Source of the DNA: an uncultured Candidatus Rokubacteria bacterium
Lineage (GTDB): Bacteria; Methylomirabilota; Methylomirabilia; Rokubacteriales; DASRDR01
Length of the DNA: 64,000 nucleotides
Direction of reading: 5' to 3'
Assembly (NCBI GenBank): GCA_963805625.1
Contig: CAWDVE010000010.1
Coordinates: 1 to 64,000 of the forward strand
Shown here: piece after piece, positions 1 through 64,000 of the stretch
How the letters are laid out: every line of letters starts with the position of its first letter
Numbering within the stretch: position 1 is the stretch's first letter
The notes under the pieces: generated by a model
Databases searched by the model: none
Seen by the model: only the letters and a program-made list of their open reading frames with translations
Told to the model about the DNA's origin: nothing
Made by a program: the position numbers and the translations under genes

Positions 1-1154
1 TCCTGCGTGTACTGCGCATCGTCAAGCACTCCCATCGCTATTCCTGTCGCCTCAAGTTCAGACAGGGTGTTGTCCGCGGCAGAGTAGTGGATAGGCGGGT
101 TGTGGCCGGCATTTACATAGGTAAAGGTATGACTGGTGGAATCCATCAGTCCATAAAAAAGGGTCACAAACATCCCGGATTTCGAGTCGTGTGAGATGAT
201 GGTATTCGCATCCCGGATAGCAGCGGCAGGTTTGCTCGCGTACCATGTGGCATTTACCCGCACAACGATCCGTGAGAGGGCCATGAACAGCGCTGCCGGA
301 ATACCTTTGCCGGATACATCTGCGATCATGATCCCGAGTTTTCCGGCTCCCAGAGGGACCACTTCGAGCGGGATCACGTCAAAGAAATCCCCCCCGACCT
401 CTTTTGCCATGACACTTCTCGCGGCGATGTCGTATCCCTCGATCTGGGTGATGGTATCAGGAAGGAAACTCTTCTGGATCTCCGCAGCAATGGCCAGTTC
501 TGTGTTTTTACGTTCCATCTCGCGAAGCAGGGTGTCCCGCTCTGCCTGCATCTTCCGTTCGTTCTGGAGGTTCTCTACGATGAAGGCAAACACAAACATG
601 CCCGCTGCGTTTGCAAGGATAATGGGGAGGGCCACTGTGGATACAACAATCACGGCCTGGTCGAACGGGCGGCACAGGGCGAGTACCAGAATCATGTGGA
701 AGCCCTCCATGAGGATGGCAAAAAGCACCGCGATGGTTATACCTGCAAACCGCCTCCTGCACGCAAGCCAGATGATTCCCCCGAAGAGTCCGGCAAGGAC
801 GGTTGCCAGTGAGCAGGCATATACGGTGAAGCCCTCAAGGCTCATCCGGTATGCTGCACCGATCAGTCCTGCCCCGATTCCGACGACCGGGCCACCGAGA
901 AGCCCGGCGAGCATCGGCCCGAGATCGCGGACATTGACAATCGCGCCCATGAATTCGATACCGCTGATGGTACCATAGACAGAAAGGGCTCCAAAGACCA
1001 GAATGAGGATGACCTGGGTCTTCACTGCCGGGTGGCCGTCAAGAACCTCGGAAAAGATCCTGCTCCGGGTCAGGAGATAAGCGACCACAATGATCACGGA
1101 GATGAGTTGAATGAGGACCAGCAGATATGACAGGATCGCGAACTCCATGATCAT
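1..1154 (-). CDS. LytS/YhcK-type 5TM membrane sensor fused to SpoIIE/RsbU-family PP2C phosphatase (3' end beyond the window edge)
   Basis: Not in the ORF track; hand-translated from ATG 1154: MIMEFAILSYLLVLIQLISV...NVRDLGPMLAGLLGGP (5TM-LytS motif)...ELAIAAEIQKSFLP...AKEVGGDFFD...IADVSGKGIPAALFM...GMFVTLFY...YVNAGHNPP (PP2C motifs). Confidence 0.92.
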   Translation of the reverse strand, partial: MIMEFAILSYLLVLIQLISVIIVVAYLLTRSRIFSEVLDGHPAVKTQVILILVFGALSVYGTISGIEFMGAIVNVRDLGPMLAGLLGGPVVGIGAGLIGAAYRMSLEGFTVYACSLATVLAGLFGGIIWLACRRRFAGITIAVLFAILMEGFHMILVLALCRPFDQAVIVVSTVALPIILANAAGMFVFAFIVENLQNERKMQAERDTLLREMERKNTELAIAAEIQKSFLPDTITQIEGYDIAARSVMAKEVGGDFFDVIPLEVVPLGAGKLGIMIADVSGKGIPAALFMALSRIVVRVNATWYASKPAAAIRDANTIISHDSKSGMFVTLFYGLMDSTSHTFTYVNAGHNPPIHYSAADNTLSELEATGIAMGVLDDAQYTQ

Positions 1155-1282
1155 ACACTCGTACATAGGAATAGTGCACCACTCGTTCATAAAGGGTCAG
1201 GTTTTTTAACATCCCTTCCTTTGATAACGGATGGATAGGATTATCTTGAGAAAATGCCGACATTAAGTCGCGAGGAAAGAGC

Positions 1283-1615
1283 GTGGATATTAAGGCCGCA
1301 AACCGTGACGGGAACACTATTCTTTCCGTCAATGGCAGAATTGATACATTAACTGCACCGGAACTTGAACAGGCTATCAACACAGAAATTATGCGGGGGA
1401 ACAAGAAGATCCTGCTCGTCTTTTCCGAAGTTTCGTATATCAGCAGCGGTGGCCTCCGGGTGCTGCTGGCTACCGCCAAGAAGCTGAAAAATCCTGGCGA
1501 TAAATTCGGTATATGCAGCCTCCAACCTGAGGTTCTGAAGGTCTTCAGGCTCGCCGGATTCACCACCATCTTCTCTATCTATCCGTCAGAGGGAGAAGCG
1601 CTTGCCACCTGGTGA
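1283..1615 (+). CDS. STAS-domain anti-sigma-factor antagonist (RsbV/SpoIIAA-like)
   Basis: GRIDTLTAPELEQ...VSYISSGGLRVLL with the conserved phospho-acceptor Ser; VFRLAGF C-terminus. Confidence 0.93.
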   Translation: MDIKAANRDGNTILSVNGRIDTLTAPELEQAINTEIMRGNKKILLVFSEVSYISSGGLRVLLATAKKLKNPGDKFGICSLQPEVLKVFRLAGFTTIFSIYPSEGEALATW

Positions 1616-3324
1616 TGGCCAGCCTGACTCTATCCAGTGGCAACCGGTCCCGGGTGCACCAGGAACAGCCTTCTATCCCCTGATCCGGAAGATCGATGCC
1701 ATATCTTCCAATTCCTACCTTATCACGACCCCGGACGTCATTATCCTGATTGACCCCGGTGGATTGCCCGAACAGGCAGCACACCTGTTCCGGGTTATCG
1801 GAATGTGTCAGGCCCGGGACGCCCGACCGCTCTTTATCTTCCTGACGCATGCTCATACGGATCATTTTGTTGGTATTCAGGCGGACCCTGCATTTGCCCA
1901 TCCCGATGCTGTTGTGTTCGCAGTCCAGCAATGCGGGGCATGTGCTCTTGAATCCGGGGATACCACCGTTACGCTATCGGATCTCATGCAGGCACCTTTT
2001 TTTCCGATGAAGGTCGGGCTTCATCTATTCTCTCCGGAACGGGCTGATCTATCTGAAGACATGAGTTTCCCGAATGGAGCCCGGATCACCATTACCCGGG
2101 ACCGGACAGGTCCTGCAGGGCTCCCCCGTGAGCGGATAGAGTTCGGGCCAGGACCTGCTCTCACTATCTATCACACACCGGGTCATAGCCCGGACAGTAT
2201 ATGCCTGCAGATGGGGAGCTTCTTTTTACCGGAGACCTCCTGTTTGCGGCAAGCCCGGGAATAGCCGGCGCGACCGGGTGGTCGCAGGAAACCCTTATTC
2301 ATTCGCTGGGAGCGGTGGAGACGCTCATCACCAAAGAAGGTATACAACTTGTCTGCTCCGGGCACGGTCGGGTAATCCCTGCTGCGGATGCCCTTCGGGT
2401 GCTCTCGGCAGTCAGGGCTGATGCCCGCAGCCTGGCCAACATTGCTGAGATGGAACCTGATCGGGCAGCCCGGACTGCTGCATTTGCGGGGGACTGCATG
2501 GAGCAGGTGAATGAGATCTTCACCATCATGTCAGGACGCCTCCAGTATGTCTCTTTTATCCTGGACGAGCTTGGTGAATCCGGCATAGCAGACCGGTCAT
2601 CCACGCTTATCCGGGGTGATGTGATCGACGAACTGCTGGAAGCCTTCCATAATTTTGCAGAAGAACAACGCAAAGGACTGGATGTCCCGATCCACCGTGT
2701 CCTCAAGGCCGGGCAGGTGATTGCAAAACTCGAACGGACATTTAACCGGGATGAACTCCCGGCCATCATCGACCCGTCCCTTGTCCGCCGGGCCGGTCGG
2801 CTCCTCTCGGATTATACGACGATGCTCCGCGGGTTCACACCACCGAGTGAGTGCTCGGACTGTGATCTCAATACACTGACAGAATCAGTCGTCACCGGGC
2901 TGACTGTCCCACCCTTTACCGATGATGAGGTACTCTCCAGCGCCGATGACGACGCGGCTTTTTACCGTATCCTGCTCGCCCGGATCGGGACTCCGCCATT
3001 GCTTGCGGACGTTGAAGTCACGGTCCTGTCCGAAGCTGACCCTTTGCAGGTCTGTATAGACCGTGAACATTTCACCGATCTGCTTACTTATATTCTCGAG
3101 GACCTTGTCGGGACCGGTGCAGACCGGATCGAGATCAGCACCCGACATACCGGCAGGAACGCCATCGTCACGGTTGCCGGAAATGGACCTTCTTCGGGAA
3201 CAGTTAAGGGAACGCCGTACCTGGCGATTCCTGCAGGGGCTCGCGGAACGTACAGGAGGATCCCTGACATTCCACGAGTCTGGAAGGGAAACATCAGTTC
3301 GAGTTCATCGCTCCGGCCGTTTGA
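1602..3324 (+). CDS. Metallo-beta-lactamase-fold hydrolase fused to a helical region and a degenerate HATPase-like C-terminus (frameshifted)
   Basis: THAHTDH, HTPGHSPDS, LFTGDLLF and SGHG motifs lie across ORFs 1602-2264 and 2201-3559. The C-terminus continues in other frames (RFLQGLAERTGGSLTF...QFEFIAPAV*). Frameshifts near 2215, 3207 and 3290; the end is 3324 or 3359. Confidence 0.75.
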
Positions 3325-3509
3325 AAGATATTTTCTCTACCACGAACCAGGCGGCATAAACAGATTTTTCAGCAGTCTGCCATACTGGTTATTGCCAGTT
3401 TTCCGTCAGGTAAACGAGATAATCAGGATTTGTCGAGGACAATCTTCGATAGGTAAATCTGGGGCAGAGTTCACAAAGAATTACATAAAAATCTGTAGAA
3501 AAAGAAGAT

Positions 3510-4082
3510 TTATTCGAGAACATTTGTCGAGGAGATCATTGCAGGCACTGCTCTCGTGACGGGTACCACAGCCTTGCCCTTGCGGTTTCAACTCAATAGT
3601 TAGGCTGGTACCTCCTGCAACAGTCTTTACCGGGAAAGAAATCTCGACCAGGTCGCCGGGATACAGCGTTGTGACCGTATTGCCACCCCTTGTAGCGGTA
3701 AAAGTGCCTGTTGTACTTCTCGTCCCCCGTGTGAGGGTTACCGGGGCACTGCCCGCAGCGGAAAAGACAATCTCCATCCCGGTCAGGTCAATCGCTGGAT
3801 GCCTGCGTCGGCAGGCTGACAGAAAATGTAATTATGTCAATTCCCCGTAACGGATCAGTTGACAGTCCGTAGACATTTCCTGACAGCTGAACGTTGTCGG
3901 CAGATTGCCCTGGATCTGACGTGGGAGCAGGAGCTGGAGATGTTGTCGCCGGTGGTAATGGAGGTAACAGGGATTGTCCCTTCCGATTCCGTGGGAGTCG
4001 TTGTACAACCCAGAGTCACGAGAAATAACATCAGTATAAGAGAGACACAGACGGTTTTGATGGATAAAGTCGATATGGACAT
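3510..4082 (-). CDS. Putative lipoprotein with an archaellin-like C-terminal domain (frameshifted, or a pseudogene)
   Basis: Signal with lipobox (LMLFLVTLGC), Thr-rich linker, then across frames DNVQLSGNVYGLSTDPLRGIDIITFSVSL...IDLTGMEIVF...LYPGDLVEISF...LTIELKPQG...VVPVTRAVPAMISSTNVLE*, which reads like a Methanomicrobiales archaellin body. Confidence 0.65.
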
Positions 4083-4364
4083 TTTGTTTCACCCTGTTTC
4101 AATAGTTCATTATTTTTCGACCTGTTTAATCATTTTCATAACCTCTCCCGCATAAACGCAGGCAAATCCATGGATACGTGGGAAGTAATGAGGTTGGTCC
4201 CAACGGTGGCTTTTTTTTATCTTCTCACATGCTGCCCCAAAGCCTCCCATGATAAGGACAGCAAAACTATAGCCGGTGTGGGAAAAGTTCAACCGCTGCA
4301 CAAATTCTGCCACGAAATAAGTTCCAGACGGCGACAATGCGAGTGAAATTCCAGAGGCACCTAT

Positions 4365-4699
4365 CGCTAAGCGCATGGGCGGATCGCGGGGACAGGCACT
4401 GTCCCTCCGTAAATAGGTGCTTTACAATGTGTTGAAAACTTAGGGTTCCCCATGAAAATAGAGTAGACAGATGTACATAATGGAATGTTTTTACCTCTTA
4501 ATTATTTGCGATGAACCCCGCCGCCCCCGACGGGGCGCCCCCGCGGCGGATTAGTGTCTGTAAGTATATTTGCAGACACCGCACTGCCCCGCCGTGCCTC
4601 GGAGAGGCCCTGAGGCGGGTTTTCCTCCTGAAATTACATGGTTTAATGATTTTCATGGTTCGGGTGCGAACTCCCGTTCATGCCCGTTTCAGCAGAGCC
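4365..4699 (+). repeat. Modular intergenic repeat (MITE/REP-like), locus 1: module B followed by module A
   Basis: GGGGACAGGCACTGTCCC hairpin; CCGCCGCCCCCGACGGGGCGCCCCCGCGGCGG; CCCGCCGTGCCTCGGAGAGGCCCTGAGGCGGG; ends GTTTCAGCAGAGCC at 4686-4699. Confidence 0.9.
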
Positions 4700-4711
4700 G
4701 GAAAATGTATT

Positions 4712-5593
4712 CTAAATACTGACGTTCAGCACCGAGCGGATCAGGATACCTATCACAAAGGAGATCGCTGCAATACCGAGGCTGATGAGAAGCATCTCTC
4801 CGAACCGTCGCCAGAAAGGAAGATCTTTTGCCACGGATATATAGAATGTGAAGAGGAATATGACAAGAACGGCTCCTGCCAGGGTGAATATGAGGGCATG
4901 ATACGGGCTTTCAAGGATAAGGTACGGGAGGATCAGCAGGGCGACGGTCACAAGGTAGGTAGTCCCGGTATAGACAGATGCCCTGAAAGGATTGGTTGCA
5001 CCTCCGTCCGACCGCTGGGACAGGTACTCGGAAGCTCCCATTGAAAGAGAGGCAGCGACTCCCATGATCAGGCCGGCAACCGCAATGATTTGTGTATTCT
5101 GGATTGCAAAGGTGAGCCCGGCAAGGGTTCCGGTAAACTCAACGAGTGCATCATTAAGACCGAGTACGACCGAGCCCACATATTTCAGCCGTTCTTCATC
5201 GATGAGTGCAATCAGTTCCCGTTCATGGTTCTCCTCATTTTCCAGGATATCCCGTGCCTCGGGAATCCTGCCAGCAAGTCCCTGATCATACCCCTGTGCA
5301 CGTTTTTCTACGCCTTCCATGAGCTTGATGGCAAATGTCATGCCCATGCCCCGTGCGATCAGGTAATAGAACCAGATACGGAGCGTGTCCGGTGCCACGT
5401 CCTGCCGGGTGTACTGTTTCCATATCGCATAATGACCGAGTTCCTGGCCGGCGATCCGCTCCAGCACCTCACGGTTGTGCGCATCATGGTTTGCAGCAGC
5501 AATTTTTTTGTAAATATGGTGCTCGGTGATCTCGCCCCTTTGCAGGGCAAGCAGGGTTGCCGTCAGTCCGGGATCTTCAGGCGGGGAGGTCAT
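4712..5593 (-). CDS. Rubrerythrin/ferritin-like domain fused to VIT1/CCC1 iron transporter
   Basis: N-terminal E..EITEH / ELGH / EENHE ferritin-like motifs; VLGLNDALVEFTG and SMGASEYLS VIT1 motifs; 5 TM helices. Confidence 0.92.
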   Translation of the reverse strand: MTSPPEDPGLTATLLALQRGEITEHHIYKKIAAANHDAHNREVLERIAGQELGHYAIWKQYTRQDVAPDTLRIWFYYLIARGMGMTFAIKLMEGVEKRAQGYDQGLAGRIPEARDILENEENHERELIALIDEERLKYVGSVVLGLNDALVEFTGTLAGLTFAIQNTQIIAVAGLIMGVAASLSMGASEYLSQRSDGGATNPFRASVYTGTTYLVTVALLILPYLILESPYHALIFTLAGAVLVIFLFTFYISVAKDLPFWRRFGEMLLISLGIAAISFVIGILIRSVLNVSI

Positions 5594-7299
5594 TGTATCA
5601 CCCTGTACATATCCCGCGGTACCAGGATCTCAAACTTCACACCTTTGCCGGGTTCACCGTTTTCGCGGATGGTAATGCCCGTGATCGCGAGGATTTCCCG
5701 GGACAGGAACAGGCCAAGACCTGTGTGTTTGCCAAACCCTCTGCGGAAGATAAGTTCCTTCTCCGGGGCAGGTATCCCTGCACCGTCATCCTCATACGTA
5801 ATTACCCCGCCTGCCTCAGTCTCGTTAAACCGGAACCAGATTCGTGTGACATGGTCCCCGTGGCGGATGGAGTTCTCCATGAGGTTATAGAATACCTTAC
5901 TGATGAGGGGATCGGCAAAGACTTCAACGCCGGAAAGCATGATCTCAGGCGTGATCTTTTCGAGAGGAAGTTGAGCCGCGGAAGAGCGGACTGTTGTCGC
6001 GATCTCCTGCCATTGGGGTGCGTTTACGCCGATGTCTTCATAATAGCGGGTGAATTCGATCTGGCGACGGATCGATGTCACGGCTTCTTCCTCTTTTTGT
6101 ATGAACCCGAGAATCTCCGGGTCCGTTACACTCTCTTTGGAGATCAGCAGGTAGCCTCCCAGCACCATCAGCTGGTTGAGGATATCGTGACGGGTAATCG
6201 ATGAAAGCATATTGAGTTTTTTCAGTGCCTGCTGCAGGGCTTTTTCTGCCCGCTTGGGCTCGGTAATATCATGGAGCACGTGGACGCACCCGGTGACCGT
6301 GCCTGCTGCATCCCTGAGCGGGGAAGCCGTTACCAGGAAGTCCCCGTTGAGGGTATCTTCATGGATTTCCTGGACGTGTTCCTTACCGTCGGACATGAGA
6401 ATCTGGTGGGGACATGAACGTGGCGGCTGCCCGCTGTGGTGGACGATCTCATAGCAGGTATGACCGACGGCATCCCGGACGGGTATACCGAGCCGATCAG
6501 ACATTGATTTGTTCACCCGTACGATGCGATGGTCACGATCGATAATGGAGATCAGGTCCGGAACAGCGTCAAAGGTCCGCTCCCATTCATCTTTTGCCTT
6601 CAGGATTTCATCCTGCAGCCGTTTTTTCTCAGTGATATCATGGGCAGTGGTTGAAATGCCAGTGATGACACCCTCAGGATTTTTGATAGGTGACAGGGAG
6701 AGAGAGACCTGGATGAGTCTCCCGTCCTTTGTTATCCGGTCCGTCTCGTATCGCCCGATACGTTCTCCGCTCAGGATCCTCCCGATGAGCCGGGGTATTT
6801 CGTCAGGACGATCCGGTGGTGAAAGCAGGCTGACGGGCTTTCCCATAACTTCCCGGGCTGTGTAACCGTAGAGCCGTTCGGCGCCGGAGTTCCAGTCAGT
6901 GATGATCCCGTCCAGGGTTTTACCCACGACAGCATCATTGGACGATTCGACCATGGATACAAACCTGAGGCATCTGGCGGCATCCTGCTGCATCCTGTCG
7001 CTCAGGAATGAAACCACGGCACCGATACTCATGAAAACCACCACCCGTGCGAGAGCAGCGACGATGACCTCCGGGGATGGAGATCCAACGCCAAGAACAA
7101 GCGCACTATAGATGGCCGAGAGAATAACCGTGAACAGGATACCACGACGGGGATAATAATAGGCGGTGAGGATGATGGGGATGTACAGGAGATGGGGTAA
7201 TACATTGGTAATGTTTCGGGTAAGCCCGTACCAGTTCAGGAGCAGTGACGCAGATGTGCTGACAGCGATAAGGCTCAGGACAAGCCGGGGATCTTTCAT
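5590..7299 (-). CDS. Membrane PAS-PAS sensor histidine kinase
   Basis: N-terminal TMs, two PAS domains, H-box ITRHDILNQL, NLMENSIRHG, DDGAGIP, HTGLGLF. Start at 7299 preferred (7368 possible); overlaps the VIT1 gene by 4 bp. Confidence 0.92.
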   Translation of the reverse strand: MKDPRLVLSLIAVSTSASLLLNWYGLTRNITNVLPHLLYIPIILTAYYYPRRGILFTVILSAIYSALVLGVGSPSPEVIVAALARVVVFMSIGAVVSFLSDRMQQDAARCLRFVSMVESSNDAVVGKTLDGIITDWNSGAERLYGYTAREVMGKPVSLLSPPDRPDEIPRLIGRILSGERIGRYETDRITKDGRLIQVSLSLSPIKNPEGVITGISTTAHDITEKKRLQDEILKAKDEWERTFDAVPDLISIIDRDHRIVRVNKSMSDRLGIPVRDAVGHTCYEIVHHSGQPPRSCPHQILMSDGKEHVQEIHEDTLNGDFLVTASPLRDAAGTVTGCVHVLHDITEPKRAEKALQQALKKLNMLSSITRHDILNQLMVLGGYLLISKESVTDPEILGFIQKEEEAVTSIRRQIEFTRYYEDIGVNAPQWQEIATTVRSSAAQLPLEKITPEIMLSGVEVFADPLISKVFYNLMENSIRHGDHVTRIWFRFNETEAGGVITYEDDGAGIPAPEKELIFRRGFGKHTGLGLFLSREILAITGITIRENGEPGKGVKFEILVPRDMYRVIQ

Positions 7300-7571
7300 T
7301 GTCTGGTCAAGATACAGGAAACTCGTGCAGATAACCCCCGGTACGTGCTTAATAGTTTTCTCCTGCATATATTGTATTCTTCGATGTTCATGAACCCTTT
7401 AAGCCAAGGCCGGGCACATTGATGATTCTTTTTTGACTGCGTGAGGTTAAGGGGGTCAGGTGTGATTGAAAAAAGATGGAGAGCACCGGAAAAGAGGACC
7501 TTGCGGAGGATTCATTGAAAGAACAAACGGTGCATCTTCAGGAATAAAAAAAATGCGATGGTGATCTGGTA

Positions 7572-9560
7572 TCAGCGGATCTTCGTACCCGGTTCAACAG
7601 GTTTCAGGGGGGTGAGGAGCGATGCAGTATCCCCGGCAGCAAGGATCATGCCATTTGATTCCACGCCAAAGATCTTTGCCGGCGCCAGGTTCGTAACCAC
7701 AACTACATCCTTTCCTACGAGGTCCTCAGGCTTGTAAAACTGCTGCATGCCGGCTACGATCTGGCGGGTCTCGCCCCCGATATCCACCTGGAGTTTCAGG
7801 AGCTTGTTTGATTTCCTGACCGGTTCTGCCGCAAGCACCCTGCCGGTCCTCAGGTCGAGTTTCTGGAACTCCTCAAAGGAAAGGACGGGTATTTTCTCCA
7901 TTTTCCTGTCTGCCTGGGCTACACGTTTCTGGAGCAGGGCTTCCAGCTCTGCAATCTGGGTTTCTTCCATCCGGCTGAAGAGCGGGGTCGGGGGAAGGAG
8001 GACGGTTTCCACAACCGGCTCTGCAGCTTCCCTGAGGGAATGATCTGCAAGCGTGTCTTTGTATCCCAGCATTTTCCAGCACACCTGTGCCTTTTCCGGC
8101 ATCACCGGCTCGATGAGCAGAGCTACTGCCTTGACGATCTGGATGCAGTTGGTGATTACCTGTGCTGCCGCATTACGATCGGTCTTGATCAGTTTCCAGG
8201 GGGCATTGGTCTGGATGTACGTATTGCCGAATGCTGCGAGCGCCATAATTCCATCAACTGCACCCTTGAATTCGTAGTCCCGCATGAGGCTGTCCACGTT
8301 CATGAGGCTCTTTTGTATTTCTGCAATTATGGCAGGATCGACGGGACAGGAAGGGATCCCGCCGAATTCCTTGTGTGCAAAGAAAAGCGTGCGGTAGACA
8401 AAGTTACCGAAGATATTGACAACTTCGTTATTGATCCGTTCGCCAAAGACCTTCCACGAAAAATTCAGTTCCTTGGTGTGACTCGTGTAGGCGAGCAGGT
8501 AGTACCGGAGGTAGTCAGCAGGGAGACCCTTGTCAAGGTAATCCTCATTGGTCCAGACAACATACCCACGGGATTTCGAGAATTTATGATCATCGACCTT
8601 GACCATCCCGCTTGCGACAATAGCATGAGGGACGCCGTACCCGGCACCCTTCAGGAGCGCCGGCCAGAAGATACTGTGGTGGTAGATGATATCGCCACCG
8701 ATGAAATGCGTGACCCGGTTATCCCCGCACCAGTAACGTTTCCAGTCTTTTCCTGCATTCTCTGCCCATTCCTCGGTGAATGCGATATACCCGATGGGAG
8801 CGTCAACCCAGACATAGACCACGAGATCGTCGCGGCCGGGGAACTTCACACCCCATTCGAGGGTACGGGTAATGCACCAGTCGTGCAGGTCTTCCTTGAT
8901 CCACCCGATCGCGTAGTTCTTCGCGTTGGTCGTCCCTTTTACATTATCGAGGAAGGGGAGCAGGAAATCCTTGAATTCGGAGAGCCTGAAGAAGTAATGC
9001 TCCTGGTCCCGGAACTCTGCCTTCGTCCCGCAGACCTTGCAGACCGGATCCTTGATTTCCCCCGGTTCCAGGTGTTTGCCGCACCCCTGGTCACACTCAT
9101 CGCCCCGTGCCGCTGTCCCGCAGTGGGGGCAGATCCCCTCGACATAGCGGTCGGGAAGGAACCGTTTGCATTTCGTGCAATATGCCTGGTGCACGATCTG
9201 CTTGTAGACATAGCCGTTTTTGATAAGTTCGGATACAATTGCCCTGGTGCGGTGGTGTGTCGCCGGGTCATCGGTCATGCCGAACCGGTCGAAGATTACT
9301 CCCATTCTTTGGAATGTCTCCTCGAAATGGCGGTGGTAACGCTCGGATAGTGCCCGTGGAGAGGTCCCCGCTTCCTCCGCCGACACAACGATGGGGGTCC
9401 CGTGATTATCCGAACCGCAGACGAAGACGACCTCTTCGCCTGCCCGCCGCATGTAGCGGACGTAAGCGTCAGCAGGCACGTACGTTCGCAGATGTCCAAG
9501 ATGGCAGGGACCGTTGGTATACGGCAACCCGCAGGTGACCAGCAGCGGTGGTGGGTTCAT
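7572..9560 (-). CDS. metG: Methionine--tRNA ligase
   Basis: LPYTNGPCHLGH, Zn knuckles, KFSKS, C-terminal tRNA-binding OB domain. Confidence 0.98.
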   Translation of the reverse strand: MNPPPLLVTCGLPYTNGPCHLGHLRTYVPADAYVRYMRRAGEEVVFVCGSDNHGTPIVVSAEEAGTSPRALSERYHRHFEETFQRMGVIFDRFGMTDDPATHHRTRAIVSELIKNGYVYKQIVHQAYCTKCKRFLPDRYVEGICPHCGTAARGDECDQGCGKHLEPGEIKDPVCKVCGTKAEFRDQEHYFFRLSEFKDFLLPFLDNVKGTTNAKNYAIGWIKEDLHDWCITRTLEWGVKFPGRDDLVVYVWVDAPIGYIAFTEEWAENAGKDWKRYWCGDNRVTHFIGGDIIYHHSIFWPALLKGAGYGVPHAIVASGMVKVDDHKFSKSRGYVVWTNEDYLDKGLPADYLRYYLLAYTSHTKELNFSWKVFGERINNEVVNIFGNFVYRTLFFAHKEFGGIPSCPVDPAIIAEIQKSLMNVDSLMRDYEFKGAVDGIMALAAFGNTYIQTNAPWKLIKTDRNAAAQVITNCIQIVKAVALLIEPVMPEKAQVCWKMLGYKDTLADHSLREAAEPVVETVLLPPTPLFSRMEETQIAELEALLQKRVAQADRKMEKIPVLSFEEFQKLDLRTGRVLAAEPVRKSNKLLKLQVDIGGETRQIVAGMQQFYKPEDLVGKDVVVVTNLAPAKIFGVESNGMILAAGDTASLLTPLKPVEPGTKIR

Positions 9561-9599
9561 CAGTACTTTTTAGATGCTTATGAGTAATAAGATCTGTAT

Positions 9600-10391
9600 A
9601 TGGTAAAACGGCTGAAGCTGGGAACAAGAGCGCTGGGAGCGGAGCCCGGCAGGCCGGATGTTCCTGCTCTGGCCACCTGGATAGCAGGACACCGCGGTAC
9701 CCCGGCAGACATTATCACTTACCAGCTTGACCGGTCGCTGTCACCCCAGCTGTCAGCAGGTATCATGTCACCCTGTGCCGGGGGAAGGTTCTACCGTGAG
9801 CGGATCATGGCGTGCATGCAGGGGATTGAGGATGGAAAGGCAACAGACGAAATCAGCCTCGATCCCAACGAAATCATCCAGGACGCCGCGGGGATCGTCG
9901 CACAGAAAAAAGGTGCCTGGTGCGCCCTGCCTGCTCCTCATGTACTCGGAATCACTGATGCATTCTATAATGATGAAGAAGAGTGGAATGACGCCCTTAC
10001 CGGATTCTACCGGATCCTGATGCGCTCGATGCGGGATGCCGGGATCACCGGGCATGTGCTGATCTGCAATACTCTTGAGGAACCGGAGATTGCTTCCCTC
10101 GTACGGCAGAATGTCTTTTTTTTCCTGCAGGAACCTGACAGGGACGACCTTGCAGTCCTGATGGAACACCAGCGTCAGGTTGCAGTCGGCCGGGACAGGC
10201 TTGATACCCTGCTCGATCTCACCGGGGAGTATGATGTACGGAAGATCATTCTTGTCGATCCTGACAGTGCCTCCATTAACCGTGCCCTCTCATGCTTCGA
10301 TCCCGACCAGATAATTGCCGGCGGGTACTGTACGGGTTCATGTGAAGAATACTGGAAAAATCTCGTTCTGTCTGCCACGTATACGGTATAA
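9600..10391 (+). CDS. Hypothetical protein divergent from metG
   Basis: 263-aa ORF with a globular composition filling the gap; family not recognised with confidence. Confidence 0.75.
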   Translation: MVKRLKLGTRALGAEPGRPDVPALATWIAGHRGTPADIITYQLDRSLSPQLSAGIMSPCAGGRFYRERIMACMQGIEDGKATDEISLDPNEIIQDAAGIVAQKKGAWCALPAPHVLGITDAFYNDEEEWNDALTGFYRILMRSMRDAGITGHVLICNTLEEPEIASLVRQNVFFFLQEPDRDDLAVLMEHQRQVAVGRDRLDTLLDLTGEYDVRKIILVDPDSASINRALSCFDPDQIIAGGYCTGSCEEYWKNLVLSATYTV

Positions 10392-10406
10392 TTGTCTTAA
10401 ATCTCA

Positions 10407-10629
10407 GGATTTCCAATGAAGAATTCCATAGATTCCGAGTAATTGTCGGATCCTCGCTTATTGCGATGACCTGCGGCGGATCATCTCGTGTTATAATGTA
10501 TTATAAACAACTCATTGCCCCGCCGTGCCTCGGAGAGGCCCTGAGGCGGGGATCCTCCTGAAATTGCGATGGTTTAATGATTTTCATGGTTCGGGTGCGA
10601 ACTCCCGTTCATGCCCGTTTCAGCAGAAC
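10407..10629 (+). repeat. Modular intergenic repeat, locus 2 (partial module A)
   Basis: TGCCCCGCCGTGCCTCGGAGAGGCCCTGAGGCGGGGATCCTCCTGAAATT...GTTCATGCCCGTTTCAGCAGA; hairpin 1 is internally deleted. Confidence 0.9.
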
Positions 10630-10693
10630 ATTTAAAAAAACCGTGCCGGATTAAAATGACTGGAAACAGTGTTCCATTTTTCCCTTTTTCGTA

Positions 10694-11204
10694 TCAAATC
10701 ATCGCGAGCTGGTGGGAAACGGAAGGGATTACAAGAAGATTGTAAAAGTTCGTCTGGTACCCGTCAGGAAAGATGATCGTTGTCAGATCGGGTGAGAAAT
10801 CCGGAGAGATAAGCGGGGCAAACCAGTACTGGTCCAGCACGCTCTGCGCCTTTTCAAAAGAAATCGAAGGGGACACCATGGTTATCGTGTCTGCTCCTGG
10901 TACTGACCGAGGCAAACGAGGGGATAAGCACCCGGGCAGACGAGCCGGTTGCCTGGGTGACGGTTACCGGATGTTTCGAATTCGCATCAAATGCTTTCTT
11001 GAGCTCTGCTGCCGGATCTGAAATCCTGAAAAATATTGCACCCTCTTCAAACAGGGTCAGGTCATACTGCATGTCAACCTGTGCATCGCCGTCCGGTGCA
11101 AGTGTCATGGTAAGCGATTTAACCGTGAATGCCTCTACAGGCATGGCTGCAAACGCGAGGAGACAGACACCCGCGATAAGAATGCATATTTTTTTCAAAG
11201 CCAT
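10694..11204 (-). CDS. Secreted hypothetical protein (frameshift near 10900)
   Basis: Signal peptide MALKKICILIAGVCLLAFAAMPVEA; ORFs 10854-11204 and 10694-10915 join into about 170 aa. Confidence 0.7.
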
Positions 11205-11303
11205 TGGATGCAGGTTCGTTCATGTAATATAAATATATCATGGATAGTTCAGGTTATATTGATCTCAGTAATTATCTGCGTCGGCAGAACAGTGGGATCG
11301 CCT

Positions 11304-12308
11304 TTAAGCCGGGGACTGGCTGACAGAATCCGTCACCTGGTAACTATCAGCAATCCTGACAAATTCGGTGAAATGACGGCTCTTTTTAAAGAGCCACCAG
11401 GTAAAACGTTCGATAACGCTGAAATTGAACGAACCACCGGCAGCATTCGGGTGCCCCCCACCGCCAAATTCCCGGGCTATCAGGTGACTCACCGGGGGCA
11501 CGGACCGGAGGGAGAACTTCCCGTCCTTACTTATGATCACCTCGATATCGGTCTTCCTCTCGTTGCGGATGAAATGTGCCGTTTCGCTCGGGTAGCCGTA
11601 AAGGGGAGCAAATGCTATCCTGTACCGCTTTCCGGTGATAGTTGCATGCTTCAGGCTTCGCAGCATCATGGCATCCATCTCGTCTTTGATTTCTCTGAAC
11701 TCCTCGTCGATGAGGGGGTCGCTGAAGATGCCGGAGATGAGGCAGTCCCGCACGTGTTCCCGGTTCTTCTTACGCTGGAGAACCTGCCCAAGCACCGCTG
11801 AACGAGGATCGGTATGTTTCCAGAGATCATAATCACATACAACCCGGGCGACTTCTGCAGCTGTAGGGTTTTCCGGTGCAAGATCATGTGCGACAATACC
11901 GCATGCGCAGACCGTTGTATCAATGCGGAGCAACGCTACGTTCCGGGCAACTTTTGTAATTTCATCATCACGCCAGCGGTGATGGTCCCGCCACTCTACT
12001 TTCCAGCCATGGGTTTTCGCTGACCCGGCAATTCTTTCAGCCTCTTTGAAATACCCGAGATCTGAGATGGAGAGCAGATCACCTTTTCCCTCGCAGGAAG
12101 CAACCAGGGAAAAAAGCGCGGCAAATTTCCCTACCGAGCTCCAGATGGTGAATACATTACCCTTCCCGTATCTCATCCGGTGGATCGCATCGGCTCCGAC
12201 AGCGTCAAGATCATTGTGCGTGAGGTGGACGACATGCTCGGTGCGGCTTTTTATCGCAGCTGCCAGTCCTCCGTTTCCTTCTGTGGCACTCTTCTCTGCA
12301 AGGGGCAT
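11304..12308 (-). CDS. DHH/DHHA1 family phosphoesterase
   Basis: THNDLDAVG, SISDLG, RDHH, DYDLW, SLRS and GGGGHPNAAG motifs. Confidence 0.92.
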   Translation of the reverse strand: MPLAEKSATEGNGGLAAAIKSRTEHVVHLTHNDLDAVGADAIHRMRYGKGNVFTIWSSVGKFAALFSLVASCEGKGDLLSISDLGYFKEAERIAGSAKTHGWKVEWRDHHRWRDDEITKVARNVALLRIDTTVCACGIVAHDLAPENPTAAEVARVVCDYDLWKHTDPRSAVLGQVLQRKKNREHVRDCLISGIFSDPLIDEEFREIKDEMDAMMLRSLKHATITGKRYRIAFAPLYGYPSETAHFIRNERKTDIEVIISKDGKFSLRSVPPVSHLIAREFGGGGHPNAAGGSFNFSVIERFTWWLFKKSRHFTEFVRIADSYQVTDSVSQSPA

Positions 12309-12414
12309 CTGTTAATACTGCCATCGCGGTATATAAAAAAGAACGGTCACAGATACTCAGGTTATACTGCAGAGCAGATCATTTATTAGTCACGAGCGAC
12401 AACATTTGTATCCT

Positions 12415-12488
12415 GCCCTAGTAGCTCAGCTTGGGAGAGCGCTAGACTGAAGATCTAGTTGTCGCCTGTTCAAATCAGGCCTGGGGCA
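12415..12488 (+). tRNA. tRNA-Phe (GAA)
   Basis: GCCCTAG/CTGGGGC acceptor stem, CTAGA-CTGAAGA-TCTAG anticodon arm, T arm GCCTG-TTCAAAT-CAGGC; TTTATTA box about 30 bp upstream and a T-rich tract downstream. Confidence 0.97.
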
Positions 12489-12661
12489 CTATTATCATTT
12501 TTATTTTCTGGTTGGTTCACTCCCCTCCATTTCTGTGCCCGAACTGCACCACTCATGGAGCTTTTCTGCACCACATGATGCAAACGGTGGTGCACTTTCC
12601 GGGAAAGTAATAAGAGCTATCCTCTCAATTTCCTAGTATACACGTCTGGGAGATCTGGTGC

Positions 12662-14557
12662 ATGAGCGGGGAATATGAACGGGCGTTCCGTGAATCTGTG
12701 ACTGATCCGGAACATTTCTGGGGAGCGGCAGCAGAAAAAGTCCAATGGTATAAACAATACGAGCGGGTGCTCAACAGTACAAATCCCCCGTTTTATCGCT
12801 GGTTTGAAGGTGGGGTGATCAATACCTGTTATAATGCGCTTGACTATCATGTCGCGAACGGGCTGCAGGACCGTATTGCTCTTATCTATGACAGCCCGGT
12901 CACCCATACGGTAAAGCGCTACACCTATGGTGAACTGCTGGATCTTGTAGCGCGATGTGCCGGCGGGTTACAGCAGATGGGTGTCAGCAAGGGTGACCGC
13001 GTTGTGATCTATATGCCGATGATCCCGGAAGCCGTTATTGCGATGCTTGCCTGTGCACGCATCGGGGCTATCCATTCCGTGGTATTCGGAGGTTTTGCCG
13101 CACGGGAACTGGCTGCCCGCATTGAGGATGCAAAGCCCCGTGTGGTCATATCCGCATCGTGCGGGATTGAAGTCAGCCGCATTATCCCGTACCAGCCGCT
13201 CCTGGATGCTGCTCTCGACATGTGCACCCATAAACCCCGGACCTGTGTCGTGGTGCAGCGACCGGAATCGCCGGCGATTCTCAGAAAAGGGAGGGATATT
13301 GTCTGGAATACACTCCTTGACGCCGACCCTGTTGCCTGTGTCCCGTTACAGGCGACCGATCCTCTCTACCTGCTCTATACTTCCGGCACTACGGGAAAAC
13401 CAAAGGGGGTGGTGCGGGATAATGGCGGCCATCTCGTTGCACTCACCTGGAGCATGAAAAATATTTATGGAGTACAACCCGGCGATGTCTACTGGGCAGC
13501 CTCGGATATCGGGTGGGTGGTCGGGCATTCATATATCGTATATGGCCCCCTGTTTTATGGCTGCACCACCATTCTGTATGAGGGTAAATCTGTGGGGACG
13601 CCGGATGCCGGTGCATTCTGGCGTGTTATTGATGAACATGGTGTTTCAGTGCTATTTTGTGCTCCGACGGCGTTTCGTGCTATCCGCAAGGAAGATCCCG
13701 ATGGCAACCTCATAAAAAAATATAACCTGTCCGCGTTCCGGATGCTTTTCCTGGCGGGCGAGCGCTGTGATCCTGATACCCTTGTATGGGCACAGCAGCA
13801 CCTGAATGTACCTGTCATCGACCACTGGTGGCAGACTGAGACCGGCTGGGCTATTGGTGCGAACTGTGCCGGCCTCGAGCTCCTGCCGGTGAAGCCCGGT
13901 TCGTGCACAAAGCCGGTTTGCGGATATAATGTGCATGTGTTCGACGCTCACGGTGAGGAGGTACCCCCTGGTGAAAACGGAAATATCGTCGTTAAGCTGC
14001 CATTACCTCCCGGTTGTTTCACGACACTCTGGCAGAATGACAATGATTTTGTCAAGACCTATTTCTCAGCGTATCCCGGGTATTATCTGACATCTGATGC
14101 CGGGTATATTGATACGGATGGTTACCTGTGGATCATGGGAAGGACGGATGATATCATTAATGTTGCAGGGCACCGTCTTTCCACAGGTGCCATGGAAGAA
14201 GTGCTTGCATCGCACCCCGATGTCGCAGAATGTGCGGTTGCCGGGGTACATGACCCGGTGAAAGGAGAAGTACCCCTGGGTTTTGTTGTCCTGAAATCCG
14301 GGGTCATAAAAGGGCAGGATCTCATCGGACCCGAGCTCATTCTTTTGGTACGGCAGAAGATCGGCCCGATTGCATCTTTCAAGGCAGCTGCTGTTGTTAA
14401 ACGGCTGCCGAAAACCCGGTCAGGAAAGATCCTGCGGGGCACCATCAAAAAGATCGCAGATGGCGTTTCCTACCAGGTCCCTGCTACTATTGATGACCCG
14501 CTCATTCTTGATGAGATCACCATTACTCTCCGGCAGATGGGCTACCCGAAACGATAA
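12662..14557 (+). CDS. prpE: Propionyl-CoA synthetase-like acyl-CoA ligase
   Basis: LYTSGTTGKPKGVVRDNGGH, SDIGWVVGHSY, DHWWQTETGW and LPKTRSGKILR; the RDNGGH/GHSY pattern is typical of PrpE/ACSS3 rather than Acs. Confidence 0.85.
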   Translation: MSGEYERAFRESVTDPEHFWGAAAEKVQWYKQYERVLNSTNPPFYRWFEGGVINTCYNALDYHVANGLQDRIALIYDSPVTHTVKRYTYGELLDLVARCAGGLQQMGVSKGDRVVIYMPMIPEAVIAMLACARIGAIHSVVFGGFAARELAARIEDAKPRVVISASCGIEVSRIIPYQPLLDAALDMCTHKPRTCVVVQRPESPAILRKGRDIVWNTLLDADPVACVPLQATDPLYLLYTSGTTGKPKGVVRDNGGHLVALTWSMKNIYGVQPGDVYWAASDIGWVVGHSYIVYGPLFYGCTTILYEGKSVGTPDAGAFWRVIDEHGVSVLFCAPTAFRAIRKEDPDGNLIKKYNLSAFRMLFLAGERCDPDTLVWAQQHLNVPVIDHWWQTETGWAIGANCAGLELLPVKPGSCTKPVCGYNVHVFDAHGEEVPPGENGNIVVKLPLPPGCFTTLWQNDNDFVKTYFSAYPGYYLTSDAGYIDTDGYLWIMGRTDDIINVAGHRLSTGAMEEVLASHPDVAECAVAGVHDPVKGEVPLGFVVLKSGVIKGQDLIGPELILLVRQKIGPIASFKAAAVVKRLPKTRSGKILRGTIKKIADGVSYQVPATIDDPLILDEITITLRQMGYPKR

Positions 14558-14641
14558 AAGTCGGGTCTTTCATACCAGGTATTCAGAAAATCATAACCAG
14601 AAGAAATTTCAGGCAGGGATAGTACCGCGAGTTGATATTTA

Positions 14642-15622
14642 GTGCCGGTCAGCGTCTTTTATCCAAAAATGCCCTATAACTTTCATCTTAGTGCCATGAT
14701 CTTCTCGGGAGGTGACCCGCAGATACGGACCTACAAGGAGGGAATCTTCCGGCAGGTACTTGATATACAGGGGACCCCGGTGCTTGTGGATGTCTTTTCC
14801 AAAGGTACAGCAGACATGCCGGAATTGTATTTTACCATCCGCCCTGATGATGTTCTCGCAGAAAACGGGAATGCTGCAGCAGGCAACCTGATTTCTTCAA
14901 TGTTCAATATCCATGAGGATCTTGCCCCGTTCTACCGGGCAATGGAACAGGACAGGATCATGACATCCCTTATCAGCCAGTTGCGTGGGGTGAAAAGTCC
15001 GACCACACCCACCGTATTTGAGGCACTGGTGGATTCGATCATCGAACAACAGATTTCCCTGAAAGCAGCACACAGCGTAGAAAACCGGCTTATCCGGGCG
15101 CTGGGGACTCCTCTCGCACTTGGAGATAAGGTGTACTATAGTTACCCGACCCCGCACACGCTGGCAGATGCGACGGATTCAGTTTTTCGCGCCTGCGGCC
15201 TGACGCGCAGGAAAGGTGAGTATATTCGCGGGGTCTCGCAACAGATCCTCTCAGGAACATTGGATCCGGAGCATTTCAGGACTTACCCGGACACAGAGAT
15301 GATCATCAGTGAGCTCACAAAGATCCGGGGTATCGGGCAGTGGACCGCTGAGCTTACTATCCTCAGAGGACTGCACCGTCCTGATGTATTCCCTGCCGAT
15401 GATATAGGTGTCCGGCGATTTATCTCGCGTTACTACCTGGGGGATAAAAAAATCTCATCAGCAGAAGCCCGTTCATTTGCGGAACGATGGGGAACCTGGA
15501 AAGGGTATGCTGCATATTACCTTGAAATTGCAGACCTGCTTGGAATCAGCCCATCCGGACCTCTGAAACAGGTAATGAAGAATTATCCATACTCACATTC
15601 ATGCAAGAGCATGAGGTCGTAG
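14642..15622 (+). CDS. alkA: DNA-3-methyladenine glycosylase II (AlkA family)
   Basis: FEALVDSIIEQQIS, HhH motif LTKIRGIGQWTAE, FPADD. Confidence 0.9.
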   Translation: MPVSVFYPKMPYNFHLSAMIFSGGDPQIRTYKEGIFRQVLDIQGTPVLVDVFSKGTADMPELYFTIRPDDVLAENGNAAAGNLISSMFNIHEDLAPFYRAMEQDRIMTSLISQLRGVKSPTTPTVFEALVDSIIEQQISLKAAHSVENRLIRALGTPLALGDKVYYSYPTPHTLADATDSVFRACGLTRRKGEYIRGVSQQILSGTLDPEHFRTYPDTEMIISELTKIRGIGQWTAELTILRGLHRPDVFPADDIGVRRFISRYYLGDKKISSAEARSFAERWGTWKGYAAYYLEIADLLGISPSGPLKQVMKNYPYSHSCKSMRS

Positions 15623-15768
15623 AATCCAAAGAAGTATCGGACATCCCTTTACCAGAGTTCTTTATGAAAAAAATTCACAGTTCTCCGAATAAAAACGCTA
15701 TTCTTTTTAATCTTTAATGGTATAATGTTAATATGTCATGCTATAACATAGCAAAGTGGGTATAACCT

Positions 15769-17099
15769 ATGAAATACTCTGTCCTGTTCATCGCAAGTAT
15801 CCTTATTGTGGCTGTATTCATTGCCGGTTGTACGCAACAGCCTGCAACGCAACAACCTTCGACAACACAGGGGGTTATCAAGGTCGGTGTCATAGCTTCA
15901 TTGACCGGCCCCGCGAGCAATGTAGGCACCAACATGTGGCAGTCCGCCCAGGTCGCCGCCGACAAGATCAATTCCGAAGGGGGCGTTACCCTGAAAGATG
16001 GATCGAAAGCCCAGATCAGGCTTATTGTGGGCGACGATGAGTCAACCCAGCAGGGAGGCCAGAAGGCCGCGACCAAGCTCATTACCGATGACAAGGTAGA
16101 TATCCTGGTCGGCGGATATTCGAGCGCGGTTACCTCCTCGTATCAGCAGACCATCGCGGAATACAGGATCCCGTATATCGTCACCGGTGCATCAAGCCCG
16201 ATCATCACCCATCGCACGGACATCGACACCAGTTACGTCTTCCATCACTGCCCGACCACTGATACGTACGGGCAGTATACCACTATGTTCATCGACCAGG
16301 TGGTCCGTCCTGCGGTCAATAAAAAACTTGGCGCACCGGCAGACCGCCCGTTCCGGCTTGCCCTGCTCTACCAGGACACGGCATTCGGAAAGGGGATCCA
16401 GACCGCTGTGAACAACACCATCACGAAGAACAATCTCAATATACAGCTGGTTTCCCAGGAGAGTTTCAGGATGGGTGACAGCGACTTCCGGACACCGCTG
16501 ACCAAGATCAAGGCAGCGAATCCTGATGCCGTATATCTCGGAGCATTCCCGAACGAAGGAGCTCCCATCATTACCCAGGCACGGCGGGATATCGGTCTCA
16601 ATACGATATTCCTCAATGCAGAGAACAATGACAATGCCCAGTTCTATAAGGACCTCGGGCAGTACGGTGAAGGAGCAATTATCGAGAGCCGGTTTTCGCC
16701 CTATATCGCACCGGTCGGAGCTGTCGCGGACGCCCAGAATGCGTTTAAGCAGAGTTACTTTGCACGATTCGGGACCTACCCGGACATGATGGGTGCCTCA
16801 ACGTACGATGGTGTCTTCATCGCGGCACAGGTCAATCGAGAATGCGGGAACGACGGACAAGGCAGCAGTGCGACAGGCACTCGTTGACCTGGAGATGCCC
16901 CAGATTATCGAGGCGATGAAGGACCAGACCATGCTCGTTCTCTCCGGACTTCCGGGAGTCGACGTTCGATCTCTGGATGGAGCAGTTGTCATATAACGCC
17001 ACCCTCGGCGAGACCCGGCCTGTCATTGTCTGGCCTGACAACCTGAAGACCACGGACTTTGTCCTGCCGTCCTGGTATGTGGCAGGCAGCAGTTCGTAA
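15769..17099 (+). CDS. Branched-chain amino acid ABC transporter substrate-binding lipoprotein (frameshifts near 16830 and 16935)
   Basis: Lipobox FIAGC, IKVGVIASLTGP, VGGYSSAV; the C-terminus continues as IENAGTTDKAAVRQAL...IVWPDNLKTTDFVLPSWYVAGSSS*. Confidence 0.88.
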
Positions 17100-17170
17100 C
17101 CATTACCTCCCTTTTTTAATCCATGGCAGACTGATATATTGCATAGAGCCGGATCAGGGCTGATCGGATC

Positions 17171-18049
17171 ATGGACAATTTGGGGGTATTCCTGCAGATC
17201 ATTTTCTGGGGACTGTATGCCGGCTGCATCTATATCCTGCTCGCTACCGGGCTGAACCTGATCTTCGGCGTGATGAAGATTGTGAACTTCGCGCATGGCG
17301 AATTCCTGATGATCGGTGCCTATATCACCGCAACCATATTTTTTATTTCCGGCATCAACCCGTATCTTATCATCCTTCTTTCCATGCTCGCACTCATAGG
17401 TATAGGTGCTGTTGTCGAACGATTCTGCTTCCGCCCGATCCTCGGTACCGGGAAGCTCAACGAGATCTTTCTCTCCATTGGCCTCATCTACATATTCCAG
17501 AATGGGGCCGCCATCATATGGACTGATGAATGGCAGAGTGTAAAAAGCCCCTATGACGGTATTTCACTGCCATTCGGGTCACTTTCCGTCCCCCTTGATT
17601 ATATTCTCATCATGTTTTTCACCGCTGCCATTATCTGCGGGTTGTACCTCTTCTTAAAAAAGACGACGATTGGCATGCAGATGAGGGCAACGAGCCAGAA
17701 CCGGAAAGGTGCGATGCTTGTTGGTATCGATGTTGAACGCATCGACGTTATCAGTTTTGGCCTGGGGTGTGCACTTGCCGCGGCTGCAGGCACGCTCTGG
17801 ATCGTAAGCGGGCAGATCTTTAATCCGTACATGGGTTCGATCCCCGCGATCAAGGCTTTTGCAATTATCATCCTGGGAGGCCTTGGCAGCATCCCCGGTG
17901 CAATTATCGGAGGGTTGTTGATGGGCCTTGCAGAGAACGGGGCGGCATTTCTCCTTGGCGGTATATGGAAGGACGCGATCTCGTTTGTCATCCTTATCAT
18001 CGTACTCGTGGTGAGGCCGACCGGGTTATTCGGGGAAAAGGGGGATTAG
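17171..18049 (+). CDS. livH: Branched-chain amino acid ABC permease
   Basis: GLNLIFGVMKIVNFAHGEF, KAFAIIILGGLGS, RPTGLFG. Confidence 0.93.
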   Translation: MDNLGVFLQIIFWGLYAGCIYILLATGLNLIFGVMKIVNFAHGEFLMIGAYITATIFFISGINPYLIILLSMLALIGIGAVVERFCFRPILGTGKLNEIFLSIGLIYIFQNGAAIIWTDEWQSVKSPYDGISLPFGSLSVPLDYILIMFFTAAIICGLYLFLKKTTIGMQMRATSQNRKGAMLVGIDVERIDVISFGLGCALAAAAGTLWIVSGQIFNPYMGSIPAIKAFAIIILGGLGSIPGAIIGGLLMGLAENGAAFLLGGIWKDAISFVILIIVLVVRPTGLFGEKGD

Positions 18050-18052
18050 ACC

Positions 18053-19042
18053 ATGCATGTTAAGCGGGACGATATGGTAAAATACGGGACTGTCCTCGCG
18101 CTTGTCATTGCCCTGGCCATCCCGTTCCTCACTGACAGCATGTTCATCCTCAACCTTCTTGTCCTGATGCTGATCTTCATCATCTTTGCATCGGCGTGGA
18201 ACCTCCTCGCTTTCTCCGGGCAGGGATCGCTCGGGCACGCTGCTTTCTTTGGTATCGGGGCGTACGCATCAACCCTCATCGCTGCAAACAGCGGGATGTC
18301 CCCGTTCATCACCATCTTTCTCGGTGCAGCCGTAGCGGCATTTGTCGGGATCCTTATCGGCCTTACCTGTGTAAGGCTCAAGGAATGGTTCCTTGCCATG
18401 GTCACGTTCGGTTTTGCCATCATCGTCCAGACCCTGACGGTCAGCGTACTTGCTCCGGTTACCGGGGGCTGGGACGGTATCGCATCGAGCCGGCTCCTGA
18501 GCCCGTCAATCCCCGGCTACCAGCTGATTGAATACTATGCAGTCCTCGTCATCACCATCGCCTCTATAGCCGCAATCTGGTACATCATGAAGACACGGAT
18601 TGGCCTTGCATTTCTTGCAATCCGCGAAAACGAACTTGAAGCCCGGGCTGCGGGTATCGATCCGGTCCGTTACCGGCTCCTCGCATTTGCCCTCTCGGCC
18701 TATCTCGCGGGTGTTGCAGGAGCACTCCAGATCCACCACATCGGCTACCTTACACCTGAACTCTACGGCGTTGACAACTCGTTCTGGCCGGTTACCTACG
18801 TCATCCTCGGGGGATTAGGCACGCTTGCCGGACCGATAATCGGGACCATCGCACTTACCATTATCTGGGAGGGGCTCAAAGCAACCGGGCTCACCTTCGG
18901 AAGGTATGTCATCGTCGGGGTCATGCTTATCCTTGCCATCATCTTTCTGCCCCGCGGGCTCGTGAGCCTGCCGGAACAGGTGCAGGGATGGCTGAAACGA
19001 CGGAAAAGAAAAGAGCCCCTTCGGGAACCGGCTGATACCTGA
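18053..19042 (+). CDS. livM: Branched-chain amino acid ABC permease
   Basis: GQGSLGHAAFFGIGAY, AIRENELEA, ILGGLGTLAGP, LPRGL. Confidence 0.93.
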   Translation: MHVKRDDMVKYGTVLALVIALAIPFLTDSMFILNLLVLMLIFIIFASAWNLLAFSGQGSLGHAAFFGIGAYASTLIAANSGMSPFITIFLGAAVAAFVGILIGLTCVRLKEWFLAMVTFGFAIIVQTLTVSVLAPVTGGWDGIASSRLLSPSIPGYQLIEYYAVLVITIASIAAIWYIMKTRIGLAFLAIRENELEARAAGIDPVRYRLLAFALSAYLAGVAGALQIHHIGYLTPELYGVDNSFWPVTYVILGGLGTLAGPIIGTIALTIIWEGLKATGLTFGRYVIVGVMLILAIIFLPRGLVSLPEQVQGWLKRRKRKEPLREPADT

Positions 19043-19189
19043 CACTCTTTTTCCTCAGTGACGTGCGATGAAGAACTGAGTTTCGGGCTGGTTTATTCGG
19101 TTTATCGCATGTCAGACCGATTTTTCTGAAAGATTTCCGGAAATCGTACAGCAGATCCGATTGCAGGTTGAATCAGTATTTTGTGCTTG

Positions 19190-19805
19190 TGATGAACGTC
19201 GCCCATCCGACAGGGCACGCCCCCTGTGGCTGATCAACATACCTGAAATTTCAGGAAACTTTTCTACCCCGCCATGCCTCTGGAAGGTCATAAGACCGGG
19301 AACTCTCAAAAATAGTCTGCTTTTTACCATTTTTTGCATGAGTAGAAACGGGCATGAACGGGAATGGTTCGCACCCGAACCATGAAAAATCATTAAACCA
19401 TGTAATTTCAGGAGGATCCCCGCATCAGGCCTCTCCGAGGCACGGCGGGGCAGTGCGGTGTTTGCAAATATATTTACAGATACTGATCCGCCGCGGGGGC
19501 GCCCCGTCGGGGGCGGCGGGGTTCATCGCAAATAATTAAGGGATAAAAACATTCCACTAATGTACTCGAATCTGTCCAATTTTCATGGGAAATCATCAAA
19601 ATATTTTTCTTAACACTCTTTTGGGGCTACGGCAGGTAATGCCTCCGTCCCCGCCGCTGTGGCATCACCCCAGGAGAGATAACTCCAGAGATAGGTAATA
19701 CGACACAATCGCAAAGCTCAGGGGCGGTTCGGGAGGACAGGCACTGTCCCCTCCGTAAACCAGGTGCTTTGCAATTTGTTGAAAACTCAGGGTTTCTGCA
19801 GTGCC
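19190..19805 (-). repeat. Modular intergenic repeat, locus 3: full-length copy 19340-19805 (inverse of locus 4) preceded by a degenerate module A in the opposite orientation
   Basis: GTAGAAACGGGCATGAACGGG at the left end and GGGTTTCTGCAGTGCC at 19790-19805; both GC hairpins and the GGACAGGCACTGTCC hairpin are present. Confidence 0.9.
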
Positions 19806-19882
19806 CAGTTTTTATCATTCAGATAATCATTCTATCGATTGAAGAACCACCAGAAAGAACAATCCCCTGCCTTATCATCGTT

Positions 19883-20578
19883 TCAGAACCCGAGGTACGC
19901 TTTCTGGATGCGCGGGTCATGCAGGAGTGCTTTTGACGGGCCTTCCTGTACTATCCTCCCGTTTTCCAGCACATACCCCCGGTTGCACATGGCCAGTGCA
20001 TTCCGGACATTCTGCTCGAGCAGGAGGATGGTCATCCCTTCCCTGCCAAGCTGTTCGAGCGAGCGGAAGACCTGGCCGGTGAGAATGGGGGAGAGTCCGG
20101 TAGATGGTTCATCAAGGATAAGGAGACGCGGTTCCGACATCAGGGCCCGCCCGATAGCAAGCATCTGCTGCTCACCCCCGGAAAGCGTCCCGGCCTTCTG
20201 CTGCTGCCGCTCCTGCAGGACCGGGAAGAGACGGAAGATCCGGTCGAGTGTCCTGTCAGGGTCAGTCATGGCAGTCCCGCCAAGGAGGAGGTTCTCGATC
20301 ACGGGCATCGTCGGAAAGATCTCCCGCTTCTCGGGTACCAGGGCAAGTCCCTTCCGGAAGAGATCGTACGGGTGACTGCCAAGAATACTTTCACCATCAA
20401 ACAGAACCGAACCTGTCGCTTTCCGGTTGAGCCCCACGATGGTCTCGACCGTGGTTGTCTTGCCAGCCCCATTCGGGCCGATCATGGTCACAAGCTCACC
20501 TTTATCCACGTGGAACGAGAGGTTCCAGACAACCTGCAGGTTCCCATGGAAGACATTGAGATCTGAAACGGTAAGCAT
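19883..20578 (-). CDS. livF: Branched-chain amino acid ABC ATPase
   Basis: GPNGAGKTT, LSGGEQQM, LDEPS, LLEQN. Confidence 0.93.
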   Translation of the reverse strand: MLTVSDLNVFHGNLQVVWNLSFHVDKGELVTMIGPNGAGKTTTVETIVGLNRKATGSVLFDGESILGSHPYDLFRKGLALVPEKREIFPTMPVIENLLLGGTAMTDPDRTLDRIFRLFPVLQERQQQKAGTLSGGEQQMLAIGRALMSEPRLLILDEPSTGLSPILTGQVFRSLEQLGREGMTILLLEQNVRNALAMCNRGYVLENGRIVQEGPSKALLHDPRIQKAYLGF

Positions 20579-20593
20579 GAACGGTGTCCTCTC

Positions 20594-21322
20594 TCAGAAT
20601 GCGTCGATATCGCCAAGATATGTGTCGATGACCCTCTGGTTATTCACGACCTCATATGGCCTGCCATCCGCGATCTTCTCGCCATAGTCGAGCACGACAA
20701 TCCGGTCTGAGACTCCCATAATTACACTCATCACATGTTCTATGATCAGGATAGCGACACCTTGATCCCTTATCTTTTTAATGAGGTCCACTGCTTCATT
20801 ACTCTCCTTCGGGTTAAGCCCGGTGGTAAGCTCGTCGAGAAGGAGCAGCTTTGGTTTCGAAGCCAGAGCCCGTGCAAGCTGCACCCTTTTCAGTTCCACC
20901 ACATTTAAATTTTTAATGGTTGTGTCCCGTTTTTCTGCCGGGAAACCTACAAAATCAAGGATTTCTATCGCTTTTTTTCCTGCATCCGCCATGCTGATCG
21001 CACGGTGGTTACCAAACAACGCACCAATCATCGTGCATTCGTATGCGGTAAGTCCGGGAAAAGACTCAGCGATCTGGAACGTCTTGGCTATCCCTTTTTT
21101 ACAGATCCGGTCGGCTTTAAGCCCGGTGATATCTTCGTTATCAAATATGATTGTTCCTGAAGTCGGGGTACTGATGCCGGAAATCATATTGAGGAGCGTG
21201 GTTTTTCCTGCACCGTTGGGACCTACAAGCCCTACGATCTCGTTCTCCCCTAGTGAGAGATCGACATTATTCACCGCCCGAAGGCCGCCGATCTGTTTGG
21301 ATATACCCTTGAGTGTGAGCAT
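20594..21322 (-). CDS. livG: Branched-chain amino acid ABC ATPase
   Basis: GPNGAGKTT, LLLDE, IEHVM, C-terminal VIDTYLG. Confidence 0.93.
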   Translation of the reverse strand: MLTLKGISKQIGGLRAVNNVDLSLGENEIVGLVGPNGAGKTTLLNMISGISTPTSGTIIFDNEDITGLKADRICKKGIAKTFQIAESFPGLTAYECTMIGALFGNHRAISMADAGKKAIEILDFVGFPAEKRDTTIKNLNVVELKRVQLARALASKPKLLLLDELTTGLNPKESNEAVDLIKKIRDQGVAILIIEHVMSVIMGVSDRIVVLDYGEKIADGRPYEVVNNQRVIDTYLGDIDAF

Positions 21323-21659
21323 GAAAATACCGTGCTATCATTCAAATCGTTAGCATGGTGCTGTATTAAAGATAATGCCCATAAAAAACGAAGCGGTTGC
21401 AGCGAACCTGTAAAATAAGGAACGGGGGACTATTCCAAAACCAATTATCCGGTTTTTTGTCCGGAAACAAAAATACCGGGCAAAGAATGTCATCTTCATT
21501 CATCTGGCACTGGATGATTGAAGTAACCGGAACTGGCAGCTGAGCACTCACCTCTCAACCGAGAAATCCTGATGCGGGTTATGTTGCGGAGCAGTATTTC
21601 CATTCGTGATCTATTTTCGTGCTGGCGTTACCTATCCGGAGAGGTGGCAGAATATGCTT

Positions 21660-22058
21660 TCAGGCTCCCGGCATAGTAACAATTTCCCAGCGTGAGATCT
21701 TCCAGAGATTCCCGATCAGCGTGTAACGGGCGGCCACCGGAAAGGACCCGTTCTTTTTGTTTCTTCCGAGGGTTGCGTCTTCTGTGCAGCGGTAGGTAAT
21801 CACCGCGATATCGTTCCCGGTCCGCTGGACATGCGGATCATCTATGCTGAAGGAATGCAGGGTGAACAGGGGGAGTATCCTGGTCAGTATATCTTCCCGT
21901 TTGAACCGACCGAAAAGGTTGATCTCGTAATAATCCGGTGCGAGGAGTGATTCCAGTGCCCGGACGTCTTTTCGAAACAATGCATCAGCCCGTGCATGTT
22001 CAGAGGCTACAAGTATCTTCAGAAGCCCGGAATCGTCATATGGTGGTGTCTCTGTCAT
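21660..22058 (-). CDS. NTF2-like (DUF4440) protein
   Basis: KDVRALESLLAPDY...WKI pattern typical of SnoaL/DUF4440; about 132 aa. Confidence 0.75.
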   Translation of the reverse strand: MTETPPYDDSGLLKILVASEHARADALFRKDVRALESLLAPDYYEINLFGRFKREDILTRILPLFTLHSFSIDDPHVQRTGNDIAVITYRCTEDATLGRNKKNGSFPVAARYTLIGNLWKISRWEIVTMPGA

Positions 22059-22270
22059 AGGAATTGACCATCCTTCACGCAATGATTGTCCGGTACCGGT
22101 ATTTTAATAGCTCCATACCGGTCTCCGGATCAGGTCCCGGAGAGTTCTGGAAGAGGCGCGATTTTTCATTCGTTTCGGATTATACCGACAAGAAGGGATC
22201 AAAAATCTTTTTCGGATCTGTCTTTCAGGAAAGAAGATGTCCCGGTCGTACCGGAGGCCTGTATCGTACC

Positions 22271-23729
22271 TTATTTGAGGGCTTCCTGCAGGGATTTCGG
22301 AAGATGGAGGGTAAACGTGCTCCCGGTATGTAATCTGCTTTCTACGGTAATATCTCCCCCGTGCATCTGCATAATCTTCTTTGCCATGGACAAAGAGAGC
22401 CCGATTCGGTCAAATCTGCGGGAAAGTTTTGCTGCATCCGCAAGCTGGAATGGCTCAAAGATGGACGACAATGCATTTTCGGAAATCCCGGTCCCGTTGT
22501 CCCTGACAGAAATATGATGAAATATATCCCCGGCATCCGAACGGTAAAAAACAGAAATTTTTCGGGGTGGCTCAGAGAAGTTTACCGCATTTGAAAGAAG
22601 GGAATCAAATACGCCGAAGAGCCGGTCCATATCTCCGGTTATTACGAGATTTATCGGGATATCGGTAATTATCTCTGCTTTTTTCCGGTACTCACCGGAA
22701 TCCAGCACGCTGTTGACGAGCTGGACTAGGGAAAATGTTGAGTGGTTCAGGTGGAGTTTCCCGCTGTCAAGTACGGAGAGCTCCAGCATCTGGTTAATGA
22801 TCTGACGTTCCCGGTCAACACTTGCGAGGCAGCGTTCAAGAATCCTTTTCGTATCCTCAGGAATACCAAATCCTTCAGGATCCTGAATGAGCAGGTTGAG
22901 GTATCCGAGAATCGGCTGGAGCGGCGTGCGCAGTTCGTGGGCGACCGTAACAATAATCCCCCTGCGTCGTTCATTGTCGAGCCGTATTTTTTCTTCAAGC
23001 AATTGTCTTTCAGAAATATCGACAACATTGATCAGGGTTGCCTTTTTACCGGAATGAACGACCGGCAGGGTAAAGAGTAATGCCAGCCGTTTATTCCCAT
23101 ATTTTGTCACGAAGTGAAACTCGCACCGGACTGCTTCTGAAGTCTCCTTCAGTCCGTGTTCGGCAAATTCTTTAACATCATCCGGATCCGTATTGTCAAC
23201 AAGAGACAAGAGATCTCTTCCGTGAATTTCATCAGGCAGGTACTTTGAAAATTCTGAAAAAGCAGGGTTTGCATACTGAATTATTCCGTTTCTTACGATG
23301 AGAATACCGGTGGGCAGGTTTTCGGTGAGGTGTTTGTAGTGCACAAGGTCATCGTCAACCGGCCTTATTGATATCTTACGCCGACTGATACCGGCTGCTG
23401 TACAAACCACGGTCATATCGTCAACAGCATTCCAGGAAAGATCCACCTCGCGATCGTTTCCCTCTTTTGTTTCAAGAAGAGTTTTAAAACCGGTAATTTC
23501 TGGTTCCTGTCCAATCAGTGTTAAAAATCTTTTCTTTTCTTTCTGATCGGAAAGAAGTGAAGTAAAAAACCTTCCGCGCAGTTCTCCCGGGTGTGTAATT
23601 GAGGAGGGTTGAGAATGCAGCATTGAGTTCTCGTATCGTGAAATCTCTTTTGTCAAAAAGAATGATCCCGTTGGGTGAATTCTCAAATATCGCTCGGTAC
23701 CATGCCTCACCGGTCCCCATCCTCACCAT
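22271..23729 (-). CDS. PAS-PAS histidine kinase (frameshift near 23590)
   Basis: N-terminus WYRAIFENSPNGI (ORF 23484-23729) joins AHELRTPL, NAVNF, DNGTGI, GLSLS. Confidence 0.88.
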
Positions 23730-23837
23730 CTATCTACGCAATTTGAATCTTCTGTTATTTTAAGATGCAGGAACCTTTTTCATACCAGATCCGGCATCCG
23801 GATTGATGAAATTACCGTGAAAAGGAGCAGGATAATT

Positions 23838-24293
23838 GGCTCTGCTGAAACCCTATAATTTCAACAAATTGGAAATCACCTGTTATCAGAGGGGATGGTG
23901 CCTGTCCCCGGAACCGCTCCTGCATTTTGCGATGGTGTTGTTTTACATTCTCATGACTAGTTCGGGGATGACACAACGGGGGTGGAGGCATTACGTGCCC
24001 GAGCTCAAAAAAGAGCGTTGAGAAAAAATGGTGAAGGATTTCCAATGAAAATACCACAATTCCTTGGAATATCCGTAAGTGCTCATCCTGTTAATTGCGA
24101 TGAACCTTGCGCCGCCCCCGAAGGGACGCCCCCGCGGCGGATCGGTGTCTGTACAGTATATTTTGCAAACACCGCACTGCCCCGCCGTGCCTCGGAGAGG
24201 CCCTGAGGCGGGGGATCCTCCTGAAATTGCATGGTTTAATGATTTTCATAGTTCGGGTGTGAACTCTTTGTTCATGCTCGTTTCAACAAGAGC
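23838..24293 (+). mobile_element. MITE-like full-length copy of the modular repeat, locus 4 (about 456 bp, terminal inverted repeats)
   Basis: GGCTCTGCTGAAAC at 23838 and GTTTCAACAAGAGC at 24280-24293 flank inverted module B plus module A; no credible ORF inside. Confidence 0.75.
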
Positions 24294-24386
24294 AGGACCA
24301 ATCTTTAATTTCCGATGGTTGTCATCGGGTTGAAATTGATAAAAGAACCGTGGGGTTGAAATAACAGGCAGGTAAAAACGTATGAT

Positions 24387-25089
24387 ATGCGCCCATATGT
24401 TATTGTTAACGTCGCAATGAGCGCTGATGGCAAGATTTCCACCCGCGAACGCCGGCAGGTCAGAATATCGGGCAGGCAGGATTTTATCCGTGTTGACCGG
24501 CTCAAAGCCGGGTGTGACGCTGTCATGGTAGGTATTGGCACCGTCCTTGCCGATGATCCTTCACTCACGGTAAAATCGGAAGAATGCCTCACATACCGCA
24601 GGAAACAAGGCTGGGATGATCATCCGGTCCGCATTGTCGTAGACAGTTCAGCCCGCATTCCCCCGGAAGCATCAGTCCTGCACAAGGGTGAAGGAAGACG
24701 GGTGATCGCAGTATCCGGGAAGGCAGAAAGTGCGAAGATTGCGGTCCTGAAAAAGAAAGCCACGGTGCTTGTGTGCGGTGAAGGTGAAGTAGATCTTCCT
24801 GAACTTATGGACGAGCTTGGATTCAATGGGTATTCAGCGTCTCATGGTGGAAGGGGGCGGGACATTGATCGCCGGGTTGATCAGGGCCGGTCTTGTTCAC
24901 GAGATCAATACGTATATTGGCAACATCCTCATCGGGGGAAAAGAGGCTCCCACCTTCAGTGACGGGGAAGGGTTTATCGACGAGTCGTCGTTTCCCCGGC
25001 TGTCTCTCCTGGAAGCACGCCGGATCGAAGATGGCATTCTCCTGCGCTGGAAAGTAAAGGCTCCTGATCAGCATAAAGAAATACAGTAA
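24387..25089 (+). CDS. arfC: 2,5-diamino-6-ribosylamino-4(3H)-pyrimidinone 5'-phosphate reductase (frameshift near 24818)
   Basis: RPYVIVNVAMSADGKI, VMVGIGTVLADDPSL, LMVEGGGTL; riboflavin/F420 precursor pathway. Confidence 0.88.
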
Positions 25090-25223
25090 CCGGGTCGAGA
25101 GTATCGCTTTGAAGAGATTTTTGCATAAGCGTGAGAATGCCAAGCCTCATCTCCCATAACTAAAAACATTCTCCTACGTATATTCCGGTCATCGTTCTTG
25201 CTGCAGTTTTCCTGCTGACTGCT

Positions 25224-26414
25224 GTGCGCCAGGTAGGCAGGTTCAATCTCAGGATCTGGCAGATCATGCTTGGAGGAGCCGTCGTCGTCCTTATCAGCGG
25301 GCAGATCTCCATCCCTGATGCACTGGGAGCGATCAATACCGATGTTATGCTTTTTTTATTTGGCATGTTTATTGTGGGTGAGGCCATGGTGGAAAGCGGC
25401 TACCTGTCCCTGCTTTCGTGCCGCTTCTTTTCTCACGCCCGGACGCCGGACCAGTTGATTTTTTTCATTCTTTTCGGCATGGGATTGTTTTCAGCAGTCC
25501 TCATGAACGATACCCTGGCCATCATTGGCACACCCCTGGTCCTCTCCCTTGCCACCAGGTTCCGGATCTCACCAAAACTGATGCTTCTTTCCCTTGCAAT
25601 AGCAGTCACAACCGGCAGTGTGATGAGTCCTATCGGTAACCCGCAGAACCTCCTCATTGCGGTAAACAGCGGGATGGGAACCCCGTTTGTCACCTTTGGG
25701 TTATACCTTCTCGTACCCACGCTCATCAGCCTTGGTCTTGCATATGTCCTCCTCCGGTTATTTTTCCGGAAGGAATTTTCCGCCCGTCCCATTGTGCAGG
25801 ACACCGTTCAGAGCGTTGAACATACCACCATTCTTCCGGTACAATGCTCGCTTGCAATCATTCTGATCCTTGCTGCTGCCAATATTACGGCATCCTTTTT
25901 TGGAGGAAAAATTCTTGTACCCCTCCCGTTTATTGCCCTGTGCGCCGCAATACCCGTCCTGCTGGTCGGTAAGAATCCGGGGAGGCTCATTAAAAATATT
26001 GACTGGCCCACTCTCGTTTTTTTTGCTTCCATGTTTGTCCTGATGGAGAGCGTCTGGCAAACAGGATTTTTCCAGGCGTTTGTTGACCGGAGTATGGTTA
26101 CTTCCCTGCCAATGATTCTCATGACCAGTGCTGTCATCAGCCAGTTCATCTCCAATGTGCCGTTTGTCGCGCTGTTCCAGCCGATGATTCTCCAGGCAGG
26201 AGGCACTTCCGCCCAGCTCATGGCACTTGCGGCAGGGAGTACAATCGCCGGCAACCTGACAATCCTGGGGGCCGCAAGTACCGTGATCATCATCCAGAAT
26301 GCAGAAAAGCAGGGTCAGACGCTTACATTCTTCGAGTTTGCAAAGATCGGGATACCCCTGACCACCCTGCAGCTTTCGGTGTACTGGGCATGGCTGTCCT
26401 TCCTGCCATTTTAG
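25224..26414 (+). CDS. ArsB/NhaD/SLC13-family anion permease
   Basis: LMNDT, GSVMSPIGNPQN, ISNVP, STIAGNLTILGAAS; the true start is probably slightly upstream. Confidence 0.88.
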   Translation: MRQVGRFNLRIWQIMLGGAVVVLISGQISIPDALGAINTDVMLFLFGMFIVGEAMVESGYLSLLSCRFFSHARTPDQLIFFILFGMGLFSAVLMNDTLAIIGTPLVLSLATRFRISPKLMLLSLAIAVTTGSVMSPIGNPQNLLIAVNSGMGTPFVTFGLYLLVPTLISLGLAYVLLRLFFRKEFSARPIVQDTVQSVEHTTILPVQCSLAIILILAAANITASFFGGKILVPLPFIALCAAIPVLLVGKNPGRLIKNIDWPTLVFFASMFVLMESVWQTGFFQAFVDRSMVTSLPMILMTSAVISQFISNVPFVALFQPMILQAGGTSAQLMALAAGSTIAGNLTILGAASTVIIIQNAEKQGQTLTFFEFAKIGIPLTTLQLSVYWAWLSFLPF

Positions 26415-26536
26415 GACGCAGCTGGCGCAATATTCTTTTTGTAAGGCACGGGGCACTTTTGATTTGGTGACCAGTCAGAAAGAGGAAATCAATAATACTC
26501 TTCCCATCAACAACTGCACAAGGGAGAGCCACGATT

Positions 26537-26902
26537 ATGGCAGAATACATCCAGGAAAACCCGGACAAACCCGATAAAAAACGTGAAGACCTCAAAGGAA
26601 AAGTCCTGCAGCTGAAGGATCTTGTAAACTATAATGAGGGCACCGTTGCCAGCCGGATGATAATCAACCGGAAGGCGGGAAGTATCACCATTTTTTCCTT
26701 TGATGAAAACGAAGGGCTCTCGGAACATACCGCCCCGTTTGATGCGGTGGTTACCATTCTTGATGGAGAATGCGAGGTCTGGGTTTCGGGTCGGACATCG
26801 CAGATGAAGGAAGGGGAGACCATAATCTTCCCGGCCAATGTTCCCCATGCCTTATCCGCGATCACAAAGTTCAAGATGTCGCTTACCATGATCAGGGAGT
26901 GA
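26537..26902 (+). CDS. Cupin domain protein
   Basis: FSFDENEGLSEHTAPFDA...FPANVPHAL. Confidence 0.9.
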   Translation: MAEYIQENPDKPDKKREDLKGKVLQLKDLVNYNEGTVASRMIINRKAGSITIFSFDENEGLSEHTAPFDAVVTILDGECEVWVSGRTSQMKEGETIIFPANVPHALSAITKFKMSLTMIRE

Positions 26903-26907
26903 ACGCC

Positions 26908-27186
26908 ATGGGAGGGGATGACAAGGACGGGTATTACTGTTCGATCTGCGGGGGGATTCCCCCGGACAAGATCACCACAAAACGGGTGCTTATTGACGGC
27001 AAAGAAACGGGAATCGATCACCTTGACTGGATTTTCGAAGAAGTGACTAAGCTCAAACCACCGGATGATGCTGCACTTACCGAAGAGCTCATGAAAAGGG
27101 TCAGGGAATTTAATTACGTGCCGACAAAAAAAAGCGATGTGTATGCGGCGGCCCTCCTTGCCGAATACAAAAAACAGCGGATCTGA
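26908..27186 (+). CDS. Small CxxC-containing hypothetical protein
   Basis: MGGDDKDGYYCSICGG...IDGKETGI...NYVP; GGAGTGA RBS overlapping the cupin stop. Confidence 0.75.
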   Translation: MGGDDKDGYYCSICGGIPPDKITTKRVLIDGKETGIDHLDWIFEEVTKLKPPDDAALTEELMKRVREFNYVPTKKSDVYAAALLAEYKKQRI

Positions 27187-27451
27187 GTCAGGGATCGCCG
27201 GTGTTTTTTTCAGGGAACTGATCAGGTAACATACAAGGAATTCTTTGGTGAGAATATCCCCCTTCTACCAGAATTTCCCCATCCTGGTTTTGTAGTGATA
27301 AAAGAACATGCGAGCCGGAAAACGGGCAGAAAAGAAGAAGCACTCCTTTTTCCACCTTTACGACAGGTGCGGCAATAATTGTAATGCTGGTATTGATACC
27401 CTTTTATCTATCCTGCTCCCACGTTCAGCATAGAATACAAAGGAGCAAAAC

Positions 27452-27791
27452 ATGAAAATAACCGCTGTTAACGATGTTGTGTCCGGTCCAAATCCTCACC
27501 ATGTGGACGCACGAAAAATTTACGAGTACTCCGCATGCGATCGCCGTTGTTATTACCCTGAAACCCGGTGAAGCACTTAAAAAACATATCACCCCTGTCG
27601 ATGTCTTCTTCTATGTGCTTGAGGGATCCGGTGTTGTCGAAATCGGCGATGAGAAGCAGACCGTCGGAAAAGATATGCTTGTCGAAAGTCCTGCCAGGAT
27701 CCCGCACCGCTGGAGTAACGAGAGTTCCTCGGTCTTCAGGGTCCTGGTCGTAAAGGTACCAAAACCAACTGAAGAGACAAAACTGCTCTGA
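27452..27791 (+). CDS. Cupin domain protein (frameshift near 27525)
   Basis: AGGAG RBS, MKITAVNDVVSGPNPHHVDARKIY joins LKPGEALKKHITPVDVFFYVLEGSG...IPHRW. Confidence 0.82.
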
Positions 27792-27818
27792 TGCACAATT
27801 ACCCCTGCGGAGGATCCT

Positions 27819-30251
27819 ATGGCAGAACCGGAAAAAAAGAAAGCTGAATTAAAAATTTCTGGCATGCACTGCGCGACCTGTGCCGTGAATATCGAAGAGG
27901 CAATTTCCCAGATTAAGGATGTTTCAAAGGTACAGGTAAATTTTGGTACCGATACAGCCCATGTTGAGTTCGATCCCACAAAAGTCCCGCTGACAGAACT
28001 GGAAAAAGCAGTCAGGACGGTGGGATATGATGTGGTGAACCGTGAAGTCACCCTCAAAATCGGGGGGATGGTCTGTGCTACCTGTGTCCAGACCATCGAG
28101 GCAGCACTCCGGGCACTTCCCGGTATCCTGTCTGCAAACGTAAACCTTGGCACAGAAAAGGCCTATGTTGTTTACAATCCGTCGGTGTCTGCAGTCCCTG
28201 ATATGAAAAAAGCCATCGAGGATGCAGGCTACCAATACCTGGGAATTGCCGGGGAGGTAAGTGATGAAGCTGAGAAGGCAGCACGGGAAAAAGATCTTCA
28301 CGATAAATTTCTCAGGTTCACCGTCGGTTTTGCCGTGAGCATCCCGCTCATGCTTGCCATGTGGGTACCTCTCCCCCTGCCCATGCACACCCTCGCCTAC
28401 GTGATGCTGGTCATCGCATCACCGGTTTTTCTCTATGTTGCTTACCCCATCTTTCGTGCCGCATCCATGGCGCTGCGCAACCGTTCTCTCAACATGGACG
28501 TGATGTATGCGATGGGTACCGGTGTTGCGTTCGTTTCGAGTGTCATGGGGACCTTTGGCATCATCCTCACCCATGAATTCATGTTCTATGATACCGCCAT
28601 CATGCTTGCCGCCTTCCTCATGCTCGGGCGATATCTCGAAGCACGGGCGAAAGGAAGAACATCAGAAGCGATCAAAAAACTTGCCGGGCTCCGTGCAAAG
28701 ACTGCTCTGGTTATCCGTGGGGGAAAGGAAGAGGAAATCCCGATCGAAGATGTGGTCATCGGTGATGTCGTTATCGTAAAACCCGGGGGGAAGGTCCCGG
28801 TTGACGGCGAGGTTGTGGCCGGTGAAAGTTATGTTGACGAGTCGATGATCACCGGTGAGCCGATTCCGCCCCTCAAAGCCAGGGGCAGCCGGGTGGTCGG
28901 TGGCACACTCAACACAAACAGCGTGCTGTCGGTGAAAGCCACAAAAGTTGGCCGGGAAACGGTACTTGCCCAGATCATCCAGCTTGTAGAGGACGCACAG
29001 GGCTCAAAACCGCCCGTCCAGCGAATCGCTGATACTGCAGTGGTTTACTTTATTCCGGCGGTGCTTGTGATAGCGATAACCGCCTTTCTCGTATGGTTCT
29101 TACTCCTTCAATCCACCCTGCTGTTTGCCCTGACGGCATTGATCTCTGTACTCGTTGTCGCCTGTCCCTGTGCTCTGGGGCTTGCAACCCCGACAGCGGT
29201 GACAGTTGGTGTCGGAAGAGGTGCTGAGCTGGGCATCCTGATCAAAAATGGCGAAGCTCTTGAAGTTGCCGAAAAAGTTACGACTATTGTTTTTGACAAG
29301 ACCGGAACACTGACGAAAGGTAAACCGGAAGTGACAGATATTCTCCCGGCAGGTATTTCCGAACAGACCCTTATGGGATTTGCCGCAGGTGTCGAGAAGA
29401 ACTCACAGCATCCCCTCGGCCTCGCAGTTATACGCAAAGCCCAAAGTATGGGGATTACCATTGAACCAGCTGATCAATTTGACACCTTTGGCGGCAAAGG
29501 AGTCAGTGCGGTGGTGCTTGGAGAAACGGTTCTGGTGGGTAACCGCACCCTTATGCAGGAAAAGGGAGTCCTGGTTCCGGAAGAGACTGAAGCCAGGATC
29601 GCTGCTTTTGAGCAGGATGGTAAAACTGCAATTCTTGTCGCTGCGGGTAATCAGATGGCCGGAGTGATTGCCATCGCAGATACCCTCAAGGAGACCTCTG
29701 CCGAATCTGTACGACAGCTGAAAGCAATGGGGATTCAGGTCGTCATGATCACCGGTGACAATAAACGGACTGCGGATGCAATTGCCCGTCAGGTCGGGAT
29801 CGAAAAGGTAGTTGCCGAAGTCCTCCCGCAGGACAAAGCTTCTGAAGTAAAAGCTCTCCAGGAAAAAGGCGAGATCGTCGCGTTTGTGGGTGATGGAATT
29901 AATGATGCACCCGCACTTGCCCAGGCAGATGTGGGGATTGCTATCGGCAGCGGAACTGACGTGGCGATTGAAAGCGGGGACATCGTCCTGATCAAAGACG
30001 ACCTCCTTGACTCGGTTGCGGCTATCCAGCTCTCAAAAAAAGTGATGGGGAGGATCAAGGGCAATATCTTCTGGGCATTTGCCTATAATACCGCCCTCAT
30101 TCCGGTCGGGGCGGGACTGCTCTATCCATTCTTTGGATTTACGTTCAGACCAGAACTTGCCGCTCTCGCAATGGCACTCAGCTCGGTTACCGTTGTCAGC
30201 CTCTCCCTGCTGCTCAAAACATATATACCAGAAGCAAAGAAAGGGAGATAA
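27819..30251 (+). CDS. copA: Cu(I)-translocating P1B-type ATPase
   Basis: Two GMxCATC HMA domains, [28 protein letters not shown] and MALSS motifs. Confidence 0.96.
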
Positions 30252-30265
30252 CGGAGGTAAGAAAG

Positions 30266-30406
30266 ATGGCAATTGACCCGATCTGCAAGATGACCGTTGA
30301 TGAAAAAACAGCGAAGTTCACCAGCGAGTATAAAGGCAAAAAATACTATTTCTGTGCCCCGGGCTGTAAAAAGAAATTTGATACTGCTCCCGAGAAGTAT
30401 GTGTAA
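30266..30406 (+). CDS. YHS/TRASH-domain copper-chaperone-like protein (46 aa)
   Basis: Hand-translated MAIDPICKMTVDEKTAKFTSEYKGKKYYFCAPGCKKKFDTAPEKYV*; GGAGGT RBS. Confidence 0.92.
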   Translation: MAIDPICKMTVDEKTAKFTSEYKGKKYYFCAPGCKKKFDTAPEKYV

Positions 30407-30652
30407 ATAAGCCGTGTGGATTCTGCCACGGTTGCGGATTCCATCAAAATCTTTATTTTTTCTGGATTTTTGGTACGGGGATTCGGAAGAAAACATGACC
30501 ATGGTTAGTATCCCGTCATAATCCTGATTCAGGTATGATGCAGGATTGGATCTGGTGCTCAATTGTTCCGCTGTTTTTTTTATTTTCAGGGAATTATACG
30601 AAAGCATTATTAAAGAAAAAACCAATCATCGATTAAACCAGAGGTTTTTGAT

Positions 30653-31141
30653 ATGATTTCCAAGACTATGGAACAAGCCCTGAACAAGCAGGTTAACCGT
30701 GAACTCTATTCTGCCTACCTGTACCTGTCGATGTCCGCTTACTTTGAGAATACCACCCTGAAGGGATTTGCCCACTGGTTGCGGGTGCAGGCGAAGGAAG
30801 AACAGGGCCACGCGTTAAAGTTGTATGACTTTCTGAACGAGAGGAACGGCAGGGTTACGCTCCTCGATATCGAAGCCCCTAAGGCAAAATGGTCCTCGGC
30901 CGGGAAGGTGTTTGAGGAAGTGTATGCCCATGAACAGAAGGTCACTGACATGATTAACGGGCTTGTTGATCTCGCGGTAAAGGAAAAAGACCACGCATCC
31001 TTCGAGATGCTCCAGTGGTTTGTCAAGGAACAGGTCGAGGAGGAGAAGAATGCAAGCGATATTCTTGCTGAAATAATCTGCGTCGGGGATCATCCCGGTC
31101 ACCTCTTCTGTCTTGACCACAAACTGGGAAAACGGGAATAA
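30653..31141 (+). CDS. ftnA: Ferritin
   Basis: QVNRELYSAYLYLSM, EEQGHA, HEQKVT, WFVKEQVEEE. Confidence 0.95.
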   Translation: MISKTMEQALNKQVNRELYSAYLYLSMSAYFENTTLKGFAHWLRVQAKEEQGHALKLYDFLNERNGRVTLLDIEAPKAKWSSAGKVFEEVYAHEQKVTDMINGLVDLAVKEKDHASFEMLQWFVKEQVEEEKNASDILAEIICVGDHPGHLFCLDHKLGKRE

Positions 31142-31188
31142 ATCCCAATCTTTTTATTTTTTTGCATCATTCATTCCGTAAGGTTACT

Positions 31189-32565
31189 ATGCTGTCTGTT
31201 CTTGTTATTGATGACCAGAAACCAATGCTTGAGGTTATCCGTCTTTTTCTTGAACGTTTCGGTAATATGAACGTGAAGGCAGCCCTTTCTGCCAAGGAAG
31301 CACTTGAAATTCTGATGAGCAGTTCTTTCGATGCAATGGTTGTTGATTATGACCTGCCGGAGATAAACGGTATTGAATTCTTAAAAATGCTCCGTGCAAG
31401 GGGGGATACGACACCCGTAATTATTTTCACCGGTGTAGGCCGGGAATATGCAGCAATTCAGGCACTTAATAACGGTGCAGACTTTTTCTTAAAGAAAGGC
31501 GATGATGCCCAGTCCCAGCTTCTCGAGATGGTTCATATGATCCGACAGGCTGTTGACCGCAGAAACCTCGGGAGAGGACCGGGAACGACCCAGAAGGTGC
31601 TTTCAGATGCGCTCAATTTCTTCCATCAGGCAGCATATGTCATCGATCGTGAAGGCAAAGTGATGGTATGGAACAAGGGAATGGAAAAGATGACCGGGAT
31701 TGCAGAACAGGATATCCTTGGCAAAGGAGACTGGGATTATTCAATTCCGTTTTTTGGGCACAGGGCACCCATGCTCAGCGATCTCATCTTCCAGGACGAT
31801 GCGACCATTACGGAAAATAACTATACCATTATAGAAAAAGAGAAGGGCACGATTGCTGCATGGATCAAGGCGATCCCGGAGGAAGGTCGCCAGATTATTT
31901 TATGGATGAAGTCCACTGCTCTCTATGACAGCAAAGGGATGTTCATCGGAGTGATGGGAAAAATCCGGGACATTACTGAAGAGATGGGTCCTGAACTGTT
32001 AAACAAAACCAATGCTGTTATAGCAGGTGCGCTACCTTCAGAATCTGCACCACCTTCGACGGTAGGCATGTTTGATAAGATACTGGGAAAAGCAAAGGTG
32101 AGCTACAAGGAGGGACTGAGGTTATCTTTCCGGGAAGGGAAACACGCTGAAGCGATCCCCTTTTTCGACCAGGCAATTGACATCGATCCCTCACTAGCTT
32201 ATATCTGGCATGACCGGGGTGTCTGTTACCGGGAGCTCGGGAAGGATACCGAGGCCCTCCGCAATTTTGACAAGGCCGTGGAACTTTCACCGGATGATGA
32301 GGAGTTTTTGTTTTCCCGCGGTGAGCTTCTCAAAAAGATCGCGATCCTGCGACAGCGGCGCGACCTCCTTGAATCAGCGATCCAGGCCCTGAACCGGGTA
32401 GTGGAACTGAATCCGAACCAGGCAGAAGCCTGGAACAGCCTGGGGGTCCTTTCAAAGGAACTTGGAAAAGAGTTGTTATCACGCCAGTATTATGAAAAGG
32501 CCAGGGAATTGATCAGACTGGGAAGAAACCGGAAAAAAACCCGGAATCCGGAACTGCTGGTATAA
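31189..32565 (+). CDS. REC-PAS-TPR response regulator
   Basis: VLVIDD...VVDYDLPEING...FTG...GADFFLKK, a PAS domain, C-terminal TPRs. Confidence 0.9.
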   Translation: MLSVLVIDDQKPMLEVIRLFLERFGNMNVKAALSAKEALEILMSSSFDAMVVDYDLPEINGIEFLKMLRARGDTTPVIIFTGVGREYAAIQALNNGADFFLKKGDDAQSQLLEMVHMIRQAVDRRNLGRGPGTTQKVLSDALNFFHQAAYVIDREGKVMVWNKGMEKMTGIAEQDILGKGDWDYSIPFFGHRAPMLSDLIFQDDATITENNYTIIEKEKGTIAAWIKAIPEEGRQIILWMKSTALYDSKGMFIGVMGKIRDITEEMGPELLNKTNAVIAGALPSESAPPSTVGMFDKILGKAKVSYKEGLRLSFREGKHAEAIPFFDQAIDIDPSLAYIWHDRGVCYRELGKDTEALRNFDKAVELSPDDEEFLFSRGELLKKIAILRQRRDLLESAIQALNRVVELNPNQAEAWNSLGVLSKELGKELLSRQYYEKARELIRLGRNRKKTRNPELLV

Positions 32566-32804
32566 CCGATAAACCTACCTGTAAATATCCTTTTATAAAT
32601 AACCGGTATATGAAACCGACCTTGCCCTGATGTGAAGGTATCGACTGTCTCCCATTTGGGCAGCCCGCATTGTTCCTGATATCGGCATCTTTGTATCAGT
32701 ATCTGTCTGCCATAAGTTACGATCCCGTGAATTTGCGGCAGGGTTTTTATGTATTCATTATTTTTCAACCCATTACGGAAAAATTGATAAATTTATGGCT
32801 CCGT

Positions 32805-33245
32805 GGAAATCCTACACTATATTTTCTCAACACTCTTTTATGGGCTGTGGCACGTAATGCTTCCGCCCCCGCCGCTGTGGCACCCCCCTAGAGCAATTAC
32901 TCCAGAGAAGGTAATACAACATCATCGCAAAGCGCAGGGGCGGTTCGGGGGGACAGGCACTGTCCCCTCCGTAAATAGGTACTTTGCAATTCGTTGAAAA
33001 CTTAGAGTTTCCCATCGAAAGATTGCCAGCCAGATGGCCAGGTTTAAATACTTCGATCGGGAAGTGCCAATCCCGCAATTGCGATGACCTGCGCCGCCCC
33101 CGAAGGGACGCCCCCGCGGCGCTTCAATGTGCCTGAAAACTCCACCCTGGCCTCTCAAGAGCCTGTTACGGATGCCAGTCGTACCTTCACACTTTTTCAT
33201 GGTTGGGTGAGACCCATTCCCGTTCATGCCCGTTTCTACAGAGCC
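32805..33245 (+). repeat. Modular intergenic repeat, locus 5 (module B then variant module A)
   Basis: GGGGGACAGGCACTGTCCCC, GCCGCCCCCGAAGGGACGCCCCCGCGGC; ends GTTTCTACAGAGCC at 33232-33245. Confidence 0.88.
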
Positions 33246-33529
33246 AAATTATGTTTGCGAAAGTGATGATAAACAGCACGTGGAGTCGGTACCAGAAACT
33301 TTGATTTGATCAATTTGCAAAAAATGAGTGTTTTTTTCAGTTTCAGCATATATTTTATGAAAAAATAAGAGAGAAATAGAGTGCAATCCTGAGTTCAAAC
33401 CGCAAAGCTTAAAAGAGGATGGAAAGCAAGCGCTTATTAGCGAATGAGTATTAAATCATGTAGGTTGAGATCATCTCAAACCGTGTTTGTTCAGATCGAA
33501 GAATATGCAGTTTATTTGGAGTTTTATTC

Positions 33530-35119
33530 ATGAATCTCAGACAACCAAACGCAAACGAGGCAACCGGAACGGTGAACCGTTCAAGATCTGTAGCTCCGTC
33601 ATCGGGTATCTGTACCCGGTGCCTTGACGGGTGTAAGGGCAGTTGCGAGATCTGGTTATCCACCTTCCGGGGAAGGGAGGTTTTGTACCCGGGCCCATTC
33701 GGTGAGTTGACAGCAGGTGCCGATAAGAACTACCCGATTGATTACTCCCACCTCAGCATACAGGGATACGCAGTTGGTGCACAGGGACTTCCCGAAGGAG
33801 TCGAAGCCAGTCCGGATACAGCGCTCTTTTCGAAGGTAGATACCGAAACTGAGTATGGATGGGACAAGAAAGTCAGGATGCGCCTTCCTATCTTCACCGG
33901 CGCCCTTGGATCAACCGAGATTGCCCGGGTAAACTGGGAGCACTTCGCCATCGGTGCAGCGATCTCCGGTATCACGATTGTCTGCGGTGAAAATGTCTGC
34001 GGTATTGATCCTGGACTGAAACGAGATGCAAAAGGAAAGGTAATCGAGTCTCCCGAGATGGATCGCCGCATCAACATCTATAAAAAATTCTATGATGGCT
34101 ATGGTGAGATGCTTGTCCAGATGAATGTCGAAGATACCCGGCTTGGAACTGCAGAATATGTGGCAAGCAAGCACAATCTTGATACCATCGAACTCAAGTG
34201 GGGTCAGGGAGCCAAGTGTATCGGTGGCGAGATCAAGGTCAAGTCTCTTGAACGGGCAATCGAGCTTAAGAAAAGAGGTTACATCGTACTACCGGACCCG
34301 ACCCTGCATGAAAACCAGGAAGCCTACAAGGCAGGAGCCATCAAGGAGTTTGAACGGCACTCCCGGCTTGGTTTTGTTACCAAAGAGGGATTTCTGGAAG
34401 AGGTGGATCGTCTCCGTGATATCGGGTTTAAACGGGTAACTCTGAAAACCGGAGCGTACTCCATGGTCGAACTCGCCATGGCAATCCGCTACAGTGCTGA
34501 AGCCAAAATTGATCTCCTCACCATTGATGGAGCAGGTGGCGGGACCGGTATGAGCCCGTGGCCGATGATGAACGAGTGGGGTATTCCCACGTTCTACCTG
34601 CAGTCGCTTGCGTACGAATTTGCCTGCAAACTGGACAAAAAAGGCTACCGTGTGCCGGATCTGGCGATGGCTGGCGGAATCTCCGACGAACCGGGGGCGT
34701 TTAAAGCACTCGCAATGGGAAGCCCCTATTTCAAGGCAGTCTGCATGGGCAGAGGACTCATGATCCCCGGTATGGTGGGCAAGAATATTGAGAAATGGAT
34801 CAAGGAAGGTGACCTTCCCAAGTCTGTCTCCAAGTACGGCAATACCATCGAAGAAATATTCGTCTGCTACGAGGAACTTAAAGAGAAATTTGGTCCCCGT
34901 ATCAAGGAGATCCCGATGGGTGCAGTCGGTATCTATACCTATTCACAGAAATTCAAAACCGGTCTCCAGCAGATTATGGCAGGGAGCAGGAATTTCCGTC
35001 TCTCGACAATGTCACGGGATGACCTGATGGCACTCACTCCGGAGGCTGCAGAAGTATCAGGTATCGATTACGTCATGAGTGCCAGGTATGATGAAGCCAT
35101 GGGCGCTCTGCTCGACTAA
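33530..35119 (+). CDS. FMN-binding glutamate synthase family protein (stand-alone GltB2-like paralog)
   Basis: CTRCLDGCKGSC, IELKWGQGAKCIGGE, IDGAGGGTGM, AMAGG. Confidence 0.9.
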   Translation: MNLRQPNANEATGTVNRSRSVAPSSGICTRCLDGCKGSCEIWLSTFRGREVLYPGPFGELTAGADKNYPIDYSHLSIQGYAVGAQGLPEGVEASPDTALFSKVDTETEYGWDKKVRMRLPIFTGALGSTEIARVNWEHFAIGAAISGITIVCGENVCGIDPGLKRDAKGKVIESPEMDRRINIYKKFYDGYGEMLVQMNVEDTRLGTAEYVASKHNLDTIELKWGQGAKCIGGEIKVKSLERAIELKKRGYIVLPDPTLHENQEAYKAGAIKEFERHSRLGFVTKEGFLEEVDRLRDIGFKRVTLKTGAYSMVELAMAIRYSAEAKIDLLTIDGAGGGTGMSPWPMMNEWGIPTFYLQSLAYEFACKLDKKGYRVPDLAMAGGISDEPGAFKALAMGSPYFKAVCMGRGLMIPGMVGKNIEKWIKEGDLPKSVSKYGNTIEEIFVCYEELKEKFGPRIKEIPMGAVGIYTYSQKFKTGLQQIMAGSRNFRLSTMSRDDLMALTPEAAEVSGIDYVMSARYDEAMGALLD

Positions 35120-35377
35120 CTATAACGTCGGGATAACATCTGCAACAGGGAGATCCCCAAACAATTTTTTTTAAAAAAATCAGGATAACAGAACCTGTTT
35201 ATCCGGTCGTTGACAAATGGATGAGAGCTGGTCTCCCGTTTGTTTTGTGTTGTCATCGATGATTAATAACCGTTTTTTCGAGAAAAATTGTAGAGGGAGA
35301 CAATAAAATGCACGATCGGATATCTTTTCACGGATATGGATACTCGTGGCATTTCAGAACATGCTCCCGTGTAAGCA

Positions 35378-36526
35378 CTATCTTCCTTTCTGCCCGACTA
35401 TGGTAAATGACTCCAGAATCTGATGGGTAATCTGCGTCCCGAGAGTCGGCTGGATGACTTCGAGCCAGAGAAAAAAACCTACCTTCGGCGGTGTCGGGCG
35501 TTCAAATTTGAAATGACCGTCTTTTGCCTGGATCATCTTATGGTACTCCTTCTTCTGTCGCGAACGAAGGTAGATGATCAGTTCATAGCCGGGAAGATCG
35601 GTTGCTATGACTGCCTTTGAATAATATTTTGAAAAATCTTCAAATTCGATTTTCTTACTTTTCACCGACAATCCATAGGTGTCACACAGCAATTTGACAG
35701 ACTGCGGAAACAATCCGCCATAGAGTACCTTTTTGACGATCTGGCCTGTCTGGGTTGTGATTTCGGGATGTTTTCTTCCCCCTCCCTTTGATACATCAGC
35801 GAAAATCCGGGTGCGTACTTCGTCATGATAGCGCTTGTAATCAAACGGGTTTTTCATCGGGAACGTGGTTGCTGAAACCAGCTTGGGATGATTTTCCGGG
35901 TTGTTATAGATGATCCTTGGACGATAATGCTTCAGGACTGATTTGATCTCCTCACAGGAAGTAGTGTGGATAATCGCATTGGTCTTATCTTTGGCAAGCC
36001 GTTTAACCACCGAATAGTTGGACAGGTCAAAGGATGAAATAAGGAGAAAGGGGGTGATATTCTGACCGTAAAGATACCCGAGAAGACGCTTCTTGAATGC
36101 GATCTCTTCTTCAAATTCTTTGAGATCGGAAGGGGATGTCACTACCTCAGCAAATGCTACGTGGTTATCTGCATCAACCAGAAGCATATCGAATTCCGCG
36201 AGATCCTGCCCATTACCCCGAATGGTAATATCTCCGTATTTTGAATAGAAAAGGCCGTTCTGGCCGAGTTTTACATCCTCTCGTTTTCTTGGGGCATCGG
36301 CACCTTTCCGTGCAAGATATTTTATCCGGTCCGATTTTCTTGAAATATCGAGAAACATCTCGTACACGATTGCTTCAAACCACCGTCCTTCAGCAGTCCG
36401 CATCGGTTCAATATCCGGAGAGAATAGTTTTTTTCGCTCGATCTTGTTCATGTGCCGCGTGGCATTAAGCGCGATGGCTGCATTTGGTTTAAAACTTTTA
36501 AAATTGAGAGAGAGCCACGGAATCAT
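35378..36526 (-). CDS. Hypothetical protein with a possible PD-(D/E)XK-like domain
   Basis: GRWFEAIVYE...AEFDMLLVD...AFAEVVTS; start at 36526 or 36451. Confidence 0.72.
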   Translation of the reverse strand: MIPWLSLNFKSFKPNAAIALNATRHMNKIERKKLFSPDIEPMRTAEGRWFEAIVYEMFLDISRKSDRIKYLARKGADAPRKREDVKLGQNGLFYSKYGDITIRGNGQDLAEFDMLLVDADNHVAFAEVVTSPSDLKEFEEEIAFKKRLLGYLYGQNITPFLLISSFDLSNYSVVKRLAKDKTNAIIHTTSCEEIKSVLKHYRPRIIYNNPENHPKLVSATTFPMKNPFDYKRYHDEVRTRIFADVSKGGGRKHPEITTQTGQIVKKVLYGGLFPQSVKLLCDTYGLSVKSKKIEFEDFSKYYSKAVIATDLPGYELIIYLRSRQKKEYHKMIQAKDGHFKFERPTPPKVGFFLWLEVIQPTLGTQITHQILESFTIVGQKGR

Positions 36527-36685
36527 GATACACAGTATAGATCTTCTGTCATGATTGTAAATAACAATCTGTTTTCGTCTTAATAGATAGTTATATATAG
36601 CATAGAAAGATATTGCCTTCGTACCCTGAGTATGTGTAAAAACACATGACAAGGGGGAGAAGGAAATCGAGGGGGGTCTTGAAAA

Positions 36686-37039
36686 ATGCCAAAAGTCAAG
36701 AAAATAACCGGCATGGCTCCGTTGCCGCAATATATAATGCCGGATGCTTCGGAACCTGAATACGAGCTTATCCTGGAACAGCTGCAGGACTATCGCCAGT
36801 CGTTGATCGGCGCCTCATATTATTATATCAAAGCCGGGGATGATCGCTGTTGCCTGTGCCGAATCGTTCACGGCGGGGGCAAGGTCTTTTTCCACGAGCT
36901 GGTGGATCACAGCAGGCATGGCATCAGTGATGATGACATTGAAGAGTCCGTCCGGCTGGATACCGGTTCTTTTTCCTTACCGGGGTATTACCCAATCTCG
37001 CCGCATGTTGAACAAAAGCTGCGTATTTTATACGATTAA
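36686..37039 (+). CDS. Hypothetical protein
   Basis: 117-aa ORF with GAGGGGG RBS and an upstream TTATATA box. Confidence 0.65.
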   Translation: MPKVKKITGMAPLPQYIMPDASEPEYELILEQLQDYRQSLIGASYYYIKAGDDRCCLCRIVHGGGKVFFHELVDHSRHGISDDDIEESVRLDTGSFSLPGYYPISPHVEQKLRILYD

Positions 37040-37103
37040 TCCATTTTTCAGGATTACAAAGCAGATCCGGACTGATGAGAATATATAAGAGGGGAGTGAC
37101 TGG

Positions 37104-37628
37104 ATGGTGCTGACAGGCAACCAGAATGACGGACCCGTGACAAAAGCGGCAAAGGAATCTCTTGAGACCGGTAATGCCAGTCGTATCCTGATCTGGATCC
37201 CGGAAGAATCGGAAAATACCCTGAAAAATCTATTGGAAAGAGCCTGCTGCGCACGCTCTACCCGGCAGGATGGGTGTAATCGTACTGCTGAATGGTATTT
37301 TGAGACCGTCAACCGCCTCCATGCTGCGAGTCACGGATTGAATAATCTGAGCATTTCTACAAAAACACCGGAAGAAAAAGCGATAATCCTGCTGGTGGAA
37401 GGAGCATGTGAGAGTGGCAATTTTGAGGATATTGCCACACGTATACCAGACACTCCTGCCGGAGAATTGCGACAACGTTTCGAAGACCTTATGAAAAAGA
37501 GAAATAGTTATTGTGAGGAAAATTGTGTTGCTGGTCGCATGTACGTTTCAGCGTTTGTTGATTTCATCACTTTTGTGAATAACCTTCATTCAGGATCTTC
37601 TGAGAATCAGGTAAATCAGCGGCATTGA
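37104..37628 (+). CDS. DUF6448-like protein
   Basis: DGPVTKAAKESLETGN...WYFETVNRLH...AGRMYVSAFVDF; GGAGTGA RBS. Confidence 0.7.
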   Translation: MVLTGNQNDGPVTKAAKESLETGNASRILIWIPEESENTLKNLLERACCARSTRQDGCNRTAEWYFETVNRLHAASHGLNNLSISTKTPEEKAIILLVEGACESGNFEDIATRIPDTPAGELRQRFEDLMKKRNSYCEENCVAGRMYVSAFVDFITFVNNLHSGSSENQVNQRH

Positions 37629-37657
37629 AAAAATTATTCGGTTGATTTTCCTGAAAA

Positions 37658-39204
<1,547 letters not shown>

Positions 39205-39402
39205 TATACACCTGCTTTTTTTAGATCTGCATTGGGAACTGTGATGCATTTGACCTTTTGGATCCGAAATGCCATTTCATGTGTGGTTTTCCAATCCGGT
39301 CACCTGTGCACCGCTAACCGATCCCGATGCCGGATGAAAAGTCCGGGAAATCAGCATCAGATATCGCGGTCCAGGTAGCGTAATCATTTTGTTTTGTTGG
39401 AA

Positions 39403-39430
39403 GGAAGTTGTATTCCTATATTTATAAATT
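39403..39430 (-). promoter_or_regulatory. NrpR-type operator GGAA-N6-TTCC next to the TATA box of amtB-glnK
   Basis: GGAA-GTTGTA-TTCC at 39403-39416; minus-strand TTTATAAATA immediately upstream. Confidence 0.85.
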
Positions 39431-39473
39431 TAACTACAGAATCGAAAAAAAATTTCAAAAAAACAAATACTGT

Positions 39474-40670
39474 TCAGGCACGCTCACCATGCTGACAGAT
39501 ATCGAGGCCGACATACTCTTCATCTTCAGTGACCCTCATCCCCAGGGTTCGATCGATAACAAATGCAATGCAATAGGTCATCACAAAAGCAAATATGAGT
39601 GCTGCAACTGCGCATACGGTATTTACTGCAAACTGCCAGGCATTGCCTTCAACCAGTCCGGAAATTCCGCCAATTGCTGCCGCCGCAAAAATGCCGGTAG
39701 CAACGGTACCCCAGAGACCACCCATTCCGTGAATTGCCCAGGCATCCAGACTTTCGTCACATTTTTTCCTGACCCGCACGAGCATCATTCCATAACAGAG
39801 AACACCCGCGACACCCCCGATAAGAAGGGAAACCAGCGGGGTGACAAACCCGGCAGCCGGAGTTATTGCCACCATGCCGGCAATGGCGCCGCTTACCATA
39901 CCCAGTGAACTGGGTTTGCCATGATACCAGCCCGCAAACATCCATGCCAGAGCACCGGCAGCGGCTGCCGTGTTTGTTGTGACGAATGCGTTGACAGCAA
40001 CACTGTTTACTGCAAGAGCACTTCCCGCATTAAAACCGAACCAGCCAAACCATAACAGGGCAGCGCCGAGAAGAGCCATGGGGATATTATGGGGTTCCAG
40101 TGCATATTCCCCGAATCCTGCCCGGTTTTTTATCACCAGAGCAAGAGCAAGAGCACCAAAACCTGAACAGATCTCGACCACGGTCCCCCCGGCAAAATCA
40201 ATGAGTCCCAGCTTCGATGCCCATCCGCCACCCCATGCCCAGTGTGCAAGCGGACAATAGACAAGAGTGAGCCATACGAGAACAAATACAATAAATGAGG
40301 AGAACTTGATGCGTTCGGCAACTGCCGATGTCACGATGGTTACCGTAACTGCAGCAAAAAAGAGCTGGAACACCATAAAGACAAGGGGGGGATAGGCTCC
40401 CGATCCTGCATCTGCACTGACCCCGTTAAGCCCTACAAAATCGAGGTTACCGATAACTCCCCCGATATCCTGACCAAAGGCAAGAGAATACCCGATCAGG
40501 ATCCAGTGCACACTTACAAGTGCAAGGACAACAAACGAGAGGGCAATCATCGAAATGAAATTCTTCTTCCTTACCAATCCGCCATAAAAAAACCCGACAC
40601 CAGGGGTCATCAGCATCACCAGGATTGCAGAGACCATAAGCCAGGTCGTAACACCGGTATCCAAAGCCAT
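39474..40670 (-). CDS. amtB: Second ammonium transporter
   Basis: [33 protein letters not shown]; the first pore His is replaced by Glu. Confidence 0.95.
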
Positions 40671-40887
40671 TATTTTCACCGTTGACAGCTTTTTATGTAC
40701 TGGCGTCACTCCGGAAGTTGGACCAGTCCGCTACCCGTCTGGAAGTACCTGAAGGTCCACGGACCCGGGTATCGTTTTGGTATACCTTACGGTCATCCAA
40801 CCTTTTAACTGTGCCAGAATGATCGACAGTATGTTTACCGGATTACAAGTCCGTACATTGCCGATACATTAATGTAAAAAATTTTGA

Positions 40888-42214
40888 TCAGTATGTTGCA
40901 AGATACCTGTCAAGTTCCCAGGGATGGACTGCAAGCCGGAAGGAATCGGTTTCCATCTGGGCAATACTTGAAAGATTCGTTACAACATGTTCACCGAGCG
41001 TCTTACAGAGCACTTCATCCTTGACGAGCATTGCATTGGATTCCATAAGGCTGCCCGGCAGCATATCGATATGGAGTCGCTTCCGGGCTTTCTCATCGAG
41101 ATGATAGATATTGGTATTCGTGCTTTCAGGTGGCATAACCTTGTTCCTGATACCATCCAGTCCGGCTGCAAGCATACAGGCAAAGGTAAGATACGGGTTG
41201 CACATCGGGTCCGGGCTGCGGAACTCTGCCCGGGTGCTGTTACCCCTTGCTGCCGGAACGCGAACCAGCGCGGAACGGTTGGCTGCACTCCAGGAGATGT
41301 AACAGGGGGCTTCATAACCGGGGACAAGGCGCTTGTAGGAGTTGATTGTCGGGTTTGCAACACGGGTAATCGCCTTTGCGTGTTTCAGGATACCGCCGAT
41401 ATAGTACATTGCGGTATCGGAGAGTCTGGTTTTCTCCATTGGGATCAAAGAATGCATTCTTCCCGTTTCTGGCCAGCGATCCATGGGTGTGCATACCGCT
41501 GCCATTGATGCCTGCAATCGGCTTTGCCATAAAGCTCGCGTGCAAACCGTACTGCAGCGCGATTGACTTGGTTGCAAATTTGAAGGTAATAACCCGATCT
41601 GCAGTAATGAGTGCATCACCATATTTAAAGTCAATTTCATGCTGGCTGTCAGCGACTTCATGATGGGATGCTTCTATCTCGAATCCCATATCACTGAGTG
41701 CAAGGACAACATCGCGTCGGACATCCTCTGCAGAATCGGTAGGGGCGAGATCAAAATACCCCCCGCGATCTTCAAATTCTGTTGTCGGAACTCCCTCATA
41801 CATTTTAAAGAGGAAAAACTCGAGTTCAGGACCGGTATTAAACGTGAATCCCATCTTTGCTGCTTCAGCAATGGTTTTTCGCAGGATATAACGAGGATCT
41901 CCGTCAAACGGTTTGTTTCCATAGGTCTGGACGTCACAAATAAACCGGGCAACCTTCCCCTCCTGGGGTCTCCAGGGAAGGACCGCATACGTTGACGGGT
42001 CTGGTTTGAGCATCATGTCGGATTCTTCAATGCGGGCAAATCCTTCTATGGATGAGCCATCAAACCAGATACCCTCAGTAAGGGCTTTTTCTGCCTGAAT
42101 AACCGGAATCGAGACGTTTTTCGGCTGACCCTGGATGTCAGTAAACTGAAGTCGGATAAATTTTACCTTGTCCGCTTCAATTTTTTTGAGGAGTTTTGTT
42201 ACATCTGCTGACAT
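40888..42214 (-). CDS. glnA: Glutamine synthetase type I (frameshift near 41425)
   Basis: [35 protein letters not shown], then [20 protein letters not shown]. Confidence 0.96.
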
Positions 42215-42217
42215 ATT

Positions 42218-42305
42218 GGAAGACATGTTCCACCCATTTGTATTTATACTTATTCAACCAATCTGATTGAACGAATGTTCGCTAGTGCAATGAACATATG
42301 TTCAT
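42218..42305. promoter_or_regulatory. glnA/gltB1 divergent promoter with NrpR-type operators
   Basis: GGAA-GACATG-TTCC at 42218-42231, minus-strand TATAAATA at 42241-42248, TGAA-CGAATG-TTCG at 42268-42281, palindrome ATGAACATATGTTCAT at 42290-42305. Confidence 0.82.
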
Positions 42306-42335
42306 CAGTACAACATCATTCTGTATTGTGATAAT

Positions 42336-43388
42336 ATGTGTGGTATTATAGGTGTCCTGGATAAGCGCCGCGAGAGCGTGGATGGTGCAAAAATCAAAGA
42401 GGCACTCTCCATGATGAACGAGCGGGGGAGTGGTGAAGGAGCCGGTTACGTAGCGTATGGGATCTATCCTGAATACAAGGATTATTTTGCGCTGCATGTT
42501 TTTTTTGACAATATCCGTGAAAACAAGGCTGCACTCGATACGCTCCTGGAGAAATGGGGTACCATCGTCCATGATGAACAGATCAAAACGTACGAACAGC
42601 CCAATATCCGGAAAGTCCATACCCCGTGGCGTTATTTCTTCCGTCCTGACAGGAGCCTGATGCCCAAAAGTACCACGCCCGATGAAGATATTGTCACCCA
42701 CCTTGTCATGAAAATCAACGCTGAAAAGAACGGGGCCCTCATCTTCTCATCCGGTAAAAATCTGGGGGTATTCAAGGCTGCAGGCTGGCCCGAGGATGTT
42801 GCCGATTTCTACCGGATCCAGGATTACCAGGGATACCTCTGGCTGGCGCATAACCGGTACCCGACCAATACTCCCGGCTGGTGGGGAGGAGCGCACCCGT
42901 TCAATCTCCTGAACTGGAGCGTCGTTCACAACGGGGAGATCACCTCGTATGGTACAAACCGTCGTTACATTGAAAGTTACGGGTATAAGTGCACCATGTT
43001 TACTGACACCGAAGTGGTAGCCTACCTCGTGGACCTTCTTATCCGTAAACACGGTCTCTCGGAAAAAATGGCAGTCCGGGCACTTGCCCCCCCGTTCTGG
43101 GAAGATATCGACCGGATGCCGGCAAAAGAACAGGAACTCAATCGTGCGATCCGGCTGGCCTATGGATCCGCACTCATGAATGGACCGTTTGCCATCTGCG
43201 TTGCCAATGAAAACACCCTTGTGGGATTTACCGACAGGATCAAACTGCGTCCACTCGTAACCGGTGAACTTGGCGACCGGCTCTATATTTCCAGCGAGGA
43301 AGCAGCAATCCGCAGGATGGAACCGGATGTTGATAATATCGCCATGCCAAAAGCCGGCGAACCGGTTATCGGGAGGGTCATCGCATGA
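42336..43388 (+). CDS. Glutamate synthase, class II glutamine amidotransferase subunit (GltB1)
   Basis: MCGIIG, ERG, HNRYPT, AHPF, VHNGEI, TDTE. Confidence 0.93.
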   Translation: MCGIIGVLDKRRESVDGAKIKEALSMMNERGSGEGAGYVAYGIYPEYKDYFALHVFFDNIRENKAALDTLLEKWGTIVHDEQIKTYEQPNIRKVHTPWRYFFRPDRSLMPKSTTPDEDIVTHLVMKINAEKNGALIFSSGKNLGVFKAAGWPEDVADFYRIQDYQGYLWLAHNRYPTNTPGWWGGAHPFNLLNWSVVHNGEITSYGTNRRYIESYGYKCTMFTDTEVVAYLVDLLIRKHGLSEKMAVRALAPPFWEDIDRMPAKEQELNRAIRLAYGSALMNGPFAICVANENTLVGFTDRIKLRPLVTGELGDRLYISSEEAAIRRMEPDVDNIAMPKAGEPVIGRVIA

Positions 43389-44896
43389 CCATAGGGAGTA
43401 TCCCTCTCAGGTTCAAAGTGGAGATCGATCCTGACCAGTGCATGCTCTGCGGACGCTGCGTTGAAAACTGTTCATATGGCGTGTTTCGTAAAGAGGGGGA
43501 CGCTATTCGTGTGAACTCCCGGAACTGTGTTGCATGTCATCGCTGTTCGGCCTTCTGCCCCAGAGATGCGATAAGCATCTACGAGAAACCCACGGATTAC
43601 CGGAGTCATCCGGTATGGACCCGTGAAATCCGTGAGGCTGTCTTCAACCAGGCAAAGACCGGGAAGATCATCCTTGCCGGGATGGGAAATGCACTCCCCT
43701 ACCCTATTATTTTCGACCGCCTCGTGCTCGATGCCTGCCAGGTCACCAACCCAAGTATTGACCCGCTCCGGGAACCGATGGAATTGCGAACGTATCTTGG
43801 CAAAAAACCCTCGTCCCTTTCCCTTAAAGAGTCAGCGGATGGCACTGTTGAACTGATAACAAAACTCTCGCCAAATCTCCAGATAGAGACACCGATCATG
43901 GTCGGGCATATGAGTTATGGTGCCATCAGCCTGAATGCACAGACTGCGATTGCCAAAGCAGTCAGCCGGATCGGCACCTTCATGGGAACCGGGGAAGGCG
44001 GGCTTCACGAATCGCTCTACCCTTACCAGAGTAATATGATAGTTCAGGTGGCCAGCGGACGGTTTGGGGTAGACATCAATTATCTCGAACGCGGTGCGGC
44101 GATAGAGATCAAAATAGGGCAGGGTGCAAAGCCGGGAATAGGAGGGCACCTGCCCGGTGAAAAAGTCTGCGCCGATGTATCCTGCACGCGGATGATCCCG
44201 GAAGGGAGTGACGCCATAAGCCCCGCTCCCCATCATGATATCTATAGTATTGAGGATCTCAAGCAGCTCGTGCGCAGCCTGAAAGAAGCTACCGAATGGA
44301 AGAAACCGGTCTTTGTGAAGATTGCGGCAGTTCACAACACTGCTGCAATTGCCGCGGGTATCGCCCGCTCATCGGCAGATGCAGTAGTGATTGATGGCTT
44401 CCGTGGCGGTACGGGTGCGGCTCCAAGGGTATTCCGGGATCATGTTGGTATACCCGTAGAAGCAGCAGTGGCAAGCGTTGATGCAAAACTCCGGCAGCAG
44501 GGAATAAGAAACCAGGTCTCAATTATCGCAAGTGGCGGGATCCGTGAAAGTGCGGATGTGGCAAAGATCATCTGCCTTGGGGCTGATGCTGTGTATATCG
44601 GTACTTCCGCCCTCGTTGCCATGGGATGCCGTGTCTGCGGTACCTGCTACCGGGGGCAGTGTGCATGGGGCATCGCCACGCAGAAACCGGAACTTACAAA
44701 GAGGCTGGATCCTGACGTAGAGTCTGTGCATGTCGAGAACCTGATCCATGGCTGGACACTTGAACTTGCCGAACTGATGGGGGCTGCCGGCATCAACAGC
44801 ATCGAGAGCCTGAGGGGAAACCGCGACCGGCTGCGTGGCTATATGCTTGACGAGGGGCTTCTGAACGTGCTTGATGTGAAGACCGTGGGGGCATGA
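43385..44896 (+). CDS. Glutamate synthase, ferredoxin + FMN subunit (GltB2)
   Basis: Two CxxCxxCxxxC motifs, MSYGAIS, GTGEGG, QVASGRFG, IKIGQGAKPGIGGHLP, 3Fe-4S Cys. Confidence 0.94.
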   Translation: MTIGSIPLRFKVEIDPDQCMLCGRCVENCSYGVFRKEGDAIRVNSRNCVACHRCSAFCPRDAISIYEKPTDYRSHPVWTREIREAVFNQAKTGKIILAGMGNALPYPIIFDRLVLDACQVTNPSIDPLREPMELRTYLGKKPSSLSLKESADGTVELITKLSPNLQIETPIMVGHMSYGAISLNAQTAIAKAVSRIGTFMGTGEGGLHESLYPYQSNMIVQVASGRFGVDINYLERGAAIEIKIGQGAKPGIGGHLPGEKVCADVSCTRMIPEGSDAISPAPHHDIYSIEDLKQLVRSLKEATEWKKPVFVKIAAVHNTAAIAAGIARSSADAVVIDGFRGGTGAAPRVFRDHVGIPVEAAVASVDAKLRQQGIRNQVSIIASGGIRESADVAKIICLGADAVYIGTSALVAMGCRVCGTCYRGQCAWGIATQKPELTKRLDPDVESVHVENLIHGWTLELAELMGAAGINSIESLRGNRDRLRGYMLDEGLLNVLDVKTVGA

Positions 44897-45642
44897 GCAT
44901 GAAAACAGTCCGTATTGATGCCAAAGATCTTCATTACACCCCCCTCAACCAGAAGATCCGGGCTGCTGTAGCTGATGGTGTAAAAGAGATCGTCATCGAC
45001 CATGTCCTTGGCCAGCGGTTTATTGCAGATGGATTGCGTGGCGATGATGTGACCATCACGGTTAATGGTGTGCCCGGTGGGGACCTTGCCATGTTTATGA
45101 GCGGCCCCACGATTATTGTTCATGGAAATGCTGACCACGCACCGGGTAACACCATGGACAAGGGAAAGGTCGTCATACACGGAAGCGCCGGTGATGCAGT
45201 CGCCCACAGCATGCGGGGTGGCAGGGTGTACGTACGCGACAACATCGGTTACCGTGGTGGTATCCATATGAAGCGGTACCGGGAGAAGCACCCTATTCTT
45301 GTAGTCGGCGGCAGTGCCCGCGCTTTCCTCGGCGAATCGATGGCAGGCGGAATCATCATTGTCCTCGGGCTCAAAGGTGTCCCTCCGGTTTCAGAACAGG
45401 GTGTGGGCAGCGGGATTCATGGGGGAGAGATCTTTGTCCGTGGCACAATTGACGATCTCTGTCTCGGAGGCGGAGCCAGACAGGCGCCGGTCACAGAAGA
45501 GCAGAAAGCTGTGATCCGCCCGATTATTGAGGATTTCGCCAAATCGTTCGGCATTGATGCAGCACCCCTGCTTGCATCGGATTACACGCGGATCGCTGCG
45601 ACAAGCGCCAGGCCGTTTGCAAACAAGTATACGTGGGAATGA
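44893..45642 (+). CDS. Glutamate synthase, GXGXG beta-helix subunit (GltB3)
   Basis: GVPGGDLAMFMSG, GYRGGIHM, GESMAGG repeats. Confidence 0.9.
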   Translation: MSMKTVRIDAKDLHYTPLNQKIRAAVADGVKEIVIDHVLGQRFIADGLRGDDVTITVNGVPGGDLAMFMSGPTIIVHGNADHAPGNTMDKGKVVIHGSAGDAVAHSMRGGRVYVRDNIGYRGGIHMKRYREKHPILVVGGSARAFLGESMAGGIIIVLGLKGVPPVSEQGVGSGIHGGEIFVRGTIDDLCLGGGARQAPVTEEQKAVIRPIIEDFAKSFGIDAAPLLASDYTRIAATSARPFANKYTWE

Positions 45643-46670
45643 TGGTAATGGCAGAAAAAAGTTATCTCGATTTAAAACGTGAGATCTGGGATACGGGCAG
45701 GTGTTCGGGGTGCGGTGCATGTGTTGCAGTCTGCCCTGCAGATGCACTTACCTTTGACGAGGGGGAAATGGTGGTATCCCCCAAAAGTACCGGGTACTGC
45801 AAACAGGCAACAGATGGTGTAACCTGCGGGGCATGTTATGACTCCTGTCCCCGTACTGGTAACCAGCCTTCAGAAACCCTCGGGGAGTACCTGGAACTCT
45901 TCGCCGCAAAAGCAACGTTTGATGTTCCGCACCGCCAGAGTGGCGGGGCAGTCACGTCGATCCTCGCCAATGCGCTGGATGAGGGATTGATCGATGCTGT
46001 TGTCACGGTAAACGAGGATCGCTGGACGCTCAGGCCGTCATCTGTTGTAATTACGAAATCCGACGTGCTTCTGCAGCAGGCAGGCAGCAGGTACAGCTGG
46101 TGGGTACCTCTCCTGGCGGCATTGAAAAACGCCGTAGTAGAACGTAAGTTTAAGCGCATCGCTGTCGTCGGTGTTCCCTGTGCAGTACAGGCAGTCTCCC
46201 GTATACGGGCAAGTGAAAATGATCTGCTCAAACCCTACGCAAAGGCAATCCGGCTCACCATCGGCCTTTTCTGCACGGAAACATTTGACTATACCCTGCT
46301 TATCCAGGGAAAACTCCGCAGCCACTATATGCTCGAACCCCACGAGATCAGGAAACTCGATGTCAAGGGAAAACTTGAAGTCTTAAAACAGGATGGAAGC
46401 ACAACCATCGTTCCTCTTGCAGAACTGGAAACCTGTATACGAAAAGGCTGCCGTTACTGCACTGATCTGACGGCTGTACGTTCAGATATATCAGCAGGCG
46501 CAATCGGAAGTCCTGCCGGTTCAACTACGTTAATCATCCGCACCAGTACGGGAAAAGGTTTCGTTGACAGCGCCGTAAGAAACCGGAAACTTGAGGTCAG
46601 CCCGGATGTTGATACAACAGCCATCGAGAAACTGGCGGCAGCAAAAATAAAGAAAAATTCCAAAAAATAA
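45639..46670 (+). CDS. FrhB/FdhB-family F420-binding Fe-S protein
   Basis: CSGCGACVAVCP, CGACYDSCP, QSGGAVT, GVPC, IGLFCTE, CRYCTD, DISAG. Confidence 0.9.
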   Translation: MMVMAEKSYLDLKREIWDTGRCSGCGACVAVCPADALTFDEGEMVVSPKSTGYCKQATDGVTCGACYDSCPRTGNQPSETLGEYLELFAAKATFDVPHRQSGGAVTSILANALDEGLIDAVVTVNEDRWTLRPSSVVITKSDVLLQQAGSRYSWWVPLLAALKNAVVERKFKRIAVVGVPCAVQAVSRIRASENDLLKPYAKAIRLTIGLFCTETFDYTLLIQGKLRSHYMLEPHEIRKLDVKGKLEVLKQDGSTTIVPLAELETCIRKGCRYCTDLTAVRSDISAGAIGSPAGSTTLIIRTSTGKGFVDSAVRNRKLEVSPDVDTTAIEKLAAAKIKKNSKK

Positions 46671-46709
46671 TTTTTCAGGCCGGGAAATTCATTGGGATAC
46701 TGGTTTTAA

Positions 46710-47257
46710 GGATCCCCCGACTCATGACATCTTCGAGGCATGGCGGATCAAGGAATGTTTTCAGATTTTATGTTGTTGATCCGCTGCGGGAGCACTCCGT
46801 CGGAGACGGCGGGGTCATCATAATCTGATCAGGATTACCGATTCTCATCTGGATTTTCATGAAGGTCCGAACACTTCTTTCATACAGGTTTCCCAAAAAA
46901 TTATAGTATTTTACGAGAGTCACCCGCCTCAGGGCCTCTCCGAGGCACGGCGGGTCAGGAGGTTTATTTCGGATTTTTGGTTATTGAACCGCCGCGGGGG
47001 CGTCCCTTCGGGGGCGGCGGGGTCATCATAAGTTTGATTCACAGATACCGATCCCCGTTCATCTCTGAATATTACGATTTTCATGGTTCAGGTTCGAACA
47101 CTTCTTTCATACAGGTTTCCCATAAAAATTATCAGTATTTTACGAGAGTCACCCGCCTCAGGGCCTCTCCGAGGCACGGCAGGTCAGGAGGTTTATTTCG
47201 GATTTTTGGTTATTGAACCGCCCCTGGAGCGTCCCGTCAGGGGCACCAGTCGTTCAT
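46710..47257 (-). repeat. Modular intergenic repeat, locus 6: three tandem module-A-core copies
   Basis: CCCGCCTCAGGGCCTCTCCGAGGCACGG at 46923 and 47152 (229-bp period) plus a degenerate copy at 46710-46822. Confidence 0.9.
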
Positions 47258-47294
47258 CTTAAAACAGAAACTCAAAAAAACAAAGATCTCGGCT

Positions 47295-48662
47295 TTATTT
47301 CTCCCGCAGTATCCTTGTAAGCGGTGAGCGACGGTCGAAGAATTCCGCGATGAACGGAGCAAACTCCTCCTGCCAGCATTCTGCACCCTCATGCAGTGTC
47401 CATCCCTTTTCCAAAGACTGCCGGATGTGTTTGCCCAGACTCACCGTCAGGAGAGCATCTGAAGAAAGAAGGCTCTTTGCGGTCTGGTATTCCCTGTTGA
47501 CCTCCATTTCGTACCGCCCATCTTCAATAAAAGGTCCTGACAGGTGCTCGGCAAGGTGCTTTTTGCGGAACTTGTCGGCATTTTCCCGGTTCCAGATCGG
47601 GGGGCCATGATGCTGTCGAATTGCCGGGAGATCCCCTACGAGCAACTCAACGAGGAACATGCACTTGTCTGTCTGCATATCATAGGAAGCGTGATGGACC
47701 AGAAATCCGTTCCGTTCCAGAAATTCCCGGAGCGCAATGGCACTTCGTTTCAGCTGAGGCACAACAATCTCCGGAATGTACTGGGGTGTCGCGAAGGTGA
47801 TGGCATAAACAAATGTCCTGCGCTGTGAGATAATGGCAGCGAGCTCCTTTTTCAGGATGCAACGTTCCATCGGATGAGCAAAAAATTCATAGACCGGGTT
47901 TTCATCATATCCCCGGGCAAGCTCCACAAATCCTGCCATGCGATCGAGGGATACTGCTGCTGCAACATTGCGTTTCGGATCGACCGGGTCGATCACCACC
48001 AGGGGCTCATCAAATTTCTTTGCTGCATGTTTTTCAATATCGATAACCAGACCGGGGCGCCAGTCTGCAGCTGCCCTGATGAGAGGGGTGAATCCTCCGT
48101 AATGGAGTATTAGCAGCTCGCACAGGTAGCCTGAGAAGCCTTCCGTCATCTGGTCTGACCCGTAGATCCCACCTGCCTTGGTAAATTGTTTGAGCAGGAG
48201 GACATCATCTATTAACCCGTTGATCCGGTCGGTGATATACCGGGTATGAAACGGCGTGCGATCCACTGCGCTCTGTATGCGGGTCGCGCTGTCCACGTGA
48301 TAGCAGGGAACAAGATCTACATCCACGTCGTCGATGGTTGCATTGATATACGGATGCTCGGCATATTTTTCATGGAAACGGTCAGTAAACGCTCCTGCAA
48401 TGCTGCGAGCGAGCGACAGGCCCTCCTCTTCAAGCTGTTCGCGGGAAAGGAGCGGATCGAAAAGCATGAAAATATCGAGATCGCGGTCGCCTTTCACCCA
48501 GGTGTGCCGGGCGATGGAACCGACTACCATCGCTTCTGCCCTGCCACTCTGGGCGATTGCTGCCAGCAGGCGCTTTGCAAGACCCCAGACATGTTCCTGT
48601 TCCTGTCGGGTCGGTCGGAGATCCAGAAGAACGGTCTCTTCCAGCGGCAGCCGGGTTACCAA
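47295..48662 (-). CDS. cca: Archaeal CCA-adding enzyme
   Basis: VGSIARHTW..DRDLDIF, YAEHPY, SAVDRTPFH, GFSGYLCELL, DPVDPKRN. Confidence 0.96.
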   Translation of the reverse strand: MVTRLPLEETVLLDLRPTRQEQEHVWGLAKRLLAAIAQSGRAEAMVVGSIARHTWVKGDRDLDIFMLFDPLLSREQLEEEGLSLARSIAGAFTDRFHEKYAEHPYINATIDDVDVDLVPCYHVDSATRIQSAVDRTPFHTRYITDRINGLIDDVLLLKQFTKAGGIYGSDQMTEGFSGYLCELLILHYGGFTPLIRAAADWRPGLVIDIEKHAAKKFDEPLVVIDPVDPKRNVAAAVSLDRMAGFVELARGYDENPVYEFFAHPMERCILKKELAAIISQRRTFVYAITFATPQYIPEIVVPQLKRSAIALREFLERNGFLVHHASYDMQTDKCMFLVELLVGDLPAIRQHHGPPIWNRENADKFRKKHLAEHLSGPFIEDGRYEMEVNREYQTAKSLLSSDALLTVSLGKHIRQSLEKGWTLHEGAECWQEEFAPFIAEFFDRRSPLTRILREK

Positions 48663-49195
48663 TTCAGCACCTCGAGGTCTTCATAGACCGGCCCCTGAGG
48701 CAGCAGCGTACTTTTCTTAAGCACCATACCATGGACTGTGCAACTGCCGTATCCTGTCCTGCTCAGGTCTTTAAGCACGGAAAAGAGTGACGGGTCCGGG
48801 GATTTTACCCGTGCGATGGTTGCATGGGGAGTAAACCTGCGGGTCTCCCGTGAAAATCCAAGTGGAGCAAGTGCATCCTCAATCAGCGTGAATACTTTCT
48901 CCCCCTCCCCCGCGTCGTCAATGGCGCACCAGACCGTATGCGGGCGCCGGGGATTATTTACGGTTACCATTCCTGCTGTGACAGGAAAGGGACTGAAGGT
49001 GATTTTTTTCAGGGCTTCAATAACTTGTGGAAGGGTCTTCTCATCGACCTCACCGAGGAACTTTGCCGTTATATGAATATTCTTCGGCTCCACAAAGGTG
49101 AGACGTGCCCGGCACCTGCGGAGCGTCTGCTGGGCCGAGGCGAGCTGGTCTTTGATCTCATCTGAAAGCTCCAGTGCAATAAATACCCTGACCAT
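48656..49195 (-). CDS. thpR: RNA 2',3'-cyclic phosphodiesterase / 2'-5' RNA ligase
   Basis: RVFIA, HITAKFLG and PHATIAR 2H motifs. Confidence 0.94.
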   Translation of the reverse strand: MVRVFIALELSDEIKDQLASAQQTLRRCRARLTFVEPKNIHITAKFLGEVDEKTLPQVIEALKKITFSPFPVTAGMVTVNNPRRPHTVWCAIDDAGEGEKVFTLIEDALAPLGFSRETRRFTPHATIARVKSPDPSLFSVLKDLSRTGYGSCTVHGMVLKKSTLLPQGPVYEDLEVLNW

Positions 49196-49324
49196 TAGGG
49201 TACTATTATTTCATACCACTACTAATGGTAATCGATTGCCGGAATGCTTGGGCTCAGGAGCATAAACCAAGTTTTTTTTACGGGCAATTCCAAATTCATA
49301 GATGACAGACCAGAGGGTGTTTTT

Positions 49325-49594
49325 GTGCCGGAAAAATTGCAGTTGATTGTGTATACACTTGAGCATTGTCCGAATTGTGACATTCTGAAAGGATTTTTAA
49401 AAAAAGGAGGGTATAAATTCATTGAACAGGACCTCTCAACTGCGGAGTCCCTTACCGAGCTGCGAATGAATGGAATCTTCGTTAATGAAGCACCGGTCTT
49501 ACAAAAAAGTTCAGATTTTTATACCTCTGCAGACATTTTTCCCCGCGGCGAGCTGGATGCAGAGAACTTATCAAGGCTTATTTCAGGTGAATGA
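49325..49594 (+). CDS. Glutaredoxin/NrdH-like redoxin
   Basis: VYTLEHCPNC...EAPVL; abuts nrdD. Confidence 0.85.
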   Translation: MPEKLQLIVYTLEHCPNCDILKGFLKKGGYKFIEQDLSTAESLTELRMNGIFVNEAPVLQKSSDFYTSADIFPRGELDAENLSRLISGE

Positions 49595-51779
49595 ATGGCG
49601 CGGCGGGAGACAAAACAACTGACATTTGACGGAATTACCGTACCTGTCCTCCCCTTCGTCCGTACATCTGACGGGCATATCATCGAATGGAACCGCGATC
49701 GTATTGTCCGCCAGATTGTTCAGGAAACAAAGCTGGTCGAGACCTTCTATGGCTATGAAGGGGCAGACGAATTGACCGCCCAGGATATTGCCCTGGAGGT
49801 TGAAAACCGCATCAAGAACATGGGTCTGAAATCACTTTCCGGTCCACTCATCCGTGAGATTGTCAACATCACACTGCTTGAGAGGGGTATGATACAGTAC
49901 CGCAATGTTTCTACCCGTGTCGGTACTCCGGTTTATGATGCACACCAGATTGATGTCGGGAGGGGATTCGAAGCACACGACAACGCAAACCTCCAGGAAA
50001 ATGCCGAGACTTCCCATAAGAAGAAAGCAGACAAGATCTCAAAGGAACAATATCTGCTCCAGCTCCCACCCGACCTTGCCGATCATCACCTGTCCGGCGA
50101 GATGCACATCCATGATCTCGAGTATTTTGGTACGCGCCCGTTCTGCCAGGACTGGGACCTGCGCTATTTCTTCTATTATGGCCTGATGCCTGACGGCAAT
50201 GGTACAAAGGCTTCGGTGGCTGGTCCTGCGAAGCGTCCGGAGGTTGCAATTCTCCATGCGGTAAAAGCACTCGGATCCGCCCAGACTAATTTTGCCGGTG
50301 GGCAGGGTTATTACAATTTCCTCACCTTCCTGGCGCCTTATATGGAGGGGATGGGGTATAACGAGATCAAACAGAACATGCAGATGTTTGTCTATGAAAT
50401 GACACAGATGATGGTAGCCCGGGGAGGTCAGCTTGTCTTCTCATCCATCCAGCTCTCACCGGGTGTACCGACTCTCTGGCAGGACAAGCCATGCATTTTT
50501 AAAGGAAAGATCTGGGACGGCAAATCAGCTCCTCTTCGCACGTATGGGGAGTTCGAGCGTGAGGTGCGATTGCTCTTCAAAGCCCTCATGGAAGTAATGC
50601 TTGAAGGAGATTACTGGGGCAAACCCTTCAACTTCCCAAAGCCCGAGATCTCTATCGAACCGGATTTCATGAATGAACGCGAAGAGTTCAACGCGAAAAA
50701 CCCTGATCTTCCAACATTCCAGGAATTATACCTGATGACCTTCGAACTCGCTTCGAAGTTCGGAACACCCTATTACGATAACCAGCTTCCCGCGTACCGC
50801 GGAGCAGGTAAAGGGATTTCCTGTTACCAGTGCTGTGCGTATCAGTTTTCCACGGTGGCAGACAAGGATTCGGATTTTGATAAGAAGATGTATTTTGAGG
50901 ATGGCAGGCACTTCTCGATGGGATCCTGGCAGGTTGTTTCCGTAAACTGCCCCCGTGCGGCATATAATGCAGAAGGAGATGATACCCGTCTTTTTGCCGA
51001 ACTCAAGGCGCTCATGGATGTCGCGGTGGATATTTTCAAGATCAAACGCCGATGGATGGACCTTATCCGGGCCAACAGCCGGATGCCATTTGCCATGCAG
51101 CGCCCCAAGGACCCGAACACCGGTGAACGTGGCGCACTTGCTGTCGATCTTGAAGGACTGGTATATACGATTGGGGTCGTCGGTGTCAATGAGATGGTGC
51201 AGCACCACACCGGTAAGCAGACTCCACGAATCAAAAGAAGCATTCAGGCTTGCCATACGTGCGATGACAGAGATGGAGTTGTATGGTCGCGAACTCTCCG
51301 CAAAGAATAACATGACCATTGCCCTTGCCCGCACGCCGGCAGAGACGACCGGGCAAAGGTTTGCGGTTGCCGATCTGCTCGATCGCCGGTATCACGATTA
51401 TGCAGTAAACGTGATCAAAGGAGACATCGAAGAAGGCCTGGAAATGCTGGGCAAGAGCCGTGATCTCCCCATATACTATACGAATGGCACCCATGTGGCA
51501 CCGGGGGCAAATGTCCCGCTCACCAAACGTATGGAAATCGAGCATGTATTCTTCCCCATTGTTGACGGGGGGAACATCTTCCATATCTGGCTGGGTGAGG
51601 CACGTCCGGATCCACGTGGACTCATGGACATGGCGATGAAGCTCTGCCGCAATACCCAGATAGGATATTTTGCTTTTACCCGGGATATTACGGTCTCGCT
51701 CCGCCAGTTCCACGAGATGCGTTCGTCAAAGAAATCCATTACCCCTTATATCCCCTCAGATTTTCCTGTCAAGGTATAA
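49595..51779 (+). CDS. nrdD: Class III anaerobic ribonucleoside-triphosphate reductase lacking the C-terminal glycyl-radical domain (frameshift near 51221)
   Basis: ATP cone, HIHDLEYF.TRPFC, RGGQ, FNFPKP, QCCAY finger loop, TPAETT..RFA..D, YTNGTH, GGNIFHIW, YFAFT. Confidence 0.93.
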
Positions 51780-51996
51780 TGGGGGATTTCTGTATTTCAG
51801 AGAGGGTCGCTCAGGAAGAGGCAGTTTGCCATCACCATTTTTAATGGTAAGACGATTTTCGATTAACCGTTCCTGGATTATCTTTTTACCAGTTCTTTGA
51901 AGAGCTGTAATACTGAATGGGGTGCCTAGGGGCAGGGGCACAGGAATTCATTGTTTCCTGATATCATAGAGAAGTGGATTCTCTGATATCCTGCTT

Positions 51997-52345
51997 ATGA
52001 TGAACGCCGCCGCCCCCGAAGGGACGCCCCCGCGGCGGATCCAGTTACAAAGTTGGTAAATTTCGACAACTCTAAAAACCTCTGACCCGCCGTGCCTCGG
52101 AGAGGCCCTGAGGCGGGTGATCCTCATAAATTTTTTATGAAATTCACCGTTCAGGAATCGTTTTTTTAAACAGAGGATGATGAACACCGTTGTGTCCGGG
52201 GGACGTTTCCGCTGCTGATCATCCAGAAAAATCGGTCAATTTCTGATATATACCAGAACCGCCATGCCTTCGGAAAGACCTGTGGCGGGGACCCTCATCA
52301 GGGCAGAGCGGATTTTTCATCGGTGAGGGTTCACAGGGAACATAA
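51997..52345 (+). repeat. Modular intergenic repeat, locus 7 (one good and one degenerate module A core)
   Basis: CGCCGCCGCCCCCGAAGGGACGCCCCCGCGGCGG and CCCGCCGTGCCTCGGAGAGGCCCTGAGGCGGG; second copy CCGCCATGCCTTCGGAAAGACCTGTGGCGGG. Confidence 0.87.
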
Positions 52346-52391
52346 GATCATAAAAATGAGGAATCAGAATGGATGGCTACCCAAAAAAATA

Positions 52392-52811
52392 TTATCCGGT
52401 GCTGACTTTTTTCAGGGTGATATCCATGATACCGCGGTGAACACGATAATAACTGTGAATCCTGTCTATGGGATGATCGAGCGTGACCGATACATTCCGG
52501 TCATCAATATCCACCCTTACGCTTGTTGCCTGGATGTCAACGAGGGGAGCATTTTTTGAATCGACCGGTATCGTAACGGTAATGAAGATCCTGTCGTCAG
52601 ATTCTACGATTTCGTAAGGGATTTCTTCATCATCGCCAGGCTGACCCTGTCGGAAGATCTCCGGTTCCCCGTTCGAAGGGTTGCGGGTGATTATTGTGTA
52701 TCCAATGATTCGTGCATTGTGGCTGTCTGGCATGTTTTTGACGATGTCTTCAACGATCTTGGCGAGGTTGTTGAAAACATCGTCATAAGGACTGTTTGGA
52801 TCATTCTGCAT
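52392..52811 (-). CDS. Hsp20/CS-like domain protein
   Basis: IPYEIVESDDRIFITVTIP...GIMDITLKK; overlaps the upstream regulator. Confidence 0.7.
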   Translation of the reverse strand: MQNDPNSPYDDVFNNLAKIVEDIVKNMPDSHNARIIGYTIITRNPSNGEPEIFRQGQPGDDEEIPYEIVESDDRIFITVTIPVDSKNAPLVDIQATSVRVDIDDRNVSVTLDHPIDRIHSYYRVHRGIMDITLKKVSTG

Positions 52812-53424
52812 GTACGCCTCGGAGTGTATACAGGTCTTTTGTCCGTCCGATTATTCCTTTACGCTCGAACCGTTTCAGGATTTCACCAAGGTCCTTTTGG
52901 GGCAAATCGGTGACCTGTTCCAGTTCATCGAGAGTAAGTGAGTCATGGGAAAGTGCGATTATTACAGTAATCTCTCGATCGCTGGTGAATAAATCCTTAT
53001 GGTTTCGGGCAAGGTCATTGATTTTTATTTCGATATCATGGCTGATTTGTTCGAGATTGGAGAGAATCATATCGTGAGCTCGGATCATCTGCCCGAACAT
53101 CCTGATTGAGTTTTTTATCCGTTCAGTTTCATCGCTGGCAACTTCATCTTCTGCAGGCACAGATGTCCGCTGAAGGCTGATGTCGACGAGAATGTCATTG
53201 GCAAGATAATAGTATTTCCGCCGCCGGTCATCTGTCTGGCAGGAAAGAATTGCTTCCCGCTCCATCATCTGGAGATGATCAATAACTGCTTTTGGCGAGA
53301 TCATCAGTGTCTCTGAGATCTCGGTAACAAAACAGGGTTTCTGACGTAACAATCCGATGATCCTCCTTCGGTTCCTGTTCCCGAGGATATCGAGCAGCCG
53401 TGAAACCTCAGCAGCTTCGTCCAT
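52801..53424 (-). CDS. ArsR-type wHTH heat-shock regulator (HSR1/Phr-like)
   Basis: LDILGNRNRRRII.LL..KPCFVTEIS...SPKAVIDHL...RRKYY, followed by a coiled coil. Confidence 0.85.
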   Translation of the reverse strand: MDEAAEVSRLLDILGNRNRRRIIGLLRQKPCFVTEISETLMISPKAVIDHLQMMEREAILSCQTDDRRRKYYYLANDILVDISLQRTSVPAEDEVASDETERIKNSIRMFGQMIRAHDMILSNLEQISHDIEIKINDLARNHKDLFTSDREITVIIALSHDSLTLDELEQVTDLPQKDLGEILKRFERKGIIGRTKDLYTLRGVHAE

Positions 53425-53645
53425 CTTTACTTAATGTTAGTATGGGAAATATTTAGCATTAATTCATTGTGCAACTTTTGGACTGGAGAGAGCGGGTCAT
53501 TACAGGAGTATATTGTGGTGCTTTTTGCTTTCGTTTTTTTAGGATCGCTGGAGCCACCATGTCGGAATTTTCCTTGAATAATTTCCAGAATTATATTATT
53601 ACCAACTATTATCTGTTGACAGCGCCAATAAGTTATGGTGATAGT

Positions 53646-53873
53646 ATGGAAAGACAACCCGTTCAATCCTGTAACCTGAAAAGTGTTGGTTACGATAATA
53701 CATTAAAAAATCTGGAGATTGAGTTTCATTCCGGGCTGATTTATCAATATCAGAATGTTCCTTCCCAAATCTATGCAAATCTTTTAAGTGCCCAGTCGAC
53801 CGGGACGTTTTTTACTGACAAGATAAAAAACCGGTATCGATCGAAGCGGCTGGATAAAGTTACCGTCCAGTGA
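53646..53873 (+). CDS. KTSC domain protein
   Basis: MERQPVQSCNLKSVGYD..LEIEFHSG.IYQY.NVP...S.G.FF...IK; GGTGA RBS. Confidence 0.9.
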   Translation: MERQPVQSCNLKSVGYDNTLKNLEIEFHSGLIYQYQNVPSQIYANLLSAQSTGTFFTDKIKNRYRSKRLDKVTVQ

Positions 53874-54023
53874 CTGGCCGGGTACCGTGGATTTCATTCC
53901 TTCCCTGCCACTTTTTATCAGTTCAGAACCTGTTGCCAGGTTTTCATACTGGATACCCCGGTAGTTATAACAATTTTATGTAAGGTATCTTCTGTCTGGA
54001 TGAATGGGGAATTTGAAGAAGTC

Positions 54024-55508
54024 TCAATGCCTGAAGTATCGGACACCGGTAAAAATCATCGCCATATGAAGCCTGTTCGCAGCATCGATTACCTCTTTGT
54101 CGCGGATGGATCCACCCGGTTGTATAAGTGCTGTAGCTCCTGCTTCAGCCGCAACTTCGAGGGTGTCTGCAAATGGCAGAAATGCATCTGAAGCGACAGC
54201 AGACCCAATCAGCGATGATCGGGCTTTCCCGACGGCAATTTTTGCAGCATCCACTCTGCTCATCTGACCGGCACCAATCCCGAGAGTACGCTTCTGATCG
54301 GCAAAGATAATGGTATTGCTTCTGGCATGCTTACACACCTTCCAGGCAAGCTGGACCGCCCGCAGCTCATCGGGAGTCGGGTCTCGATCGGTGATCACCT
54401 TCCAGTGCTCCTGATAAGGGGGCGTTCGCTGAACAAGGACTCCTCCATCAATCGATCGGATTTCATCAGAACCGGATTTTTCCGGCAGAATCAGCACACG
54501 CATGTTTTCCTTTTTCCTGATGATGGCAAGGGCTTCTTCAGAAAATGACGGGGCAACGAGGACTTCAACAAATGTTCCGGCAATCTCTTCTGCTGTGTTT
54601 TTATTGATTTCACGGTTGAAACAGACAACGGATCCGTAAGCAGAAACGGGATCGACTTCGCGGGCATCGATGTAGGCCTCGGCTATGTCTGTGCCAAGAG
54701 CGACACCGCAGGGATTATTATGCTTTATAATGACAGCAGCAGGATCTTCAAATTCCCGGAGGAGTGCCACACCGGCATTTACATCAAGATAATTGTTATA
54801 GGACATCTGCTTTCCCTGAAGGGGTATGGCTCCTGCAATACCAAGCTCCCCATACACTGCAGCCTCCTGATGCGGATTTTCCCCGTACCGCAGTGTTCTG
54901 CCATGACTGAACTGAACCGTATAGGTCGTGGGAAACGAATCACTGAGACCGAACAGGTAGTTGCTGATGGCACCATCATAGGCTGCCGTTCTGGCAAACG
55001 CTTTTTTTGCAAAAGCAAGGCGCTGATCGAGAGAAAGTTCATTGCCCTGAATTGCTGTAATTAACGACGGATAATCCTCAGGGTCTACAACAACCGTGAC
55101 ATTTTTGAAATTTTTTGCTGCTGCCCGGATCATCGCAGGTCCACCGACATCGATATACTCGATCAATGATTCGAGATCCATGTGCTGCCCTGCCATCTTC
55201 TCAAAAGGGTACAGGTTTACAACGAGGACATCGATCCGGTTAATACCATGCTTAGCCATTACCAGATCATCAATCTGCCTTCTTCCCAGGAGACCCCCGT
55301 GAACTTTCGGATGCAGCGTCTTTACCCGGCCATCCATCATCTCGGGAAAACCGGTGTAACTGGAAACCTCGGTAAACTTTATGCCGGCTTCGGCAAGTGC
55401 CTTTCCGGTCCCGCCTGAGCTCATAATATTATATTTCTGACGCGAAAGTTCCTCGGCAAGCTCGACGATACCGGTCTTGTCCCAGACCGAGAGTAGTGCC
55501 CACTTCAT
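54024..55508 (-). CDS. purH: Bifunctional AICAR formyltransferase/IMP cyclohydrolase
   Basis: ALLSVWDKTG, GRVKTLHP, LRYGENPHQ, KHNNPCG, GAGQMSR, ASDAF, QPGGS. Confidence 0.97.
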   Translation of the reverse strand: MKWALLSVWDKTGIVELAEELSRQKYNIMSSGGTGKALAEAGIKFTEVSSYTGFPEMMDGRVKTLHPKVHGGLLGRRQIDDLVMAKHGINRIDVLVVNLYPFEKMAGQHMDLESLIEYIDVGGPAMIRAAAKNFKNVTVVVDPEDYPSLITAIQGNELSLDQRLAFAKKAFARTAAYDGAISNYLFGLSDSFPTTYTVQFSHGRTLRYGENPHQEAAVYGELGIAGAIPLQGKQMSYNNYLDVNAGVALLREFEDPAAVIIKHNNPCGVALGTDIAEAYIDAREVDPVSAYGSVVCFNREINKNTAEEIAGTFVEVLVAPSFSEEALAIIRKKENMRVLILPEKSGSDEIRSIDGGVLVQRTPPYQEHWKVITDRDPTPDELRAVQLAWKVCKHARSNTIIFADQKRTLGIGAGQMSRVDAAKIAVGKARSSLIGSAVASDAFLPFADTLEVAAEAGATALIQPGGSIRDKEVIDAANRLHMAMIFTGVRYFRH

Positions 55509-55646
55509 GGTGAAGTGTATGCATAACAGGAAAGAAAAATGTATGCAGCGTGCATATCGGGTGAATGGATGAGTATGGCCATACTAACCACGACAGCCCT
55601 GGTTTTCCGGTTTGACCTTCTCCAGTGGATCATCCCTTAATTGGCA

Positions 55647-56065
55647 GCTCTGTTGAAACGGGCATGAACGGGAAAATTGAACTAAACAGATGTTCGTAAT
55701 GGATTGTTTATTCTTCAAAATTATTTGCGATGAACCCCGCCGCCCCCGACGGGGCGCCCCCGCGGCGGATCAGTATCTGTAAGCATATTTGCAAAACACC
55801 GCACTGCCCCGCCGTGCCTCGAAGAGGCCCTGAGGCGGGGGACCCTCCTAAAATAGGATGGTTTAATGATTTTCATCGCAATTTGTTGAAATCTTAGGGT
55901 TTCTGAGGGGAACAGTGCCTGTCCCCCGACCGCCCCTGCGGTTTACGATTGTGTTGTATTACCTTCTCGGGAATTATCGCTCGACAGGGGATGTCACAGC
56001 GGCGAGTGTGGAGGCATTACGTGCCGTTGTCCTGAAGAGCGTTGAGAAAAATATTGTGAGGATTT
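55647..56065. repeat. Modular intergenic repeat, locus 8 (inverted end fragment + module A + inverted module B)
   Basis: GCTCTGTTGAAACGGGCATGAACGGG at 55647, both GC hairpins, GGGGAACAGTGCCTGTCCCC. Confidence 0.9.
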
Positions 56066-56334
56066 AACAGGACCGAAATGGCTTAAAAAAGGGAAAGATA
56101 CTATGGGAATTATCGAAAAAATCCGGAAAACCGGGAAATCGTAGTCAGGGTATCCTGTGCGTGATTTTTTCATCATAGGTGAAAAAAAGGAATTCTGAAT
56201 AACAGTTATTTTTTAATATGCACGCAATTCTGATGATCGGCCGATAAAAATCGCCCTAAAATAAAATCAATTATAAATTTACGCCTCATTTGTCAAACCG
56301 GGTGAAATTTACAGGTATTTGAATTAATATGATA

Positions 56335-56350
56335 TCAAAATTTATATAGA
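56335..56350 (+). promoter_or_regulatory. Probable BRE/TATA box of grpE-dnaK-dnaJ
   Basis: CAAAA-TTTATATA about 50 bp upstream of the grpE ATG. Confidence 0.55.
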
Positions 56351-56392
56351 ACCACAATACAATAGATAATGGAACATCAAACGGGATGTACT

Positions 56393-56932
56393 ATGGACGA
56401 CGCAGAAATCAGTACAGGACAGGAGAGAGCACCTGATCAGGGAGGAGAAAATTGCCTGACGGAATGTCCATCGTGTGCAGCCGAGCAGGAAAGACAGAAG
56501 ACCGCATATGCTGAATTGAATGACCAGTTCCTGCGTCTTGCAGCGGATTTTGAAAATTTCAAAAAACGCTCGGCACGCGATCGGGAGCTTTTTGTCTCTC
56601 TTGCAATTGAACGATTTGCTATTGACATTCTTGAAGTACTGGATAATTTTGAACGGGCAGTACAATCTGATGATGCCCATCTGCGCGAAGGAGTGAATCA
56701 GATCCAGCAGCTTCTTCATGATCGGTTATTGCGAAATGGCATCACGCCTGTGGACCCACTTAAAACACAATTTAATCCTGCGGAGCATGAAGCAGTCGCT
56801 CATATTGCATCTGACGAACCCGCGGGTTCGGTGATAGATGTGATAGCCCGTGGATACCGGATGAATGATAAGGTAATCAGATACGCAAAAGTAGCAGTCT
56901 CAAAAGGAAATCAGAAAGACCAGGAGGTATAA
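56393..56932 (+). CDS. grpE: Nucleotide exchange factor GrpE
   Basis: [30 protein letters not shown]...VIRYAKV.V. Confidence 0.96.
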
Positions 56933-56934
56933 AA

Positions 56935-58782
56935 ATGGTAACAGAAAAGGTTCTGGGAATTGATTTGGGAACAACATTTTCCTGCATGTCGATCATGGAA
57001 GCAGGAAAGCCGATCGTGATCCCAAACGCAGAAGGAGGAAGGACAACCGCATCCATCGTTGCGTTCACCAAAGAAGGAGAGCGTCTGGTCGGGAGTCTTG
57101 CCAAACGCCAGGCCGTAACAAATCCCCAGCGGACCATCCAGTCGATCAAGCGAAAAATGGGGACAACAGAAAAAATAAAAATTGACGATAAGAGTTACTC
57201 ACCCCAGGAAATATCGGCAATGATCCTTCAGAAACTGAAGATCGATGCCGAAGCATATCTCGGTGAGAAAATTTCAAAAGCGGTCATTACGGTGCCAGCT
57301 TACTTTAATGATGCGCAACGTCAGGCGACCAAGGATGCCGGAAAGATTGCCGGCCTTGATGTCCTGCGGATTATCAATGAACCCACCGCAAGCGCACTGG
57401 CCTATGGTATTGACAAGGAGCAGGATGCAACCGTGCTTGTCTATGATCTCGGGGGCGGTACATTCGATGTTTCGATCCTGACTCTTGGTGATGGTGTCTT
57501 TGAAGTGAAATCAACTGCCGGCAACAATCACCTTGGCGGCGATGACTTTGATAAACGCATCACGGATTACCTTGTCGAGGAATTCCGGAAAAAGGAAGGT
57601 GTAGATCTTCGCAATGACCCGTATGCGATGCAGAGACTGCGTGATGCATCAGAAAATGCAAAGATTGAGCTCTCACAACGCCAGTCCACAAATATCAACC
57701 TCCCCTACATAACAACTGATTCAAACGGTCCGAAATTCCTCAACATCGACCTCACCCGTTCAAAACTTGAACAACTCATCGGGGACCTTGTTGAATCCAC
57801 CATTGGTCCGGTTAAGCAGGCGCTGAGCGATGCAAAGCTTGAGCCAAAAGATATTGACCATGTCCTTCTCGTTGGAGGCTCTATCCGTGTCCCACTCGTG
57901 CAGGAGACGGTCAAAAAGATCCTGGGCAAGGAACCCGACAAGGGTATTAATCCTGATGAGTGCGTTGCCCTCGGGGCAGGTATCCAGGGCGCAGTTCTGA
58001 CCGGTGAAACAAAAGATATCGTCCTCCTGGATGTGACTCCTCTTACCCTCGGTATTGAGACGCTGGGCGGTATTGCCACCAAATTAATTGAACGCAATAC
58101 CACAATTCCGACACGCAAAAGCCAGATATTCTCGACAGCAGCGGATGGCCAGACAAGTGTTGAAATCCATGTGGTACAGGGTGAACGGGCCCTCGCAAAG
58201 GATAACTTCACCCTCGGCAAGTTCCAGCTGACCGGGATCCCTCCTGCCCCCCGTGGCATACCCCAGATTGAAGTCACCTTTGATATTGATTCAAACGGGA
58301 TCATTCACGTCTCAGCAAAGGATCTTGGGTCCGGCAACCAGCAGGCGATCTCGATCAAGGGAGATAAGAAACTCACCGAAGAAGATATCAAAAAGATGAT
58401 GGATGCAGCCAAACAGTTCGAAGCTGAGGATAAGAAAAAGCGTGACGAGATTGAACTGCATAACCAGGCTGAAACTGCCATTTTCACGGCAGAAAAGATG
58501 CTGAAAGAAAGTGGTGATAAGCTTGAACCCGCAGATAAACAAAAAGTTGAGGAAGGTGTTGCTGAGGTAAAGAAGGCACTGACTGAAGACAACCCTGAGT
58601 CCATAAAAAAGACCATGGAAGAACTGACAGAATCGGTTTACTCTGCCACTACAAAACTCTACCAGAAAATGCAGGCAGATCAGGCCGCACAGCAGCAGGC
58701 AGGAACGGGTGCATCTCCCGGGCAGGATAAACAACCTGAAGATAATGTCGTCAATGCCGATTATAACGTAAAAGAAGAGTGA
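56935..58782 (+). CDS. dnaK: Chaperone DnaK
   Basis: [42 protein letters not shown]. Confidence 0.99.
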
Positions 58783-58788
58783 GCACAG

Positions 58789-59919
58789 ATGGGTACGGGA
58801 GATTATTACGATGTCCTCGGCATACCCCGTAGTGCTGACGATAAAGAAATTAAGAAGGCATACCGGAACCTCGCACGGAAATTCCATCCCGATGTATGCA
58901 AGGATACGGGTGCTGAGGAGAAATTCAAGGAGATCAACGAAGCGTATAGCGTGCTTTCCGATGATCAGAAGAAAGCACAATACGACAATATGGGCCATGA
59001 AACCTATACCAGTGCTTCGAAGGGCTCGTATACCGGTGGAGGCGGGTTCGGGGGCGGAGGTTTCAGTGCGGACTTTTCCGGCTTTGGCGATATCTTTGAT
59101 TTCTTTGGCGGCGGTCAGCGACGTTCAGGTCCGCAGCCCGGCGCTGATCTGCTTATGCGCATCCAGATCAGGTTAGAAGATGCAGTATCCGGAGTGGACC
59201 GCGATATCGAAGTGATGCATACTGAACCCTGTTCCGCATGCGGTGGAACCGGAAGTGAAACAAAAAAACTGAATATATGTCCCCGTTGCGGGGGTAGCGG
59301 ACAGATGAGGCAGGCCGCTCATTCAGCGTTCGGCCAGTTTGTCCGTATGACGACCTGTACCCAGTGTAACGGGAAGGGAAAAATCGCGGAAAAAATCTGC
59401 AGGGAATGCCATGGGTCCGGTCATTCGCGGGTGAAAAGAAATGTTTCCGTCCATATACCTGCAGGAATCGATAATGGTATGCGCCTCCGCATGGAAGGGT
59501 ATGGCGAGGCAGGAGATTATGGTGCACCCAATGGCGACCTGTTCATCGAGGTCTATGTCCAGTCCCATGACCGGTTTACCCGGAACGGGGATAATCTCGA
59601 GACGATTATTGAAATCAGTCCTGCACAGGCAGTGCTTGGTACCTCCGTCGAGATCGAAACGATAGACAAGCGTCATATCGAGTTGAAAGTGCCCCCCGGT
59701 ATCCAGTTCAATACCGCCTTGAAAATCGCAGCCGAAGGTGTGAAGCGCCGTGGGAAGCCTGGCGATTTGCTGGTCAGGGTAAAAATTGTTACACCCAGGT
59801 CTCTTTCCAGTGAGCAGAAAGAACTTTACCAGAAACTTGCCGAGCTTGAAGGCAAAAGCAGCGGTGCGGGCGGTTTTTTCTCCGGTATAATGGGTGGCAA
59901 GAAGAAAAGTAAAAAGTAA
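58789..59919 (+). CDS. dnaJ: Chaperone DnaJ
   Basis: HPD J domain, G/F region, four CxxCxGxG motifs. Confidence 0.98.
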
Positions 59920-60186
59920 ACAAATCTATTTTTCAGTTATTTTTAAAGCTCATACTCATCTGGGTCAATCCAGGATATGCTTGCATTCGATAATTGAGAG
60001 AAATTTCATCCTGGACAGATTATTCATAATAAATTGCTGGAATCGGGCCTCTCTGGCAGCATGCCAGAACTTTTCCCGGACGGAAAAATGTTCATACACG
60101 ATGAACAGGCAGCGAATAGTGAAGATTTTTTCGCAGTAATATTTTCGTACACACCTATTTGAATGAAGGTGACAAATGAGATCAGG

Positions 60187-61155
60187 ATGAGGCTGCTCTT
60201 CGAGCTTTCCGGTGAAAATCCGACACTGCCCTTCGCCGAACTTGACTGCATAGGTAACGTTCTCGACAGACGTCTCCAGGTCGCGGTTGTAGAATCCCCG
60301 GATCCGAAATTGGCGACCCGGCTTGCCATGACACAGGTAGTGTCGGAATATCTTGGCGAGTGTGAACCCACTATCCCGGCCTTCGAAGAACTGCTCAAAG
60401 AGCTTGCCATTGAAACCCGGCAGTCCTTTGCAGGACGTGTCAAAAAGGTTCACGGGGGTTGCCTCGAAAGAAATCCCTGTTCACAGCGGGAGTTTGAGTG
60501 TCTGATTGGTACCAGGATCTCCGGTCCCGTTTCTCTTAAAAAGCCTCAGGTCGAATACCGTGCCGTACTTTCGGAGGATCGCTGCTATTTTGGAAAAGTG
60601 CTCTTTTCAATCGACCGCGGGTCCTTTGATACCCGGAATCCCGGGAAACGGGATTTTTTTCACCCGGGCGTAATGATGCCAAGAATGGCCCGCACCCTCA
60701 TCAATCTGACCTGTGTCAGGGCGGGGGACATCATGCTTGATCCTTTCTGTGGGACCGGCGGTATCCTGATTGAGGCAGAGATGATCGGTATCCGTTCCGT
60801 GGGCAGTGATTTTGATCCATTGATGGCAGCTGGCAGCCGGCAGAACATTACCAACTCAGATCTCCTGCTTGCAGATGCAACACGTCTTCCGTTTCTCAGT
60901 CAATCCTTCGATGCAGTGGTAACGGATTTCCCTTACGGCCAGTCTGTCTGCATCAAAAAAACCGACACCATGGACAACCTGTATGCTGATGCACTCGAAG
61001 AGATACGTCGCGTGATTAAGCATGGTCGGAGAGCTGTTGTAGTTACTCACCGGGATATCTCTGATATTGCAGGACAGCATATGACCATTCTCCAGCGTCA
61101 TGAGCAACGAGTCCATAAAAGTCTGACCCGTCGCATCCTTGTCCTCACCGAATAA
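60187..61155 (+). CDS. THUMP-domain tRNA (guanine-N2) methyltransferase (Trm11/TrmG10-like)
   Basis: FELSGE, FFHPG.M.P..AR, LDPFCGTGG, TDFPYG. Confidence 0.88.
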   Translation: MRLLFELSGENPTLPFAELDCIGNVLDRRLQVAVVESPDPKLATRLAMTQVVSEYLGECEPTIPAFEELLKELAIETRQSFAGRVKKVHGGCLERNPCSQREFECLIGTRISGPVSLKKPQVEYRAVLSEDRCYFGKVLFSIDRGSFDTRNPGKRDFFHPGVMMPRMARTLINLTCVRAGDIMLDPFCGTGGILIEAEMIGIRSVGSDFDPLMAAGSRQNITNSDLLLADATRLPFLSQSFDAVVTDFPYGQSVCIKKTDTMDNLYADALEEIRRVIKHGRRAVVVTHRDISDIAGQHMTILQRHEQRVHKSLTRRILVLTE

Positions 61156-61282
61156 TGTTCTGCCATCCTTCCCCATTTCGGATCTCCTCTGTCTGCCAGT
61201 CAATCGAACCTGCATAGTGGAATGGGTAGACGGGCATGTGTCTCTGAAAAACAATAAATATCCCCGGGATATACTACTGCAA

Positions 61283-61852
61283 ATGAGGGAGCTGAAGAAT
61301 AGTATACGGCAGATCCTGCGTCAGCGCAAAGATGCAATGACTACGGAAGAGAGGCTGAATAAAAGCGCAGGGATCTGCCGCCATCTTCTGGCACTGATCA
61401 GGAATGGCGAAACTGTAATGGTATACACCTCAAAGGAAAAAGAGGTACATACAACACACCTTATCGCTGCCCTCCTTGAACGCGGAAATCCGATTATCGT
61501 GCCTATAATTGTGAAAGAAGATGTCAGTCTGCGACTCTCTTATCTGAAAGATCTCTCTTCTCTTGTCCCGAGCACGTTTGGTGTCCCGGAACCTATAGGA
61601 AGTGAGATACCGGCGACAGGTGGTGACGTGGATACGATCATCCTCCCCATGCATGGTTTTGACCGGACCGGGCGGAGAATCGGGTATGGAGCCGGGTATT
61701 ATGACCGGTTCCTGGCAAAACATCCGAATTTACGAAAAATCGGGATCGCTTTCGCCTGCCAGGAATATGAAAATCTGCCCGTTGATGAGAATGATATCCC
61801 CATGGATTATATCATAACCGAAGAAGGTATTGTGTATCCGGAGGGGGAGTGA
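61283..61852 (+). CDS. 5-formyltetrahydrofolate cyclo-ligase
   Basis: FGVPEP, GFDRTGRRIGYGAGYYDRFL, DIPMDYIITE. Confidence 0.93.
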   Translation: MRELKNSIRQILRQRKDAMTTEERLNKSAGICRHLLALIRNGETVMVYTSKEKEVHTTHLIAALLERGNPIIVPIIVKEDVSLRLSYLKDLSSLVPSTFGVPEPIGSEIPATGGDVDTIILPMHGFDRTGRRIGYGAGYYDRFLAKHPNLRKIGIAFACQEYENLPVDENDIPMDYIITEEGIVYPEGE

Positions 61853-61856
61853 TACA

Positions 61857-62748
61857 ACGGAGATAAACGGTACAAAAATTCTGGATACCTATGCAGAGGC
61901 ATTCCCGGTCTGGCTTTCCCGGGTTATTATTACTGCAGCAACACGAGAATGGGCGTATAAGGCGGCAGTTGAAGCGACAGGATTTGCGACATCAAAAATC
62001 GGGTGTCCCTGTGAAGCCGGGATCGAAGGGTATCTCTCAAAAAAAGAGACTCCTGACGGCAGGGCAGGTGTTTCCATCCTGATCTGTTCAGATAAGAAGA
62101 CCATGAAATCAAATGTCGCATCCCGGATTTCCCAGTGTATCCTCCCGGCGCCTACAGCATCGGCCTATGACGGATTTCCTGAAGCCGGATCACGGTTCTA
62201 TATCCGTATGCACTATTTCGGGGACACCTATGAGGAGCGCTGCAGCATCAATGGCAGAAAATGCTGGAAGATCCCCATCATGGAGGGAAACTATATCGGT
62301 GAGGAACGATTTGGGACCGTAAAGGGAATAGCAGGGGGCAATTTTCTTGTCATGGGAAAGAACCAGAAGTCGGCACTTTCCGGTATTGAAGCAGCAGCTG
62401 ATGCTGTCGCGGGATTAAAGGGTGTCATAACCAGTTTTGCAGGAGGAATTGTTGCAAGTGGTTCGAAGACTGGGCAGTAAAAATTACCGTTTTCCCATGC
62501 CGGCGAGCACAAATCATGTATGGTGCCCGACCCTGAAAGGAAAAATCGGCGATTCGAATGTACCTGAAGGGGTAGGATCGGTATATGAGATGGTAATGAA
62601 CGGAATCAGTGAAAATCATATCAGGGCCGCAATGAAGGCGGGCATACTCGCTGCCACGGAAACAGGGAGGGTCATGTTTATCGGGGCATCAAATTTTGAG
62701 GGAAAACTTGGCCAGTACAGGTTTTACCTGCATGACCTGTTCAGGTAA
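61857..62748 (+). CDS. ftr: Formylmethanofuran--tetrahydromethanopterin formyltransferase homolog (frameshift near 62475; ACG at the start position)
   Basis: EINGTKILDTYAEAF, GFATS.IGCPCEAG, ETPDGR.G, GIAGGNF, GIVASGSK, ASTNH..CPTL, NFEGKLG. Confidence 0.85.
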
Positions 62749-62954
62749 CGGTCATATGGTTGTTACGGGACCTGGTTTTTCCAGGAATACTACGTATATG
62801 TACAAGGGGATGCTCTATTCATCGCCGGGGGCGGGATGTATCCTGAAAGGTTTATTATTTTTTGGTAATTATTCAATAAAAACCACCAATCGATAATTTC
62901 CCATGAGAACATGTCAGAAATAACTCTTATTTTTAAAAAATGAAGACGTTCTTG

Positions 62955-63410
62955 GGGGCGGAGGCATCACGTGCCATAGCCCGAAAAAAGAGCGTTAAGA
63001 AAAATATTTTGAAAATTTCCCATCAAAATAGAATTAAACAGATGTGAGTAATGGATTGTTTATTTCTCATAATTATTTGTGATGAACCCCGCCGCGGGGG
63101 CGTCCCTCCGGGGGCGACGGCGATTATCCTTATGCATAGAAGAGTTGCAAATCTCATAAGATGATAGCAGTTTAAAGTATATTTCGGCATGAACTCCTTA
63201 GTTTTCAACAAATTGGAAATACCTATCTCAAAGGAACCCTGCGCCCCCGAAGGGCGCCCCCGCGGCGGATAGGTCTCGTAAGTATATTTGCAACACCGCA
63301 CTCCCCGCCGTGCCTCGGAGAGGCCCTGAGGCGGGGCCTCAGAAAATTATAGGGTTTAATGATTTTCATGTTCAGTGTGAACTCACGTTCATGCCCGTTT
63401 CAACAGAGGC
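62955..63410 (+). repeat. Modular intergenic repeat, locus 9
   Basis: Inverted module B end GGGGGCGGAGGCATCACGTGCC, an inverted hairpin 1 near 63090, and module A ending GTTTCAACAGAG at 63397-63408. Confidence 0.88.
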
Positions 63411-63442
63411 AATGTAACGAAACCGATGAAAAAAGTTAATGA

Positions 63443-64000
63443 TCAGCCCGCTTTCTTATAACATATTTTTGCCTCTTCATGTTTACCTATGGTATCGAGT
63501 ACTCCCCCGATATCCTCCCAGACTTCTTTGCGCCCGGGATCGATTTCCAGCGCATGTTTAAAAGACGTGAGAGCTTCCTGATACTTTTCCTGTTCCTGTA
63601 ATGCACGTCCCCGGTAGATCCATGCATCTACAAAATCAGGCTGGATCGTTAACATCGTGTTGAACGATTCCACAGCCTCCATATACCGTCCGAGAGCAAT
63701 AAGTGCACTTCCTTTGGTGAAATAGGCGATGGAAAAGGAGGGGTCGGCAGTTATTGCATGTTCATATGATTCGATTGCAGCCTCGCTCTGGAATTGAGCG
63801 GCAAGTGCCATCCCATGACGTGTCCAGGCAACGGCATTCTCAGGATCAAGCTCAAGACATCGTTCATATGCGGAAAGAGCTTCCGGATATTTCCCAAGAT
63901 CGTAGAGCACATTCCCCTTCCCCATCCATGCCTCGGCAGAATTTTCATCCTGTTCCAGAGCTTTATCAAAGGTCTCCAGTGCATCTCTCGACATTCCAAG
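63443..64000 (-). CDS. TPR-repeat protein (C-terminal part; 5' end beyond the window)
   Basis: Consecutive 34-aa repeats (AW..KG..L..LG.Y.EAL..Y...L.LDP). Confidence 0.9.
   Translation of the reverse strand, partial: LGMSRDALETFDKALEQDENSAEAWMGKGNVLYDLGKYPEALSAYERCLELDPENAVAWTRHGMALAAQFQSEAAIESYEHAITADPSFSIAYFTKGSALIALGRYMEAVESFNTMLTIQPDFVDAWIYRGRALQEQEKYQEALTSFKHALEIDPGRKEVWEDIGGVLDTIGKHEEAKICYKKAG

Follow-up and report, generated by a model that had tools for sequence, protein, structure and literature searches.

In the RsbU-RsbV-RsbW and SpoIIE-SpoIIAA-SpoIIAB switches of Bacillus, a PP2C phosphatase is combined with a STAS protein that carries a conserved serine and with a GHKL serine kinase with intact motifs. 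In RsbU/V/W systems, the kinase and the phosphatase act on the STAS serine. The locus described here is assembled from the same parts. It differs from the Bacillus switches in that the methanogens with the fusion have no sigma-70, and in that a gene for a hydrolase/dead-kinase fusion travels with the STAS gene. A SpoIIAA/AB/E-like trio, the same as ours and in the same archaeal order, has been reported for Methanomicrobiales in the available part of Anderson et al. 2009 (PMC2686161), where the targets of the anti-sigma-like protein were stated to be undeterminable. The accessible supplement to that paper contains a COG1235 beta-lactamase signature cluster, which is not matched to the MBL fusion family. 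Going by that source, the trio in Methanomicrobiales is already known, and what is named here is the fusion as its likely target. In Anabaena, the partner-switch-like module HenR-Alr3423-All4160 has an enzyme instead of a sigma factor under its control (PMC13555669, available portion); STAS is fused to a glycosyltransferase there, whereas here STAS is mostly separate and it is a dead DHp-CA-like module that is attached to the enzyme. SypA, RbaV and HmpV are non-canonical STAS outputs whose targets are stated as unknown in the accessible text of a review (PMC8256260). They resemble the present case in that STAS itself is the output signal, but here a candidate target can be named via genomic context. 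We found no description of an MBL/dead-kinase fusion in the literature searched outside subscription journals. The available main text of PMC5847659 makes no mention of lactamase, STAS or anti-sigma, and its four supplements as obtained, one file of which is not searchable, make no mention of lactamase, STAS or SpoIIE.

The window, a 64,000-nt stretch of DNA, begins with the first base of contig C10, so that nothing lies to the left of the PP2C gene in the assembly contig. C10:1-143 kb is ~50% GC and Methanoregula-like, and abuts 70% GC bacterial DNA in the same assembly. The sequence-only reading of the source as an archaeon is correct as regards the DNA itself, whereas the assembly is bacterial. 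Transfer of the block into a bacterium was rejected because methanogen housekeeping genes extend over 143 kb and there is an abrupt GC step at the contig end; we infer that a misassembly fits the block better. The 13 sigma-70 matches in the assembly all lie outside the methanogen block. One tRNA was found in the window (Rfam).

The first gene (positions 3..1166, minus strand) encodes a 5TM-LytS membrane sensor joined to an RsbU-like PP2C/SpoIIE phosphatase (Pfam PF07694, PF07228), whose last ~78 residues lie past the contig end. The corresponding minus-strand ORF (3-1190) matches 5TM-5TMR_LYT with E 2e-45 and SpoIIE with E 2e-27. Its closest relative, a complete protein of 466 aa from locus L001, is 97% identical over residues 1-388 and has all of the metal motifs GGDFFD, IADVSGKG, LYTDG and SDDIT intact. 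The SpoIIE match and the metal motifs identify the protein as a PP2C phosphatase, the last two motifs being known from L001 only, since the window copy is cut. The ORF positions and Pfam matches bear out the initial description of this gene as divergent from a STAS gene. The latter (1283..1615, plus strand) encodes a stand-alone RsbV/SpoIIAA-like protein of 110 aa (PF01740, E 1e-19; TIGR00377, 76 bits against a cut-off of 53). Its motif YISSGGL is present as originally noted and contains Ser55 (codon 1445..1447, plus strand), the phospho-acceptor predicted from conservation among relatives, which we take to be the equivalent of SpoIIAA Ser58. Ser55 is invariant in 61/61 STAS proteins linked to the MBL fusion, and 99 of the 103 STAS hits from metagenome loci have serine at this position. 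The 14-bp overlap noted between STAS and the fusion is real, with STAS ending at 1615 and the fusion starting with TTG at 1602.

In L001, an RsbW with intact motifs lies just past the point corresponding to the contig edge, after the PP2C gene. RsbW is likewise upstream in 14/14 archaeal loci having upstream DNA (among L001-L019), and the relatives' RsbW proteins (PF13581) are invariant in E46, N50, D80 and GGLG (23/23). Within the 143-kb methanogen block there is no RsbW-like match. Across the Methanomicrobiales, RsbW occurs in 103/104 genomes that bear the fusion. A separate, intact RsbW in L001, in all of these loci and in nearly all of these genomes contradicts the earlier placement of the fusion in the RsbW position. 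The sigma-less setting proposed at the same time stands, as Sigma70_r2 was detected in 3/251 genomes and in 0/104 with the fusion, with the control positive in 10/14 genomes. Thus, the canonical sigma-factor output of an RsbU/V/W switch is absent from fusion-bearing methanogens.

The fusion gene (1602..3324, plus strand, TTG start at 1602 and TGA end at 3324) encodes an MBL hydrolase joined to a dead histidine-kinase-like region, and intact relatives of 573 aa are 95% identical to it. In the window, its frame is interrupted by three single-base indels at ~2216, ~3203 and ~3278, relative to L001. One of these is a shortened G run, close relatives keep the phase at all three sites in contigs from four public runs, and a neighboring gene is likewise split. 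On these grounds we rejected a true pseudogene as the leading reading; the indels are probably sequencing errors. A structure model of a fusion relative (P0004) has a mean pLDDT of 82.7, and among the matches listed by Foldseek the full model retrieved MBL folds only. Searches of the ESM Atlas gave unnamed clusters and one HATPase_c cluster at 0.93, which serves as a lead only.

The MBL-fold domain (1632..2440, plus strand; PF00753) superimposes on solved MBL folds with Z of 18-20. As the sequence-only reading had noticed, its two-metal HxHxDH/H/D/H site is complete, comprising H83, H85, D87 and H88 (1848-1865), H195 (2184-2186), D212 (2234-2236) and H255 (2363-2365), all on the plus strand. 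These seven ligands are invariant in 150/150 aligned sequences. The nearest relatives in both sequence and fold are YcbL/GloC-like small hydrolases (PDB 7ev5, 7l0b, 2zwr, 2xf4), which give the top matches and have identical metal ligands. The fusion differs from them in that IGRTDL is replaced by PGIAGL, and in having insertions and a 295-aa kinase-like tail. It falls outside both glyoxalase II GloB and YcbL/GloC, scoring 29 bits against a threshold of 201 with TIGR03413 and lacking the GRTD pocket motif. A class B beta-lactamase was rejected (core model 34 bits against 100, all subclasses far under cut-off), as was an ODP di-iron sensor (PF19583, 12-13 bits against 27.2). Since the domain is YcbL/GloC-like with an altered pocket motif, its predicted substrate is most likely a small molecule. 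The MBL comparisons point to none of phosphodiesterase, nuclease or lactonase in particular.

The remainder of the protein begins with a helical region at the position of a DHp domain (2456..2827, plus strand), delineated from modeled secondary structure, partial structural alignment and conservation, with R313, E326, D343, F349, K369, Q372 and R397 conserved. It is followed by a degenerate histidine-kinase CA (GHKL) domain (2846..3321, plus strand), delineated by structural and profile alignment. The predicted CA fold superimposes on that of ThkA (3a0t) with Z 17.5 and an RMSD of 2.1 over 128 residues, and DHp-CA cores align in part (HK853, 5uht; Z 16.9, RMSD 5.0 over 204 residues). The best 50 fold matches of the C-terminus list histidine-kinase cores, and comparison with a profile of 25 native kinases gives a probability of 94%. 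The protein thus shares with sensor histidine kinases such as ThkA and HK853 the CA fold and a helical region at the DHp position. Unlike them, it has lost the N-box Asn (NLLSNA to YILEDL, 3089-3106), the G1 Asp (to Gly, AGNG, 3176-3187), and the ATP lid and G2 box, a 21-residue lid segment being absent. Outside the metal site, no histidine that could serve as the H-box phospho-His is at least 85% conserved in the 150 sequences. The fusions of L001, L012 and L016 give no match to HATPase_c_2 and also have no EAxxN motif. The losses led us to reject an active kinase and agree with the first description of the C-terminus as HATPase-shaped without catalytic motifs. As judged from sequence, models and the fold matches listed, it resembles a histidine-kinase DHp-CA core more than RsbW and is predicted to be catalytically dead.

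To what extent the fusion is tied to STAS is seen in the Methanomicrobiales, where 104/251 genomes have the fusion and all 104 have STAS, while the fusion is found in 0/112 STAS-negative genomes. It is absent from 35/139 STAS-positive genomes; hence the fusion is not the only target. The synteny anticipated by the sequence-only reading was recovered: STAS lies ≤10 kb from the fusion in 88/104 genomes and is adjacent or fused in 59/104 by hand tally, although these genomes, like the metagenome loci, are related and the counts overstate independence. Layouts vary by branch, with STAS upstream, downstream, divergent, convergent or fused. Three genomes of one clade encode MBL, module and STAS in a single frame of 694-696 codons, which represents one event. 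Both here and in the sister clades, a dedicated STAS adjoins the fusion and the PP2C/RsbW operon is elsewhere (G179: C51 vs C36). Nine fusion genomes have no STAS within the 5-9 kb read per side. In one genome (G191), damage affects the fusion as well as RsbW, a PP2C and the second STAS fusion. An MBL-free form of the module is found in a 1158-aa variant, which places it after membrane domains (5TM-LytS), 5.9 kb from STAS and RsbW. Genomes have one RsbW and several STAS, and sensor-bearing PP2Cs are present at fusion loci. Many of these loci also encode a 435-aa STAS-fused protein; a STAS-fused 320-aa domain had no match in Pfam or PDB sequence searches and modeled poorly (pLDDT 41.7).

In bacteria, one clade of relatives (~31-34% identical) has STAS at ≤200 nt in 34/34 loci, often with PP2C and RsbW, as in the Mesorhizobium locus L016. 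Among 401 genomes sampled from the Mesorhizobium order, the fusion was found in the seed genome only. The other clade, including Geobacter (L012), has STAS nearby in 0/8 loci, several with short flanks, and in L012 and L257 the fusion adjoins hybrid histidine kinases.

We give roughly an even chance to the reading that these genes form a complete partner-switching module with a metallo-hydrolase as its output. RsbW and the membrane PP2C would set the phosphorylation state of STAS Ser55, STAS would dock on the fusion at the half that resembles a dead histidine kinase, and the docked STAS would switch the hydrolase domain. If SypA and All4160 are a guide, the active form may be unphosphorylated STAS, although this direction is a guess. 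The analysis shows which parts are present, which of their motifs are intact and which are dead, what folds they have and how the genes are linked; from these we infer that STAS contacts the fusion directly, that the contact lies on the dead-kinase module and that the activity under control is that of the hydrolase. Placing the fusion at the output is favored by a metal site kept invariant while the kinase residues were lost, and by a STAS kept beside the fusion when the PP2C/RsbW operon is elsewhere. The co-occurrence with STAS and its converse, the single-ORF fusion, the proximity across varied layouts and the STAS-linked bacterial clade argue in the same direction, as do the module without MBL near STAS and RsbW, the joint damage in G191 and the enzyme-output precedent of All4160 (PMC13555669, as available). 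The 35 STAS-positive genomes that lack the fusion, the nine unlinked genomes and the bacterial clade devoid of nearby STAS weaken it.

The synteny is silent on the direction of control, and is also explained by the main rival, which we regard as unlikely: that the fusion is an input, in which MBL has a metabolite, metal or oxygen species as its ligand or substrate and the module then sequesters STAS or tunes RsbW/PP2C, the true output being elsewhere. The MBL domain occupies an N-terminal, sensor-like place ahead of the DHp-CA region, and the 1158-aa variant has the module after 5TM-LytS domains; both fit an input and count against the fusion as output. An MBL-like iron/oxygen sensor, ODP, exists (PMC6978683, part available), and Pfam classes ODP as beta-lactamase family. 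However, the ODP match is far under cut-off (13 bits against 27), the hydrolase-type site is complete and invariant, and sensor-bearing PP2Cs already serve as inputs at fusion loci. Where a genome has a single RsbW and several STAS, a STAS that is dedicated or fused also fits a scheme of one STAS per effector. It is improbable that the fusion is merely co-transcribed or co-regulated, with RsbW or STAS directed at some other target, such as the STAS-fused acetolactate-decarboxylase-like protein or a transcription factor. The 435-aa protein at many of the same loci, the 35 STAS-positive genomes without the fusion and the nine without close linkage would fit this, but a single-ORF STAS fusion exists, STAS stays beside the fusion through many rearrangements in two domains of life, and STAS-negative genomes never have the fusion. 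Still fainter is the case for a fusion that acts on STAS as an MBL-type phosphatase recruited via the module, or that is a pseudo-histidine kinase of two-component systems. Conserved basic K30, R313, K369 and R397 could hold phosphate, and the hybrid kinases beside L012 and L257 suggest a two-component tie; against these, PP2C phosphatases are already present in 5/5 genomes checked, the MBL domain is closest to small-molecule hydrolases, and there is no conserved His for phosphotransfer. That the fusion replaces RsbW, the strict form of the sequence-only reading, is hardly credible: the window shows no RsbW, but it starts at a contig end, RsbW follows PP2C in L001 and is near-universal in fusion genomes, and the fusion has no HATPase_c_2 match.

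Returning to the fusion as output, we advance more tentatively, and with some doubt, that the dead DHp-CA-like module serves archaea and bacteria as a portable domain for reading STAS. Whatever protein is fused to it, be it an MBL hydrolase or a transporter-like/5TM sensor protein of the membrane, would then answer to the partner switch, with one RsbW driving several STAS-effector pairs without a sigma/anti-sigma layer. The analysis names a soluble set of four proteins, the PP2C domain, RsbW, STAS and the fusion, which lends itself to reconstitution in vitro. If the proposed mechanism is true, a dead-kinase module would be defined as a STAS partner, and methanogens widespread in wetlands and digesters would have turned a bacterial sigma-control circuit to the control of an enzyme.

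The window starts at the first base of contig CAWDVE010000010.1 (bases 1-64,000) and opens on three genes. Domain matches identify a minus-strand 5TM-LytS and SpoIIE (PP2C phosphatase) ORF (3-1190) and a STAS protein ORF (1283-1615), and the MBL/dead-kinase fusion gene runs from a TTG at 1602 to 3324, overlapping the STAS gene by 14 bp. The genes and overlap proposed in the sequence-only reading are thus real. The fusion gene is spread over several frames. Across 1-4184, the window shares 92% nucleotide identity with the closest relative locus, L001 from Methanomicrobiales, against which the fusion gene carries three single-base indels, at about 2216, 3203 and 3278. In close relatives' contigs from four public runs, the phase is unbroken in 3/4, 3/4 and 1/4, respectively, and unbroken 573-aa relatives were found at 95% identity. 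We infer that the breaks are sequencing errors; analyses beyond the window gene itself were based on intact relatives. A lipoprotein-like gene in four pieces (3513-4082, compared with L001), and glutamine synthetase (40888-42226) and anaerobic ribonucleotide reductase (49595-51779) in overlapping frames by eye, are consistent with such indel errors.

The assembly is 7.27 Mb with about 70% GC and 6.26% contamination. The first 143 kb of the contig, including the whole window, are about 50% GC, stepping to 70% at about 143.3 kb. The top named relative is a Methanoregula contig, with several genes collinear, and all 13 sigma-70 matches in the assembly lie outside this block. The finding therefore concerns methanogen DNA in a bacterial bin, and the contig is probably a chimera of 143 kb of Methanoregula-like DNA abruptly joined to bacterial DNA. 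The earlier label "archaeon" holds for the DNA but not for the assembly. Also scattered through the block is a MITE- or REP-like repeat, at most about 260 bp long and containing short inverted repeats (4441-4700; also about 10507, 19345, 24091, 33079, 46922, 51999, 55672 and 63016), whose 28 blast matches, itself included, all fall within the methanogen block. A nitrogen-assimilation cluster recognized by eye (33530-46670) contains two ammonium transporters, glutamine synthetase and glutamate synthase subunits.

The fold of the fusion was modeled on an intact relative (P0004, mean pLDDT 82.7). For residues 5-280 the structural matches are MBL folds (Z up to 19.6); for residues 416-573 they are CA domains of histidine kinases (3a0t, Z 17.5, rmsd 2.1 over 128). 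A looser alignment pairs residues 281-573 with DHp-CA cores (5uht, Z 16.9, rmsd 5.0 over 204). The HATPase-like shape with lost motifs, suspected from sequence, is therefore a CA fold. In profile alignment with 25 native kinases (probability 94%), the N-box position reads YILEDL, the G1 Asp position is Gly, and the ATP lid and G2 box fall in a 21-residue gap. Conservation was assessed over 150 fusion-family sequences, omitting 18 close relatives and including the 72 of 80 metagenome matches that were long enough. The MBL metal motifs are present as read, all seven ligands being unchanged in 150/150; no other His reaches at least 85% conservation in this alignment. R313, E326, D343, K369, Q372, R397, R461, D493 and E500 are each retained in at least 133/150. 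The closest solved MBL relatives are YcbL/GloC-like proteins, whose IGRTDL reads PGIAGL in the fusion, and no curated MBL family matched the fusion at its cut-off.

In partner switching, RsbW phosphorylates a Ser of the STAS protein and the PP2C phosphatase removes the phosphate. The fusion had been placed in the RsbW position, which the relatives contradict. At L001, a 142-aa HATPase_c_2 protein directly follows the complete 466-aa PP2C gene, and RsbW lies upstream and divergent in all 14 archaeal loci of L001-L019 having upstream DNA (three further archaeal loci end before it). Residues E46, N50, D80 and GGLG are unchanged in 23/23 aligned RsbW copies. The fusion is therefore a fourth component rather than a substitute for the kinase, and is itself no kinase and no RsbW. 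Several sampled genomes lacking the fusion have a differing layout of the switch, with RsbW-like domains embedded in ORFs of about 600-1040 codons (G096, G106, G140, G035, G152, G059, G071, G148, G116 and others).

We sampled 251 genomes evenly from the order to which L001 belongs. Of these, 104 carry a member of the fusion family (one a variant without MBL, one internally deleted), 139 carry STAS, 140 RsbW and 3 Sigma70_r2. All 104 fusion-bearing genomes are STAS-positive (104/139), 103 have RsbW and none has Sigma70_r2, in agreement with the presumed sigma-less hosts. The predicted synteny was borne out by hand tally: STAS lies within 10 kb of the fusion in 88/104 and adjoins it or is fused to it in 59/104, counts that are non-independent because the genomes are related. 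In 9/104, no STAS occurs in the 5-9 kb read on either side; contig edges or unlisted rows leave 7/104 unjudged. We estimate chance proximity at roughly 2-3%, given about three STAS genes per 2.4-Mb genome. On different branches STAS is upstream, downstream, divergent, convergent, 3-7 kb upstream or fused. A single frame of 694-696 codons joins MBL, module and STAS at L114 (G241), L115 (G010) and L116 (G179); the three form one clade, which sits within a group of genomes whose STAS gene lies immediately downstream of the fusion. A high-GC clade including L171:3076-8700 (G090) has STAS and fusion on the same strand 3-7 kb apart; the interval holds genes for a DASS transporter and an AMP-binding enzyme, and a ferredoxin-thioredoxin reductase-like gene follows downstream. 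In G191 (L168, L265, L266), the fusion lacks about 270 internal residues, the N-terminus of RsbW is missing, the STAS-fused protein spans three frames and a PP2C gene contains a stop, possibly reflecting decay of the entire system or assembly error.

The linkage extends to bacteria. At a Mesorhizobium locus (L016), the fusion is accompanied by STAS, RsbW and two PP2C genes, and a metagenome scan gave 80 fusion loci, 72 with STAS. In a 34-locus clade, bacterial as judged from neighboring genes such as glutathione synthase and RsmE in L194, STAS is within 200 nt of the fusion in 34/34, many loci being near-identical. At L184 (by NCBIfam) and L194 (by eye), an NCS2 nucleobase permease lies upstream of PP2C, STAS and fusion, a possible hint to the fusion's substrate. 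In the clade with Geobacter locus L012, STAS is near the fusion in 0/8 loci, several with short flanks, which counts against coupling of STAS and fusion; two of the eight adjoin hybrid kinases, although elsewhere the L012 genome does encode STAS and PP2C.

In the absence of sigma-70, STAS or RsbW must be the signal's way out. Where loci have been rearranged, in archaea as in bacteria, and even within a single polypeptide, the gene that stays with STAS is the fusion; catalytic motifs are gone from its kinase-like half, which has nevertheless kept conserved charged residues; and the module without MBL also occurs near STAS and RsbW. From these observations we infer, at about even odds, that STAS would dock on the dead-kinase module and, once docked, gate the MBL hydrolase domain. 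The same linkage and module data are compatible with the fusion as an input, its MBL domain sensing and its module titrating STAS, to which we give roughly half that credence. Co-regulation with the switch but no contact is less likely, and action on STAS~P or on two-component partners slightly less so again. Taken together, the readings make some functional coupling to STAS highly probable. A 1158-aa protein with one relative found (L169:8394-11870, G212) combines membrane helices, two 5TM-LytS domains and the dead-kinase module without MBL; its first about 420 aa are transporter-like helices by eye, with no Pfam match.

The feature is real and, judged from sequence, would work like a non-canonical partner switch, outside the sigma-controlling form. 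Sampled genomes have one RsbW and several STAS genes, including one joined to a domain with weak similarity to acetolactate decarboxylase, which suggests that the switch is a hub with several enzyme outputs. The protein with this domain has 435 aa, occurs at L003:5791-7101 and in relatives but not in the window, and consists of an N-terminal STAS followed by a 320-aa domain; it makes a second candidate for an enzyme output. Among its best 8 matches, the low-confidence model of the 320-aa domain resembles acetolactate decarboxylase and PPC folds (best match Z 6.0, rmsd 5.1 over 149). Harada et al. (2026, PMC13555669) showed that a glycosyltransferase fused to STAS is controlled by a partner-switch-like module, and a review (PMC8256260) lists STAS outputs whose targets are unknown. 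Our literature searches, with subscription papers and preprint supplements outside their scope, found no description of an MBL/dead-kinase fusion. The trio of PP2C, STAS and RsbW was reported in Methanomicrobiales by Anderson et al. (2009, PMC2686161), who called its targets indeterminable; the four-protein set turns that question into a direct test.

What the first reader, a model, noticed from the sequence alone, without database searches (positions are those of the whole stretch)
4365..63410. Abundant modular hairpin repeat family with terminal inverted repeats (archaeal MITE/REP-BIME-like mosaic)
Seen: 9 intergenic loci in 64 kb (4.4, 10.4, 19.2, 23.8, 32.8, 46.7, 52.0, 55.6, 63.0 kb), none interrupting a gene; five lie between convergent genes. 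Module A has three parts: nested hairpin CCGCCG-CCCCCGA(C/A)GGG..CGCCCC-CGCGGCGG, a variable AT-looped stem, and nested hairpin CCCGCC-GTGCCTCGGAGAGGCCCTGA-GGCGGG; its tail ends GTTTCA(A/G)CAGAGC. Module B carries the hairpin GGGGACAG-GCA-CTGTCCCC. The hairpins are conserved while the spacers diverge. No transposase is in the window. Inference: a non-autonomous element mobilised in trans and possibly domesticated as RNA-processing, termination or nucleoid-protein sites. I know of no described REP/BIME system like it in methanogens.
Basis: partly seen in the sequence, partly recalled or inferred. Interest (0 to 1): 0.78.

Follow-up and report, generated by a model that had tools for sequence, protein, structure and literature searches.

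The report
Shape-shifting hairpin MITEs of Methanoregula
The repeats are copies of a small non-coding transposon (MITE) family of Methanoregula methanogens, likely moved by an IS5-type transposase with the same ends; it is a known kind of mobile DNA, but copies at the same site differ inside between close relatives (likely by gene conversion), and a two-hairpin core is kept even without the transposon ends.

Summary
The repeats are real. The window is part of a 143-kb Methanoregula fragment joined to a roughly 70%-GC assembly. Most loci are copies of a 220–470 bp MITE family with 13-bp ends (GGCTCTGYWGAAA) and 8-bp target duplications. Empty sites exist in two close relatives and in the window itself. 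The matching autonomous element was found: a ~1,007-bp IS5-family IS with the same ends and 8-bp duplication, with transposase hits in 67 of 201 family genomes. No RAYT/Y1 or IS6 transposase was found in the 5 genomes searched for each, and no Rfam family matched the repeats. So this is a MITE, not a REP/BIME system.

Two features go beyond a plain MITE. First, orthologous copies keep their insertion junction but swap modules, orientation or end type (5 of 14 shared junctions); one site has three interiors in three genomes, likely through gene conversion. Second, the H1/H3 two-hairpin core also occurs without TIRs, family-wide, and is kept far better than its neighbours (4% against 21% substitutions). 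Its function and mover are unknown; domestication is untested. This scan noted the same family before on another genome (e1-5271190).

The parts
4363..4699 (+). Left-truncated composite copy: part of module B, linker, module A, s-type end (TIR 4687-4699). G001 has a differently arranged copy with an f-type end at the same right junction.
7520..7560 (.). Site without an element; G001 carries a 448-bp copy here (left flank diverged, no clear duplication)
10461..10630 (+). Module A remnant (H1 largely deleted, H3 intact) with a degenerate s-type end; absent at this site in G001
19187..19305 (+). Degenerate TIR-less core A, shared with G001
19336..19805 (-). Full-length 470-bp composite MITE (s and f ends), 8-bp duplication matching 7 of 8; G001 has the same ends but a different module A allele and linker
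21372..21379 (.). Clean empty target (single 8-mer); G001 carries a 537-bp copy flanked by this 8-mer on both sides
23838..24293 (+). Full-length 456-bp composite MITE (f end, module B reversed, linker, module A, s end); its interior is less like the G001 orthologue than 42 of 69 other G001 copies are
32797..33245 (+). 449-bp isoform with module B inverted (c end, B forward, linker, variant module A, s end)
46700..47270 (-). Three tandem TIR-less core A units (spacing 208 and 229 bp), orthologous in G001 and G176
51995..52126 (+). TIR-less solo core A (H1 52006-52038, H3 52086-52117) with a degenerate second unit downstream; in G001 a ~220-bp B-only MITE with an 8-bp duplication sits in the H1-H3 spacer
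55646..56074 (+). 429-bp rearranged copy (s end, linker, module A, module B reversed, c end) between purH and grpE; the site is empty in G001 and G176
61245..61252 (.). Clean empty target; G176 carries a 294-bp copy with this 8-mer duplicated (7 of 8)
62954..63410 (+). Mosaic copy ending in an s-type TIR (63398-63410); G001 and G176 have a c-type end at the same right junction and differ inside from the window and from each other

Best explanation
These are copies of a Methanoregula MITE family with 13-bp inverted ends and 8-bp target duplications, likely moved in trans by the ~1-kb IS5-family transposase element that has the same ends, and likely remodelled after insertion by gene conversion between copies. 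SHOWN: TIRs; the 8-bp duplication; empty and filled site pairs; the autonomous element with matching ends and duplication size; nested insertion of one copy into another; three end types (s, f, c) that share the TIR and occur in several pairings; orthologous copies with the same junction but different interiors; TIR-less H1/H3 cores that stay at orthologous sites and are unusually well conserved. INFERRED: that the transposase acts on the MITE ends; that interior swaps arise by ectopic gene conversion or gap repair resolved in the shared TIR or in short GA/GTTTC microhomologies; that the composite arose when a module-B MITE captured an older hairpin core; that convergent-gap enrichment reflects tolerance rather than function.
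For: Target duplication: over 69 left ends paired with the nearest right end, the 8-mer match averages 4.71 of 8 against 2.51 shuffled (maximum 3.19 in 10,000 shuffles), peaking at 8 bp. Partner: NF033579 IS5 transposase over the cut-off in 3 of 3 proteins. 24 of 32 transposase loci have a TIR pair, 12 with a perfect 8-bp duplication; IS and MITE ends share the same commonest base at TIR positions 1-4 and 6-13, while position 5 is C in the IS and C or T about equally in the MITE; the interiors do not match IS bodies. One truncated copy lies in G001. Empty sites: 55.6 kb, 21,372 and 61,245, C10:111.2 kb. Replacement in place: C10:104.8 kb has the same junctions and three interiors in window, G001 and G176; 5 of 14 shared junctions have a switched end type; at 4 TIR-bound shared sites 11-44 of 69 non-orthologous G001 copies beat the orthologue, against 0 of 69 at 4 solo-core sites. 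Convergent gaps: 53 of 115 against 59 of 341, p=3e-9.
Against: Transposition by this enzyme was not shown. G176 carries many copies but no NF033579 hit, and the hits in G148 and G034 have internal stops (incomplete genomes). Copies average only 81% pairwise identity and their TIRs are the least conserved part (0.80-0.82), so many are old. No intermediate of the swap was seen. At the five switched junctions the opposite flank is diverged, deleted or unmapped, which could reflect transposase-driven adjacent rearrangement instead of conversion. All three close genomes are metagenome assemblies, and the window has frameshift-type errors. The model does not explain why the H1 32-mer is found without mismatch in many different genomes of the family.
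Confidence: 0.8

Rival explanations
1. The H1/H3 core is a separate, older REP- or PATE-like element (or a host-protein site) with its own, unknown way of spreading through single-stranded DNA; the IS5 MITE only captured it. This is compatible with the MITE status of the TIR-bound copies.
For: The core occurs without TIRs across the family and with alternative partner hairpins. H1 is found in 52 of 301 order-level genomes, with 124 copies in G001. Solo hairpins differ from their G001 orthologues at 21 of 478 positions against 200 of 937 in adjacent DNA. 96% of cells pair, with 17 double changes and 0 of 500 shuffles as high. Common H3 loop variants are G..A-closed (GGA, GAA, GCA, GCGA, GTGA).
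Against: No Y1/RAYT in 5 of 5 genomes. None of 30 TnpB-domain loci is bracketed by H1 and H3; 3 have a core nearby. No recurring neighbour gene among 47 proteins or among the 5 genes flanked on both sides. 12 of the 17 double changes are one pair, mostly in one genome. H1 loops are mostly GAC, GAA or GAT, not strictly GNA. DNA and RNA fold z-scores do not separate the two. No clean empty site for a solo core was seen.
Confidence: 0.3
2. The hairpins are domesticated RNA signals (terminators, processing or stability elements) kept by host selection.
For: Enrichment between convergent genes; excess conservation of H1/H3; RNA fold z-scores down to -4.15.
Against: Whole copies are gained and lost between genomes 93-95% identical. 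Convergent bias is shared by parasitic repeats and IS elements (PMC3049150 passages). No Rfam match. No expression data could be examined.
Confidence: 0.12
3. Different interiors at one site come from independent insertions into strong target hot spots, not from remodelling.
For: Targets are biased (A/T-rich core, loosely palindromic), and copies insert into each other (L092, and the H1-H3 spacer).
Against: The target consensus is loose. No head-to-tail pair separated by 8 bp was found among 635 TIR-like right ends or in 5 genomes. At 4.7 kb both genomes share a minority terminal allele, as expected if the end is ancestral.
Confidence: 0.12
4. The mosaic arrangements are assembly artefacts (repeat collapse or strain mixing).
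For: The contig is chimeric at about C10:143.4 kb and has frameshifts; the relatives are metagenome assemblies.
Against: Flanks stay collinear in three separate assemblies. Copies are only about 81% identical. G001 and G176 agree exactly on some insertions, and perfect duplications flank several isoforms.
Confidence: 0.06

Closest known systems
Prokaryotic MITEs mobilised by IS5-family elements; haloarchaeal ISH1/ISH9-class MITEs (MITEHsal7, MITEHsal13; PMC7002104, passages)
   Same: Non-coding, under 500 bp, TIRs homologous to a transposon, interior unrelated to it, 8-nt duplication (an 8-nt ISH1 example appears in that paper).
   Different: Modular interior with three interchangeable end types, a GC-rich core better kept than the TIRs, and in-place interior swaps. 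Placing the partner in the 'ISH1 subgroup' is from recall plus duplication size, not from ISfinder.
Haloquadratum PATEs, MITE-in-PATE nesting and 'SwitchRepeats' (PMC3119063, passages)
   Same: TIR-less palindromic repeats targeted by MITEs; different repeats, or opposite orientations, at an identical position in two strains.
   Different: PATE palindromes resemble IS605-type ends; no such link was found for H1/H3. Here switching affects 5 of 14 shared junctions and exchanges modules within one family.
Pneumococcal BOX and RUP elements (PMC3049150, passages)
   Same: Modular stem-loop repeat proposed to move through an IS with a similar TIR; enriched between convergent genes; modules vary between strains.
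   Different: BOX varies by the number of tandem boxB units; here modules invert, swap and nest, and the TIR and duplication match to the IS is close.
REP/BIME with RAYT (PMC2817692, search listing only; features recalled)
   Same: Abundant intergenic hairpins in mosaic clusters.
   Different: No Y1/RAYT gene found in 5 genomes; the element has TIRs and target duplications of DDE type.

Membership tests
MITE | Short, no transposase gene | tested here: met
   205-700 bp end pairs; no transposase family among 45 window proteins; no IS5 transposase hit in G000
MITE | Terminal inverted repeats | tested here: met
   13-bp TIR on all three end types
MITE | TIR shared with an autonomous IS of the same hosts | tested here: met
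   one truncated IS copy in G001
MITE | Target duplication of the same length as the IS | tested here: met
   8 bp in both
MITE | Empty sites in relatives | tested here: met
MITE | Mobilisation in trans shown experimentally | not testable with these tools
   needs a transposition assay
IS5 family (partner element) | ~300-aa DDE transposase over the IS5 profile cut-off in a ~1-kb element | tested here: met
   NF033579 at 207, 185 and 160 bits against a cut-off of 140; mostly 991-1,014 bp
IS5 family, ISH1 subgroup (partner element) | Clustering with ISfinder ISH1-group transposases | not testable with these tools
   No ISfinder access; the two reviews that define the subgroups were not held; label recalled
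IS6-family MITE | IS6 transposase (PF13610) in the hosts | tested here: not met
   0 of 5 genomes; controls positive in 5 of 14
REP/BIME-RAYT | Associated Y1 (RAYT) transposase gene | tested here: not met
   PF01797 in 0 of 5 genomes, incomplete ones included; controls positive in 6 of 14
REP/BIME-RAYT | Conserved 5' tetranucleotide tag at the hairpin foot | not tested
   feature recalled; not scored
PATE (solo core only) | Near-terminal palindromes, no TIR | tested here: met
   solo H1-spacer-H3 copies
PATE (solo core only) | Palindromes resemble the ends of IS605-type transposons | tested here: not met
   0 of 30 TnpB-domain loci bracketed by H1 and H3
PATE (solo core only) | Strain-specific insertion without duplication | tested here: inconclusive
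   solo cores are shared with G001/G176; more distant relatives are too diverged at these sites
Rfam RNA family | Match to a covariance model | tested here: not met
   only a tRNA in the window; none at E<=1 in 19.0-24.4 kb

The most novel reading that the evidence does not exclude
Methanoregula carries an old, family-wide two-hairpin DNA module with its own constraint (a single-strand or cruciform recognition site for an unknown host or mobile protein). An IS5 MITE captured it, and it drives copies to rewrite one another in place: a self-converting, modular repeat system not described in methanogens.
Probability: 0.2. Interest if true: 0.7.

Novelty: new variant of a known kind. Interest (0 to 1): 0.38.

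Why it matters
MITEs are ordinary, but this family is dense: about 5% of the 143-kb fragment and 124 H1 copies in G001. It comes with a matched transposase, so a methanogen MITE/transposase pair can be tested directly. Frequent in-place interior replacement would give a natural read-out of ectopic gene conversion in an archaeon. It also warns that a shared insertion site does not mean a shared element history. If the hairpin core is bound or processed by a protein, it would be a new archaeal intergenic signal. The chimeric contig matters for curation: 143 kb of methanogen DNA sits in a high-GC assembly.

Tried and rejected
IS6 partner, suggested by TIR likeness from recall: none in 5 genomes. 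RAYT/TnpA: none in 5 genomes. IS605/TnpB ends as the source of the hairpins: not seen at 30 loci. A recurring partner gene beside solo cores: none among 47 proteins; 143 further neighbour ORFs were listed but not scanned. Re-insertion into the old duplication: no 8-bp-spaced head-to-tail pair. Rfam: nothing on the repeats. Plasmids: no match. Viral contigs: no exact H1 match. PDB: no sequence relative of the transposase. RNA against DNA folding did not discriminate. The first pair count used a mis-registered structure and is void (redone). No read or expression data were obtained, so transcription and read support remain open. Literature: nine searches found no description of this family. The MITE sequence supplement of PMC11602168 could not be read and may already list these copies; ISfinder was not available.
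Full report
HOST AND DATA QUALITY. The window equals G000:C10:1-64000, but the assembly is about 70% GC while C10:1-143 kb is about 50% GC and carries methanogen genes. All blast hits of the repeat lie in that stretch. PurH is 98% identical to a record titled Methanoregula sp. UBA471 (handle G001). G001 and G176 are collinear with the fragment at about 91-97%. Collinearity with G001:C38 stops at C10:143,357 while C38 continues. So the fragment is Methanoregula DNA chimerically joined to another genome, and copy number had to be read from relatives. glnA, nrdD and ftr are split or truncated, which suggests indel errors.

OBSERVATION. All nine loci carry the family. H3 matches 8 times against 0.00 expected and the terminal 13-mer 6 times against 0.24. 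The 143-kb fragment has about 22 loci; 7,617 bases are hit by the nine window loci. Rfam finds only a tRNA.

ANATOMY. The commonest unit is 450-470 bp: an f-type end, module B reversed, a linker, module A (GATGAAC, H1, variable stem, H3, tail) and an s-type end. A ~221-bp B-only form has c and f ends. All three end types begin with the same TIR; s-f, c-f, s-s and s-c pairs occur. For 69 left ends paired with their nearest right end (duplicates, off-by-one and internal ends left in), flank identity peaks at 8 bp: 4.71 of 8 against 2.51 shuffled, maximum 3.19 in 10,000 shuffles. Targets are A/T-rich and loosely palindromic. Copies nest: one with a perfect duplication lies inside another's linker (L092), and B-only copies sit in the H1-H3 spacer in G001 where the window has none.

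MOBILITY. The 429-bp copy at 55.6 kb is absent from G001 and G176. The window has single 8-mers at 21,372 and 61,245 where G001 and G176 carry copies flanked by that 8-mer.

PARTNER. A PF01609 search gave 8 hits in 4 of 5 genomes; the three best proteins pass the IS5 profile NF033579. Relatives at E<=1e-40 occur in 67 of 201 family genomes. Of 32 loci, 24 have a TIR pair (mostly 991-1,014 bp apart) and 12 a perfect 8-bp duplication. IS and MITE ends have the same commonest base at TIR positions 1-4 and 6-13; position 5 is C in the IS and C or T about equally in the MITE. MITE interiors match no IS body, apart from L301, where a MITE end adjoins the IS, and one marginal 27-bp hit. G001 has one copy cut by a contig end; G176 has no hit; the G148 and G034 hits have stops. 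IS6 and Y1/RAYT were not found in 5 genomes each.

REMODELLING IN PLACE. Of 25 ends called in the fragment and mapped to G001, 9 had the same end type, 5 a different type at the same junction, 7 were empty or other (these include false or internal ends and one that is the same by eye), 1 was repetitive and 3 were unmapped. At C10:104.8 kb the window, G001 and G176 share both junctions and have three different interiors. At 19.3 and 131.2 kb the ends agree but the module A allele and linker differ. One search gave 12 rows. At four TIR-bound sites 42, 11, 15 and 44 of 69 non-orthologous G001 copies were closer than the orthologue. At four solo-core sites none was (3 of 69 for a second, decayed unit). 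Three rows (52.0, 62.9, 126.7 kb) are confounded by insertions or rearrangement. I infer ectopic gene conversion or gap repair resolved in the shared TIR or in short microhomologies. No intermediate was seen, and the far flank of the switched sites is usually altered. A precedent exists: 'SwitchRepeats' in Haloquadratum (PMC3119063, passages).

THE HAIRPIN CORE. The element's DNA hits 133 of 201 family genomes, mostly through module A. H1 (up to 2 mismatches) is found in 52 of 301 order-level genomes, 51 of them handles from the family sample, with 124 copies in G001 and no reversed-control hits; G172 has 93 with a narrower pattern. Many copies lack TIRs and pair H1 with other hairpins. In 18 full-length rows (one copy counted twice), H1, H3 and the tail hold 0.94-0.95 consensus frequency, the TIRs 0.80-0.82 and module B segments 0.84-0.89. 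Solo hairpins differ from their G001 orthologues at 21 of 478 positions against 200 of 937 nearby; for G176 the counts are 22 of 224 against 112 of 445, one poorly aligned row in each set left in. The window copies were picked for being near consensus, which should roughly halve the expected difference but not remove it. On 60 of 113 distinct H1+H3 copies (long-spacer copies and surplus G001/G172 rows left out), 96% of cells pair and 17 change on both sides, with 0 of 500 shuffles as high; 12 of the 17 are one pair, mostly from G172. Fold z-scores run from -1.7 to -3.6 as DNA and from -1.2 to -4.2 as RNA. No mover for solo cores was found. Selection and conversion both remain possible.

POSITION. 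Clusters lie between convergent genes in 53 of 115 classified cases, against 59 of 341 repeat-free gaps (p=3e-9). Of 134 clusters, 14 far from genes, 1 inside an ORF and 4 lacking a flanking gene were set aside. Pneumococcal repeats and IS elements show the same bias (PMC3049150, passages), so this is no evidence of function.

KNOWN OR NEW. As a MITE it meets five of six features; the sixth needs an experiment. Papers seen: passages of PMC13343696, PMC7002104, PMC3119063, PMC3049150, PMC10969869 and PMC11602168; search listing only for PMC2817692. Nine searches found no description. ISfinder and the supplement of PMC11602168 could not be seen and may list the family. The ISH1-subgroup label is recalled. 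I had reached that reading before seeing it; it agrees but is not independent evidence.

VERDICT. A real IS5-mobilised MITE family, a new variant of a known kind. What is worth a second look is the in-place module swapping and the unexplained conservation of the TIR-independent core. Interest 0.38.

Noticed in passing
G000:C10:1-143,400 (includes the window): Methanoregula fragment (about 50% GC) joined abruptly to a roughly 70%-GC contig; collinearity with G001:C38 ends at 143,357. A chimeric assembly.
   Followed up: yes
G000:C25:80,001-94,725 (L323): A second low-GC stretch (53% falling to 41%) at a contig end; ORFs listed, identity not examined.
   Followed up: no
window 40888-42226, 49595-51779, 61830-62748: glnA is truncated at about 266 residues of the profile match, and nrdD and ftr are each split over two frames; probably sequencing indels rather than pseudogenes.
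   Followed up: no
window 38002-40709: Two tandem ammonium transporter genes beside glutamine synthetase and a split glutamate-synthase cluster with an F420 hydrogenase beta-like subunit.
   Followed up: no
L241-L255, L265-L267 (for example G001:C14:55363): TnpB/Cas12f-like genes (open frames of about 185-350 aa) in one or two copies per genome, several in a shared gene context and without visible IS ends; possibly domesticated.
   Followed up: partly
C10:81.9, 91.8 and 126.7 kb: In these tandem duplicates of the solo core, the outermost H1 and H3 stay near-perfect while the inner ones decay, as if the outer pair were treated as ends. The tandems at window 46.7 and 52.0 kb do not follow this pattern.
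   Followed up: partly
L162, L290: Unrelated short insertions inside the H3 hairpin, in L162 flanked by a 5-bp repeat; another mobile element may target the hairpin.
   Followed up: no
L154, L156, L161, L176, L282, L285, L287, L289: H1 paired with alternative hairpin modules of similar grammar and preceded by a further G/C hairpin; a larger set of modules than the window shows.
   Followed up: partly
L301 (G149:C6): An IS5 transposase bounded on one side by a MITE s-type end, a possible IS-MITE hybrid or nested insertion.
   Followed up: no

What the first reader, a model, noticed from the sequence alone, without database searches (positions are those of the whole stretch)
49325..51779. Class III RNR missing its Zn-ribbon and glycyl-radical loop: candidate split enzyme
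Seen: NrdD is complete through YFAFTRDITV, where CxxC...CxxC and R-(I/V)-x-G-Y should follow, but it ends SLRQFHEMRSSKKSITPYIPSDFPVKV*. Neither alternative frame contains the Cys cluster or RxxGY, so a frameshift does not explain the loss. No nrdG is in the window, and a CPNC redoxin abuts the gene. Known: NrdD needs a C-terminal glycyl radical installed by NrdG; GrcA supplies a radical domain in trans to PFL; redoxin-dependent NrdDs occur in Methanosarcina. Inference: a two-chain RNR with a separately encoded, replaceable glycyl-radical subunit (useful after O2 cleavage). This may be lineage-wide.
Basis: partly seen in the sequence, partly recalled or inferred. Interest (0 to 1): 0.72.

Follow-up and report, generated by a model that had tools for sequence, protein, structure and literature searches.

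The report
Split DNA-precursor enzyme, separate radical subunit
This methanogen gene for the oxygen-sensitive enzyme that makes DNA building blocks ends before its radical-carrying tail, as it does across its relatives, which encode that tail as a separate 120-residue protein elsewhere in the genome that likely plugs into the enzyme as an essential, possibly replaceable subunit.

Summary
The truncation is real and lineage-wide. The gene is a Methanoregula-type NrdD3 core ending at the barrel/radical-domain boundary; 120 of 120 nearest homologs lack the glycyl loop. In 151 genomes of the class, 139 have the core and 138 of those a separate 120-residue zinc-ribbon protein with S-R-(V/I)-T-G-Y; 12 lack both. 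NrdG lies at a third site, here 49 kb away on the same contig. Both pieces are under purifying selection, and in 22 genomes no class I/II reductase was found. A complex model scores 0.80 (best control 0.00) and pairs the core's retained last strand with the small protein; it may echo solved one-chain enzymes. Related stand-alone domains also occur beside full-length NrdD (8 of 121 sister-class genomes) and in tailed viruses lacking a core: spare-part candidates. Function is untested. The scan noted this before on other DNA, with an unexplained 'in doubt' flag; nine paper searches found no description, but two key methanogen NrdD papers could not be read.

The parts
49325..49594 (+). NrdH-like CPNC redoxin, 89 aa from the GTG (longest open frame starts at 49244); stop codon abuts the nrdD start
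   Evidence: weak TIGR02196 hit below cut-off; aligns over 80 residues with the redoxin upstream of full-length nrdD in L141 and L144; a CP-x-C homolog printed upstream of 17 of 20 split cores
49595..51779 (+). nrdD core (weak ATP cone + catalytic barrel), homologs about 727 aa; lacks the zinc ribbon and glycyl-radical loop; in two frames as assembled (49595-51310 and 50955-51779)
   Evidence: PF13597 positions 1-376 and 375-511 of 562; TIGR02487; 119 of 120 top homologs are 715-730 aa
49982..49990 (+). N-x-N active-site flap motif
   Evidence: motif described for P. copri NrdD in PMC11226230; both Asn invariant in A2
50105..50146 (+). H-x-H-D triphosphate motif and the following R-P-F-C cysteine
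   Evidence: invariant in 50 of 50 rows of A2
50828..50839 (+). finger-loop Q-C-C-A motif, the NrdD3 signature
   Evidence: NrdD3 described as QCCR/A in bioRxiv 2022.04.23.489257; Q, C, C invariant in A2
51221..51221 (+). one extra base that shifts the frame; probably an assembly error
   Evidence: absent in L001 and in contigs of runs X1, X2, X4; both sides under purifying selection against L001
51669..51710 (+). last barrel strand (FAFTRD) and retained first strand of the former radical domain (ITVSLRQF), the zinc-ligand Cys replaced by Ser; predicted docking strand for the separate subunit
   Evidence: alignment with fused NrdD; predicted antiparallel pairing of core 699-703 with subunit 86-90 in a relative's proteins
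51711..51779 (+). variable tail and stop; no Cys cluster, no glycyl loop

Best explanation
[quoted passage not shown] Shown: the core keeps its catalytic motifs, ends at the barrel/radical-domain boundary, and co-occurs with the small gene and with nrdG at unlinked sites across the class. Predicted: the core's retained last strand (ITVSL) slots between two strands of the small protein, placing its S-R-V-T-G-Y loop at the finger-loop cysteines. Inferred from known chemistry: NrdG makes the glycyl radical on the small chain, the radical passes to a finger-loop cysteine, and the adjacent NrdH-like redoxin supplies electrons as in the Methanosarcina enzyme. Inferred history: one fission at the base of Methanomicrobiales from a one-chain ancestor. 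Untested: that oxygen cleavage costs only the small chain, which is then swapped.
For: 120 of 120 top homologs lack R-x-x-G-Y in their last 60 residues and 80 of 80 genomic loci end at the same place. Of 151 class genomes 139 have a core hit, for 138 of which a listed match ends at profile position 474-521; 138 have the 120-aa protein at E below 1e-50, 62-100% identical; 12 lack both and all 12 have a class I/II hit. The small protein matches exactly the missing profile part, 507-562, with R92, T94, G95, Y96 invariant in 47 of 47 rows. The two core-only genomes I followed up have assembly gaps at the locus. 22 of 151 genomes have no PF02867 hit; the 20 listed, including two single-chromosome Methanoregula genomes, all carry both pieces, and TIGR02505 and PF00317 were each absent in 5 of 5 tested. 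dN about 0.07-0.10 against dS above 1.1 for both genes. NrdG2 above cut-off in 5 of 5 genomes and on this contig. Complex score 0.80, best of 3 controls 0.00; that mark was reached by 116 of 157 solved complexes and 2 of 215 mismatched pairs; runs agree in at least 88% of contacts, partner pLDDT at least 82. Split cores form one clade (SH-aLRT 99) among fused cores.
Against: No biochemical or expression data. The small gene is not in this window's assembly nor in the nearest relative's genome G405 (1 of 5 nearest), although both also lack the flanking pyrF. The genes are unlinked, so co-regulation is not shown. 129 of 151 genomes also have a class I/II reductase, so the split enzyme is not the only source in most. 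The complex model may pass by likeness to solved one-chain NrdD, and 13 of the 50 alignment rows for the core were fused proteins; the output does not give a Gly-to-Cys distance. Earlier notes of this scan carry an unexplained 'in doubt' flag on the same claim.
Confidence: 0.88

Rival explanations
1. Sub-variant of the two-chain model (counted inside its 0.88): the small protein is not a stable subunit but a loosely exchanging radical carrier, activated by NrdG off the enzyme and visiting cores.
For: Unlinked genes; the radical domain is mobile in P. copri NrdD (PMC11226230); related domains occur alone in viruses.
Against: The predicted interface is large (199-228 contacts) with strand complementation; free YfiD is a poor activase substrate in the PFL system (PMC8683613); an exposed radical would be quenched (inference).
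Confidence: 0.2
2. The core is catalytically dead or has a non-radical role; cells rely on class II reductase, and the small protein does something else.
For: 129 of 151 genomes have a class I/II hit; database names for the small protein vary (hypothetical, oxidoreductase, Spt4-like).
Against: Catalytic motifs invariant; strong purifying selection; joint presence or absence of both genes in 150 of 151 genomes; no other reductase found in 22 genomes; NrdG kept.
Confidence: 0.05
3. The two products are joined into one chain by protein or RNA trans-splicing.
For: Inteins are common in this gene family: many cores lie in frames of 1100-2000 aa; fragmented reductase genes appear in search listings (abstracts only).
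Against: No intein family hit in either window piece or in the small protein; the core's tail is variable in length and sequence; the small protein has its own complete zinc ribbon and N-terminal extension, which a joined chain would not need.
Confidence: 0.03
4. The truncation is an assembly artefact or a strain-specific pseudogene.
For: The contig is chimeric and the gene carries a one-base insertion.
Against: The same end occurs in 80 of 80 loci and in 119 of 120 homologs, the other being itself frameshifted; the 185 codons after the insertion show no amino-acid change against L001 at pS 0.11.
Confidence: 0.01

Closest known systems
One-chain NrdD3-type class III RNR of Methanosarcinales (M. 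barkeri enzyme, Wei et al. 2015, PMC4697749: title seen in a reference list; text not held; NrdH role recalled)
   Same: QCCA finger loop, upstream NrdH-like redoxin, NrdG2 activase, 64-69% identity of the core to most fused relatives aligned; same S-R-V-T-G-Y ... W-N-A-x-K-Q-Q-E-L-x-D-R end in the small protein.
   Different: Radical domain on a separate unlinked gene with an added N-terminal Cys/His-rich extension; nrdG no longer follows nrdD as in the operons of L141-L147 and L149.
YfiD/GrcA of E. coli and Y06I of phage T4, spare parts for oxygen-cleaved pyruvate formate-lyase (PMC8683613, PMC13450708; passages read)
   Same: About 14 kDa autonomous glycyl-radical domain acting in trans; a strand overlap with the truncated partner; copies in hosts and in viruses.
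   Different: Partner is a ribonucleotide reductase; the fold is a zinc ribbon; in Methanomicrobiales it is the only radical domain found, so obligatory rather than a backup. The backup state is seen only in a few sister-class genomes.
Split class II RNR NrdJa/NrdJb (PMC9669993, passage read)
   Same: Reductase naturally divided into a barrel chain and a small C-terminal zinc-finger chain.
   Different: NrdJb carries the re-reducing cysteines, not the radical; class II uses adenosylcobalamin.
Solved one-chain class III RNRs (P. copri 8p23, 9d3x, T. maritima 4coi/4u3e)
   Same: The core aligns to P. copri NrdD up to residue 676 and the small protein to 697-736; the paper defines 676-739 as the radical domain.
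   Different: All four solved sequences that matched the core are 651-743 aa single chains; no solved two-chain form turned up.

Membership tests
Class III RNR (NrdD) | NrdD catalytic barrel | tested here: met
   PF13597 1-511, TIGR02487; PDB hits are all NrdD
Class III RNR (NrdD) | Active-site motifs: N-x-N flap, H-x-H-D, first cysteine, finger-loop cysteine | tested here: met
   present in the window, invariant in A2
Class III RNR (NrdD) | Zinc ribbon and glycyl loop at the C-terminus of the same chain | tested here: not met
   present on a separate gene in relatives. Hence filed as a split variant, not a canonical NrdD
Class III RNR (NrdD) | Cognate NrdG activase in the genome | tested here: met
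   TIGR02495 above cut-off on the same contig and in 5 of 5 relatives; that it acts on the small protein is untested
Class III RNR (NrdD) | Glycyl radical formation and ribonucleotide reduction | not testable with these tools
   needs EPR and activity assay
NrdD3 subtype | Q-C-C-R/A finger loop without the methionine | tested here: met
   QCCA at 50828; definition
NrdD3 subtype | No active-site glutamate | not tested
   alignments to NrdD2 structures too weak to place the residue
NrdD3 subtype | NrdH-like redoxin in the operon | tested here: met
   homologous to the redoxin upstream of fused nrdD; that it defines the subtype is recalled
GrcA/YfiD autonomous glycyl radical cofactor (for the small protein) | Homology to the PFL C-terminal domain | tested here: not met
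   Pfam, NCBIfam and PDB hits of the small protein are NrdD and zinc ribbons only
GrcA/YfiD autonomous glycyl radical cofactor (for the small protein) | Stand-alone gene beside an intact full-length partner (backup role) | tested here: inconclusive
   not so in Methanomicrobiales (an unrelated second full-length NrdD seen in 1 of 139); so in 8 of 121 sister-class genomes and G280
GrcA/YfiD autonomous glycyl radical cofactor (for the small protein) | Rescues an oxygen-cleaved enzyme | not testable with these tools
   needs biochemistry

The most novel reading that the evidence does not exclude
This is a glycyl-radical enzyme whose radical cofactor is a permanently separate, renewable subunit, and its family is the sought spare-part system beyond pyruvate formate-lyase: a backup in some Methanosarcinales that keep one-chain NrdD, obligatory in Methanomicrobiales after the core shed its own domain, and carried alone by archaeal viruses to supply or redirect the host's reductase.
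Probability: 0.4. Interest if true: 0.87.

Novelty: new variant of a known kind. Interest (0 to 1): 0.72.

Why it matters
A 2026 review says formate lyases are the only glycyl-radical enzymes with known spare-part proteins and that it is yet to be determined whether others exist (PMC13450708); a 2021 paper poses the same question (PMC8683613). Here a whole class of methanogens appears to run its anaerobic DNA-precursor synthesis with the radical on a separate 13 kDa chain, in some genomes with no other reductase found. That makes three things directly testable: radical delivery in trans in a class III reductase, repair after oxygen by swapping a small chain, and activase recognition using a small natural substrate. 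The viral copies offer a parallel to T4 Y06I. It also explains a recurring annotation puzzle: a 'truncated' NrdD plus a 'hypothetical' or misnamed 120-aa protein.

Tried and rejected
Searching the own assembly for the small gene: no hit by motif or tblastn; uninformative because the assembly is chimeric and also lacks pyrF, cbiZ and DUF1858, the flanking genes in Methanoregula. Looking for it within 6 kb of the core in 80 loci: 7 motif hits, all chance hits without the Cys cluster. Frameshift or readthrough at the 3' end: no frame holds the domain. AlphaFold2 of the small protein alone gave pLDDT 71.6, pTM 0.49, low around the glycyl loop; Foldseek found no match with E up to 0.001, so the fold of the N-terminal extension is unresolved. 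The tree of C-terminal segments separates stand-alone from fused domains (99/100) but rests on 71 columns and partly on the compact first knuckle; it cannot say whether backup copies came before or after the split. Names for ten divergent stand-alone proteins were absent or 'hypothetical'. No Rfam hit at the chimeric junction. Papers not held: Wei 2015, Wei 2014, a glycyl-radical review whose id I recalled, Greene 2020. No supplements were read; sequence tables in supplements of the phylogeny papers could mention the split.

Full report
Observation. The redoxin (49325-49594, CPNC) abuts an nrdD that starts at 49595 and ends at 51779 with the quoted tail; none of the three forward frames of 51150-51990 holds a Cys cluster or R-x-x-G-Y. 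Pfam NRDD is matched to position 511 of 562. First, the gene is in two frames (571 aa and 274 aa ORFs) because of one extra base at 51221. It is the only indel in the coding stretch shared with the nearest relative L001 and is left out in contigs of 3 of 4 runs laid, the fourth not covering it; the pieces on both sides are under purifying selection against L001 (358 codons pN 0.005, pS 0.20; 185 codons pN 0.0, pS 0.11). Shortened frames are common among the related loci (11 of 16 from one genome series). I read it as an assembly error. Second, the window is the start of a roughly 140 kb block of GC about 0.50 on a contig of a 7.3 Mb, GC about 0.70 assembly, so absence from this assembly means little. 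An NrdG2 above cut-off (139.1 against 131.15 bits) lies in that block at about 100.3-101.1 kb.

The truncation is lineage-wide. All 120 listed top homologs (of 2350 found; named ones Methanoregula, Methanoregulaceae or Methanomicrobiales) lack R-x-x-G-Y in the last 60 residues; 119 are 715-730 aa and one is itself frameshifted. All 80 loci kept (of 248) end at the same place. In 151 genomes of the class of G002, 139 have a core hit; for 138 a listed match ends at profile position 474-521, the C-terminal piece of G142 was among the 179 rows not listed, and only G019 shows a second, full-length NrdD of an unrelated type.

The missing piece is a separate gene. In 5 of 5 Methanoregula-type genomes a distant frame of 127-131 aa matches profile positions 507-562. 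It encodes a 120-aa protein: an N-terminal helical part, a CxxC...CPxC ribbon, a C-P-L-D-H-C-x-C-x-H segment, a CPLC...CPEC ribbon and S-R-V-T-G-Y-L-Q-D-V-S-G-W-N-A-G-K-Q-Q-E-L-K-D-R. In the three Methanoregula loci read it lies between pyrF and a cbiZ-like gene. In the same 151 genomes 138 have it at E below 1e-50 (62-100% identical), 5 have only weak hits in long unrelated frames and 8 have none. The 13 without it are the 12 without a core plus G134, whose pyrF is cut by a contig end. Among the five nearest relatives 4 have it; G405 does not, and also lacks a true pyrF. NrdG2 is above cut-off in 5 of 5 genomes at a third site. In G003, for example, core, small gene and nrdG lie at 1.71, 0.65 and 0.04 Mb.

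Evidence that the pair works. The core keeps the N-x-N flap, H-x-H-D, the R-P-F-C cysteine and the Q-C-C-A finger loop, the last being the NrdD3 signature. Among four genomes both genes show dN of 0.07-0.10 with dS above 1.1 or saturated. 129 of 151 genomes have a class I/II hit, including all 12 that lack the split enzyme; 22 have none, and the 20 of these that are listed all carry both pieces, among them the single-chromosome genomes G002 and G003. Monomeric class II (TIGR02505) and PF00317 were each absent in 5 of 5 such genomes tested. [quoted passage not shown]

Structure. The core aligns to P. copri NrdD up to residue 676 and the small protein to 697-736; the paper places the radical domain at 676-739. 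Against fused relatives the core keeps the first strand of that domain, T-V-C-x-x-x-F/Y-H becoming T-V-S-L-R-Q-F-H, with the zinc-ligand Cys usually replaced. A complex of the G003 core (105-727), its small protein and three zincs scored 0.80 against a best control of 0.00; that mark was reached by 116 of 157 solved complexes and 2 of 215 mismatched pairs; runs agree in at least 88% of contacts and partner pLDDT is at least 82. The surest contacts pair core 699-703 antiparallel with partner 86-90 and also with 64-67, and core 415-416 (finger loop) is in the interface, as is partner 86-100. This is a model: halves of a split gene can pass by likeness to solved one-chain enzymes, 13 of 50 core alignment rows were fused proteins, and no Gly-Cys distance was given. 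The small protein alone folded only moderately and had no confident Foldseek match.

History and wider family. Eleven split cores form one clade (SH-aLRT 99, quick tree) among 15 fused ones, consistent with a single fission. In the sister class, 120 of 121 genomes match the loop; 9 have a stand-alone frame of 114-131 aa, 8 of them together with a full-length NrdD, and 111 have the loop only in frames of 320 aa or more (the sample was centred on a genome known to have the small gene). The eight full-length partners fetched from that class sit in nrdD-nrdG operons and those in the tree group with a protein named Methanosarcinaceae; one of their stand-alone copies (L140) has a decayed end. G280 outside that class shows the same state. 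Named members of related clusters are Alkanophagales and ANME-2c. A profile search of 1.84 billion representatives gave 594 hits, 115 at 1e-10; of 149 new proteins among the best 150, 131 are at most 230 aa and 122 of these carry the loop motif, some being fragments. In IMG/VR, 23 of 26 loci carry the stand-alone domain with no core in the stretch fetched (three pairs are identical proteins) and 3 carry full-length NrdD; neighbours include terminases, portals, primases and a tape measure protein (25 proteins scanned). Ten whole viral records scanned had no core above cut-off; five have terminal repeats and four are at least 90% complete. Their hosts are inferred from similarity only. Stand-alone domains group apart from fused ones (99/100), but the tree is short and gives no order of events.

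Mechanism, graded. Shown: split genes, co-occurrence, conserved residues, selection. Predicted: docking through the retained strand. Inferred from known chemistry: NrdG installs the radical on G95, transfer to a finger-loop cysteine, electrons via the NrdH-like redoxin (the M. barkeri precedent is recalled; only its title was seen). Untested: replacement after oxygen damage.

Literature. I read passages (term searches) of PMC9669993, PMC4390871, PMC13450708, PMC9176816, PMC4493059, PMC8683613, PMC3019208, PMC11226230, PMC12662201, PMC2795772 and bioRxiv 2022.04.23.489257; none of the passages shown describes a split class III enzyme. Nine searches found no such paper; six exact phrases such as 'split NrdD' gave 0 papers. 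PMC13450708 and PMC8683613 state that spare parts are known only for pyruvate formate-lyase. Wei et al. 2014 and 2015, which classified these methanogen enzymes, are not held and may mention the split; no supplements were read.

Earlier notes of this scan reach the same reading on other DNA; I opened them after my genome counts, virus search and complex model. They are not independent support. Two carry the mark that the same claim was checked and is in doubt, with no reason given; my own counts support the genomic claim, so I take the doubt to bear on novelty or on untested function, but I cannot tell. Verdict: a real, class-wide two-gene form of class III reductase, a new variant of a known kind, interest 0.72.

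Noticed in passing
G000:C10 about 1-140000 and C25 about 80000-end: The assembly is chimeric: blocks of GC about 0.50 (the C10 block holds methanogen genes) inside a 7.3 Mb assembly of GC about 0.70; GC rises from 0.54 to 0.70 over 134-145 kb with no Rfam hit there.
   Followed up: partly
window about 55500 (purH region, 54024-55508): A second single-base insertion against L001 appears near the start of the purH-like gene in the alignment string, suggesting scattered indel errors in this block.
   Followed up: no
window 32797-32996, 52000-52100, 55730-55890: A short GC-rich intergenic element recurs upstream or downstream of several genes and matches between window and L001 at more than one place; possibly a small repeat family or non-coding RNA.
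   Followed up: no
L132-L139 with L141-L148: Genomes that keep a full-length NrdD and also a 117-119 aa stand-alone radical domain in varied neighbourhoods: best candidates for a true spare part.
   Followed up: partly
L140:2834-3163: Stand-alone domain with a decayed C-terminus directly upstream of a 799-aa ORF that looks like a class II reductase by eye (not scanned).
   Followed up: no
L192-L214 (IMG/VR): Tailed viruses carry only the radical domain, often among replication genes or beside the terminase; L215-L217 carry full-length NrdD, L216 with nrdG and a redoxin.
   Followed up: partly
class of G002: About 30 genomes have cores in frames of 1100-2000 aa interrupted near profile positions 53 and 260, probably inteins.
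   Followed up: no
class of G002: Most class II hits come in two pieces (profile 1-346 and 375-523), some in frames of only 550-590 aa; may be insertions or another split.
   Followed up: no
P0121: A 612-aa protein with helicase-type Pfam domains plus a stretch 52% identical to the stand-alone domain, on one 3.3 kb contig; fusion or misassembly.
   Followed up: no
G409:C8:113650-113928: A sister-class genome whose only hit is a stand-alone domain; could be a second split lineage or an incomplete genome.
   Followed up: no
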